Assembly: GCA_039621445.1 (NCBI GenBank)
Contig: CP154954.1
Location: forward strand, 25,246,954-25,310,953
Source of the DNA: Euglena gracilis
Taxonomy: Eukaryota
Length of the DNA stretch: 64,000 bases
Direction: 5' to 3'
Below are positions 1 to 64,000 of the stretch, piece by piece. Under the pieces are notes generated by a model. That model was not told where the DNA came from. It saw only the letters and a program-made list of their open reading frames with translations, and did not search any database. Positions within the stretch are counted from its first letter, which is position 1. Each line of letters begins with the position of its first letter. Made by a program: the position numbers and the translations under genes.

Positions 1-25
1 CACACCACACCCCCCCACACACACA

Positions 26-64
<39 letters not shown>

Positions 65-156
65 TATATATATAATATCTATATATCTCTATATCTATAT
101 CTATTATATCTATATATATTATATCTCTCTATCTATATCTCTCTCTTCTATATACA
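1..156. repeat. (CA)n/(TA)n/(TC)n microsatellite
   Basis: Directly visible low-complexity dinucleotide tract. Confidence 0.95.
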
Positions 157-158
157 TG

Positions 159-1405
159 CACTCAGTTGTGAAAGTCTTCCAACCCCTGGTGTGTCAAAAG
201 CCTTCACACCCCCAATTTTTTTTGGAGAACTTAAACAGGGGTTCAGTTCACCCCGGTACCTCCCCCCCCTTGTCCAACGACCGGGCTTGTCAAACGACCC
301 CCCCGGTCAGAGACGATAATTTTGTATACGATGTTGGTTCGTCCAAAATTGCTAAAAATTGGCTAAAAACAGTCAAAAATAACCCAAATGGTCTAAAATG
401 GCCGAGGGATGGCCAAAGGTGCCCAAAAAGTTGCCAAAAAAAAGCAAAAATAAGGCAAATATGGCCAAAAGTAACCAAAAACAGCCTAAAGTGGCCAAAG
501 ATGGGCAAAGGGGGCCAAAGTGTGGCCAACAGTTGCCAAAAGTGGCCAAAAGCGACCAAACATGGCGAAAAGTGGTCAAAAATGCCTAAAAATTCCCAAA
601 AGCGCCCCAAAAACGTCCAAAAATGGCCAAAAGTGGCCAACTGTAGTCAAGAAATAGCATAAATGGCCAAAAACAGCCCCAAAATATACCATATACCCCA
701 TCTATGGTAAATTCTCCTCCGATTTGGGGGCCACCCCGCTTGTCTAACGACCACCCACCAATGGTCGGAGACGAACATTAGCCATTTTAGCGACCGCCCC
801 CCCCCCCCGCGGTCAGAGACGAACATTAGTGGTCGTTGGACAAGGGGGGGGGGGGAGGTATCTCAAAAGCCGCACATAAGAATGCTTGCACAGGGGACAT
901 GTGATGCTGCTGGGTGTGAGCAACGTTGCCCATGGTCCCTGAATGGAAGGCACAATGAAGTCACACACCAGGTGCCAGCAGCAAAAACACACGACAATTA
1001 CGGCACACGACTGATTACTCTTTAGGAAAGAGATAGCAAATTAAACAGAATGATTCAGTACAATTTTTGTTGTGAAGGTAAGGCGTGTAGTGGATCGTAG
1101 GGACCGAACAATTTTTTCCCCCATCCAACTGACTAATTATCCCGAAGGGCGATCAGCTGTGTGCGATGTTTTTGCTGCTGGCACCTGGTGAGTGGCTTCA
1201 TTGCACCTTCCGTTCAGCGACCATGGGCAACGTTGCACACACCCAGCAGCATCACATGTCCCCTGTGCAAGCATTCTTATGTGCGGCTTTTGACATACCG
1301 GGGTGAACTGAACCCCTGTTTAAGTTCTCCAAAAAAGTTTGCAAAAAATTGGGGGTGTGAAGACTTTTGACACGCCAGGGGTATGAAGATTTTTGCAACT
1401 GAGTG
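159..1405. mobile_element. Foldback-type non-autonomous DNA transposon with ~240-bp inverted arms, inserted in a TA microsatellite
   Basis: Left arm (159-258 plus 861-~995, starting CACTCAGTTG) is the reverse complement of the right arm (~1160-1405, ending CAACTGAGTG). TA-rich tracts flank both sides. Confidence 0.85.
259..858. mobile_element. TA-TSD MITE with poly-C-initiated TIRs (Tc1/mariner-like), nested in the foldback arm
   Basis: TA|CCTCCCCCCCCTTGTCCAACGACC...GGTCGTTGGACAAG(G)nAGG|TA. The empty site CCCCGG-TA-TGTCAAAAG is preserved in the opposite arm (~1282-1305). Interior is degenerate GGCCAAAA repeats. Confidence 0.9.
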
Positions 1406-1515
1406 TGTATATATACATACACACACATATATATTTTTATATATGTATAACATATGTATACATGTGTGTATGCATATACATATGTGTGTATATATGCATT
1501 TGTATATATGTATAA
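1406..1515. repeat. (TA)/(TG)/(CA) microsatellite
   Basis: Directly visible. Confidence 0.95.
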
Positions 1516-1571
1516 ATGAAAACGGCAAAGATGAGAGCAGCAGAGGTGGGTTCTTCCCTTTATTTTTTCCA

Positions 1572-1710
1572 CCCGCCCCCCCCCCCTAGTCGTACGACCA
1601 CCCCTCATTTACGACCACCCCCCGGTCACAGGTTGCAGGTCATGGGGGTGTTACGACCCCCCCCCGGTCACAGGTTGCAGGAACCCGGTCATACGACAAG
1701 GGGGGGCGGG
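1572..1710. mobile_element. Poly-C-TIR MITE, short derivative of the element at 55888-56298
   Basis: (C)nTAGTCGTACGACC...GGTCATACGACAAG(G)n|TA. Internal CCGGTCACAGGTTGCAGG repeats are shared with 55888-56298. Confidence 0.8.
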
Positions 1711-2873
1711 TACCAGACGTTGCACGTCGGAAGACGTACAGACCCCCCCCCCCAACGATGGTTCACGGGTTGTAGGGTGTGGTCAGTTGACAAACTGTTA
1801 TGTCGTACAATTTGTCAGTCTACAAACTGTTCTGCCGTACCCTGCAGCTCCACTTATCCCACAGAGCCGCGTTGTGAATGGCCTTGCCAACGAGTTTCCT
1901 GCTGCATCTGATATGTGAGTCTGATTTAGACTTTTGTGCAATCCACAAACCCAGTGGTAGGACCGTCAAATTGCTTGATCAGAGGGGTCCAGGGCCAACT
2001 GTGAATCCCAGGAACTGTATGGGTGGTGGTGGGGGTGTTGACACCCGTAGCACAGGGGTGGGTGCTATGGGCAGGCAGGGGGTAGGGCATTTTCGACCTC
2101 CCCGGGAGGTCAGGTTTTGGGGTGGATAGTGCTATAGCACACACCCCGGCGCCTTTGGCGCTGGGCCCGGAAATGGTCATTTTCAAGTCACAGGCTCCGT
2201 CACCGGGGCCCAAAACTGACTCGCCGGGTGGTGGGGGGGGGGGGGCTGATGTGGTCAGGCCTCCCATTGTACAAGGCACCCCCAGGGTTGGTAAAAAAAA
2301 ACCTGCCCTGGGGGTGACACCTCTTGCTCTGGAGTTCCAAGGCCAAGGACAACCGTGGTTGAAGTGTGCCACTCAAAAAGGACGGAATGCAAGAAAAGTT
2401 CGGGAATGCGCAAAGAGGTCTGCACCCACAGTTATACCGACAGCCTCCCCCAAAATGCAACCCCGCTGTGTACATGGTATGAAATGAATTTTTATTTGAT
2501 TTGAGCCTTAGCGATGAGAATGTCAGGTCCAAATGAAAAGATAAACCTTAACACCACCTACACTCTGCTCCTAAGCAGCCTCCGACAATTTTTGCTTGGG
2601 GGGTGGCAATTGATGCGGGTGGGGGGTAATTTGTCCACTCAATTTTTTTTCAAACTTTAAGGTCTAGAAAAACCGCCACAATTTTGCGTCATCTCTTTTC
2701 CATCTATTTCCAGCTCAAATTTGAATAATCATCCTCAAAATATTGTGCAAATCAACTTTCTCAAAAATATTCCTTTGGGGTCGGACCCCCATCCACAAGA
2801 ATTGCACACTTCCTTAAAATGAAGCCAGCACAAATTAAAGCTCGGGCATGATGGGGGTGCCCAATAAAGCTTA

Positions 2874-3058
2874 CCTCCCCCCCCCCCCTTGTCGTTGACA
2901 CGGCATGTCGTTGACACACCCCCTGTGCCAACGACACTTTTCTGGAACACTACCTATTGAAGCACAGTGACATTGACATGGCGTGTCGTTGACACACCCC
3001 CCCGTGCCAACGGCACTCTCCTGAACATTGGCGTGTCAACGACAAGGGGGGGGGGAGG
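2874..3058. mobile_element. TA-TSD MITE with poly-C TIRs
   Basis: TA|CCT(C)nTTGTCGTTGACAC...GTGTCAACGACAA(G)nAGG|TA, with an internal direct repeat TGTCGTTGACACACCCCC. Confidence 0.9.
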
Positions 3059-4729
3059 TAGGGGAAAAATGATGATGAAAAAAATTGAATGACATGACGA
3101 TTCCGGATCTTTTTTTCCCAAACTTTGCTCAAATATCCATTCAACACCATTGCCATTTCCCAGCCCAATACATAGACAGAGGTTGGATAGTGGCTTGCTT
3201 TCTGGCAATCACCCAGAAAGAAGGCCGGCCAGTTGTGCCTCCTCCAGAACTGTCCCGGGAGGCCTGGTGGGGGTCCCCTCCCCACCCAGGACGCGGACGA
3301 TGGCCAGACCACCCCACGGTGGCACTGCGCAATCTAAAGCCCCTTCTGCACCAAAGGTGTGGATGGGGAATTTTCACCTAAAACCCCCTCCCCAGGAAAA
3401 AAAGAAAGAGCCCCCCCCCCCCTGAGGGGGCCCATCCAGCCAGCCAGCTCCCTTTTGTTTCCCAGCCAGTGGCTCCCAGGCTGGCTGTGGAGCCCCCCCC
3501 CCCAGAATCCGCTGGAATGCAGTTGGAGGCATAGCACAGGGCTGGACCGAAAATGTTGAGAAGGGGGTCAAGATAGCCAAAAATGGTGTATTTCAGAGTT
3601 GGGGCTTTGCAAATTACCTCCCCCCTCGGGCGCTTGGCTCCCGTCCTCCTTTCATACAACTTTGCCCCCCCCCCCCCAAATTGGCCTTCGGCCTTTTGCC
3701 TATGGCCGCCAGAATTCTTAACATGCAAACTTGGCCTCCATTACCCCCCACCCCCTCCCACCCTCAGGGTCCAACCAACACTTCCAGCCGGCCTGCTGGA
3801 CCAGGGGGTATTATGTTTTATGTTTTAAGGTGCAATTTTTTTAAAAACATTTTTACGTCTATTTTTATGTCTATTTTTAACGTTTTTTTTGCATCTATTT
3901 TCAAGGGAAGTCCAAGGCCATCATCCCAGCATCGAACGGGATCCAAAATCAAAGGAGTCTAAAGCCTCATTTTTTGTCGAGTTTGGGTGTATAGAGAATG
4001 TTCCTGTGATGTGAAAAATCATTTTTTTCTCCGAATTGTCTTGTTTTTGCCGAGATTTTGATGGTGACTTCATTTTCGGATCGAATTTCAAAAACAAAAG
4101 GATTTTTCAATTTTTTTTGAAAGGGGCTTATAGGCAATTTGCCAAAAATTTTGAAACATTTTTTGAGGTTTTTAATATTTTAATATTTTTTAAGGCGCAT
4201 TGGAAACCGCCTGGGCTGGACCCCCACCCCCCGGGGTCCCCAAGAAATCCCCTGATTCGGGTCCAGCCCAAATGATTGAACCAGAAAGCGGCGTTTGAAA
4301 GTTGGGTTTTTTTTTTGAGCATAGTGGGTGGGTTCATTTACCCCTGCCCCACGACCCTCTGGTGCTCCACAGGCCACTGGATCCACATCGCACCCACAAG
4401 CCAAATGCCGGCGCATGACCGGCGTTCTTTCCCCTCTCCACGTGATGCCCACCGGCTTAGACGACCCCCGCACCTTTTTATATTCCGGATTTTTTTTTGC
4501 TCATCTTGCCCGGGGGGGGGGGAGCAAAGGATATGCCGACCAACCCTGTTTGGGCCTCCTGTAGGTGGGGTTCTGACGAATCCCGACACATCCCGGCAAA
4601 TCCCGACAACAGCTCCATCATTTTTGCAACAGAGATGAAATTGCCCAAAGAAGGTTGTTTGATCGGTCATTGGTTTACACAACCTGGTTTTTTTTTGGCT
4701 ATGATTTTATTTGGTGACTCTTCTTTTGG

Positions 4730-5915
4730 GGAAAGGTATGGCTTGAAGTCACCCATGTGAACATCCTCGATCCTGTTGGGCAGTGCCACCTTATACCGGC
4801 CACTGATACCAATGTGTTCGACAATTTGAGTTCTCTTTTATTTGGTGACTGATTCTTTTCAAAGTTTTTTTTTGAAAATGAGAGTTTAATGTTTTTTTTT
4901 TCAGTATTTTGGCACAAGAACACCCCACATCATTGCTCTTATTCATCGATATGGGTTTGACCAAAGTCGCCAGTTTTTCTGCTTTTTTTTGTAGGTTTTG
5001 TTTGATTAATACCCCCTCCCCCTTGTCCTTGGCAACTGCAGTTCTATGACACCCCCCCATGTCAATCACAATCACATTTTCCCTGTATTTTGGCAGGTCA
5101 AGGACAAGGACGGGGGGGGGGGGATGTACAAGGCCTCAGAAAGAAGCTTGGCAGAAGTGTTTGAAATCATCAGTTCGATGGAACTGCTTTAGAACTGCTT
5201 GGAATCCTCCAATTGTTTTGGGGCTTCGTTGCACCTTCGCTGTTCTCCAGCCCTTAAGCTACTCGCTTTCCCTACCACATGGGAAACGTGCGGTAAAAGT
5301 GTAGGGGGTAGGGGGGCGGCGGCTTTCTCTTTACCCCTGGAGTAGGAAACGGTGTTTTCGGTTGTTGAAAACGTTGTGGCAAGGCGGGGGGACGTCTGGG
5401 GAGACGGATCGGGGGAAAAATTAGGTGGTGAAGGTTGTGTGCATGCAGTAGTATGCAAACCAAGGGAGGGGCAATCCACAACCAGGCGGTTCTGACGCAA
5501 GAATGGAAAACCCAAAATTACATCAGAGCCGCGGACACCCGATTCGTAACTCCAGGTACCCAGAAAATTTTGTATTTGTCGGGGTTGTGGGTGGTGCTTG
5601 GGGATGATAGGGAGGAGTATGTCCAAAAAAGCATCCCAAGAAACCACCGCACATGGGGCTGTTGCCAGCAGTCATGATTTTGATGAGGTATTTGGTTTTC
5701 ACCAAGAGGGAGTTGGGAATTACTCCTGTTCGAAAGAGAAGGGGAATGCGACACCCTGTGTCGGCCAAAACTTTGCATTTGGTTGAAAATTTTTGTGTTC
5801 GGATTTCCGCCTGGACCAAAAGTTCCATTGGGAGTACGCAAAGGGCAGGATCTCGCGTAAGCCCAATGCTCTCTCGCGTCTTCCGAACATGGAGGGGAAG
5901 GGCATCAGCAGGCAT
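4730..5915 (-). pseudogene. Decayed Ty3/Gypsy-like LTR retrotransposon pol fragments (aspartic protease; integrase C-terminal region)
   Basis: Minus strand encodes KCKVLADTGCRIP (retropepsin D-T-G motif, ~5745-5780). After a frameshift comes SDVILGFPFLRQNRLVVD (typical second retropepsin motif, ~5470-5530). 4730-4828 encodes QIVEHIGISGRYKVALPNRIEDVHMGDFKPYL, resembling the post-GPY/F integrase tail. No RT core or LTR pair was found. Confidence 0.7.
5012..5126. mobile_element. Small poly-C-TIR MITE
   Basis: TA|CCCCCTCCCCCTTGTCCTTG...CAAGGACAAGGAC(G)n..TA. The ends are degenerate. Confidence 0.55.
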
Positions 5916-7288
5916 CTCTTTATGGTTTTGCAGACCCGCAGAGAGGGTTGCCAGAAAGGTGCAGCGCTCTTGGTGCCTCCGATGCTCCGGTGCCCAAAAG
6001 TCATTCAGAAGGGAATTTCGTCTGGTTGGGACTCAGCCCGGATATAAACCAGACCCCCCAGGTATGTCGGCCGCTCTTAACGTGAGGGGTTCTTAAAGCG
6101 CCCGCGCCAATGTTTTGCGTTGATGACCCTGATGCCAGCAACGAGCCCAGCAACTGCTTAGCGGGTCACGGGTGGCACGCTGCGCTGTCCCTCCGCTGCC
6201 TGTGAGACCGTGAGAGGTGGTTGGCCTGCGCTGACCCCTGCTGTGACAGCAGGACACTGTGGTGCAGCTGCCTCTCGAGCTCAAGACGCATCGCGTGCAG
6301 GTTTCTCTATTTGATCGGTATTCTTTCCGGGGCGTCATGTTATGTCGCAAGGTGGCTATTCTGGATGGGGACAGGAATAGCTGATGGCGAAGTTCAAACT
6401 GGTCCGCAGTGAATTCCCTGCGATCCATGGCCATGTATTCATTTAACACCTGCGTGACCCCTCCGGGGGGATTTCGCGAGTAGGTGGGTGAGTGGGTCGC
6501 TGGACCCCCTCCCTGGGGCGTGCCTTGATCCTTGGGCAGGATTCTTTTTTGGGAAGTTTGCACCCCGAGGCAGGCAGGAGGGTAGGGCATCAACCCCTGG
6601 GGGCGGTTGAGTTTTGGGCGTGGGTGGTGCTATAGCACACCCACTGAAATTGGCTTGGTTGGCAGGCATCGGGCCCAAAACTCCTCGGGGGGGGGGTGCC
6701 TGCTTTGGGCAGACACCCCATATCACAAGGCATTCCCTTCCCCGCATATGGTATAAAGTGGAGCCCACACAGTTAAGTGTGGGGTGCTGTGGGGGGGTAT
6801 GCTCATTTGAATGAGGCTGAAAGCCGAATAAGTCAAAAAATGATGCAAAATTGTGATGAAAATTGTATTGTGGGGGGTGTGGAGGTAGTGTGGGGGGGTG
6901 TTTGGTGGGTGAGTGAGAGAGCGTCCCTCTCTCCGTGTCATCTTCAGTCTGACAACCCCCGGTCAAGTGACATCGCAGCGTCACCCTTCCGGGACCGGTT
7001 GGTTGGCCTGACACGTTGGTCTTTTCGGACTCGACTCCACAGCCCTCCCTGCATGGGTAGCAGGGGCGCCCGAGTGACCACACACTCGAAGGCTTGTGGG
7101 TGTCTGGCAGGCCCTTCCGGGGCCATGTTCCAGGACACTCATGGGTGTATGGGACTGTGGAGTTGTGGGGTACTGTGGCTAGCATGACCAGCAACCGATT
7201 TTTTCCCTTTCTTTGAACGTTCTCCCCTGAAAATGCCTTTCAATCCAGGATTAATTTCCCTATTCCGATAAATTGTTGATGAATTCAC

Positions 7289-7401
7289 CGGTCGGAGAGA
7301 ATGGGGCGTTGAAGTTGCCGCTGCTTTTAACAGGAAACTCGTGAAATTTGGTGAGTTGGATCTCTTCTGCAACCTCGGGACGAAATATTTCCATAATTTC
7401 T
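7289..7401 (-). other. Possible isolated exon or pseudo-exon
   Basis: Flanked on the minus strand by TCGTCCTCAG| and |GTGAAT. Open as EIMEIFRPEVAEEIQLTKFHEFPVKSSGNFNAPFSPT. No recognisable homology. Confidence 0.3.
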
Positions 7402-7508
7402 CTGAGGACGAAATGAAACAAGCATTGAAACATAGGGCCGTCTTTTTTTGTTTTAGAAATTTCCATCGCATCACATTCAACAATCCTCCAGAGAAAGCAT
7501 CAAATATG

Positions 7509-7699
7509 CCCTCCCCCCCCCCCCGGCTTGGCCCCCCTCCTCCTAACATGCAAATTTGGTCCCCTAGGCCAGGCGGCCAACCTTAGGGGGTGGTCAAATT
7601 TGAATGTTAAGGATTTCAGCGGCCATGTGCAAAAGCTAAAGGTCAACTTTAGGCTTTACTTTCAATCATGGCCCTGGCCAAGCGCACGGGGGGGGGGGG
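7509..7699. mobile_element. Poly-C-TIR MITE (related left end at ~3617)
   Basis: (C)nGGCTTGGCC...GGCCAAGCGCAC(G)n|TA. A similar left end TA|CCTCCCCCCTCGGGCGCTTGGC lies at 3615-3640, and the motif AACATGCAAA(T/C)TTGG is shared. Confidence 0.6.
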
Positions 7700-8049
7700 T
7701 AAATGCCCTTTGTTAAGGGGAAATTTTTTTCTGTTATCCTTCCGCCCAATGCATCAAAACAAACACTTCCCCACCCCAAGCAAGGCTGGACGGGAATCCC
7801 CGCAACGTTATGGGTGGTGGGTCGGGGGGGGTCGACGTTCGTGGGGGTAAGAGGGGTCCCCCCCACCAGGCCTTCCCGTATTCTCGGTGCCGCCAGTTTT
7901 TAGGTCAAAAATTCCTTTCGGCGCCTTGGTGCCAAAGGAATTTTCTTTGAACGGGTGCCACGGTGGGCAGGAGTCGACCCCCCCCACCGTGGTCTTCCCG
8001 TACCGCCCTGCCCCCAGGGCTACGCCGTGCAGTTCATCTTCCCCTGACC

Positions 8050-8470
8050 CTCCCTCAAGAGGCAGCCGATGGGCTGCACCCCCTCGTGCCCCAGCCCCCC
8101 GGCCGGGCCCAACGGCCCCACGCGGTCCCGCCTCCCAACCCGGCGGAACAATGAGGGAGGCGCCCAGGGACCGGAGGAGGGCGGAGGCCGGTGGGGGCGA
8201 CGGTCCCGGAGGAAGCCGGGCGACCCCGTGGGGGACCGGCGTGGTTGACGCTGTGGTTTGATCCGGTTCAGGACAGCGGCCAGGCCCCGCCCTCCTGGCG
8301 CGCCGTCCACTGACCGCCTCGGCCTCGGTCCCTGGCTACAGCTCCGGCTACCTCGCCCGTTGCCGGCGCGCCGCCGCCCGGAATGGGCGATCAAAAATGA
8401 GCGCCGCACCGTCTCGTTCGATGGCTTGGAGCAGGTGGAGGAGGAGCCCTCTCCCGGCCAGACATTCGGT
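8050..8470. repeat. GC-rich dispersed repeat (copies at ~20690-21120 and ~57010-57460)
   Basis: Shared blocks GAGGCA(G/T)CC(G/A)ATGGGCTGC and GTTCGA..GGCT.G.GC.GGTGG....GGAGCCCTCTCCC.GCCAG in all three copies. Confidence 0.8.
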
Positions 8471-8579
8471 CCCCAATGGGCATCCTCCCCCGATACAATT
8501 TGGATTCCCTCCCCCACAGTTTGCAAACAGTTTTCCTTGGTGAAAAGCTGTTTTGTTGAAGGTCGATCGCTGTTGCGAG

Positions 8580-9028
8580 CAGGCTTATATTTAAGGGATT
8601 GCAGTACCCACCCCCCCGGGGGGGGGCTGGACTGCAGCTAGTCCAAACTTGGCTAGTGGGATTTCTAGCAGACCCCTCCGGGGGGGGGGGGGGTCTGCTA
8701 GCAGGGCTAGCTGGTGGAATTTTTTTTTCCAGTGACTGGCGCGAAGCATCAGAAAAAATTTTGGGACCCCAAAAAATGACCAAAACTGCCCTTTTTTGGC
8801 GATTCTTGGGAAGTTTTGGAACAAAATCAGCCAAAAACCTATTGAAAACCTCATTTCCACCTCGGCACGCAGTGCCGGAGGAAAAATTTTTTTCCAGTGG
8901 GGGGGACCCCCGGACCCCCCTCCCCCCCGGGGGGGGGGAGGGGGGGTCTAGCTAGTCCAATTTTTCCGGTGTCTAGCCGATTGGCTAGCCAGCACCCCCC
9001 CCCCCGGGGGTCTTTAAGCAAAAGCCTG
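8580..9028. mobile_element. hAT-type MITE, family A
   Basis: TIRs CAGGCTTATATTTAAG / TTTAAGCAAAAGCCTG. Perfect 8-bp TSD GTTGCGAG (8572-8579, 9029-9036). Body homologous to 19169-19600. Confidence 0.92.
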
Positions 9029-9178
9029 GTTGCGAGGTTGGTTGCCAAAAGCACAGGCTCGCACTCAAGCCCCCATGTGTGGAAGCAGCTTCATGCTGCC
9101 AGCATTGTTCGGAGCCCCTCCCCCCCCTCAGCATCCCGATGTTCCAGCTCCACCGACCCACTCCGTCAAGCCGCCAAG

Positions 9179-10297
9179 ATGGCCGCCCCTAGGCTGCCCG
9201 CTCCCTCAACACCCTGGTCCCTCAGCCGGCGGCTCCGGAACCGGCGACAACATGCGCTGCACGGGAATTCGGCTTCCCCGCAACGACGCACACTGGCGGC
9301 GGCGGTACGACTAGAACCGCGACAGCTACGGGACCTTCAACTTGTTGGTACATTGCGTGCCGCCGGCTGGGGGCTTCCCCCAGCTGTCGCCCCGGACGTC
9401 CCCATCCGCGTCTACGACACGCGGTTGAACCCTAAATTGCTGCGCGCGTTGGCCCCGGACCTGGTCTCTGACCAAGTGGTGGACCTGCACGGTGTGCGCC
9501 TCGTGGGCGGTGATTTCCTCTCCGGTGTGGATATCTCGGACACTGCCGCCTTGCAGACCAAGGAGGTGCAGCCTTGGGGTCCGGGTGGTCCCCATCTGCA
9601 TATCATACCCCCGCGCCCACATCTGGAGCGGTGGGTGGAACGGGTGCACCTTCAGCTCCCGTTTGAGGATCCGGCGACGGTCATCTCGATCCTGGCCGTG
9701 GTCGACCGGCATCGTTGCCCAGCCCAGTTGGATGGAGACGCTGTCCGTCGGCTTCTCCCCCAAGGAGCCCTGCTCTTTGATGATTCGTCCCTCGCGGTAG
9801 ATCGGTAGATGTCCTCGCTGTGGGCCAGCGCGCCCCGGTGATCCGCGTACCGGCAGACGCCAAGCAATTACCGCCACCAAGCTGGGAGTCAGCTTTCCTC
9901 CCGCGGAACAAGGTCCTCGTCGCCAAGCGAGTGCGTCGGGCTGGGCCGGAGCATCTTCCCCTTCACGGCTCTTGGATCCGTGGCCAAGGATCCAATCAGG
10001 GTCAGGCCATCCCTGACCCTGATACCTCGCCACTTGAGTTGCTGTGGGTGGAATATGTGGCCTCCCCGCTTGTCCGGCGCAGCCCTGCTGAGCTAGGATG
10101 AGAGGATGGCAGCTGCTCTACAGGACCTGCCGCCCTTGGCCGTCGCGCGACCCGTCACTCCACCGGACACCATCATGAGGGACGCCGAAGATGACGCGCG
10201 TGGCTGTGCCCGTGATGCGGGTGAGGCCACCCCCAAGAAGCCAGCAGCCAGGAAGCTCTTGCGCGCCGCCTCGGTGGAGCGCGGGCGCAATGTCTAG
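9179..10297 (+). pseudogene. ORF1 of the non-LTR element (disrupted)
   Basis: ATG at 9179 (MAAPRLP...), with coding-like segments in several frames ending at TAG 10295-10297, which overlaps the ORF2 start. No domain recognised. Confidence 0.6.
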
Positions 10298-13200
10298 CCC
10301 GTCGAAGCTGGGGGCTTCTGCCCCCCCTGGGGATTCCCAGGTCCCCGTCCTCCGGATAGGGACTTGGAACATGTCCCACTGGACGCCTGCAAAGGCCCTG
10401 GCTCCGCGCCCCACCTGCCCCGCGGCCTCCTCCCGCTGTCCGTCTATGCCCCCTGGATCGCCAAGCCGCGGAGCGTGCTTTGCGGCTTTGACCTCTGCCT
10501 CTGCCTTTGACCTCGCCTTCGAGGAGCTGTCCCACTCCTTGGACATGCAGGTCCCTACCCTACTCCTCGGCGACTGGAACGGCTCCGTCCTCCCTTCGCG
10601 GGGTCACTCCGGCCGCCGACGCCACCTGCTCTCCCACCTGACTGGCCCCAGCGCTCCCCTGGTCGGACGTCCACGCCACCCTGCTGCCCGCGCCCCTACC
10701 CATGACCTTCCGCTCGCCCCTCTCCTCTGGGGTCGTCACGGCCTCCCGCATTGACCTGATCCAGCCAACTCCGCCGTCCTCGCACTACTCCGGTGGACGA
10801 GGACTTCCGTGACGGTGGTCACTCCCCGGCGTTCGTCTCCCTCGCCCTCCCCAGCGGCCACATCGACTGGCACCCACCACTTCCGCGTCCGCTCCCCCTA
10901 CTGTACGGCCCATCCGCTGACCTCGCCTCGTCCGAGCAGTGGTCCGACCTGTTGCTCCGATGGTCTTCCACCCCGGAGGCCGCCGCCCTGTCCCCGTCCG
11001 CCGCGCACACCTTGGACTCCCTCTCCCGCGCCATCCACACCGCGCTGGACCTCTTGGTGCTCCTGGCTGGCGGCTGGTCCACCTGCTCCTCCGCCCGCCG
11101 GCCTGCTTACGACTCCCCGAAGGTGCTCCGGCTCCGTGGCATCCTCACCCTGCTACACCGCCTGGAGATGCTCTCCTCCGCCCCGTTGCCGCCCGGATCC
11201 TGGCCTTCGCCCCTGATTAAGCTCCTTGACACCCTCCACCTGTGCGGCATCCAGCTGCCCCGGTCTTCCGTGCCGTCCTTGCGCCGCGCTCTGGCAGCAG
11301 AAACCGCTTCTTGCCGCTCGACCCTGGACAAGGAACTACAAGCCCTCCGTCGCGTGCGGAACTCCCGGTGGCACGACTCCTTACCCCGTCTCTGGCACGA
11401 GCGCCCGGCCGCCATCTTCTGTTGGCTGAAGGCGGAGTCCATTCCGTTCGGATCCCGCCCGTCCTGGACGCCGCCGGGCAGCAATGCCTCTCCCGCCAGG
11501 ACATGGACATCGCCGTGCGGTCTTTCTGTGTCAACGACATCCTGCGGCAGCACGCCAGCCATTGCCCTGCGGAGCAGTGGGCAGCTTTTGTGTCTTCGAA
11601 GTTCGGTGCCTACATCCCCTCCGCCTCATGGCCGTCGGCCCCCTGGTCAGAGGAGCGTGTCAGGGCAGCCCTCCGCAGCATGTGTGACGCCGCCGCCCCC
11701 GACATGTCCCGTGTACCCCTCACCGCGTGGAAGTCTATGCCACCGCTGTGGTTCGCTGCCCTCGCCCGGCTGCTCAACCTCGTGGAGCAAGAACGCCGGT
11801 GGCCGTTGGTCATGACCCCAAATCGGCCAGAGGCGCACGTCCCCAAGATCAGCGCCCCATCACTGTCCTGGAGGTGGTGTACCGCGCCTGGTTGCCATGG
11901 GTCTGCCTTTGGGCGCCTTCGCGGTCCGCGAGCCCATCGCCGAGGACCGCCTCCTGCAGCTACGGTGGCTGCAGTTCCTCGCCACCCCCCCCCCCCCCCC
12001 TAGTCGGGACCATCCACCGCGCCGTCGCCTGCCCCGCTCAAAGTGGCGCGAGCCCTCCCCCGCCCTGCAGTCCGCCCTGACGGCCCTCGGCCGGACGCTG
12101 CGCCGCAATCCCGCCTCCACCCTGGCCTCCGCCTGGCCTCATCTCACCCCCGAGAGCTCCTATCCCGGAGCCCGCCGACCGCTTTCCCCTTCCCGATGCA
12201 GCCTTCACAGATGGCTCCCTTGGCTCCCATTGTGGTGCGGCCGTCTGGTGCCCGGACACGGAGACATCGCGCCTCATCGCCGTTCCCTCCCCGCGCAGCA
12301 GTACACACTGCGAGCTCGCCGCCCTCGGCTCCGCCCTGTCCCTCCACCCCCCGGAGGTGTTCACGGATTCGCTGTGCTCCCTCCAACTCCTCCGCCGATG
12401 GGGACTCCGTTCTCCGTCCGCCGTCCTCCGCTGTCCGGACCGGCTCGAGGTCCGCCACGTCCTCGCCCTCGCCCACTCATCCCCGTGCCCACCGGCCCTG
12501 CGGAAGGTCAAGGCACTCAACGATGCGGCCCTCTCCGCCCGCCACCCCCTTGCCGTAGGCAACGACATGGCCGACTCCCTGGCGAAACAAGCAGCGCGTT
12601 CCCCCGGTCTCCCCAAATGGGACCCCCCTGCCGCATGTCACGATGCGGTGGAGCTGCTCGACGCCATGGGCACCACGGTCCTGGACATCGAGGAACGGTT
12701 CCCCCTCGCTTGGTGGCTCCGCCAGCGCTGTGCGTGGGCCCCCCAGGATCCCGCCCCCGCCTCGAGTTGCTCTTCCTGCGGGAGATGACGTTCGACTGGA
12801 TGGCGTCTGCCGGCATCTTTGCCCGGCTTTGCTTGCGCTCCAACGCCTTCCACCACCCCGTGGCCCCCGCCGTGATCAAGTGGGTGGCCCGTGTACGATC
12901 CGGCTGCCCGCCACCCAAGCTCGTCGCGTGCGGTGCGGCTTCACGGAGACCCCACGTGCCCGTGCTGCGGAGAGACGGAAAAGGACGACCGCCACTTGCT
13001 GGCTGGCTGCCGCCACAGGCTCAGCGGACTGGCCGGAGGCCCTCCCGGAGCTGTGTCTGTCTTCCGCCAACCGCTGCTCCCTCTCCATCCCCCCGCCGCC
13101 AACCCCCTGGATAGCGGAGCATCATCTCCTCTGACCGCCGCCCTGATCCCAGCGACGATTCTCGAGCACCACCCGACGTCCCCCGGACGCCCTCCGCTTC

Positions 13201-13965
13201 CTCCGCCGCCTCCATGCTGCCCTGGCCGAGCGGCTAGCTGAGCTGCTGAGCCGCCGGCCTCGCTGGAGATCCCACGGCTCCTCCTCTGACCACAGCCCGC
13301 CGCGTCTCCGTCACCCCTGCCCGCTACCTCCAGAACGCCAGCTCTCCATCCCAGACCTCCGCCGCCTCGAGGTGGCTCGCCGTGAGGCCCCGCCCCCCCC
13401 ACCAACATCGGCACCCATCCCGCCCCACAGAGAAGCCCGTCGCCTGTGGCTCCGCGCGCGGCTCCTCCGTCTGCTCGCCGAGGACATGGTCGTCTGCCCT
13501 GCGTCCGCCGGATGCAGCGCCTTCCTCGCCATGTTCGAGTCCGTCACAGGCAAACCCTTCACTGCTTCCCCCCCCGTGCCACCGCCCTGGCCCGCGTCCT
13601 CGGCAACCTCATACACGAGGGTGCGGCAGGGCATTTGGTACTACAATCGTGCTCCCTGTGCGGCCCTGGACACCGACGGCTGGCTCTGCTCCGCTCCCGC
13701 CCGGGAGGCTGCGCACCCCGCAACCGCCCTCCACATCTCGATGGGCTCCGTCGACGCCTCCCTCGCTGTCTGGATCCGGGACCACCGATTCCTCCGCCCC
13801 GTCCCCCCAGAACATGACGAGTGCAGCATGGCGCTCCTCCTGCTTTGGGAGACCGACCACGGCCCACCACGGCGACATCAGACCCGGCCAGCCGCCCGTC
13901 GTCCCCTCGCCCCCCCAGCCGGGCGCGGCGCCCCGCCCCTCCTCTGGTGGATCCCCGGCCCCTGA
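10290..13965 (+). pseudogene. ORF2 of the non-LTR element: AP endonuclease, truncated reverse transcriptase, RNase H, CCHC zinc knuckle
   Basis: APE motifs: VLRIGTWNM, LLLGDWNGS, ASRIDLI (10741), GGHSP. RT N-terminal part: AAPDMS...LARLLNLVEQERRWP and DQRPITVLEVVYRAW; no YxDD core found. RNase H: AFTDGS (~12201), SSTHCELAAL, VFTDSLCSL, KVKA, GNDMADSLAK. Zinc knuckle: DPTCPCCGETEKDDRHLLAGC. Multiple frameshifts. Confidence 0.9.
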
Positions 13966-14794
13966 AAAGGCAGTCCACCCTGGCAACGGAGGGCCCACCG
14001 ACCTGACCTTGGCGGGCGCGGGCGCGGGAACCACGGTGATGGCCCTCAGCCACTGCCGTTGAGCCCATGCAGCGCCCGGTGTTGGACGACTTCATCACCT
14101 ACCTAACCCCCCCCCCCCCGCACTCAAGCCCCCATTTCGACTGGCATGTTCTTGCTCCTCTGCTTGGAAACCACAGGGTAAAAAAGGGTAAATGCTGAGG
14201 TCCTTGGCTTGACAAATTTCACTAATTCACAGGTAAGGTGCTGCTTTTCATTCCTCGATTGAAAAACCAGGGAAGTTGCCAGCTTTGCTCATTTCTAAAA
14301 AATGTCCTCTTTTCCAAACCCATTCCCAAATCTTTCTTTGGCATTCCAAATATTCTGATATTTTTGGTGTAGTGTAAGTATTTGTTTTCCACAGGCCCAC
14401 CTATTTGCGCCAAAAAATGCGACGCAAGAGAGGTTCGTTTTCCAGTGTCTTAATTTTAAACACGTTTTCACCCTTGCACGGCTTCGCAAATGCCATTTTT
14501 CTTCTATGAATTGGATTATACAAGATTAATAGATCAATGTCCAACAGTGCCTTTCTAAAAAAATATAAAAAATAAAATTAAAAAATATTGAATGGAAATG
14601 AATTTCAAAGGGAATTTCCACAATTTGTTTTTATGGGGAGAGCCATATGCAGGCCTTGTCACTGATGCAGATGCCGAAATGAGTGTGGAATTACAGCGAT
14701 GATTTATCCCGATGCGGCATTTCATTCGTGTTTTTTTTTGGTGTGTTTTTTTTTGTGTGTGTTCTGTGGAAAGTGATTGGAAGTCGCTCTGCAA

Positions 14795-15959
14795 CAAGGT
14801 TGGTTTTTGTTTTTGTATTTTTGGGGAGCTCCCAAAAACAACCCAAAAAATTTGGGTACCCCCCAAAAAACAAATTTTGGGGTTTGTACAAAAGCTGTTG
14901 AGCGGACTTAAAAGAATCCTCCTCTCAACAGCAGCCAGCCTCGACACTTCTTTTGTGTTTGAGGTATCACAGATGGGCACCTGTGGCGTTTGCATTGGTG
15001 GGCACAACCAATGCAAAAAAGGACATAATTTTTTTGGTATTTCTCTCTGACTTTTTGCGGGGACCCCAGTAAATTTGCTTAAAAAGCCAGTGAATGCTAC
15101 AACTCCCCAAAAAGCATACACCAAATTGTTGTGCATCTTTTTCCGTTCCCGCTGATTTCTTTGTAATGATGTGTGTGAATTTTCTGCAAAACTTTTCATT
15201 GGGGGTGGTGCGGGTCACGGGGGGGTCACGGGGGGATCTAGGGGGGGGGGTCACGGGGGAAGTATGTCTCTTTGCAGGTAGGGTTGCTCATTTTGCGGAT
15301 TTTTTTACATTATTTTTTACTGGAGAAAATTCAGAAAAAAATGCGGAAAAATTGGTAATATTCCGATATTTCTCCATGGTAAAAAAAGCGACCCGGGATG
15401 GGGTGAATTTTGGGATTTCGCATCAAAAAACCACAACAAAATGGGAAATTGGGGGAAAATGGGGAAAATATTTTCCCACAATTTTCCAAACGGAGAAACA
15501 AAATTTGCTGTTGAAATTTTTCCGCACAATTTTTCAGCAATCCTATTTGGAGGTAGTCGGGAGGCAGCGTCAATGATCCCGAAAGGAAAGGTTGAAGAGA
15601 TGAAGTGAAGGTTCGATCCTCGGGTCACGGGGGGGGTCACGGGGGGTCACGGGGGTCACGGGGGAAGCACCCCCATTGTAAAACCAATATATATTTTATA
15701 CTGAGTGCATTTAAACACATTTAATTTGCATAGGTATGTGCTGTTTAGGGTTAATCGGCAATGGAGAAGGAGCTTGATGTGACAATTGGTTCCGAATCAA
15801 TTGCGGTCCACAGCCTTACATTTTCTTGAATGGTGCCATGAAGGACGAAAAGGTCTGCAAAAGTGGGACTAAAATAAGGGGGGTCCCAAAAAGCTTTTTT
15901 TGGGTACCCCCCAAAAAACATTTTTTTGGGGGGTACCCCAAACCCAAAACCCAACCTTG
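14795..15959. mobile_element. Non-autonomous DNA transposon with CAAGG TIRs and a 7-bp TSD (P-superfamily-like)
   Basis: TIRs CAAGGTTGGTTTTTGTTTTTG / CAAACCCAAAACCCAACCTTG. TSD TCTGCAA on both sides. Subterminal TTTGGGTACCCCCCAAAAAA motifs at both ends. Confidence 0.75.
15201..15674. mobile_element. Nested MITE with GGGGGTG/CACCCCC ends and a 3-bp TSD (PIF/Harbinger-like)
   Basis: ATT|GGGGGTG...CACCCCC|ATT, with tandem GGGGTCAC subterminal repeats at both ends. Confidence 0.55.
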
Positions 15960-16039
15960 TCTGCAAAATAAATTCCTCCTCCAATTACTGGCTTTTTTTA
16001 TTGTTTCATTTTCCTGACGAACGGCATTCTGGTGGTGTG

Positions 16040-18240
16040 CTTTTGCGCGCACACATGTGTGTTTTCGGCTTTGTCCCCGGGTGTGCCCGAACTGCCAGCG
16101 GTGTGCGTCCTGGGTTTTTGCCGGACTGCTTTGCTTGCAGCGCCTTGCTTTGATGTTTTTGGGCTGTTTGTTAAAGTGCAGGGAGGAAGTGCCAGGGAAT
16201 GTGGGTGTGGTGTGACCAAGCCGGCAGGAGGGACGCAGGGGACGGAAGGTAAGTGCGGGGTGTTGGGCAAGGGAAGCGCAGGGGGGGGGGGAGGAAATAG
16301 GGTCCGCAGGGAATGATGGGGACGGGTGTCTCCCACCCGGCTTATACCCGGGATCCACGTAACCAGTTGTGTGGCAAAGAACCCAGCGGAAAAAGCCCAA
16401 CACTGGAAGGGCAAAATTTTAAATGTGTACACCAACATGTTTATGTTTATTTGCGCAATTGCACAAATAAACATAAACATGTCCTTCAGGGATTGTGCTT
16501 TAGTACCCATGAACTGACTCCGTCGATAAACGGCGCGACAAAGGAGCTGTGAGTGCGCAGACCAACCGGCCGTTCAGGTGGTGGGTTTGTCACACTGCTT
16601 GTCGACGCACAAGCTTATGGGCGCAAATGCGCGCACAAACAAAATTACATTTGTGCGCGCATTTCACAAATGCGCAAACAAACATGTTCTTTGTTTGTGT
16701 GTGCAAATGCGCAAATAAACACAAAGAAGAACGGTGTACACCATCAGCACATGTGATTCATTTGCGCATTTGTGCGCATCACGTTGTTTGTGGGTGCAAA
16801 TGTGCAAATACACTGCATGAAGAAACTGCATAATTTATTATGTTTATTTGCGCATTTGCGCCAAAAAACAACGTGATGCACGCAAATGCGCAAATGAACA
16901 ACCAATGGAGGAGCAAAAGTGATTTCATTTGGCCCTCCAACAAATACTCTTAGTGGCTTCTAAATGGGTTGAAAGCAAACCCAAATGGCCACACCGTCTC
17001 CTCCGGCATATGGTGTTATTGTGCCATTTTTGGACCATTGACAGGTCCCACAAAAGATGGGGAACAGAGGGCCTCCTGAAGGTGGGTGCGCAGCCACCCA
17101 GTAACGGTTGCACCTCCACTGGCACCAATTTTGGGTCCCAAAGGCCCTGCCGCTGGCCCGCGGCCTCGGCTCCGCTGCTGCAGCCACATCGGCTGCTGAT
17201 GCTTCAGCACCCACCAGACCGACATCCCCGGTGCAACAGCACCCACCGAAGCGGCCATGTTATACCCCGCAACCGGGGTACAAGGCTGCGGGGACAACGT
17301 GGCGCTCAAACACCCGTTATTTTGGTTGCAAGGAAGTGTTGAAGCTTTACCACTGCATTGGGTGCATCAAAGCGGTGGGACTCACTCCCCCCTCAAATTA
17401 TGCACAAAAACTGGTGTGTTTTACGTTTTTCAAGGGGAAAACGGTGGAGAATAACCATAAAACAGACTCCGGCCTGGCACATCCCGGGTATTTCAGGTGC
17501 CAAATGTTTTCTTGCAACGCAGTACTGTTGCAGAAAAGGTGTCGAACAGTCACAGGTCGTTTGCACGTCATCAATTCATTATATTTAACTGCCAAACGGA
17601 TGACGCCAGGCCGTGCGGGCCGGGTAACAGCAGCACAAATGTACATATGTAAGGCAGGCACGTTTCGCCAGTCAAATGCCGTGTTCCAGTCTATATTGCA
17701 CACTACCTCTCACCACGCAATTGTGGTGCAAATCATTGGTTGGTGTGAGGAATTGCGTTCGCCAGCTGTCACGGAGGAGGAGATGGTATCGCATGGTTGA
17801 TGTCGATGATGGTTGATGTTTGTTAATTTGCGCATTTGCCCAAATAAACAAATTTTGTTTGTATGTTTTAAGGGTCACTGAAACACATCGTTTTGAAGCG
17901 GTTTATTAAATGTTTGTTTGCGCATTTGCGCAAATGCGCGCACAAACGTAATATTATTTATTTGCACAATCGCGCACACCAACACGCCCATCACGTTTTA
18001 AAACCTCGTAGGGTCATTGTCGTCATTGGTGTCTTTTAACATGGAATGTAAAAATACATGTTTGTGTGCGCATTTGTGCAAGTGCGCGCACCAGAAAAGT
18101 TTTTCTGTGCGCGCATTTGCCCCCATAAATATGTATTTTTATTTTCAATGTTTTGTGTTATATTTGCGCAAATGCGCCCATAAACAAAATGTTTTTTTAT
18201 TTGTGCAAAAGCGCCCACAAACGCACATCAGTTGTGTGAC
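16040..18240. repeat. Dispersed repeat or probable transposon rich in GCGCAAAT/ATTTGCGC motifs (homolog ~50925-51960)
   Basis: 16060-16900 aligns by eye with 51225-51950. Motif clusters lie at 16430-16900 and 17820-18230 around a more complex core. Termini not identified. Confidence 0.65.
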
Positions 18241-19168
18241 GGCTGGCTGACGTAGTCTGTGGTGTGTGATCTAATGAGGCTCCGCGTGTTCTTACCGTTG
18301 GCGGTATATCCAAGTCAGTTCAGCCTGCACTTCAGCACCATTTCCAAGTGTCGTAACAAGGGGTGTGTGCCTCTCTCCTGTTTGATGTACTACAGCACCA
18401 ATCTCACCCTCAGCCCTATTCACGCCATTTGGTAAGCAGCATTTACACCAAACTACTGGGAGTTAATCCCCCTCAATAGAGGAGTGTCACAGTTCATAAT
18501 CTGTTCTCCGCGCGTCAGCGTACAGCGTCCAGGAATTTCGTAATAGCACCCATCCGACCCCCCCCCCCCCGGGGGTTAGGCTTTTGGGGGTGCCTGCCCA
18601 TAGCAGGCACCCCCTCTGACCCTGGTTCCGGGGTGCCGGAAAAGGCCCTGAATGAAAATTTCAATTCAAAGATCGAGTTAAAATTTTCTGGGTCCCCCTG
18701 GACCCCCCCGGGGGGTTTCTGCTAGGGGCAGGCACCCTAAAGCACCCCCCACACAGACATTCGTTTAGTGTGGTACACCAAGGTAGTCTTTTTGGTTCAC
18801 CGTGGACACCAAGATTGTTGGTGGTTCACATATGGACACCAAAAATTTTTTATGGTTCACATGTGACACCAAAAAAAATATTGTGGTTCATATGTGTGCC
18901 GCGGCAAAAACTCAATTGTGTGCCGCGTGCACCGCGGGAAAAAATTTGCGCTGCGGAGCGGTGCACTAAGTGAAAGTCTGAAGTCAATGTTGCGGCTCTA
19001 TGAATGTTTTCCAAAAAAGAAGGATTTGACAGTTCGGAAACGCTTCCATTCATCACGGTGGATGACATAGCACGAATGGCGATTCCCCAAGGAGTTCGGC
19101 GTTTGATAGAGGAGGCCAAAAAATTGATTGGTCCCACATCCTGCACCGTTGTGAGCCGTGTCTGGGAG

Positions 19169-19600
19169 CAGGCTTTTGCTTAAGGGATTGCGGTACCCCC
19201 CAGCGGGGGGGGAGCTGGACTTCAGCTAGTCCAAATTTGGCTAGTGGGATTTCTAGCAGACCCCCCGGGGGGGGTCTGCTAGCAGAGCTAGCTAGTGGAA
19301 TTTTTTTTTCCAGTGACCGGCGCGAAGCAATTTTTTTTATGGACCCCCCAAAATGACCTAAAAAGCCCGATTTTGGCCATTTTTGGAAATTCTTGGAACA
19401 AAATCAGCCAAAAACCTATTAAAAACCTCATTTCCACCCCGGCGCGCAGCGCCAGAGGAAAATTTTTTCTCAGTGGGGGGGACCCCGGACCCCCCCCCCC
19501 CCCGGGGGGGGAAGGGGGGTCCTAGCTAGTCCATTTTTTCCAGTGTCTAGCCGATTGGCTAGCCAGTACCCTCCCCCCGGGGTCCTTAAGCAAAAGCCTG
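19169..19600. mobile_element. hAT-type MITE, family A
   Basis: Perfect 17-bp TIR CAGGCTTTTGCTTAAGG / CCTTAAGCAAAAGCCTG. TSD TCTGGGAG/TCTGGGAC (7/8 match). Confidence 0.92.
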
Positions 19601-22600
19601 TCTGGGACTCCGGTTCGGGCAGGAAATTTCTGCCCGAACCGGCGTCCAGGGCAACAGGGCAGGTGAAACATTTGAATTTCGAAGAAAACAGGGTCGGAAC
19701 GTGCGATCGCCGATTTTCAGAGCGCTGTGCACTGTGGCTTCTGAGTTCTGAGGGTACCAAGCGAAAGGTCTCGAAGAGAGATTTCAATTGATATGCTGTA
19801 TGGTTCCTGAGCTGGGGGAGTTGACAAATTAGTATGTCAAATTTTGGAATACACAATCGCTGAAAATAAGAGTTCTGTGCATTACGGTTGAATTCTGTGG
19901 ACATCTGTCAAAAGCCCTTGACAAGAGCTTTCGATGGATGGGCAACCCCAATGTCCCAAACATGGGAATTTGGGGTGATTACTCAGACGCCGGTTCGGGC
20001 ATGAAGCCAGAGCCCCCTAGAAACGATTTCAAAAACTGTGTCCCAGGCACCGGCTTCACGCCCGAACCGACGTCTGGGACACAGTTCTCAATATGGTAGT
20101 GGTGGATGTTTCTAACCCATGTGAACCTCTCAATTGACCCTCTTACTTCGAGCAGCTTCAAACAAGCAAATCTTTGGGTTTCACAAACATTTCGGGTGCA
20201 GTAGGGCAAGAAAATTACATTTTGAATTTTCTTTCAAATTTCTTCAAATTCAGGTGCTGAGAGACGTATGGTGTACGGCATGGAGTTTTTTTTTTTGAAA
20301 AAAAGTGGTGTGGGGTTGGGCCTGGGAAAAATGCCCCCGGGGTCACGAAGTGAATCTATGGTCGGGGGTCCAAGCCAGCATATATTTTCCAGCATGGACC
20401 CCCCTGGGGGGTCCTCAAGTAAACCCTGCTCGCATCCATTGATGGCAAGGGTTTGCAAAAAACATCTTTTCGGGCAAAATTTTTTTTCGATTTTTTTCGA
20501 CTTTTTTGACCCGGATTTGACCCAAAGTCAATGGGTCGGCGGCCCAAAACGGGGCGCCGGCGGGTCGAAAAACGCTCGTTTTCGGCTCAAAAACTGTTTT
20601 TCTGGGTCCGGGAGGCCAAAAAAACATCGTTTCGGGCCTTCTCCCCCCAAACCCCCAGAGGGCAAACTGCATGGGTTTCTCCTCCTGACCCTCCCTGCAG
20701 AGGCATCCGATGGGCTGCGCCGCCTCATGCACCCACGCCCTCGCCCCTGCAGAAGCCTCCCCTACACCCCCGGGCGGGTCGGGAGGCCCCAAGCGGCTCG
20801 GCCTCCAGGCCAGGCAAATAAAAGAGGGAAGCGACCAGAGACCGGGGAACAGCACCTCAGGGACTCCTGTGCAGGCACCGGGCCGACGCTTGGCGCCGAA
20901 GCGGCTGAGCTGGTTCCGTGTGTTGGTCCAAGGCACCAAGGCGGTGTCTGCCGCCTGTCTTGGCCCCGGTCCCTGGCCGCGCCCCTGGCCGGCAGCAGTA
21001 CGTCGCAGCCCGGCCGCCGCAATCGGGAAGGCACCACAGCCCCTCGTTCGACCGGCTGGAGCTGGTGGAGGTGGAGCCCTCTCCCAGCCAGGCATTGGGG
21101 CAAAAGGTTCAGTCGTTTCCGACGCACCCCGGCCCAGCCACGAAATGGTACACCTTGACCCCTGAGCGGGGAGAGGCGTTGCAGAAATGCCCGCCTGCCA
21201 CAGGAATCCTGGTGAGAGAAATCATATTGTGCGAAATTGCTCAAAGTGCCTTTCCACTCCCTGGCTGCGGGCGTTTTAAGTTTGAGGTTGGTCCAAGTCA
21301 CTGTCCATGTGGAAAAAAGCTTGATACATGAGTCCACAAAGACACACAAAGATTTGTGATACAAATAGGTATTGTTCAACTGGAACCAATTTTGAGGGTG
21401 TAGAAATGAATGTGTGAGCACAGGCAGGGGGTCAGTGCGATGTGGGTTTTTTGTTTTGGTTGCTGCGGATCATGGCCATGAAAGCAATGTTTTCTCTTTT
21501 TGGATGTTGTTTGTCGGTCAGAACTGGTATTGCAAACCATCCCCCCGGCGAGACCGCTTTTGCCATGTGCCGTGCGTACGGAGCCCACGGGTTGCCACCT
21601 CTTGCCTGCCCCATCAACCTCCGCATTTTGTCCGCAGAGGAGGACATGGCCCATTCGCCAGCTGCCCAGCGTAACCCTCTGCTCCGGTTGCGGAGGAACG
21701 CCGTCACCTTCCCCCTCCATGCAGGGCCTAGGCTGCACCGCACCAAGGCATCCAGTGGCCTGCCGTTCGAGTGTGGCAAGGTCGTTGTCGTGGGCTTTGC
21801 TCTTTGGGATATTTGTTTGTGGCTGTGTGTGTGTTTTTGCTTTATTCATTTGCCCCTTTTTTGCTTTTTTTTTGCCTTCTTGTGGAATTTGAAGTACAAA
21901 CAAAATGGTCGAAAATGAAGAAGTATGCAGCATAATGCTGTGTTTGCAACTTTCCCCATTCCCCATGCAGCACTCCTGGTCGTGAAATTATCAAATCATA
22001 TCGAGGAAAAAGGGAAGAAAGTATTTAGAATTGAATGTGGTGCAATGCTGTTAAATGTTGTCCAAAGTGGCTGCTGTCGCTTTTAGCAGGGGGAGGGCAA
22101 CAAGGGGTTCAAATATGTGTTTTTTCCCCTGAAAAAACAGCGATGCAATTTATCCAAAAGGGTGATATCAACTTCAAACTGTCTGGGAATCCCGGTAGGT
22201 GGGCAAACTTTCTGCACTATTTTTTATTATTAAAAAATTCACTCTTTTTTCCGACATTGGGAGGGGAAAGTATGCAAAAAATGAAAATGCTTAAAATCAT
22301 TATATAAATGAAAATTACGCAATAACACAAATTAAAAGAAAAAACCTCAGCAGGAAAGTTCATAAGAATGGTGGAATGCGTTGAGAAAGTGGTTCCATGG
22401 AGGAGATATGGCATATTTTTTTTAATTGTGTAATTTGGAGCTCCTGACCTTAGTTGAGATTTTTCAGTTTTTTTTTGTGTGATATGTGTCATACCCAAAA
22501 GTGTCCATGCACTTCTCCATCCCACATTCCTATTAGCAGAGGAAGAAGAAAACTAAATTCACCAGTTTACAAAAATCCGACGACAGCTCAGGGTCGAGAC

Positions 22601-23054
22601 CAGAGAATGTCCTGTAGGAGGCACACCTTCGCCACCCATACGCAGGTTGCACAAGTCATGAAGCATCGGATCTGGGGGTCCTGAGCCGCACTTTTTTGGA
22701 AACCAATTTTTGCCCCCCCCCCCCCCAGGGGCCCGCACTGGGCTGGGTGGGCGGGAGGGTCTTAAAAGACCCCCCCCGGGGGTCTTAAAAAGAAGCCTGG
22801 CCGGGGTAAAGGGCCATACCGGAACCCCTTGCAGCGCTGCAGCAGAGGCCACCTCCCTCCGCTACGGCGCCCGTCCCTGGGAGGTGGGCCGAACCCCGGC
22901 TGCTGTCCGGCGCCAGCCGCATCGTCCCCGTGCAGACGATTGCTGAGCATTGGTTGCATCCAACCCCCCCCCCCCCGGGGCTGGTGAATGGCCAGTTCTC
23001 CCCTTTGACCGCTACTGACTGCTTTTTTTTGTCTGCTGTTCCCACCGGTACAAC

Positions 23055-23328
23055 CAGGCTTCTTTTTAAGGAAGTTCGCACCCCCCCCCCTCCGGGGGGG
23101 CAGGCAAGGGGTAGGGCATTTTCGAGCCCCGGGGGGTTTGGACCGGGCAGTGCTATCACCCCCCCCCCCCGGTGCCAAAGTCGACGGAGGCGGATTTTTC
23201 AGGGCCATTGAAAGGCCATTTTTCAAGAAGGGAGAATTGGCTTGGTCGGCAGGGGTGTGCCTGCTATGGGCAGGTGCCCCATAGCGCAGAGCACCTCACC
23301 GACTGAGATTTGTCTATAAAGAAGCCTG
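23055..23328. mobile_element. Older hAT-type MITE (related sequences at ~2040-2305 and ~6537-6725)
   Basis: TIR CAGGCTTCTTT / AAAGAAGCCTG. Degenerate TSD GGTACAAC/GCTACAGT. The core CAGGCA.G.GGGTAGGGCAT is shared with the other two sites. Confidence 0.6.
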
Positions 23329-24909
23329 GCTACAGTCTAGCAACGGTTGCGGAAAACCATTTTTCGCGTCGGGTTCCCGCCTTTCCCGGGGGCCGCGAGG
23401 GCACCCCTCAGCAATGGCGTGCCCCATCCCGGCCCTCCCCCCGCGGCCCGCCCGGGAACGCCGCCTGCCGCCGCTGCCGCCGCCGCCGCTCACGTGCCCT
23501 CTGCATCTGAGGGTGCCTCTGCCACGCGTCGGTCCCGACAACGGCGGCCAGCCTGTTTAGGCATCGAAGAGTTTGGGTTGGGGTCTGGGCAACCCCAACC
23601 AGGCTTCGTTTGACAGTGCCGGCTTCTCTGTTGACTCAGAAGACCCCACAGGGTGGGCTGAGCCTACCCCTCCCAGAGGAGGGGGTTCGGCTCTGGCTGG
23701 CTGGGGGTTTGGGTGGACAGCTTTGGTATACCACGCCGTAAGTTTCGGGGAAATGGCCAAAACTGATGGGGAATGGGGGTTTGGAGGCCTTTTTTCCCCC
23801 GAGGCCAGGAATTGGGGTTGGGGTTTGAGGGCTTTCAGTTTGATGGCAGACCACCCCCTTCCTGAGCTCCTCGCTGTGCTGGGTGGGCGGAGCCACCTTA
23901 AAAAACAATCACGCATTCATTGCTCTTCGGGCCCCTGTGGGACTGCAGGCCAGCTGAGAGGGTCCAGAGGTGTGCCAGAGGCGTGGGACACTCCCCCGCC
24001 CAACGGGTAATATTGGATCCCAGCCAGATTCGGCCCAGGCAAACCTCTTTTGAACCTCTATTTTCTGGCCCTGGCACCTTTGACACTTCAACGGAGTGCT
24101 CTAGCTCTAGCTCTGGCACTACCCTCTCCAGCCCTTGACCCTCCCCGCTGGGGGGGGGTAAAGAGTTAAAAAAATGCCGATCTGGACTACGCACACAGTG
24201 CAGCCTAAACTTACAGTTGGGGATACAGGTGGATATTATTGTATAATCAGAAAAAGAGGGAAAAGCAACCTTTCATTGAGAAGAATGGAATGATGGGTAA
24301 TGATGGTGATTATCCTAATTTTAACAAAGATGCCTTCAGCAAAAATACCAACTCTAAAATTAAAATGGCCAGAATGGTCTTCTGGAGTCTGGTGGTCTTT
24401 TGTTGCGATAAAGAGTGCCCCAAACGTTCGTTTCATAAACTTTATGTCAAATTTGCGTGCACGTGAGAATGGCGACCCAATGTTTATGGGAATCGTAAAA
24501 TGGACAAAAGATGAAGGGGAAAATGATGGGGAAATCGAGGTTCCCACAAAATTTTTGTCTCTTGTGATGTTCGTCCAGATTGTACGGAGAATATGCACCA
24601 AAAATGAGGGACAGGAAACGTTTTTTTCCCCTTCAGAGAAAAAGGAAAACAGGGTGTTGTCTTGTGTTTGAAACTGATTTTGGGCGTGTGGCTTCTTTCT
24701 CTGCAGGCTTTTGATTGCTCTCATGGGCTAACGTGTCGGCTTTTTCCAGGTGCCTGACGGTTGAAAGAAAACCCGATGCACAGGCGTTTGTCTGCCATCG
24801 CCCTGTTGGGTTGGGGAAAACGCAAAGGGTGCATGAAACGGGCGTGCATGGCGGATTTGTTTGAGCTGAATAAAATGTTTTTTAACTCCACCGCATTTTG
24901 TGTCACCAT

Positions 24910-25282
24910 CAGGGAATTTCTTAAGCCGGAGGGTACCCTACCCCCGGGAGGGGGTCCAGCCAGCCAGCAGCTCAAATCCAGCCAGCAGCCCAAATTCGGG
25001 CTGGGAGCCCCCCCCCCCCAGGGGGGGGTCGACTGAAATAAAGTCGGGTCCAGCCCGGCCGGAGGCCGGGCCAGCCGGCCGAAGGCCGGGCCTGCCGGCC
25101 GCAGGCTGGCCAGCCAACTGGGCTGCCCAGCTCACCTATCCCTGCATTTTTTCCCCTCACCACAGTTTCCTCCATCACAGCCCCCAGCCTTGATCTAGCT
25201 CCATCCACCAAAATGTCGAAAATGGCAAAAATGTGGTAGAAATTTTTGTTTTTCACCTGGGGGGTCCTTAAGAAATTCCCTG
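24910..25282. mobile_element. hAT-type MITE
   Basis: Perfect 16-bp TIR CAGGGAATTTCTTAAG / CTTAAGAAATTCCCTG. Perfect TSD GTCACCAT (24902-24909, 25283-25290). Confidence 0.93.
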
Positions 25283-28200
25283 GTCACCATTATTGTTTGA
25301 ATGGACCATCCCGTTATGTTGGATCAAAATTGCCCCTCACCCTGAACTCCTCCCTTTTTGTGCTTCAACCGTCCTCCTGCCTGCGAACGTGTCCCCCAAA
25401 CGTCGCCCCCGACGCTCCTGCTCAAACTCGTCTCAGGGCGGATCCTTGTGAGGAGATAAAAATTCCTGGCAAGACATTCAAATCCTTGCATCACTTATCT
25501 CAAGCACACCTTCATTTAACCTCGCCTTCCCTTCTGGGGAGTCAACCCCCCAAAAAGTGATACCCCTTACACACCACCTCTAGTGAACGAAACGGAAAGA
25601 TGAGTGGCAATAACTCGAAGAAACTGATTCACAAACTTGTTTTCTGACCAAGAGCAAGGTTATCCAAGAGCAAGGTTATATTGTGAACCTTGAACCATCT
25701 CGGCTTCTCGAAGAATCACAAACTTCTCCAAAACCTTGAAACCTCGAAAAATCTGGAGGGGGTTCCAAAGTGGGCTTAAAATGCAATGAAGCCTTAAATG
25801 GTTTAGGGGGAGGTTAAGGTTGGTCAATTTTTTGCCAATCCTGGCCACCTTTGGCCAATCTGGTAATTGTTGACCATTTTTTCGGCAATTTGTGGTGATT
25901 TTGGTATTTTTGCAATCATTGGCCATTTTTGCAACTTTTTCCGCCGCCTTTGGTCGCTTCGGCTATTTTTCTTTTGGACAAAACCTTGACAAATCTCGAG
26001 GGGGGGTCAAGCATCTCGACTACCTTGGACCCCCTCCCCCAAAGTCAAGATCAAGATCCAACTGAACCAAACGAAATGCCATTCTGAAATAAAAACTTTT
26101 CAATAACCTTGCCTGGGGGTTGCTTTGCAATTAGCCAACAAATTCTTTCATTTAAATACCCCCATTTACAAACCGTGCCTTCGGCCAGCCCAACATCAGT
26201 TTGTACGGAAGCCGGGGGGACTTCTAAGTGGTTTGGAGGTTCAGCTTCAGCAGTCGATCACTCACTTCATGGCGAAGGGCAACCTTATTGAAACCTGGTT
26301 GGCTGACGAGGGTGCTTGGTCACTAAATTCAGACCCCTTCGGTGAGTGCCTCGCCGCACCTCCACTATTCACGTCGTGCACCGTGCAGAAGGCTTGCTTC
26401 CTGGCCTCAAACCGCATTCCTTGCCCCCCCCACCTGCACTGTTTGGGTGAGGAGAGGCCTGTGGCCGGTCTCTCCCCACCCAGGGCTGTCCGCGAGGTCG
26501 ACCACCCCCACCCCATCATGACTGGGGGTTCATCCCCCTCCACCGGACCTTCCCATATTTCGGGGGGCGACTTTTTGGTCAAACTTCTCGTGTTGTGGCT
26601 GGGGGTGGGTCGACGCCCCCACCTACAGCCCTGCTCCACCCTACAACCGACATCTTTCTCTCCTTCCCCCCTCTATCGGCCATCCATTATGGTGTGCAGC
26701 GTTTTGACGGAATGGGAAGCGTTCTGTATCGCCCTTCTATTTTGGAGTGCAGTATGAATCATCTTGCTCATTTTCTTGGGCACAAAAGGGAGAGTCCCCA
26801 AATAAAGAAAAGAAACCCACTTTTCACACATTCCCATCCCTGCAAAGGGGGGGGGGGTAGTGGTTAAATTAGTGCATGTAAACTGACACAAACGAGAACG
26901 TAATGCAAAAGGGGTCAGCATTTTGTGAGTGCTTATTTTTTTTGCAGAGCAAGATAGATTGTGCTTCTGGAGAATTGGGGTTGAACCTAAAACTTTGCTC
27001 CTATTTCTTCATTTTAAGTTTCGAACTTTTTCAGTATTTTCAGAAACACTCCATGTTTTATGGACACAGATTTTTTAACGTGGGTTTATATTTGAGTTCA
27101 TCCCACCGACAACCTTGTGTGGTATACAGATACAGGCTAAAAATGATTCTCAAAGAGATTGCGTCTTTTGGGGAATGATAACATGTACAACGACAAATTG
27201 TTTTATTCGTTTGCCCTGTATTCCTTTTCATTGGTCCACGCCCAAGGAGGGCTTTCCAATGGCCCTTGGGCTGTCGGTAAAATAGGGACATTTGAAAAAA
27301 AATCACAACAAAGACTGAGAAGTCATGCTGGCCACATTGCAACCAGAACCCCTCTGTCCTTGTGAGTGTGGCGAGCAACCACTTGATTATTTGTGATCTG
27401 CAACTGCCATGTGTGTGTGATGGCTGTTTCCCTGGCCATTCATCTGTAGGTTCGTAGACTGTGGACAGTGTCCGTGTCCTTCAATGGCGCGTCCCTTTGG
27501 ATTGGCTCAAAAGAGGCGTTGAAACTCTGCGATGGGGGAAAATTTTGGGAAAATTTTGGTGGCTTCCCAAAAATTGTGTTTCCGCAATTTTTTTCTGGGC
27601 TGTACGTTCAATTTTGGATTTGTCTTGTTTTGCAAAAAAAAATCACAAAAAGACACCCAGAAGGAGACCAATTTTGAAAATTTGTCGCAATTCTTTTAGG
27701 TGCCATTTTTGCAAAAAATTCCATCACAAGTGGGAAAAATCATTACCATTTTCAATCAAACCTGAATTTCCCAATCATCAATTTTCCAAAATGAATAGTT
27801 TCCCATCATTTTTCCCCGTCATTTTTTCTGTCATTTTGTTCCCGTCATTTTTGTCCAGATTGGAAAACTTTTGCCCTTTTTTGCGCTGTTGTGCAAACGG
27901 AGTGACACATTTTGTGTTTCAATCGTTGAGGAGAAAGAGTGAGATTTGCCCTCTTGTTCAGGGGTTTGGGTGGGGTGGTCCCAGCTGAATTTTAAGTGAC
28001 CTCAGGGACATGCCCAAACCTCCTTTTTCCCCCTGATGGCCAGGTTTTGTCGATGCCAGAAATCATGTTTTGTATCCCGGGCATAACTGAAAACACGTGG
28101 AAGACCCGAAAAGGGGGTTTATTGACAAGTGTCCAGACAACTGTTTTTGCGGCAGTGGACCCCTCGTAGTTTTCCCCAAAACTTGTGAAAAAAACAGGCT

Positions 28201-31200
28201 CTCCATTCCTGTTTTCCAAAGTGACAAAAATGCAAAGGAGAGTTTCTGGGAAAGCCTTTTTTTGCCCTCCACACGGACGGCCATTCAGAACCGGAGATGG
28301 GGACCTGGGAAGAATATACACGGTGCACACGTTTGGAAGGTGAGATATCTGGCAGGTGGGGAGAGAAATATAGTGTTGTCGGCTGACAGATCGGCCGAGA
28401 GCTGAGGGCTCCAGGTTCAGCGCTCACGACCGGACAGCGGGGAAGGGCATTAAGGGTCGGGTTGACACAAAGCACACTAGGAAATAATTAGAACGTATAC
28501 AAGAGCCCTTGTTTTCACCGAGGTGTGGAGAACACCAAGTGACTGCCTACTACCTACTTCCCCCCCCCAGATATTGTCGTCCACCCTTTTTTGCCTCTGC
28601 CCTCGTAGGAAACAGTCACAGACCCTTGTTCCTGCTGACCTGTCAGCTATTCTTATGTTTATTTTCCCCCTAATTCTTATTTTTTGAGAATTTTAAATTA
28701 TTCGGTTAAAAATGCATATTTCCTGAGTTGAGAATTTTTTTTTCATTTTCATCCGGCTTCTGAAAGTAAATATGGAAGAAAACCGATTTTCGGATTTTTG
28801 TGTGTGCTGGGTATTAAAAAAACGTAGAAGACTGTAATTATTTTGAAACATATTGCACGATAGCACAAAAGCACGAGTGATTGAAGTTTACAATTGTTTG
28901 CGCAATTTCACGAATAATTTTTTTTTCCTTTCTTTGGCGATTGCTTAAATCACCCGGTTGTTTTATCTCCACTCGGATTAATCTCTGACGTGATCTTTTG
29001 TTTTTTTTTTCCAGAAAAATATCCGCAATTGGGTGGCATCTCCCAGGATCCCCTGACAAACATTTGAAACATCTTTCCCCCCAACATTGGACATTGGACA
29101 GGAGTGAGAATCTGGCGGTTTTTTTAAAAAAAAGTTTCGTGACCCTTGGGGGAGTGGGTGGGTCCCGGCCGAGCCCCACCACCCCCCCCCCCCTCAGGGT
29201 TGGGCCAGGTGGATACCTCGCATGGGTCATCACCATTATTGCTTGAATGGAACATCCCGATAAGTTGGATCGAAATTGCCCCTCACCCTGAACTCTTCCC
29301 TTTTTGTGCTTCAACCGTCCTCCTGCCTGCGAACGTGTCCCCCAAACGTCGCCCCCGACGCTCCTGCTCAAACTCATCTCAGGGCGGATCCTGGGGAGGA
29401 GATAACAATGCCTGGCAAGGCATTCAAATCCTTGCATCACTTATCTCAAGCACACCTTCATTTAACCTCGCCTTCCCTTCTGGGGTTGGATGGGTGGGAG
29501 GGGTTGCAGCCAGGACCAGTCCACCTGGATTTTTTGGCTTTTAAAGTCGTTGGTGAATGGGCCGGCGGGGTGACTGGGTCGACCGCCGCCCAATTGGGCG
29601 GTTGGAGAACCCACCTGTAATAAGCGCCTCTGCAATTTCGAGGTAAAGTCTGATTTTCTGATGGAACAAACAAAAGATCCTCGAGGAGAGGGAGCACAGG
29701 CAACGATATAAGGCACCCCATGGGCACCGTTTATGCCTGTGTAAACCTTTTGCCGCTTGCATCATAAACTGAGGTCTTATTTAGCCGCCTAAGTTAAATG
29801 CCTGACGGGCAGCTCAGTTGACCACAAACTCACAGAGACCACTTAAAAATGTGTTCCCAGGGGATTTCTGTAACATTATCAAACAATGATACTTTTTCTG
29901 AATGGACGCTTATTGTCTGAAACATGCATTTCATGCTGTATAATGCTTGTTAGATTTTTGAAACTTTTCACCAGCAGGAGATGAAGAAGCAACAATTCTT
30001 TCAAAGTTCCTCGTGAGGTTTTTTTTTTTTAGATTGCTCATATTTATTTATGATTGACCGGGAGTGGTTTGGTGAGGTGTGGTTTGTGAATTTTTTGTGC
30101 TGAAGCAGCACACGATTCCACCTTGCACTGTCGTTGTTCAGTTGTCCCGTCGCTTGCATCCACCCTATACCCACCTCCTCGATACAACGACCAGGCCTTT
30201 TCCAAGGTTCCTGGCGATCATATCCACAAATGAATTATCCACCTCTTCTTTTGAACCAATAGATTCTTTTTTTTAAAATGGACATGGCTTCGTTTGGCTT
30301 TAGCATTCAAAACACTCAGGGACTTTGAACGTGGCCTGTAATAATTGTATCTTGCGAGAGAACAAGAGGCCAAGAGCGATGGGCCTTGCTTCCTCTTTGC
30401 AATTCTTTCCCTTTCCCCCCCCCCCTAGGCCCTTGTTTTGCTGCTTTCTGACAGCACCCACACCTAGACAACGTAGCTTTGATGCCCATTTGACCCATAA
30501 CCCCCGAAGACAGTAAAATGACAAAGAAGGAGGACAACATGGGCCGGAATGCTTCATTTGAGGTGACAGCTTTATGCCCCACAGCATGGATGTTCGACGC
30601 ACCTGAGTCCGACAAAAGGCAAATCGGCATGCATCCAGTGAAGAACTGGCTTTAATGTCTGTTTTGCAGACAGACTGAGCTATATTGCTCCGAAAAATCT
30701 GTGTCTGTAAGAATCCATTTTTGGTTCAGACTGTGACACCTCCTTGTAAGCTGATCATTGCTGGCGACAACGACTGACAATCAATATTAATCAGCTTTTT
30801 TCCTCTGACCCAAACTGGGCTGGGAAACTGCCCTCTACCCTCTGTACGCACTGACCTGGTATCTTGACTGGGGGCAATTGGGAATGACCAATCGAGGAAT
30901 GGAAATGTTGGCAGAACGAAATCCCGCCAAACATGTTTCTACCATTTTGGCCAAGGTTGCCAGATTTTGCATATGTTTTTTTGAGAATTTCCAGAAAATA
31001 ACCAATGTTTTCTATTGAAAGAAAAATTGCCAGAACATAATTTGCTATTTTGGTCGAGACCAAGGAAGTTTTTCATCTCAAAATTTTATCCAATTTCCTT
31101 TGGCATCAATCCCCCCTTGTATAGGGTCCTGTCTCCCACCTCTGTGCTCACTGATTTGTCTGGAGCAGTTTCCCACAGGGGTTATGATGATAAATTTGCC

Positions 31201-32061
31201 CACACAAAAGAACAGACGTTGAATTTTATTTTATGGCAAAGTCTCCGCAAATACCAAGGCCTAGAAAGATTTGTCCGGCACATTTCTGTGTCATCTCTGT
31301 TTCCAGCAGACAAATAGCCACATGTATGATAAATCCAGTGTACTGTGTTGTTGCAGCGTTCCCCTTCTCTGATGCTGCTCCCAATATTTGTTTTATTTTT
31401 TCGCTTCATATTATCAGTTTTTAAGCTGCAGGGGACCCCACCCCCTGAGGAGGTCCAGACAGCCAGCATCTTTGTTCCCTGCCAGCAGCTCCTCACAGAG
31501 CCACACTACGGATCCCCCAACCGCCCAACCCTCCCTCCTCCCCCCCAACCAGTGAGCCAGAGCTTTTTTTTATGTAAAAAAAAAGACCCGGGGGTCCCCT
31601 GCCTCACCCCCGGGACACTCCCAACAATTGGGCCGTCGGACAGCATTTCCCAAAGTAGTCCGGTGCTTCGTGCTGAAACCCATACCCGGGCCTGGGGGCC
31701 AGCTCCGGCCGGCTGGCTGGCTGGACAAAAAGTGTTGGCTGGACTCTGGGGGTTGGGGGCAGGCTTTGGCATAAGGGCAGGTGGAGGGTCGGGGGGTTGG
31801 ACCCCCCGGTCCAGCTGGGGAGGATTACTTTGGGACCGCACCACGCTCTCCAGTGTTCCCCTCCTCCCGGACCAATCCAACCACAGACACTGCCACCATA
31901 TACCTTTGAGGACCCCCACCCCCCTCTGCCGATACGAGTCACCCCAGATTGTACTTATCTCGCTGCACTCGTCACCTTCCTTGCTGCGCCCCCGCCCCCC
32001 CAAGCGTCTCGCAGCAACGGTTCCTGCTTACATGACTGCCGTTGCTGCCCATTGAAAAGTG

Positions 32062-32424
32062 CCCCCCCAAGCCCAATGAATACCCTTGCCCACTGAACAG
32101 GGGGTGTTCGGACCGTCTAGATTTTCACCAAATCAGATATGATTTTTTTGCTCGGCAAGGCAGTATTCCTTTGTTGCCTGTCCTCTTTTTACAGATGTGT
32201 CTTCCCAGTTTTCTTTGGTGGTAATGTTTCCGTTTGACCATCTGAAAACAAACGGATATGCATTTCCCATTGCATTATTGATCGAATATGCGTGCACTGT
32301 TTATGCACGCTTCAAGGTTACACTGAGAAGGTGACAGAATTAGTGAACACGTCCAATGAACGCCCCTTGTTCGGACCGTCTAGATTGTCACCTTGGTGTT
32401 CATTGGGCTTGGGGGTGGGGGAGG
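32062..32424. mobile_element. Poly-C-TIR MITE at a TA site (duplicated copy at 39212-39574)
   Basis: TIR CCCCCAAGCCCAATGAA(T/C)ACC / GGTGTTCATTGGGCTTGGGGG. The empty site GAAGTAACAACC is present in the paralogous copy at ~46701. Confidence 0.88.
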
Positions 32425-32471
32425 TAACAACCTGAAGAAACTGATTCACAAACTTGTTTTCTGACCAAGAG

Positions 32472-33070
32472 CAAGGTTATATTGTTAACCTTGAACCATC
32501 TCGACTTCTCGAAGAATCTCAAACTTCTCGAAAATCTTGAAACCTCGAAAAATCTGGAGGGGGGTACAAAGTGGGTTTAAAATGCAAAGAAACCTTAAAA
32601 GGTTTGGAAAGGGGTTGAGTTTGCCCTGTTTTGTCATTCCTTGCCACGTGGTAATTGTTGACCAGTTTTTCGGCAATTTGTGGTCATTTTTGGTATTTTT
32701 GCAACAACAACAACCAGTAGCCATTTTTGCAACTTTGGCTTTCTTGGGCGTTTTTGCTCACTTGGAGCCATTTTTGGGCATTTTTGACCGCCTTTGGCTA
32801 CTGCTTGCTGCCTCTGGCTCCTGAAGCCCGCTTCTGGCTGTCGTTGGAAGCTCTTGACTGTTTTCCACTGCTTTTTGGTCCGTTTTGAGCACCTTTTCCG
32901 CCGCCTTTGGTCGCTTCGGCCATATCTCTTTTGGACAAAACCTTGACAAATCTCGAGGGGGGGTCAAGCATCTCGACTACCTTGGACCCCCTCCCCCAAA
33001 GTCAAGATCAAGATCCAACCGAACCAAGCGAAATGCCTTTCTGGAGAAAAAAAACTTTTCAATAACCTTG
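32472..33070. mobile_element. Old CAAGG-terminated element present in every tandem unit
   Basis: CAAGGTTATATTG...CAATAACCTTG inverted ends. Interior of degenerate TTTTGGC repeats. TSD decayed. Confidence 0.5.
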
Positions 33071-35368
33071 CCTGGGGGTTGTTTTGCAATTAGCCAAACA
33101 ATTCTTTCAATTAAATTCCCCCATTTACAAACCGTGCCTTCGGCCAGCCCAACATCAGTTTGTACGGAAGCCGGGGGGACTTCTAAGTGGTTTGGAGGTT
33201 TAGCTTTAGCAGTCAATCGCTCGTCTGAAGACGAAGGGCAACCATATTGAAACCTGGTTGGCTGACGAGGGTGCTTGGTCACTAAATTCAGACCCCTTCG
33301 GTGAGTGCCTCGCCGCACCTCCACTATTCACGTCGTGCAGAAGGCTTGCTTCCTGGCCTCGAAGCGCATTCCTTGCTCCCCCCCACCTGCACTGTTTGGG
33401 TGAGGAGAGACCTGTGGCCGGTCTCTCCCCACCCCAGGGCTGTCCGCGAGGTCGACCACCCCCACCCCATCATGACTGGGGGTTCATCCCCCTCCACCGG
33501 ACCTTCCCATATTTCGGGGGGCGATTTTTTTGGTCAAACTTCTCGTGTTGTGGCTGGGGGTGGGTCGACGCCCCCAGACCTTCCCGTACAGCCCTGCTCC
33601 ACCCTACAATCGACATCTTTCTCTCCTTCCCCCCTCTATCGGCCATCCTATCTATTATGGTGTGCAGCGTTTGGACGGAATGGGAAGCGTTCTGTATCGT
33701 TTTTCTCGTCATTCTATTTTGGATTGCAGTATGAATCATCTTGCTCATTTTCTTGGGCACAAAAGGGAGAGTCCCCAAATAAAGGAAAGAAACCCACTTT
33801 TCACACATTCCCATCCCTGCAAAGGGGGGGGTAGTGGTTAAATTAGTGCATGCAAACTGACACAAACGACAACGTAATGCAAAAGGAATCTGCAGAGCAA
33901 GGTATATTGTGCTTCTGGAGAATTGGGGTTGAACCTAACACTTTGCTCCTATTTCTTCATTTTAAGTTTCCAACTTTTTCAGTATTTTCAGAAACACTCC
34001 ATGCTTTATGGACACAGGTTTTATAAAGTGGGTTTATATTTGAGTTCATCCCACCGACAACCTTGTGTGGTATACAGATACAGGCTAAAAATGATTCTCA
34101 AAGAGATTGCGTCTTTTGGGGAATGATAACATGTACAACGACAAATTGTTTTATTCGTTTGCCCTGTATTCTTTTTCATTGGTCCACGCCCAAGGAGGGC
34201 TTTCCAATGGCCGTTGGGCTGTCGGTAAAATAGGGACATTTGAAAAAAAAATCACAACAAAGACTGAGAAGTCATGCTGGCCACATTGCAACCAGAACCC
34301 CTCTGTCGTGTGGCGAGCAACCACTTGATTATTTGTGATCTGCAACTGCCATGTGTGTGTGATGGCTGTTTCCCTGGCCATTCATCTGTAGGTTCGTAGA
34401 CTGTGGACAGTGTCCGTGTCCTTCAATGGCGCGTCCCTTTGGATTGGCTCAAAAGAGGCGTTGAAACTCTGCGATGGGGGAAAATTTTGGGAAAATTTTG
34501 GTGGCTTCCCAAAAATTGTGTTTCCGCAATTTTTTTCTGGGCTGTACGTTCAATTTTGGATTTGTCTTGTTTTGAAAAAAAAAATCACAAAAAGACACCC
34601 AGAAGGAGACCAATTTTGAAAATTTGTCGCAATTCTTTTAGGTGCCATTTTTGCAAAAAATTCCATCACAAGTGGGAAAAATCATTACCATTTTCAATCA
34701 AAGCTGAATTTCCCAATCATCAATTTTCCAAAATGAATAGTTTCCCATCATTTTTCCCCGTCATTTTTTCTGTCATTTTGTTCCCGTCATTTTTGTCCAG
34801 ATTGGAAGCTTTTGCCCTTTTTTGTGCTATTGTGCAAACGGAGTGACACATTTTGTGTTTCAATCGTTGAGGAGAAAGATTGAGATTTGCCCTCTTGTTC
34901 AGGGGTTTGGCTGGGGGTGGTTCCAGCTGAATTTTAAGTGACTTCAGTGACATGCCCAAACCTCCTTTTTCCCCCTAATGGCAGGTTTTGTCGATGCCAG
35001 AAATCATGTTTTGTGTCCCGAGCATCACTGAAAACACGTGGAAGACCCGAAAAGGGGGTTTATTGACAAGTGTCCAGACAACTGTTTTTGCTGCAGTGAA
35101 CCCCTTGTAGTGTTCCCCAGAACTTGTGAAAAAAACAGGCTCTCCATTCCTGTTTTCCAAAATGACAAAAATGCAAAGGAGAGTTTCTGGGAAAGCCTTT
35201 TTTTGCCCTCCACACGGACGGCCATTCAGAACCGGAGATGGGGACCTGGGAAGAATATACACGGTGCACACGTTTGGAAGGTGAGAGATCTGGCAGGTGG
35301 GGAGAGAATTACAGTGTTGTCGGCTGACAGATCGGCCGAGAGCTGAGGGCTCCAGGTTCAGCGCTCAC

Positions 35369-35642
35369 GACCGGACAGCCATTAAGAGTCGGGGGTGGAA
35401 GACGCGCAGAAGGACCTTTTTCAGCAGGCATCAGGAGGAAAGTTGGTGATCCATCTTCGTCGGGAAAAACAAAGGTGCATTTGCCATTTACTGGGATGTT
35501 GATACGGTGTAAGTGCTTGCACAATTGCTCTAAGAAGTAATGTACACCCTCATCTTCACAGGAAATGAGGTTCAGAAATTCTGTCAGCCGGCTGGCAGGA
35601 TCCACTGCAGGAGACTGGATACACGCTTTGACACAAAGCACA
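35369..35642 (-). CDS. Candidate exon of an unidentified multi-exon gene or pseudogene in the tandem unit
   Basis: Acceptor TTATTTCCTAG|, open protein-like frame VLCVKACIQSPAVDPASRLTEFLNLISCEDEGVHYFLEQLCKHLHRINIPVNGKCTFVFPDEDGSPTFLLMPAEKG..., and candidate donor |GTGAGC. Mostly deleted in copy 1 (~28460). Confidence 0.5.
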
Positions 35643-38600
35643 CTAGGAAATAATTAGAACATCTACAAGAGCCCTTGTTTTCAGGTGTGGAGAACACCAA
35701 GTGACTGCCTACTACCTACTTCCCCCCCCCAGATATTGTCGTCCACCCTTTTTTGCCTCTGCCCTCGTAGGAAACAGTCACAGACCCTTGTTCCTGCTGA
35801 CCTGTCAGCTATTCTTATGTTTATTTTCCCCCTAATTCTTAATTTTTTGAGAATTTTAAATTATTCGGTTAAAAATGCATATTTCCTGAGTTGAGAATTT
35901 TTTTTCATTTTCATCCGGCTTCTAAATATGGAAAAAAACCGATTTTCGGATTTTTGTGTGTGCTGGGTATTAAAAAAACGTAGAAGACTGTAATTATTTT
36001 GAAACATATTGCACGATAGCACAAAAGCACGAGTGATTGAAGTTTACAATTGTTTGCGCAATTTCACGAATAATTTTTTTTTCCTTTCTTTGGCGATTGC
36101 TTAAATCACCCGGTTGTTTTATCTCTACTCGGACTAATCTCTGACGTGATCTTTTGTTTTTTTTTTCCAGAAAAATATCCGCAATTGGGTGGCATCTCCC
36201 AGGATCCCCTGACAAACATTTGAAACATCTTTCCCCCCAACATTGGACATTGGACAGGAGTGAGAATCTGGCGGTTTTTTTAAAAAAAAGTTTCGTGACC
36301 CTTGGGGGAGTGGGTGGGTCCCGGCCGAGCCCCACCACCCCCCCCCCCCCAGGGTTGGGCCAGGTGGATACCTCGCATGGGTCATCACCATTATTGCTTG
36401 AATGGAACATCCCGATATGTTGGATCGAAATTGCCCCTCACCCTGAACTCCTCCCTTTTTGTGCTTCAACCGTCCTCCTGCCTGCGAACGTGTCCCCCAA
36501 ACGTCGCCCCCGACGCTCCTGCTCAAACTCCTCTCAGGGCGGATCCTGGGGAGGAGATAACAATTCCTGGCAAGGCATTCAAATCCTTGCATCACTTATC
36601 TCAAGCACACCTTCATTTAACCTCGCCTTCCCTTCTGGGGTTGGTTGGGTGGGAGGGGTTGCAGCCAGGACCAGTCCACCTGGATTTTTTGGCTTTTAAA
36701 GTCGTTGGTGAATGGGCCGGCGGGGTGACTGGGTCGACCGCCGCCCAATTGGGCGGTTGGAGAACCCACCTGTAATAAGCGCCTCTGCAATTTCGAGGTA
36801 AAGTCTGATTTTCTGATGGAACAAAAGATCCTCGAGGAGAGGGAGCACAGGCAACGTTATAAGGCACCCCATGGGCACCGTTTATGCCTGTGTAAACCTT
36901 TTGCCGCTTGCATCATAAACTGAGGTCTTATTTAGCCGCCTAAGTTAAATGCCTGACGGGCAGCTCAGTTGACCACAAACTCACAGAGACCACTTAAAAA
37001 TGTGTTCCCAGGGGATTTCTTTAACATTATCAAACAATGATACTTTTTCTGAATGGACACTTATTGTCTGAAACATGCATTTCATGCTGTATAATGCTTG
37101 TTAGATTTTTGAATCTTTTCACCAGCAGGAGATGAAGAAGCAACAATTCTTTCAAAGTTCCTCGTCAGGTTTTTTTAGATTGCTCATATTTATTTATGAT
37201 TGACGGGGAGTGGTTTGGTGAGGTGTGGTTTGTGAATTTTTTGTGCTGAAGCAGCACACGATTCCACCTTGCACTGTCGTTGTTCAGTTGTCCCGTCGCT
37301 TGCATCCACCCTATACCCACCTCCTCGATACAACGACCAGGCCTTTTCCAAGGTTCCTGGCGATCATATCCACAAATGAATTATCCACCTCTTCTTTTGA
37401 ACCAATAGATTCTTTTTTTTAAAATGGACATGGCTTCGTTTGGCTTTAGCATTCAAAACACTCAGGAACTTTGAACGTGGCCTGTAATAATTGTATCTTG
37501 CGAGAGAACAAGAGGCCAAGAGAGATGGGCCTTGCTTCCTCTTTGCAATTCTTTCCCTATCCCCCCCTAGGCCATTGTTTTGCTGCTTTCTGACAGCAGC
37601 CACACCTTGACAACGTAGCTTTGATGCCCATTTGACCCATAACCCCCGAAGACAGTAAAATGACAAAGAAGGAGGACAACATGGGCCGGAATGCTTCATT
37701 TGAGGTGACAGCTTTATGCCCCACAGCATGGATGCTCAACGCCCCTAAGTCCGACAAAAGGCAAATCAGCATGCATCCAGTGAAGAACTGGCTTTAATGT
37801 CTGTTTTGCAGACAGACTGAGCTATATTGCTCCGAAAAATCTGTGTCTGTAAGAATCCATTTTTGGTTCAGACTGTGACACCTCCTTGTAAGCTGATCAT
37901 TGCTGGCGACAACGACTGACAATCAATATTAATCAGCTTTTTTCCTCTGACCCAAACTGGGCTGGGAAACTGCCCTCTACCCTCTGTACGCGCTGACCTG
38001 GTATCTTGACTGGGGGCAATTGGGAATGACCAATCGAGGAATGGAAATGTTGGCAGAACGAAATCCCGCCAAACATGTTTCTACCATTTTGTCCAAGGTT
38101 GCCAGATTTTGCATTAGTTTTTTTGAGAATTTCAGAAAATTCCAGAAAATAACCAATGTTTTCTATTGAAAGAAAAATTGCCAGAACATAATTTGCTATT
38201 TTGGTCGAGACCAAGGAAGTTTTTCATCTCAAAATTTTATCCAATTTCCTTTGGCATCAATCCCCCCTTGTATAGGGTCCTGTCTCCCACCTCTGTGCTC
38301 ACTGATTTGTCTGGAGCAGTTTCCCACAGGGGTTATGATGATAAATTTGCCCACACAAAAGAACAGACGTTGAATTTTATTTTATGGCAAAGTCTCCGCA
38401 AATACCAAGGCCTAGAAAGATTTGTCCGGCACATTTCTGTGTCATCTCTGTTTCCAGCAGACAAATAGCCACATGTATGATAAATCCAGTGTACTGTGTT
38501 GTTGCAGCGTTCCCCTTCTCTGATGCTGCTCCCAATATTTGTTTTATTTTTTCGCTTCATATTATCAGTTTTTAAGCTGCAGGGGACCCCACCCCCTGAG

Positions 38601-41600
38601 GAGGTCCAGACAGCCAGCATCTTTGTTCCCTGCCAGCAGCTCCTCACAGAGCCACACTACGGATCCCCCAACCGCCCAACCCTCCCTCCTCCCCCCCAAC
38701 CAGTGAGCCAGAGCTTTTTTTTATGTAAAAAAAAAGACCCGGGGGTCCCCTGCCTCACCCCCGGGACACTCCCAACAATTGGGCCGTCGGACAGCATTTC
38801 CCAAAGTAGTCCGGTGCTTCGTGCTGAAACCCATACCCGGGCCTGGGGGCCAGCTCCGGCCGGCTGGCTGGCTGGACAAAAAGTGTTGGCTGGACTCTGG
38901 GGGTTGGGGGCAGGCTTTGGCATAAGGGCAGGTGGAGGGTCGGGGGGTTGGACCCCCGGTCCAGCTGGGGAGGATTACTTTGGGACCGCACCACGCTCTC
39001 CAGTGTTCCCCTCCTCCCGGACCAATCCAACCACAGACACTGCCACCATATACCTTTGAGGACCCCCACCCCCCTCTGCCGATACGAGTCACCCCAGATT
39101 GTACTTATCTCGCTGCACTCGTCACCTTCCTTGCTGCGCCCCCGCCCCCCCAAGCGTCTCGCAGCAACGGTTCCTGCTTACATGACTGCCGTTGCTGCCC
39201 ATTGAAAAGTGCCCCCCCAAGCCCAATGAATACCCTTGCCCACTGAACAGGGGGTGTTCGGACCGTCTAGATTTTCACCAAATCAGATATGATTTTTTTG
39301 CTCGGCAAGGCAGTATTCCTTTGTTGCCTGTCCTCTTTTTACAGATGTGTCTTCCCAGTTTTCTTTGGTGGTAATGTTTCCGTTTGACCATCTGAAAACA
39401 AACGGATATGCATTTCCCATTGCATTATTGATCGAATATGCGTGCACTGTTTATGCACGCTTCAAGGTTACACTGAGAAGGTGACAGAATTAGTGAACAC
39501 GTCCAATGAACGCCCCTTGTTCGGACCGTCTAGATTGTCACCTTGGTGTTCATTGGGCTTGGGGGTGGGGGAGGTAACAACCTGAAGAAACTGATTCACA
39601 AACTTGTTTTCTGACCAAGAGCAAGGTTATATTGTTAACCTTGAACCATCTCGACTTCTCGAAGAATCTCAAACTTCTCGAAAATCTTGAAACCTCGAAA
39701 AATCTGGAGGGGGGTACAAAGTGGGTTTAAAATGCAAAGAAACCTTAAAAGGTTTGGAAAGGGGTTGAGTTTGCCCGTTTTTGCCATTCCTTGCCACGTG
39801 GTAATTGTTGACCAGTTTTTCGGCAATTTGTGGTCATTTTTGGTATTTTTGCAACAACAACAACCAGTAGCCATTTTTGCAACTTTGGCTTTCTTGGGCG
39901 TTTTTGCTCACTTGGAGCCATTTTTGGGCATTTTTGACCGCCTTTGGCTACTGCTTGCTGCCTCTGGCTCCTGAAGCCCGCTTCTGGCTGTCGTTGGAAG
40001 CTCTTGACTGTTTTCCACTGCTTTTTGGTCCGTTTTGAGCACCTTTTCCGCCGCCTTTGGTCGCTTCGGCCATATCTCTTTTGGACAAAACCTTGACAAA
40101 TCTCGAGGGGGGGTCAAGCATCTCGACTACCTTGGACCCCCTCCCCCAAAGTCAAGATCAAGATCCAACCGAACCAAGCGAAATGCCTTTCTGGAGAAAA
40201 AAAACTTTTCAATAACCTTGCCTGGGGGTTGTTTTGCAATTAGCCAAACAATTCTTTCAATTAAATTCCCCCATTTACAAACCGTGCCTTCGGCCAGCCC
40301 AACATCAGTTTGTACGGAAGCCGGGGGGACTTCTAAGTGGTTTGGAGGTTTAGCTTTAGCAGTCAATCGCTCGTCTGAAGACGAAGGGCAACCATATTGA
40401 AACCTGGTTGGCTGACGAGGGTGCTTGGTCACTAAATTCAGACCCCTTCGGTGAGTGCCTCGCCGCACCTCCACTATTCACGTCGTGCAGAAGGCTTGCT
40501 TCCTGGCCTCGAAGCGCATTCCTTGCTCCCCCCCACCTGCACTGTTTGGGTGAGGAGAGGCCTGTGGCCGGTCTCTCCCCACCCCAGGGCTGTCCGCGAG
40601 GTCGACCACCCCCCACCCCATCATGACTGGGGGTTCATCCCCCTCCACCGGACCTTCCCATATTTCGGGGGGCGATTTTTTTGGTCAAACTTCTCGTGTT
40701 GTGGCTGGGGGTGGGTCGACGCCCCCAGACCTTCCCGTACAGCCCTGCTCCACCCTACAATCGACATCTTTCTCTCCTTCCCCCCTCTATCGGCCATCCT
40801 ATCTATTATGGTGTGCAGCGTTTGGACGGAATGGGAAGCGTTCTGTATCGTTTTTCTCGTCATTCTATTTTGGATTGCAGTATGAATCATCTTGCTCATT
40901 TTCTTGGGCACAAAAGGGAGAGTCCCCAAATAAAGAAAAGAAACCCACTTTTCACACATTCCCATCCCTGCAAAGGGGGGGGGGGGGGTAGTGGTTAAAT
41001 TAGTGCATGCAAACTGACACAAACGACAACGTAATGCAAAAGGAATCTGCAGAGCAAGGTATATTGTGCTTCTGGAGAATTGGGGTTGAACCTAACACTT
41101 TGCTCCTATTTCTTCATTTTAAGTTTCGAACTTTTTCAGTATTTTCAGAAACACTCCATGCTTTATGGACACAGGTTTTATAAAGTGGGTTTATATTTGA
41201 GTTCATCCCACCGACAACCTTGTGTGGTATACAGATACAGGCTAAAAATGATTCTCAAAGAGATTGCGTCTTTTGGGGAATGATAACATGTACAACGAGA
41301 AATTGTTTTATTCGTTTGCCCTGTATTCCTTTTCATTGGTCCACGCCCAAGGAGGGCTTTCCAATGGCCGTTGGGCTGTCGGTAAAATAGGGACATTTGA
41401 AAAAAAATCACAACAAAGACTGAGAAGTCATGCTGGCCACATTGCAACCAGAACCCCTCTGTCGTGTGGCGAGCAACCACTTGATTATTTGTGATCTGCA
41501 ACTGCCATGTGTGTGTGATGGCTGTTTCCCTGGCCATTCATCTGTAGGTTCGTAGACTGTGGACAGTGTCCGTGTCCTTCAATGGCGCGTCCCTTTGGAT

Positions 41601-42531
41601 TGGCTCAAAAGAGGCGTTGAAACTCTGCGATGGGGGAAAATTTTGGGAAAATTTTGGTGGCTTCCCAAAAATTGTGTTTCCCGCAATTTTTTTCTGGGCT
41701 GTACGTTCAATTTTGGATTTGTCTTGTTTTGAAAAAAAAATCACAAAAAGACACCCAGAAGGAGACCAATTTTGAAAATTTGTCGCAATTCTTTTAGGTG
41801 CCATTTTTGCAAAAAATTCCATCACAAGTGGGAAAAATCATTACCATTTTCAATCAAAGCTGAATTTCCCAATCATCAATTTTCCAAAATGAATAGTTTC
41901 CCATCATTTTTCCCCGTCATTTTTTCTGTCATTTTGTTTCCGTCATTTTTGTCCAGATTGGAAGCTTTTGCCCTTTTTTTGTGCTATTGTGCAAACGGAG
42001 TGACACATTTTGTGTTTCATTCGTTGAGGAGAAAGATTGAGATTTGCCCTCTTGTTCAGGGGTTTGGCTGGGGGTGGTTCCAGCTGAATTTTAAGTGACT
42101 TCAGTGACATGCCCAAACCTCTTTTTTCCCCCTAATGGCAGGTTTTGTCGATGCCAGAAATCATGTTTTGTGTCCCGAGCATCACTGAAAACACGTGGAA
42201 GACCCGAAAAGGGGGTTTATTGACAAGTGTCCAGACAACTGTTTTTGCGGCAGTGAACCCCTTGTAGTGTTCCCCAGAACTTGTGAAAAAAACAGGCTCT
42301 CCATTCCTGTTTTCCAAAATGACAATGACAAAAATGCAAAGGAGAGTTTCTGGGAAAGCCTTTTTTTGCCCTCCACACGGACGGCCATTCAGAACCGGAG
42401 ATGGGGACCTGGGAAGAATATACACGGTGCACACGTTTGGAAGGTGAGAGATCTGGCAGGTGGGGAGAGAATTACAGTGTTGTCGGCTGACAGATCGGCC
42501 GAGAGCTGAGGGCTCCAGGTTCAGCGCTCAC

Positions 42532-42805
42532 GACCGGACAGCCATTAAGAGTCGGGGGTGGAAGACGCGCAGAAGGACCTTTTTCAGCAGGCATCAGGAG
42601 GAAAGTTGGTGATCCATCTTCGTCGGGAAAAACAAAGGTGCATTTGCCATTTACTGGGATGTTGATACGGTGTAAGTGCTTGCACAATTGCTCTAAGAAG
42701 TAATGTACACCCTCATCTTCACAGGAAATGAGGTTCAGAAATTCTGTCAGCCGGCTGGCAGGATCCACTGCAGGAGACTGGATACACGCTTTGACACAAA
42801 GCACA
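42532..42805 (-). CDS. Second copy of the candidate exon
   Basis: Same splice signals and identical translation as 35369-35642. Confidence 0.5.
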
Positions 42806-45173
42806 CTAGGAAATAATTAGAACATCTACAAGAGCCCTTGTTTTCACCGAGGTGTGGAGAACACCAAGTGACTGCCTACTACCTACTTCCCCCCCCCCAG
42901 ATATTGTCGTCCACCTTTTTTTGCCTCTGCCCTCGTAGGAAACAGTCACAGACCCTTGTTCCTGCTGACCTGTCAGCTATTCTTATGTTTATTTTCCCCC
43001 TAATTCTTAATTTTTTGAGAATTTTCAAGTATTCGGTTAAAAATACACATTTCCTGAGTTGAGAATTTTTTTTCATTTTCATCCGGCTTCTAAATATGGA
43101 AAAAAACCGATTTTCGGATTTTTGTGTGTGCTGGGTATTAAAAAAACGTAGAAGACTGTAATTATTTTGAAACATATTGCACGATAGCACAATAGCACAA
43201 GTGATTGAAGTTTACAATTGTTTGCGCAATTTCACGAATAATTTTTTTTACTCCTTTCTTTGGCGATTGCTTAAATCACCCGGTTGTTTTATCTCCACTC
43301 GGATTAATCTCTGACGTGATCTTTTGGTTTTTTTTTCAGAAAAATATCCAAAATTGGGTGGCATCTCCCAGGATCCCCTGACAAACATTTGAAACATCTT
43401 TCCCCCCAACATTGGACATTGGACAGGAGTGAGAATCTGGCGCTTTTTTAAAAAAAAAGTTTCGTGACGCTTGGGGGAGTGGGTGGGTCCCGGCCGAGCC
43501 CCACCACCCCCCCCCCCCAGGGTTGGGCCAGGTGGATACCTCGCATGGGTCATCACCATTATTGCTTGAATGGAACATCCCGATATGTTGGATCGAAATT
43601 GCCCCTCACCCTGAACTCCTCCCTTTTTGTGCTTCAACCGTCCTCCTGCCTGCGAACGTGTCCCCCAAACGTCGCCCCCGACGCTCCTGCTCAAACTCCT
43701 CTCAGGGCGGATCCTGGGGAGGAGATAACAATGCCTGGCAAGACCTTCAAATCCTTGCATCACTTATCTCAAGCACCCCTTCATTTAACCTCGCCTTCCC
43801 TTCTGGGGTTGGATGGGTGGGAGGGGTTGCCGCCAGGACCAGTCCACCTGGATTTTTTGGCTTTTAAAGTCGTTGGTGAATGGGCCGGCGGGGTGACTGG
43901 GTCGACCGCCGCCCAATTGGGTGGTTGGAGAACCCACCTGTAATAAGCGCCTCTGCAATTTCGAGATAAAGTCTGATTTTCTGATGGAAGAAAAGATCCT
44001 CGAGGAGAGGGAGCGCAGGCAACGTTATAAGGCACCCCATGGGCACCGTTTATGCCTGTGTAAACCTTTTGCCGCTTGCATCATAAACTGAGGTCTTATT
44101 TAGCCGCCTAAGTTAAATGCCTGACGGGCAGCTCAGTTGACCACAAACTCACAGAGACCACTTAAAAATGTGTTCCCAGGGGATTTCTGTAACATTATCA
44201 AACAATGATAAATTTTCTGAATGGACGCTTATTGTCTGAAACATGCATTTCATGCTGTATAATGCTTGTTAGATTTTTGAAACTTTTCACCAGCAGGAGA
44301 TGAAGAAGCAACAATTCTTTCAAAGTTCCTCGTGAGGTTTTTTTTTTTAGATTGCTCATATTTATTTATGATTGACCGGGAGTGGTTTGGTGAGGTGTGG
44401 TTTGTGAATTTTTTGTGCTGAAGCAGCACACGATTCCACCTTGCACTGTCGTTGTTCAGTTGTCCCGTCGCTTGCATCCACCCTATACCCACCTCCTCGA
44501 TACAACGACCAGGCCTTTTCCAAGGTTCCTGGCGATCATATCCACAAATGAATTATCCACCTCTTCTTTTGAACCAATAGATTCTTTTTTTTAAAATGGA
44601 CATGGCTTCGTTTGGCTTTAGCATTCAAAACACTCAGGGACTTTGAACGTGGCCTGTAATAATTGTATCTTGCGAGAGAACAAGAGGCCAAGAGCGATGG
44701 GCCTTGCTTCCTCTTTGCAATTCTTTCCCTTTCCCCCCCCTAAGCCATTGTTTTGCTGCATTCTGACAGCACCCACACCTTGACAACGTAGCTTTGATGC
44801 CCATTTGACCCAAAACCCCCGAAGACAGTAAAATGACGAAGGAGGAGGACAACATGGGCCGGAATGCTTCATTTGGGTGGTGACAGCTTTATGCCCCACA
44901 GCATGGATGCTCAACGCCCCTAAGTCTGACAAAAGGCAAATCAGTCATGCATTCAGTGAAGAACTCACTTTAATGTCTGTTTTGCAGACGAACTGAGCTA
45001 TATTGCTCCGAAAAATCTGTGTCTGTAAGAATCCATTTTTGGTTCAGACTGTGACACCTCCTTGTAAGCTGATCATTGCTGGTGACAACGACTGAAAATC
45101 AATATTAATCAGCTTTTTTCCTCTGACCCAAACTGGGCTGGGAAACTGCCCTCTACCCTCTGTGCCCCCTGAC

Positions 45174-45576
45174 CAGGGTTTGATATAAGGAGGGCGTACA
45201 TGGTTTAGGTGGGGGGGTGTCCTCCCCACCCCTCCCCCCTTCCTGGCCCGCAGGAGGGGGTCCGGACCACCCCCGCCCACCTGCCAGGGGGGTCCAGACC
45301 GACCCTCGGGGGGGTTCCCGGGACCCCCCCCCCAAAAGGGTCAATTTTTTCCTCCAGCGCTTTGCGCCGAAATTTTTTTTTGCATTTTTGGCACATTTTT
45401 GCCCAAAAAGTGCCCAAAATGGCACTTTTGGTCGTTCTGGGGGGTCAAAAATTTTCGGCCACCCTGACCGCGCACCTGTTTAGGTGGGGGGGTGTCCCCC
45501 CCCCCCCCCCCCCCCCCTGGCCCGCAGGGGGGGGGGGGTCCGGCCCCCCCCCCACCTGTCCTTATATCGAACCCTG
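45174..45576. mobile_element. hAT-type MITE, present in copy 3 only
   Basis: TIR CAGGGTTTGATATAAGG / CCTTATATCGAACCCTG. Perfect TSD CCCCTGAC. Empty sites at ~30847 and ~37989. Confidence 0.95.
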
Positions 45577-46772
45577 CCCCTGACCTGGTATTTTACTGGG
45601 GGCAATTGGGAATGACCAATCGAGGAATGGAAATGTTGGCAGAATGAACTTCCGCCAAACATGTTTCTACCACTTTGGCCAAGGTTGCCAGGTTTTGCAT
45701 ATTTTTTTGAGAATTTCTAGAAAATAACCAATGTTTTCTATTGAAAAAAAATTGGCAGAACACAATTTGCTATTTTGGCCGAGACCAAGGAAGTTGTTCA
45801 TCTCAAAATTTTTATCCAATTTCCTTTGGCATCAGCCCCCCCCCCCCCTGTACAGTGCACTGATTTGTCGGAGCAGTTTCCCACAGGGGTTATGATTTAT
45901 GATAAATTTGTCCACACAAAAGAACAGACGTTGAAAGGTATTTTATGGCAAAGTCTCCGCAAATACCAAGGCGTAGAAAGATTTGTCCGGCACATTTCTG
46001 TGTCATCTCTTTTTCCAGCAGACAAATTCCCACATGTATGATAAATCCAGTGTACTCTGTTGTTGCAGTGTTCCCCTTTCTGTGATGCAGTTTTCCTCCC
46101 AATATTTGGTTTTTTTTTCTTTTCGATTTGTGTTATCAGTTTTTAAGCTGCAGGGGACCCCACCAGGCTTTTGCTTAAGGGATTGCAGTACCCCCCCCTG
46201 CCCTTATACCAAAGCCTACCCCCAACAACCCCCGGAGTCCAGCCAACACTTTTGTCCAGCCGGCCGGCCGGAGCTGGCCCCCAGGCCCGGGTATGGGTTT
46301 CAGCACGAAGCACTGGACTACTTTGGGAAATGCTTTCCGACAGCCCAATTGTTGGGAGTGTCCCGGGGTGGTCCCACGCCAGGCTGGGTGAGGCAGGAGA
46401 CCACCGGGTCTTTTAAAAAAAGAAAAGGTCTGGCCCACGGGTTGGGGGGGTGGGGGTTGGGGAGGTTGGACCCCCCAGTCCAGCTGGGAAGGATTACTTT
46501 GGGACCGCACCACGCTCTCCAGCCCTCCTCCCGGACCAATCCAACCACAGGCACTGCCGCCATATACCTTTGAAGACCCCCACCCCCCCTCTGCCGATAC
46601 GAGTCCCCAGATTGACTTATCTGCACTCATCACCTTCCCAGCGCCCCTGCCTCTCGCAGCAACGGTTCCTGCTTACATGACTGCCGTTGCTGCCCATGGA
46701 GAAGTAACAACCTGAAGAGACTGATTAACCAGCACTCATCACTTGTTTTCTCACCAAAAGCAAGGTCATATT

Positions 46773-47235
46773 CAGGGGGGGGGGAATGCGTTTCGCATTT
46801 TTTCGCATTTTTGCGCATTTTTTGCGCATTTTTTCAAATTTTCCAAAAATGCTCATTTTTGCGCATTTTTTTTCGCATTTTTGGCACATTTTTTCGTTTT
46901 TTTCAGCACATTTTTTTGCTTTTTGGCACATTTTTTCGTGATTTTCCAAAATTTTCGCATTTTTTGACCATTTTTGCAATTTTTTTGCAAAAATTTGAAA
47001 TTTTTTACTTTTTTTGAAACGCACATTTTCCTCATTATTCAACATAATTTCTTCTAATTTGCTGCCATTTTTGCATGTTTTTGGGTAGTTTTTGCATTTT
47101 CGTGATTTTGCGCATTTTGCATTTTTTTCTCGGATTTTGCACATTTTTGCGCATTTTTTCCAAAAATGCGCATTTTTTGCGCATTTTTTTGCGCATTTTT
47201 TCCGAGGCCGGGCGAGCGCATTTCCCCCCTCCCTG
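46773..47235. mobile_element. CAGGG...CCCTG MITE with a 6-bp TSD, filled with GCGCATTTTT repeats
   Basis: CATATT|CAGGGGGGGGGGAATGCG...CGCATTTCCCCCCTCCCTG|CATATT. The empty site CAAGGTTATATTGTTAACC is present at 32472 and 39622. Confidence 0.88.
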
Positions 47236-49909
47236 CATATTGATAACCTTGAACCATCTCGACTTCTCGAAGAATCTCAAACTTCTCGAAAATCTTGAAG
47301 CCTCGAAAAATCTGGAGGGGGGTACAAAGTGGGTTTAAAATGCAATCAAACCTTAAAAGGTTTGGAAAGGGGTTGAGGTTGGTCATTTTTTTTTTGCCAT
47401 TCCTGGCCACCTTTGGCCACTCTGGTAATTGTTGACCATTTTCGGCAATTTGTGGTCATTTTTGGTATTTTTGCAACCATTGGCCATTTTTGCAACTTTT
47501 GGCTTCCTTGGGCATTTTTGCTCACTTGGAGCTTTTTGGAGGCATTTTTGACCGCCTTTGGCTACTGCTTGCTGCCTCTGGCTCCTGTTGCCTGCTTCTG
47601 GCTGTCTTTGGAAGCTCTTGACTGTTTTCCACTGCTTTTTGGTCAGTTTTGGGCACCTTTTCCGCCGCCTTTGGTCGCTTCGGCCATTTTTCTTTTGCAC
47701 AAAACCTTGACAAATCTCGAGGGGGGGGGTCAAGAATATGGACTACCTTGGACCCCCTCCCCTAAAGTCAAGATCAAGATCCAACCGAACCAAGCGAAAT
47801 GCCATTCTGAAAGAAAAAAAACTTTTCAATAACCTTGCCTGGGGGTTGTTTTGCAATTAGCCAAAAAATTCTTTCATTCGTGCCTTCGGCCGGCCCAACA
47901 TCAGTTTGTAGCCGGGGGGACTTCTTAGTGGTTTGGAGGTTTAGCTCCAGCAGTCGATCGCTCGTCTCAAGACGAAGGGCAACCTTATTGAAACCTGGTT
48001 GGCTGACGAGAGTGCTTGGTCACTAAATTCAGACCCTTTCGGTGAGTGCCTCGCCGCACCTCCACTATTCACGTCGTGCAGAAGGCTTGCTTCCTGGCCT
48101 CGAACCGCATTCTTTGCTCCCCCCCACCTGCATTGTTTGGGTGAGGAGAGGCCTGTGGCCGGTCTCTCCCCACCCCAGGGCTGTCCGCGAGGTCGACCAC
48201 CCCCCACCCCATCATGACTGGGGGTTCATCCCCCTCCACCGGACCTTCCCATATTTCGGGGGGCGATTTTTTGGTCAAACTTCTCGTGTTGTGGCTGGGG
48301 GTGGGTCGACGCCCCCAGACCTTCCCGTACAGCCCTGCTCCACCCTACAACTGACATATTTCTCTCCTTCCCCCCTCTTTCGGCCACCCCATCCGATGTG
48401 CAGCGTTTGGACGGAATGGGAAGCGTTCTGTACCGTTTTCCACATCATGTATTTTCTCTGAGTTGAATCTAAAATTTTACCCATTTTTCTTCATTTTTTG
48501 TTTCGACCGTTTTCGCTGGCTTTTAGCGTGTGGTTAAGATTCGAGTTCACCCCACCGACAGCCTTCCCCCTCCCAGCCGATGGGTTGCCGGCCGTCTCAT
48601 TTAAACTCCACAGAAGCCTAACGCGGCAAACAAACACTGTATTATTTGACTCAGCCTAGGCCGCTACCACTCCTCACAGCTGCGCTTGTGTCCCCCCGCG
48701 CGACTTCCGTCTGTGGTCGGGGGCAATGGCTCTGTGTGATGCGCTCCTCCCTCGTGTTCATTCAATAATGCCCCACGCATGGTACGTCAATTTCTATTGT
48801 AGGCCAGTGGGTTTGAGCGTGTCGATGTAGGACAGTACCGGAGGGGATGTGGATTTTTTCTCAAGTAAAAACCTCCACTCAAAAAAATCTGGGAATCAGT
48901 CACCAGGGAAAAAACGTAAACAAAAAAGGAAAGGCACAAACTCCATGACCCATGGTCCATGTTCCACTTCCCTTCCCCTCTCTGAGGCACTGCATGGAAA
49001 CAACCTCAAATGGTCTATTTTGCATTTTCGGTTGGGACAAAAAACGACAAGGAAAAATTATGGGAAGCCACTAATTTTGCCCATCATTTTTCCCGTCATT
49101 TGTTTCTCCCGTGCTCTTTCTACTTCTACGCCCTTTGGATGGGGGGTGTGACGCTCAGGGGTAGTCAACTTCCGCACAATAAAGTTGGTGATGTTGCACA
49201 CAGCGCGGACAAAAATGACGTGAAAACAAAAATTACGGGACAACAATTACGGCAAATTTTTTTGGGAATTTTTCGATTTTCGAACAGTTGGGTTTGGGAA
49301 AATTTTTAAATTTAAAACAGCCAAAAGCAACGGTGGGCAATTCTGTGAAGTGATCCCAGGGCAGCAGAAATTGTTTGCTCCCACATTCTTTTTCAATTGA
49401 ATTTTTGGCATTGCCATGGGCAATCCTTGATGAAGTTGAAGCATTCCCAGGACATCCACAAATTTGGGATTACAACTACACCAATGGTGTTACTGATTGG
49501 GCCTGGCAATTCGCCATCAAAGAGGCCATTGATCGACACAAAAAAGGAGAGAATAAAGAAGGATCACCGCGGGCATTCCGCGCGCTCTGGGCTGATGTCC
49601 CTTCTGCTGTCCATGTGTGTGATGGCTGTTTCTTTCGTAGACCATGGACAGTCCATGTCCTTCGATGGCACTTCCCTTTTCTTTGACTCAAAGAGGCGTT
49701 GAAACTCCATGGTGGAAAAAATCTGGTCAAAATTTTTGTGACAATTTTGGTGGTTTCCCAAAGTTTTTGTTTTTTGTAAATTTTGACTGTATGTTCAATT
49801 TTGTATTTTGTTTTATTTTGGAAAAAATAGCAAGAATCACCCAGAATTTGTTGCATTTTTTTGTGCCTTTTTGGCAAAAGGTTTTCATCATGAGTGGGAA
49901 AAATCATTA

Positions 49910-50545
49910 ACCTCCCCCCATTTAAACCGACCCGTCGGTTTGGGACTTTTGGGTTGGCGGAAATCCTGGAGAGGGTCGGTTTGGACGGGGGGTCGGTTTC
50001 AGGGGGAGCACACGGCTGGCCGACGGCATGACGGAAGCGGGTTGATGTTAGCAAGCAATTTCAATTGGCAAATGCCCAATTTGGTCGACCAATTCCAAAC
50101 TTTGAGTGACAAATGCCTAACTTGAAATAGAAATTCTTAATTTTCAGCAGCAAATGCCGAATTTTGGGTGTAATATCCAATTTTTGGTTGTAAACTGCCT
50201 AATTTTGGGGGCAAACTTCAAATTTTTGGTGGAAAATGCCTAATTTTGTAATTTTTGGGTGCCAACACCAAATTTTCGGAGGAAAATGCCCAAATTTGAG
50301 GTGCAAACTGCAAAATTTGGATGCAAATGCCTAATTTTGGGTGTAAAATCCTAATTTTGGGTCATCAATAATAACCATTCAATGAGCATGGACGCTCTTT
50401 CTGTTGGCGGCTTCCAATATGTTGTGCATGTTTGTCATCCAACTTGCCATGTGCCATGTTTCTGTTTTTTGGTTGAAATTCTGCAATGGGTCGGTTTGGA
50501 AGGGTAGGTCGGTTTAGAAGGGGGTCGGTTTAAATGGGGGGGGGT
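49910..50545. mobile_element. MITE with ACC(C)n TIRs; TSD TTA (or TA)
   Basis: TTA|ACCTCCCCCCATTTAAACCGACCC...GGGTCGGTTTAAATGGGGGGGGGT|TTA. The empty site AAATCATTACCATTTTC is present at ~27737, ~34679 and ~41835. Confidence 0.9.
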
Positions 50546-52812
50546 TTACCATTTTCAATCAAAGCTGAATTTTTCAATCATTAATTTTCCAAAAATGAGA
50601 ATTTTCCCATCATTTTTCCTCGTCATTTTTCCCCACCATTCTTGTTTTCCGCCATTTTTGTCCAGATTGTAAGCTTTTTTACCTTTTTTTGCGCAATTGT
50701 GCAAACGGAGTGACACATTTTGTGTTTCAACCGTCGACGAGAAAAAGTGAGAATTGCCCCCTTGTTCAGGTGTTCGGCTGGGGTGGCCCAGCTGAATTTG
50801 TAGTGACCTCAGGGACATGCCCAAACCCCCGTTTTCCTATCTGGTGGCATGGTTTTGTCGATGTGCAGAAATCATGTTTTGTAGCCCGAGTATCACTGAA
50901 AACACGTGGTAGGCCCGAAAACTGAGGCGGCCGAATTCGCATTTAAGCTTATTTATGTTGATTGCGCATTTGCGCAAATTTCCGATTTTTTTCATTTCGG
51001 CTGTGTGGCTCCTGGGGGTTTGAAAACACGGCAACAACTGAGTGCAAAAAAATGAGCAAAATCCTGTTTTTGGCGGTGTGATCCCTGGGACTTTGGCGAA
51101 AAATGGTGTTTTGGGGGTCCAGCAATGGGCTCCGCACGTCGAAACCCCCGGGACCTCCCCCCCGGGAGTGTAAAAAACACAAAAAAGCGGAAACTGGAAC
51201 GGGACCATCACTGCCCTTTTTGCTCCTTTCGGCTGTTTCCCAGGGTGTCCTCAAACTGCCAGCGGTGTACGTTTCGGGTGTTTGCCAGACCGTCGGTGTG
51301 GCGTTTTTGGGTTGATTTGTTAAAGCACAGGGAGGAAGGACCGGGGTGTGTAGGTTTGATGTGACCAAGCCGGTGGCAAGAACGCAGGGGAAGGAAAGTG
51401 AGTGCGGGGTGTTTGGCAAGGGGTGTGCAGAGGGGAAGAAATAGGGTACGCGGGAAATGAAGGAGACGGGTGTCTCACACTCAATTTTTAACCGGGATTC
51501 ACACAACCAGTTTTGTTGCAAATAACCCAGCAGAAAAAGCGCAACCCTTGAAGGACATAGTTGTGTTTATGGGCGCGAATGCGCGCACAAACATAATTGT
51601 GTTGGTGCGCGCATTTGCATAAATGGCGCGACAAAGGGGCTGTGACGGTGCGAACGAGTGGGCCGTCCAGAAACATAATTTGGTGGGTTTTTCACATTGT
51701 TTGTCGACGGTGCCAGTTCATTGGTGCTAAAGCGTGCATAAACAAAAAATGTGTTTATGGGCGCAAATGCGCGCACCAACACAATTTGTTCATTGGTTCT
51801 GAATGGTCGATAAATGGTGTGACAAAACACTTGTAAATCGCTGGTGATTCTTGTGCATTAAAGCGCGTGCCACGTTGTTGGTGGGCACAAATGCGCAAAT
51901 TAATCACGTGCAGAAATTCCAGAATTTCACTAGTTTGCGCATTTGCACCCACCAACACCGTGCTACACGCTTTAGCACCGGTTGATGGCGATGTGTTGCG
52001 TGTGTGACAGCGCGAGCAATGACCAGCCCGGGAATCAATTTCCAGCGGGAAATTGATTCCCGATGGAAAGGACGGTGCCTGTATGCATCTTTGCATTCAT
52101 TGACGGAACTGCATGGCGAACGGTGGATATGGTGATTCACTATGCATGTAATGGCACGCCGGGAGAGGTCAATAAAGGAGGAAAGCAACGCGCGTGTGCG
52201 CAAACCAATGGCACCCTGAGAATGTGCGGGTGTGAAATGCTGTTGGGAGGGGGCCTGAAAAATGGCGTCCACCCCGCTGGCTCATTTCTCATGAACGGCA
52301 GGAGGACCTCGGTCGCCCGCTCCTACCGGGTGTATTGAGAAGGGGGGAAGGCTGTGGCATTGAGTGGGAGTCGGAGGTTGGGACCAGGTGCCGGCTGGGG
52401 GCTGGGCTGGTGGGTGTGCTGCTGTCCTCCACTGGGTTAGGATCTCCCCTCCCCCCAGCCGATGCACCCACCCAGCCGCTGACACACAGCCACTCCATAT
52501 AGCTCTGAAGACACCCCACCCCCTCTGCCGACCAGAGATTTTTTAAAAGTTTCGTGACCGTTGGGGGAGTGGGTGGGTCCCGGCCGAGCCCCCCCCCCCC
52601 TCAGGGTTGGGCCAAGTGGGTATCCCGGCAGGGGCAGGGTTTTCCTCTATTTTCGATGCACAAGATTCCTCTATTTTCTCGGACCCCAAAATTGGACCCC
52701 CCAAAGGTGCCCCCCACCCAGGGATGGGGTCCAGAACCTCCGGGCCCACAAAAATCTCAGTTCCCGACACAGGTGTCCTCAGGTCGGCCCATCTCGCTGT
52801 ACTGACAATCTA

Positions 52813-53203
52813 ACCCCCCCCCTAATAGTGCTGAAGGGCCAATAGAGCTGCTGGTCCAAATAGTGCTGCACCCCCAGCCGGATGAAGCGAGCGTCCAATA
52901 GTGCTGCACCCCCCCAAATGTGAAATGCGTAGAAGCTAGTGCAGCCTACTGCAGGCACCTTTTTTAATCCGCAGAGAGGGGAAAGGCAAATGCAATTCCC
53001 ACCCGAGCAACTCACAGAAGTTGTCCGAAGATGAACCACACGACCTCACTAGCCTCAGAGAAGGACATTGAGCAGACAAAAGGGTGTCTGTGGTGATAGA
53101 GGCACCCAGTCCAATAGTGCTGCGGGTCCAAATAGTGCTGCACCCCCCGCCGGCGGAGGCGGCCGTTCAATAGAGCTGTGGGTGCAATACTATTTGGGGG
53201 GGT
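52813..53203. mobile_element. MITE with ACC(C)n TIRs
   Basis: TA|ACCCCCCCCCTAATAGTG...TACTATTTGGGGGGGT|TTA, with repeated AATAGTGCTG subterminal motifs. It interrupts sequence homologous to ~31955-32050. Confidence 0.7.
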
Positions 53204-53499
53204 TTACTCCCTCAAGCCCACCTTCCACCCCCAGGTGGCTCACAGCAACGGTTCCCCGCCTAAATGACTGGCGTTGCTCCCCTGGGCCCGGTTGCCCTGC
53301 GCTCCAGCACTGCGCTATGCCCGAGTGCCCTGCGGCGCATCTGCTCCCATATAAGGTCAACGGTTGGCACTCATTGGCGGTGTCCTGCATCTATTTCAGA
53401 ACCATTGCTGCTTTTAGTTTAGTTTAAACTAAAGCAGTTTAATTTTAGGCAGCCAAGTATAATATGAATTTGTGGGGCTAGCGGCATAAGAATCGACAC

Positions 53500-53832
53500 C
53501 TGGAAAAGTGTCTCCAACAGAAATGTATCAAATTCAACGAAGACAGTGCTTAATTTGGACAAGCTGGAGGCTGCAGTGGAATCTTCATATGTGTGTCTTT
53601 TGCTTATTGCAACAAGTTCTGTTCCAGCTGGGACGGTGCACCTTTCAGTTCGGTTGTAGATGTTCTGTTGTGGAAATGCACGTGTATATACTGCTGCAGC
53701 GTTATACCAAATGTAATTGTTCAAATTTTCCAGTCCTAGTTTTACAACCTGGCTAGTTCCAATATAGTATATTCCCTGTTGGTGACCCATAACCCCCGAA
53801 GACAGTAAATTGACGATGAAGGAGGACAACAT
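53500..53832 (-). CDS. Candidate exon (unidentified protein)
   Basis: High-complexity open frame ...QQGIYYIGTSQVVKLGLENLNNYIWYNAAAVYTRAFPQQNIYNRTERCTVPAGTELVAISKRHTYEDSTAASSLSKLSTVFVEFDTFLLETLFQ ending at CAG|GTGTCG. The 5' part is homologous to the tandem unit (~30490-30545). The acceptor is uncertain. Confidence 0.4.
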
Positions 53833-53842
53833 GGGCCAGAAT

Positions 53843-54266
53843 CAGGCTTTTTCTAAAGCCTTTCAATCCCAGAGGGGGGGGGGACGCTAGCTATTTTGGC
53901 GAGTGGGAATTATACTGGACCACTTTGGGGGCTTCTGCTGGCAGGGCAAGCTAATGAATTTTTCTCCAGTATTTTTTTCCATTGGCCGGTGCGAAGTGCC
54001 GAGTTTTTTGAGACCCCCTAAAGCTGGTGAAAAATGCCATTGTTTGCCATTTTCGTGTTTTTTTGGAACAAAATCAGCCAAAAAATGTATTGAAAACCTT
54101 ATTTTTTACCTCGGCGTGCAGCAGCGGAAGAAATTTTTTTCCTGTTGGGGGGACCCCAGCCCCCCCTCCCCCAGGGGGAGGGGGATCCAGCTAGTCCATT
54201 TTTTCCAGTGTCTAGCAAAATGGCTGGCCACTGGACCCCCCCATGTGGTCCTTAAGCAGTTGCCTG
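53843..54266. mobile_element. hAT-type MITE, diverged family A
   Basis: CAGGCTTTTTCTAAAG...CCTTAAGCAGTTGCCTG. TSD GCCAGAAT/GCCAGAAA. Body shares GGAACAAAATCAGCCAAAAA with 8580 and 19169. The empty site GGCCGGAATGC is at ~30542. Confidence 0.85.
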
Positions 54267-55887
54267 GCCAGAAAGAAATGCTTCAATTGGGTGATCACAG
54301 TTTGACAAGATTGCAATGTATGCCCCACAGCATCAACGCCCTTAACTCAACGAAAGGAAAATGCATCCGGTGAACAACAGGCCCAAATGTGTGCTTTGCA
54401 GACGAGTTCAGAGGTATATTGCTCCGAAAAGCCTCTGTTTATAAGAGTACCATTTACGGTACAGACTGTGACTCCTTGCAAGCTGGTCAATGCTGGTTAT
54501 TAGCAAGGAACGTAAGAGCAACAAAAGTGACTGAAAATCGACATTGATCAAACTTTTTCCCTCTGACCCGGACCTAGCGTGGAAACTGTTCTCTACCCTC
54601 TGTACCCCCGACATGATACCTTTATGGGGGCAATTGGCAATAGCCAGTCGAGGAATGGGCCTGCCTGGCGTGGGACCACCCCGGGACACTCCCAACAATT
54701 GGGCTGTCGGAAAGCATTTCCCAAAGTAGTCCAGTGCTTCGTGCTGAAACCCATACCCGGTCCTGGGGGCCAGCTCCGGCCGGCCGGCTGGACAAAGGTG
54801 TTGGTTGGGGTTGGAGGCAGGCTTTAGTAAGGGCGGGGGGGGGGGGTTGGACCGCTGGTCCAGCAGGGTAGGGGGGTCCCCACCTTAAGAGTGACACGGG
54901 CTAGGTGACCGATTTTCAGCCTGGCGCAAAGTGCTGGGCCGAAAAAATTTCCAAAACGGCCATGAGTGCCAATTTGGGGACTTTTTGAGCAAAAATTTAT
55001 CAAAACATGCAAAAAATCAATCTGGATATTGCATAGCAGAAATGGCCAAAAAGACCAAGAATGGCCCAAGTTTTTCTGACATGATCCCTGTTGACTGTGG
55101 CCAAAACTGGCCCAAAATGGATGAAATCAATGGCAATGAGGCTCAAAATTGCCTGAAATGACTAAAATGGCCTGGCACCTGAAAAATAACACGTTTTCCG
55201 CAATTCTATCACATTGCTTCGCATATTTGATACACATTTCAGCGCTTATTTTGAATTTTGCTGTCAAGGCACAAAGTGTGGTTTTCTTAAGGACCTGGGG
55301 GGGTCCCGCCAGAAAACCAATGGCACCACCAGACGCCGGGTTTTCGGACAGAACCGGCGTCCGGAAAACCCGTGGGGGGGACGCCGGTTCTGTCCTGAAC
55401 CTGGCTTCCCAGACGCCGGTTTAATCGACAAAAATGGATGGAAAGCGCCCAAAATTGTTAACATTTAAGCCAAAAATGGCAAAACCTGGCGAACAATGCC
55501 AAAAAGATGTTGATGATGCCCCATTCATTCAAAAATGATGGCTCACCTCGTGGCTCATGGAAAAAATTATGGCTTAAAGGCCCCCAGGGGGAGGGGGGTT
55601 CAGGCTGAAAAAACCCCTGCAAACCTGCCCCCGTCCCCGAATAGGGTGATTTGCACCCCAAAAGAAGAAGGATCCAGGGGCATCCGTGCCATAGCTCCCG
55701 GCCAGCCTGCGGACCCACCCCCTGGATCCACTGGTAAAAGTTTGGACTTGCACAAAGCCAAAAGTCCCCAGCTATTTGCGCCGTAATTTCAATTGCTTTT
55801 TTGCTGACACTGTCAGAATCAATGCAATTGAAATCCCCGTTGGTTACCCTATTTTTTTCTACGGATGAAAATTGACTAGTTTTCATA

Positions 55888-56298
55888 CCCCCCCCCCCCC
55901 CTAGTCGTACGACCACCCCTCATTTATGACCACCCCCCGGTCACAGGTTGCAGGTCATGGGGGTGTTATGACCACCCCCCCCGGTCACAGGTTGCAGGTT
56001 GCGAAAAATTTAACCCCCCAAAATAAGTCCCCCCCCTGGCCGGTCCGAGCAAAAATCCATGAAATTGACCCCCCCAAAATAAGGTCCCCCCTGCCGGCAC
56101 GAAGCGCCGGATTTTTGAAAAATGGGACATTTTGGGGGGGTAAAAAATGCCAGTTTGGGACACTTTTCACACGCTTCTACGACCACCCCCTCATCTATGA
56201 CCACCCCCCGGTCACAGGTTGCAGGTTATGGGGGTGTTATGACCACCCCCCCCGGTCACAGGTTGCAGGAACCCGGTCATACGACTAGGGGGGGGGGG
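55888..56298. mobile_element. TA-TSD poly-C-TIR MITE
   Basis: TA|(C)14TAGTCGTACGACC...GGTCATACGACTA(G)n|TA. A subterminal ~90-bp block is directly repeated at both ends. Confidence 0.9.
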
Positions 56299-56776
56299 TA
56301 ATTTTTTTCTTAATTTCCGGGGAAAAAGCACAAAAATAACGAACAAAGAGGAACAAATTCCAAATTTTACCAAAACCGAAAGTCGCCAAAACAAAAAAAC
56401 GCATTTGCGTCCCCAGCTGCTTTGTGGCAGGGGTTAGCCGGGGTCAGCCGGAGGGGAGGGGTTACGGGGTCCAGGGGTTGGGTTTCCAACAAAAATGGAT
56501 CGGATCCTCGTTGGACTTTGTTTAATTGTTGGATGGGGTTGGGGGGGGTGGTAAAAAATGCCCCAAAAAGCCAAATACAGCTGGCTTGGCATTTTTCAGC
56601 AGATATTATGAGGCAAAATCCCCAAAACCTTCCAAAAATGACATTTTTTGGCCTTTTTTGACCCCTTTTCCCCAAAATTTTTGGCTTTTTTGTGCCGAAT
56701 TTTTTTCAGCTACCTAGTCCAGCTAGCACCTTTTTCCAGCAGGCGGCTGGTCCCCGCCCCCCCCCCCCCCCCCGAT

Positions 56777-56964
56777 CAAGCACCTCTGATGATGCTGGGC
56801 GATGCTGGGCGATGCTGGGCGATGCTGGGCGATGCTGGGCGATGCTGGGCGATGCTGGGCGATGCTGGAGTTTTTGAGACCAGAGGTGGGGTTCCGATGC
56901 TGGGCGATGCTGGGCGATGCAGGGCGATGCTGGGCCTAGGGGCATGGATGACCAGAGGTGCTTG
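56777..56964. mobile_element. Mini DNA transposon with an 8-bp TSD, composed mostly of (GATGCTGGGC)n
   Basis: TIR CAAGCACCTCTG / CAGAGGTGCTTG. Perfect TSD CCCCCGAT (56769-56776, 56965-56972). Confidence 0.88.
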
Positions 56965-59521
56965 CCCCCGATGGGTGCCTGCGTGGGTGTCCCCTCCGAA
57001 CTCTCACTCCAGAGGCATCCAATGGGCTGCGCCGCCTCGTGCCCCAGCACCCTTGCCCGTGCGGAGGCCCCCCCTGCCACCCTGGGGGCTGGCCCCCCGG
57101 CCAAGCGAAGCAAAGCGGGAGACGACCAGGGACCGGAGAACAGCGCCTTGAGCGAGCTGGGGCGGGCGCCGGGCGGCCGCTGGGAGACATATGGGCCGTG
57201 CTTGGGGCTGCGTTTTGGTCTCCTTTGGGGAACGGCGGGGGCCGTTCTCGCCCGCCCCCGCGCCCTCCGCCGGCCTCGGCCCCGGTCCCTGGCCACAGCG
57301 CCATGGACCTCGCTCCCTGCCGGCCGCGGTGCGCCGCAGCCCCGCCGCAGCAAGCGATGAGGCACCGCAGCCCCGGCGCCGCATCGTTCGACCGGCTGGG
57401 GCAGGTGGGCACGGAGCCCTCTCCCAGCCAGGCCTCAGGTGGCCAGCGGGCAAAAGGCTCGGTCGCCTCCAACAGACTTTGGCTCAGCCGCCGATGATCC
57501 CAGGGAATTAGCTGAGTGTTGGTTTTTTAGAGTGGGGATTAGACCACCCAGGCCTGGAGGAGGAGGGGTCCAGAACCCCTCCCAGAACCAAAAAGTATTT
57601 CCGGCACTTTGCGCCGGGGAAGGTAATATTTTTGGTTTGTGTTTTAGCCATTTTTTTTCAAAAAAACGCGATTTTGGGCTTTTTTTCAGCCCAAAAATGG
57701 CGCTTTTTGCTTGAATTTTTTTTGTAGAGGGACTAGGGGGCTCCAGACCCCCCCACTCCCCGCTCATTAAATACCCTGATGGCCCGTGAGTGAGGAAAAG
57801 CGTCTCAAATGGATGACTGACACATGACTTTTGTGAGAAGAAGCACATTGTACAAAATTGATCAAAATGCTTTTCCACTTCTCAGGAAAGGGAGTGAACC
57901 CCTAGCCACAAGTCTGCTGCAGTCACAGCCTATGTGGAAGAACCCAGACACATGGGCCTACAAATGAACACCGTCCAAATAGAACCAACTTCGAGGGAGG
58001 TGCAGAAATGAACGGGCCATCACAGGCAGGGGTTTGGTTGTTTTTTTTAAAACCTTCTGTGTAACCTCCCAGGCTTTTTGGACTTTTTTGTTGTTTATTT
58101 CATTTTCCCAATTATTTTATTTCGTAATTATTTTGAAAAATCGTTCTGGGGAGAGTATTAACACGTGCGCACATATGGAGCCCGTGGTGGCCGCCTCTCG
58201 CCTGTCCCATCCACCTCCGCCGGTTATTTGCAGAGGAGATTATCTGTCCCCCGGACGTCCAGGGTCACCCTCCGCGAAAGGAGCGGCGGAACGCCGTCAC
58301 CTTTGACCTCCCGGCGGAGCCCGGGCTCCACCGCGCCAAGGGGTTCCGCGACCTCCCGTTCGCCTTTGCCAGGGTGGCGGTCGTGGGCTCTGCTGTTTGG
58401 GACCATTTGTTTGTGACTTTGCACGGCTGTTTTTTTTTGCTTTTTTTGCAGTCCTTTTTTTGGAAAGCCTTGCTTTCATATTTGAAGGCGTGTCAGAACG
58501 TAATGTTGTGTTTGCGATTTTCCCCATACAGACTTCAGGTCATTAAATGATCAGATTCGTTCTAAAATCATACTGGAGAGTAAAAGGAAAGGGAAATTAA
58601 ATTGGTGCAATGCTGTTCAGTGTTGTCAAAATGACTGAAATAGGCGGGTGTTGAAGTTTTTTTTATAATATGTATTCCTACACAGTTTGAATTTTTCATA
58701 CTTTCATAATGAATTGAAAATTTTTCCAGCTGTTTGCATTTTTCCCTCCCAGTTAAATGAATTTTTTTTGGATAATTCACAGATTTGCCTGCTAACTTTT
58801 TTTTGGTTCCACTGGATAAATGCTTTTCATTATGCAACGTTCTTCATCATGCAGCACCATCAATGTTTTGAATAATCGTTCACATTTTCTTTCAAAAATA
58901 ATAACAGAGAGAAACCTGCTTCATCATGCAACAACAATAATGAAAAAATTGCACAAAAAGTGGAGATTTCAATTTCAATTGTTTGGGAATCCCAGTTGGA
59001 GGGACGTTTACACTGCGGGGAGTTCGTAACAGAACTAGCACGAGGCTTGATTGTTTTGCCCTCCTTTCGTTTGTTTTCCTTCTTTGACCCCAGCATACTT
59101 GCAGTGCCTTGTTGCACCACCCCCCCGCTGAGAGCAATCAAAAACACGGAATATGACGGGAAAGTCGCTGCGTGGAATTTCTTTGCTCCCACATCTATGT
59201 CTCACTCCTGCACACCGCATATGCTGCCTTTGCTGCATCTCGACCCAGGGCTGCAACCTTGTGACTGGGTTGTGCTGGGAAAGGGCGATGCCGGGACGCC
59301 CCAGCAGAGGCCACCCCCCTCCGCTGCGGTGCACGTCCCTGAGAAGTGGGCCGACCCCCGACCGCTGTCCTGCGCTACCCACAGTGTCCCGGTTCATGCC
59401 GTTGCCACAACGTTGTTTCGTGTCAGGTTTTTTTCCCCGGGGCCCAACAGCAAGATATTCAGTTGAGTTTTGTACAGAGGGAGGAGGGTCCAGACCACCC
59501 CCTGTTCCCCTGCCTTCGGAC

Positions 59522-61036
59522 CAGGCACCTATAGCTAAAATGGCCTAAAATGGCCTAAAATGGCCTAAAATGACCCTTTGACCCCCTATAGGTGGGGGTC
59601 CCTAAAATGGCCTAAAATGGCCTAAAATGGCCTAAAATGGGAAAAATTCTGTTACACAACAATTTTTTTTTGTGAACAACTGACGTCATTTGGGTAATCA
59701 CTTTCGGTGTCTTTTGTTACAGCCGGTTGTGGAATATGTATGAAAATCAAAATAACTGCCAACTTTCTCAATTGTAATTGGTCAATTATCTCTAAAACAA
59801 TTGCCAATTTTCTCCAAACAATTGTCAGTTTTCTCAAAACAATTTGCCAATTTTCTGAAAGCAATTGCCGTTTTTCTCAAGAATGAATGCCCTCGTGACA
59901 GTTGTGTTTGCAAGACAAGTTTCTGTTTCATAAGCGTCTCTTTCTCTTGCATCCACGTCTGATCCGAATAACGCTCGTCATGGGTACAATGTGTTGGCCG
60001 GGAGTTTGCCTAAAATGTGGGCCTGTCGGATGATCAATGGACACTTCTTTTTTTCTGATTATGAGACAACTGGCAATTGCTTTTGAGAAGATTGCAGTCA
60101 TACTTTGAGACAGTGGCAAAATTTTTGAGACAGGTGGCAATTCATTGTGAGTATCAGTATCACTCCCCATGGTCCCCAACGTTCTTTTGGTATTTGAATT
60201 TTGAAGGTTTGGACAGCTTGATTTTCTTCTTACTCCCATCTTTTTTGGTGCGCAACGATGTCTGTTTTGCAAAAAATGAACAGTGCAAATGTGGAAGTAT
60301 GGGGAAAAGACAGGGAAAGAAAGACGAAAGATGTTGGAAAAATCTCAGTTGAAAGATGTGCATGCTTATTTGTTTTGTTACGTACCAGGGATTCCTTCAA
60401 ATCACGATCCAGCACAATTTTGGGGAAACCACAAATAATCACGCCGAGTGATGAAGTGACCCAAACAACCACAAACAATTATGAATGAGATTCTCTCCTG
60501 TTTATGAACCTTTTAGTATAAGTTTCCCCAAAGGAGAAAACAAACACGGAGAAGAAGAATTGCTCTAAGCTCTCACATTGAATTTCACCATGCAACAGCA
60601 TCATCTTTCAGAAAAATGGCTTCTTTTTGCGAAATCCTGCAAAATGGCGTATATTTCACAAAATACAAAGATTTGGGCGCTTTTCTTGGTTGCGCAAATA
60701 TAAACTTTTAATATTTGTCAAACGTTTTTTTTTTAAAAATTTTCACTGCCATAATTTCTTACTGTTCAGAATTCCTCTATGGGTATGAATTAAGATTTGT
60801 TGATTGTGGTTGTGATACATTGTTTATGAATTTTGCATGCTTTTTTGTATGTACATTTTCTTATTACTGAATAAGAGAAGGTTTGCACACGTTATGATAC
60901 AGTTTTTGGGACAAAAATGACGAAACATTATGATTTTCAGAACCCCTTAAAATGGCCTAAAATGGCCTTAAATGGCCTGAAACGACCTAAAATGGCCTAA
61001 TATTATGAAATTTTTAGGCTTGACTATAGGTGCCTG
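59522..61036. mobile_element. hAT-type non-autonomous transposon, 1.5 kb
   Basis: Perfect 13-bp TIR CAGGCACCTATAG / CTATAGGTGCCTG. Perfect TSD CTTCGGAC. (AAAATGGCCT)n subterminal repeats at both ends. Confidence 0.93.
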
Positions 61037-64000
61037 CTTCGGACCAAGAGTTGGGGTCCCCCCACTAGAACCAAAAAAGCGCCGGAGAAGATGAAATTTT
61101 TGGTGTCTGTTTTGGCTGATTTATTTCAAAAAAAAAGTCTGCAAAACCACGATTTTGGGGCATTTTTTTTCAAGGAAAAAAATAATTTACGTTGCTTTGC
61201 ACCAGATTCTTCTTTTGCACAGGAGAAGTGGGGTCCGGATTCCCCCCCTCCCCGCTCATTTGATACCCTGCCCAAAGGTGTCCGTGACTGACCGGCTGCC
61301 TCATTGGGACGTCGCCCACTTGGGAGTGGTCCGCGCCGGCATGCCCCACCCCAGCCTTCCCACCGCGACCCTCCCGGGCTGCCCCCGACCGCCACGCACC
61401 GCCTCCGCCTCAAACCTGTCTGGTCTGGATCTGAGTGCGCCTCCGCCGCCGGTCAGCTCCCTGGCCCGCGAGGCGGCCCCCGACCCCTCGTTGAGGGTGA
61501 CTCCGCTTGCCGCCTCCTGGCCCAGCACCCCCAGTGACAGAGCCCAACCATTGTGGTCAGCCTGTTTGAGCATCGAAGAGTTTAAGCTGGAGATCGGGGC
61601 ACCCCCAACCAAGCTTCTTCACAAGGAAGACCGCACTCTTGCCAGCCTCCTTTTTTTTTTTGACTTGGAAGATCCTCAGGGGGTGGGAGTGGGGTGGGAG
61701 CCTGCCCCTCCCAGAGGAGGGGGCCCTGTTCAGGGGGCTTGGGTGGAAAAATTCTGATGCAAGGCGGTGTAAATTTGTGAACTCCGTATTCAAAAGGTGG
61801 GAATGGCCGAAATTCATGTGAAATTGTTTTAAAGTTTTTTTTTGATCCTGGGACCAGAAGTTAATTTTGAGGGCATTTTGGCTGATTTTTTTTTCCTGTG
61901 AACTCCCTGCGCTGGGTGGATGGAGGTCCCCCGGGGTCAAAAGCATCCTTTTTTGGGCACGCATGGGGGCAGCTCTTTTAACCCTCCCCAGAATGTCGGG
62001 CCAGATATCCAAGCCCTTGCATCATTTATCTCAAGCACGCATTCATTGAACAGTTTAACCTCGAATGAACCCCTCTCCCGAGCTTGTTCAAGAGTTGGGG
62101 AGGCAGGCCGTGTCAAGGCGCAATCCGGCCAGGTCTTTATTGTGTTATTCAAATGCTTGTTCAATTTTGTGGGTGGGTGGGTGGGTGGGTGGGGCGAGTG
62201 GGCCCACCACCCCCAACTGGGAGGACGGGGAACCTCTTACTTGTAACCCCTCTTCAAGTCGACAAACCAGAGGTGATACCTCTTCATACCCCAACCCTGG
62301 TGATGCAAAATGAAAGGTTAGTGGCATAAAACCTAAACTGGTTTTCGCATTTCTTTTTCTGCCAAAATTTGTGAAGGATGGAATTTTTTGACGCAGGTTT
62401 TTAACGTGTGATTCAATATTTGATTTAAATTAGATTTGTGATTTGATTTAAAATTATTGTGTTCAGTTTACTGGCCATCATGGCTGTAGGCAACCTTGAC
62501 CCTCATTGTTCCATCTGGGACACTGGGTTAAACCTGAGGCAGAGCGACACTTTTTGTCCGTTGTCTTCAATTTCAACTCCCTGCCTTCCACCCCACCAGC
62601 ACCACCCCCCCAACCGCTGGGTAGGCAGCCGCCCCAAACATTATCTACACACTGACATAAACCCAGTACCAGCTTATACCACTCCTCGCAGCAGCGGTTG
62701 CTGCCCCCCACACGACGTCCTGTCTGTGGTCGGGGGCAGGGGCCCTGCACCCGCATATGGGTGACCTGCTCGTCCCTCGTATTCATTCAGTAATGCCCCA
62801 TGCTGTGGTGTGTCCTCACATGGCCAACTTCCAGTGAACTGGAGATGGTCGACCGAGGACAGTATGGAGGCAAATACATTTAATTGCTTTTTTTTGTGTT
62901 TTTTTATTTTGACAAGATTTGTTTCTTGCTCGTTTGTGTGTGTGTTTTCCTGGTGGTTTTTTCTTTTTTGTGAGGAAGTTTTTTCGACTCGGATAAAATT
63001 CACATTTTGGGCCTAATTTTTCCGTGAGACCAACCACCGTTTTTTGAAGTTGCTTTTTTTTAAAAAAAAATGCAATTTTTCAGAATCAGCATATTCCCAA
63101 AACCTATTCAAAATACACAACAAAATATTTTGGCACATCATGTATATGCAACCATATGCATAATGTTGCATATGGTTGCAAATTTTTCCTGGAGAAGGCT
63201 GACAATCTTCTCTGCAGCAGAGAACCGGGAGCTCCTGGAGGAAGTTGCATGGAAACTCGCGGTTTTTTGCGTTTTTCAGGGTCCATTTTGTGTTTTCCCT
63301 CCCCCGCGTTCCTTGGGCAGTCTTTACTCGGTGTGGGGTCAATGGAGCCACGGGATGGGCCATGTGTCGCGTGTGTGACAGCGCACATGAGCACCAGCCC
63401 AAGGGAAATTGATTCCCAATGATTCCAAGGAAGGCGCGCGTGCAGTGCAAAACTGTGTCATGAACAGCTGGCTGGCTGGCTTGCCAATCCATGGTGGCGC
63501 AAAGGGAGAGCGTGGCACAGGGAAGGGAGGGGTGGGCGTCCAATCCGCCAGGCTATCGCTTAAGGGTTTTCAGCACCCCCCCCCCCCCCAGGGGGGAGAT
63601 GGAATGCCGCTGGTAGCTCATAGCAGCCGGAAGAATCCCCCCCCCGGGTCATTTCTTGCGAATGGGAGAAGGGTGAGCTTGGCTGCCCGCTCCTGCCGGC
63701 GCCGGGTGATCCACATCGGGGGAGGGCTGCGTCGTGGGGGCTGGGGGATCGGGTTCCGGCTCGGGGACGCTGCTGCTGGCGCCCCTGCTGTCCTGTACAG
63801 GGGTGGGGGGCATTGGTTTGGGACCTTGGGACCACACCACGCTCCCCTCCTCCCTGACCGATGCCCCCATCCAACTGCTCCGTATGGCTCCGAAGACGCT
63901 CTACTCCATCCGCCGACACGAGTCACTTCAGCTTGGGCCCATCTCACCACACTGATCACCTTTTCCCTCCACCGCCCCCCCATAAGCGCCTCACAGCAAC

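Follow-up and report, generated by a model that had tools for sequence, protein, structure and literature searches.

The window, that is, the whole stretch of 64,000 nucleotides of Euglena gracilis DNA that was analysed, probably holds six non-autonomous cut-and-paste transposons of four families, whose anatomy is the one required by the code of euglenid nonconventional introns and which are a possible source of such introns (we give this reading a probability of roughly 0.7).

The six elements and their target duplications

All six elements start with CAGG and end with CCTG, and each is flanked by an 8-bp target-site duplication (TSD), which is perfect in four of them and carries one mismatch in e2 and e5. 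The elements are listed below without assignment to a strand.

8580-9028 (8572..9036 with TSDs), unstranded: e1, family A MITE of 449 bp; perfect TSD GTTGCGAG on both flanks; TIR matched at 13/16 positions
19169-19600 (19161..19608 with TSDs), unstranded: e2, family A MITE of 432 bp; TSD TCTGGGAG/TCTGGGAC, 1 mismatch; perfect 17-bp TIR
24910-25282 (24902..25290 with TSDs), unstranded: e3, family B MITE of 373 bp; perfect TSD GTCACCAT on both flanks; perfect 16-bp TIR
45174-45576 (45166..45584 with TSDs), unstranded: e4, family C MITE of 403 bp; perfect TSD CCCCTGAC on both flanks; TIR matched at 17/18 positions
53843-54266 (53835..54274 with TSDs), unstranded: e5, decayed family A copy of 424 bp; TSD GCCAGAAT/GCCAGAAA; TIR matched at 10/16 positions
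59522-61036 (59514..61044 with TSDs), unstranded: e6, family D element of 1515 bp; perfect TSD CTTCGGAC on both flanks; perfect 13-bp TIR; subterminal 10-nt repeats CTAAAATGGC at either end

The coordinates, the CAGG and CCTG ends and the 8-bp TSDs given in the earlier note were recovered, but its TIR length of 13-17 bp was found only in e2, e3, e4 and e6, the perfectly matched stretch being limited to 7 and 5 bases in e1 and e5, respectively. What it had called several families proved to be four, e1, e2 and e5 forming family A while e3, e4 and e6 stand for families B, C and D. Within family A, e1 and e2 are 85% alike and e5 is 72-73% alike to them; internal-deletion variants of family D are present in the DNA contigs of run X1.

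Comparison of the TSDs by column (n=6) showed a pyrimidine at positions 2 and 3 (6/6 each), a purine at position 6 (5/6) and an adenine at position 7 (6/6), the last having a chance probability of 0.23^6, or about 1.5e-4, by our own arithmetic from the base composition of the window. The resulting consensus, nYYnnRAn, looks like a palindromic target preference. A Y|R step at TSD positions 5|6 on at least one strand had been reported for five of the six elements, and this list is correct as written, but with a chance of 0.44 per element the p-value is about 0.06 and the enrichment is therefore not significant. The relevant signal is not Y|R but the purine at TSD position 6 together with the pyrimidine at position 3, within nYYnnRAn.

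Element e4 is inserted in the third unit of a 7.15-kb tandem array, and the other two units listed here hold the corresponding site without the element.

30848..30855, unstranded: empty paralogous counterpart, in array unit 1, of the e4 insertion site; 8-mer GCACTGAC present once, without the element
37990..37997, unstranded: empty paralogous counterpart, in array unit 2, of the e4 insertion site; 8-mer GCGCTGAC present once, without the element

A unit-specific variant of this 8-mer is found in both flanking copies at e4. Since the 8-mer is single at both empty sites and the variant is shared by both flanks, the repeat at e4 is a target duplication made by a staggered cut and not sequence carried in with the element.

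One further candidate, e7, and one further element, c8, were recorded with 8-bp TSDs.

33427..33604, unstranded: e7, candidate element of 162 bp, CAGGGCTGT..ACAGCCCTG; TSD CCCCACCC/CTCCACCC, of low complexity, 1 mismatch
56777-56964 (56769..56972 with TSDs), unstranded: c8, 8-bp-TSD element of 188 bp; 12-bp TIR CAAGCACCTCTG; perfect TSD CCCCCGAT

Copies of e7 lie at 40585-40747 and 48176-48337, with a shortened one at 26481-26633, so that its insertion predates the amplification of the array. Element c8 has internal CGATGCTGGG repeats and its ends are CAA..TTG, not CAG..CTG; 8-bp-TSD elements in the window thus need not carry CAG/CTG.

Chance, direction of copying and transposon class

A scan of the window that was blind to the terminal bases returned eight pairs of TIRs flanked by an exact 8-bp TSD, four of them CAG-starting; e2 and e5 fall outside this count because of the mismatch in their TSDs. 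In forty dinucleotide shuffles, such pairs averaged 0.2, with a maximum of 1. The terminal template CAGG-N6-YTTAAG, common to families A and B, occurs 10 times in the window for 0.85 expected, and the family A TIR 12 times for 0.66 expected. Solo termini of family A were recorded as well.

46164..46198, + strand: solo family A left terminus, 33/33 aligned bases at 97% to e2
22784-22799, - strand: solo family A terminus
23055-23070, + strand: solo family A terminus
31760, + strand: solo family A terminus
38911, + strand: solo family A terminus
63549, + strand: solo family A terminus

A search for a partner end or a TSD of these six solo family A termini found none, and a full-text literature search for four TIR strings found no paper.

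The coincidence of matching ends and matching flanks could in principle arise by chance in sequence as repeat-rich and GC-patchy as this, since short TIR-like pairs number 10,487 in the window and several of the 8-bp matches taken as TSDs are artefacts of palindromes or low complexity; yet CAG-starting pairs numbered 0 in the 40 shuffles against four observed, related full-length copies exist and e4 has its empty sites, which makes this explanation extremely improbable. For e1-e4 and e6 the present data refute it; e5 and e7 would be weak on their own. It is very unlikely, too, that the direction is reversed and that the free-standing copies derive from excised intron RNA, for example as reverse-transcribed and reinserted circles, instead of from DNA transposition. 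Excised nonconventional introns are indeed reported as full-length circles (PMC11282704), but the 8-mer flanking e4 is the target's own sequence, found once at each empty paralogous site. As non-autonomous DNA transposons, MITEs with one element of 1.5 kb beside them, the six are best read as hAT-like; no transposase was found in the window, so the superfamily is read only from the length of the TSDs, the termini and the pattern of the target. Like the hAT elements Hermes and Ac/Ds, they have 8-bp TSDs, short TIRs starting with CAG and, in e6, short subterminal repeats. Hermes makes its 8-bp TSDs at 5'-nTnnnnAn-3' (PMC10368747), a pattern that the pyrimidine at position 2 and the adenine at position 7 of our TSDs resemble in part, a thymine being present at position 2 in only 3/6 (n=6). 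They differ in that the window yielded neither a hAT transposase (BED finger, DDE core, hAT dimerisation domain) nor an autonomous element with the same termini. Membership of another superfamily with 8-bp TSDs (Merlin, P, Mutator-like or others) is unlikely. E. gracilis is reported to have two Merlin families whose DDE motifs are intact and whose TSDs are of 8 bp (PMC8101967), and no transposase is linked to our MITEs; however, all Merlin families start with 5'-GG (PMC8101967), whereas the TIRs of the six elements start with CAGG, at a boundary that the TSD fixes before the C, and the pyrimidine at position 2 and adenine at position 7 would fit the nTnnnnAn of hAT (PMC10368747).

Anatomy of the elements and the nonconventional splicing code

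The published code of nonconventional splicing is 5'-N3CDG..CH'GN5-6|R, with genetically defined spacers that are strictly 3 nt before CAG and optimally 5 nt after CTG (PMC12501133). These spacers, of 3 and 5 nt, add up to one 8-nt copy of the TSD, as the earlier note had pointed out in agreement with the published values, and excision at TSD position 5|6 would thus restore the target. The CAG/CTG motif of the code is present in 6/6 elements and the purine in 11/12 element/strand cases, the exception being the + strand of e3. In the predicted MFE folds, both strands of four elements (e1, e2, e4 and e6) have the terminal CAG paired with CTG. In e3 this holds for the + strand, and the outermost pair of the - strand is shifted out of register by 3 nt; the terminal stem of e5 is absent on both strands.

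The likeness extends to the introns themselves, which have CAG(G)/(C)CTG ends (PMC4770533). Cut at TSD position 5|6, the elements would carry CAG at +4..+6, CTG at -8..-6 and G/C at +7/-9; like the introns, they have pairing ends and a purine at the head of the downstream flank, and they fall within the size range. The exon downstream of nonconventional introns begins with a purine in 55/55 cases, followed by an adenine in 43/55 and a cytosine in 30/55 (PMC4770533); its bases 1-3 correspond to TSD positions 6-8. The nYYnnRAn consensus of the window matches the published consensus on the exon side. The youngest published intron, the recently gained nonconventional intron 4 of E. agilis gapC (GTCCC|aac-cat..atg-gtccc|AACTC; 2016 supplement, Table S3, PMC4770533), has the same layout of element plus 8-nt repeat as the six elements, with GTCCCAAC repeated at 8/8 positions on the two sides of an inverted-repeat core and split 5|3, a repeat that its authors read as double-strand-break repair (PMC4770533). 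Unlike nonconventional introns, the six elements lie outside any recognisable gene and no removal from RNA was seen among the joints listed for e4-e6; by observation, therefore, they are not introns.

Two other comparisons were made. The start of E. agilis hsp90 intron 5, which resembles the family A template by eye, gave 0 ungapped matches in the window at up to 3 mismatches, and the likeness is treated as unsupported. Flank matches for tubB introns 9 and 15, counted by hand in published junction tables, averaged about 3.2/8 over 12 rows, a value judged uninformative because these rows are homologous and share a common consensus.

Transcription of the window and the proposed origin of nonconventional introns

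Pfam searches of all 299 ORFs of at least 90 aa in the window gave 0 families, and hence no transposase, hAT domain or gene, while those on 16 long ORFs gave a single sub-threshold match, to DUF3701 (E 0.0045, 17.6 bits against a cut-off of 26.9). Rfam and tRNA scans of the window found nothing, and the best protein-atlas score for a 432-aa ORF, 0.80, was uninformative. No RNA run was listed as containing 52000-61999. Positions 44001-64000, which contain e4, e5 and e6, were covered with a sample of about 5% of the raw reads of each of two RNA runs, with one contig run of doubtful RNA origin ('RNA?') and with one DNA contig run. RNA depth on this segment was about 0-1.5, with peaks only at poly-C/G and no RNA specific to the locus, and 96-97% of the placed reads fitted only in part (2298/2338 in X21 and 1184/1215 in X22). 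Among the 15 joints listed of the 534 on 44001-64000, none skipped e4, e5 or e6 and none measured 411, 432 or 1523 nt, the length of an element plus one TSD copy. The copies in the window sit in gene-poor, repeat-rich and practically untranscribed DNA, with a GC-rich block at 9-14 kb, and no instance of splicing comes from this window. The proposal of a candidate intron-generating system thus stands as regards the insertions with 8-bp TSDs and their code geometry, but finds no counterpart here in a gene, in RNA, which is near zero, or in a listed joint across e4-e6.

The elements would have been inserted by a transposase encoded elsewhere, making an 8-bp staggered cut and most likely of the hAT superfamily, and the copies in the window would be inert in their practically untranscribed surroundings. 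Their anatomy presents to the splicing code a paired CAG:CTG stem with three TSD bases before CAG and five after CTG, and the two strands mirror each other, TSD position 6 being a purine on one where position 3 is a pyrimidine on the other. A copy inserted in an exon would then be spliced out whichever its orientation, taking exactly one copy of the TSD with it and restoring the message, and such elements would be a source of nonconventional introns. We put at slightly better than even the chances of the full proposal, namely that hAT-like CAGG..CCTG MITEs are the living source from which euglenid nonconventional introns arise, that the machinery, counting from the TIR stem, measures exactly one 8-bp TSD (3 + 5 nt), that the exon consensus Y|R-A-C is the fossil of the transposase's palindromic target preference nYYnnRAn, and that this preference makes every insertion spliceable in both orientations.

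The elements might instead be ordinary MITEs whose match to the intron geometry is coincidental, the introns arising otherwise, for example by double-strand-break repair. Elsewhere, CAG-type ends together with 8-bp TSDs are seen in many hAT elements, which counts for such a coincidence, as does the fact that no copy was seen spliced among the listed joints (e4-e6); break repair is, moreover, what the authors of the gapC study preferred for its 8-nt repeat (PMC4770533). Against this stands the convergence of four independent features, which are the CAGG/CCTG ends, the sum of 3 and 5 to 8, the R-A at TSD positions 6-7 facing the exon R (55/55) and A (43/55), and the 8/8 gapC repeat abutting an inverted-repeat core, and we consider a coincidence improbable.

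The hypothesis that nonconventional introns originate from MITEs is itself not new, having been in print since 2014 (PMC3935182, PMC11282704 and PMC12501133). In the parts of the literature on these introns that were consulted, we found no named transposon family and no explanation of the geometry, and our literature search found no paper linking an 8-bp TSD to the 3 + 5 spacers. Introner elements of Micromonas, Fritillaria and Amoebophrya are likewise described, in an excerpt of PMC11282704, as MITE-like, with TIRs and TSDs, their ends and TSD supplying the excision signals. They are removed by the spliceosome and have short TSDs, of 3 nt in Micromonas and 3-5 nt in Amoebophrya (same excerpt), whereas here removal is proposed to be by the nonconventional machinery, at 3 and 5 nt from the stem.

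The question addressed is where euglenid nonconventional introns come from and why their spacers follow a 3-nt/5-nt rule. To this the window contributes the free-standing side only: elements whose ends and TSD length are right, whose TSD consensus mirrors that of the exons, and which make the MITE-origin hypothesis directly testable.

Bounds, families and chance expectation of the elements

We delimited the six CAGG..CCTG elements (e1-e6) of the earlier note by reading its coordinates and searching for matching ends. All six were present and bounded as described, with a CAGG start, a CCTG end and flanking 8-mers in each case.

Elements, further candidates and e4 empty sites in the window
e1, 8580-9028, 449 bp, flanking 8-mers GTTGCGAG / GTTGCGAG
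e2, 19169-19600, 432 bp, flanking 8-mers TCTGGGAG / TCTGGGAC
e3, 24910-25282, 373 bp, flanking 8-mers GTCACCAT / GTCACCAT
e4, 45174-45576, 403 bp, flanking 8-mers CCCCTGAC / CCCCTGAC
e5, 53843-54266, 424 bp, flanking 8-mers GCCAGAAT / GCCAGAAA
e6, 59522-61036, 1515 bp, flanking 8-mers CTTCGGAC / CTTCGGAC
e7, 162 bp, CAGGG..CCCTG ends, low-complexity TSD with 1 mismatch
c8, 56777-56964, 188 bp, 12-bp TIR CAAGCACCTCTG, perfect 8-bp TSD CCCCCGAT, from the end-blind scan
e4 empty site in unit 1, 30848-30855, single 8-mer GCACTGAC
e4 empty site in unit 2, 37990-37997, single 8-mer GCGCTGAC

The ungapped terminal inverted repeats (TIRs) were 17 for e2, 16 for e3, 17/18 for e4 and 13 for e6, so the claimed length of 13-17 bp held for these four elements but not for e1 and e5, which had only 7 perfect bases (13/16) and 5 perfect bases (10/16), respectively. 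Subterminal repeats of 10 nt were located at both ends of e6, and C-run/G-run palindromes (e.g. CCCCCCCGGGGGGG) were observed inside families A-C, at 8610-9010, 19190-19560 and 45250-45560.

Comparison of the elements with the window by blastn defined four families: family A, consisting of e1 and e2 (85%) with e5 at 72-73%, and families B (e3), C (e4) and D (e6), with one copy each within the window. The family-A end CAGGCTTTTGCTTAAG occurred 12 times at ≤3 mismatches (0.66 expected), a count that takes in six solo termini for which neither a partner end nor a target site duplication (TSD) was found in the window, while the template CAGG-N6-YTTAAG, common to families A and B, occurred at 10 sites (0.85 expected). 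Two family-A-like termini of the same variant, CAGGCTTCTTTTTAAG, face apart at 22784-23070 with 255 bp between them; no partner or TSD of either was identifiable. Internal-deletion variants of e6 were seen in the DNA contig run, and the summed DNA-contig depth at the e6 ends, which is not a copy number, exceeded that of unique stretches by orders of magnitude; the e6 family fits a high-copy one.

An end-blind scan (6-nt seed, 13-nt TIRs with ≤3 mismatches, 80-3000 bp length) returned 10,487 TIR-like pairs in the window, only 8 of which had an exact 8-bp flanking repeat; these comprised e1, e3, e4, e6 and c8, together with three artefacts of palindromes or low-complexity sequence. In 40 shuffles that preserved dinucleotides, such exact pairs averaged 0.2 (largest 1), and none started with CAG. 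As elements with TIRs and 8-bp TSDs, e1, e3, e4 and e6 are beyond chance. The candidate c8, whose interior holds tandem repeats of CGATGCTGGG, has the 8-bp TSD in common with e1-e6, whereas its ends are without CAG/CTG.

Insertion of e4 and transposon class

A tandem array with a unit of ~7.15 kb occupies ~25.2-48.5 kb (25200-48500) and comprises three full units and one partial, mostly 95-100% alike. The candidate e7 is present in all four units and is therefore older than the amplification of the array. The insertion of e4, in the third unit, is among the differences between units: units 1 and 2 are without e4 and have a single 8-mer at the site, the 60 nt to its left being 98% identical between units. 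Since the empty sites carry the 8-mer once and the unit-specific variant CCCCTGAC is found on both sides of e4, insertion duplicated the target. This target-derived duplication argues against e4 being an excised intron that reinserted and brought its own eight bases.

Alignment of the six TSDs (positions x1..x8) showed a pyrimidine at positions 2 and 3 in 6/6, a purine at position 6 in 5/6 and an adenine at position 7 in 6/6, the last with a probability of 0.23^6, ~1.5e-4 (~0.005 after 32 tests). Hermes is reported to use 8-bp TSDs at 5'-nTnnnnAn-3' (PMC10368747). The 8-bp TSD and the short TIRs starting with CAG are hAT-like, and TSD length, termini and target pattern suggest that e1-e6 are non-autonomous hAT-type elements, an assignment that is provisional because no transposase was found in the window. 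Merlin elements reported in E. gracilis have 8-bp TSDs and TIRs starting with GG (PMC8101967), whereas e1-e6 all start with CAGG.

Intron code and published introns

The earlier note proposed that the element geometry fits excision, at TSD position 5|6, of nonconventional introns (euglenid introns without GT-AG, with CAG near the 5' end and CTG near the 3' end). Their code has been genetically defined as 5'-N3CDG..CH'GN5-6|R, with a 5' spacer of strictly 3 nt and an optimal 3' spacer of 5 nt (PMC12501133). Cuts placed 3 nt upstream of CAG and 5 nt downstream of CTG would remove the core and eight bases and leave one x1..x8; the 3 + 5 = 8 arithmetic of the proposal was right. The exon-start purine was present in 5/6 elements on the + strand (x6; e3 fails) and in 6/6 on the - strand (complement of x3), that is 11/12 over both strands (P(≥11) 0.003 at even odds). 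The Y|R count of 5/6 at 5|6 given previously was correct, but is weak as evidence (p ~0.06). The terminal CAG:CTG pair formed in the MFE folds of both strands of e1, e2, e4 and e6 and of the + strand of e3, while the outermost pair of the e3 - strand was 3 nt out of register and the pairing failed on both strands of e5.

Published nonconventional introns show CAG(G)/(C)CTG, with G/C at +7/-9 in 31/55; the downstream exon has a purine first in 55/55, A second in 43/55 and C third in 30/55, and the upstream exon ends in a pyrimidine in 49/55 (PMC4770533). With x5 as the upstream exon end and x6, x7 and x8 as downstream exon positions 1-3, the R-A of these introns is also found at x6-x7 of the free-standing elements of the window. 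In E. agilis ACOI 323, a gapC intron of recent gain is accompanied by direct repeats of eight nucleotides, which the authors attribute to break repair (PMC4770533). In its sequence, GTCCC|aaccattaccttg...caaggtatggtccc|AACTC, two copies of the 8-mer GTCCCAAC, split 5|3, enclose the inverted-repeat core CAT..ATG (PMC4770533 supplement). It is an author-verified intron with the layout that the earlier note proposed. Intron 5 of hsp90, strain WA, starts agt-CAGGGTTCGCTTAAGGG (PMC4770533 supplement), which by eye resembles the template CAGG-N6-YTTAAGGG with one base fewer; this start had no ungapped window match at ≤3 mismatches, and the resemblance may be due to chance.

Surroundings, RNA and the intron interpretation

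No Pfam family at E ≤0.001 was found in the 299 stop-to-stop ORFs of at least 90 aa of the window, nor any Rfam family or tRNA in the window. A C-rich block (9029-14062, 64-71% GC) with e1 at its left edge has long ORFs in one frame and a few stops; it gave no Pfam family beyond a sub-threshold DUF3701 match, and the protein atlas gave no lead. At 16400-18200 and 857-1299 lie a dense inverted-repeat field on GCAAATGCGC-like motifs and a 133-nt inverted repeat whose arms are 94% complementary.

Fourteen DNA-type runs, all from one organism, contain at least half of the sampled words of 52000-61999, and no RNA run was listed as containing this region. Reads of two RNA raw-read runs (X21 and X22, ~5% of each), one 'RNA?' contig run (X16) and one DNA contig run (X1) were mapped to 44001-64000. 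RNA depth was ~0-1.5 on both strands save two poly-C/G spots, and 2298/2338 (X21) and 1184/1215 (X22) mapped reads fitted only partially. None of the 15 joints listed, out of 534 in 44001-64000, skipped any of e4, e5 and e6. As these loci are practically silent, their RNA offers no basis for judging splicing. RNA reads stacked as low-complexity matches at two places, the e4-internal C-run/G-run (45495-45518) and a C-run resembling it (56752-56774). At 48593-53396, one 415-nt X16 contig lacks 4421 nt, with 53225 connected directly to 48803; X1 DNA contigs read across both junctions. On the - strand, the missing stretch is bounded by imperfect inverted ends, AAGGTGGGCTTGAG / CTCAAACCCACTGG; it fits neither GT-AG nor N3CAG..CTGN5 and may represent an unusual intron, a variant or an artefact of assembly.

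The intron interpretation of e1-e6 is partly supported: geometry, code compliance, target consensus and published data agree with an intron-generating system, but no gene was found in the window, and the RNA reads on 44001-64000 show neither transcription nor splicing of e4-e6. A MITE origin of these introns is already in print (PMC3935182), also in the discussion of PMC12501133 and in a review that adds TSD-like repeats at the junctions (PMC11282704). Neither an 8-bp TSD equal to the 3 + 5 spacers nor a named hAT-like family was found in a literature search confined to papers readable without subscription, bioRxiv supplements not included. What is new is modest: four concrete free-standing families, their assignment as hAT-like, and the agreement of the TSD consensus with that on the exon side.
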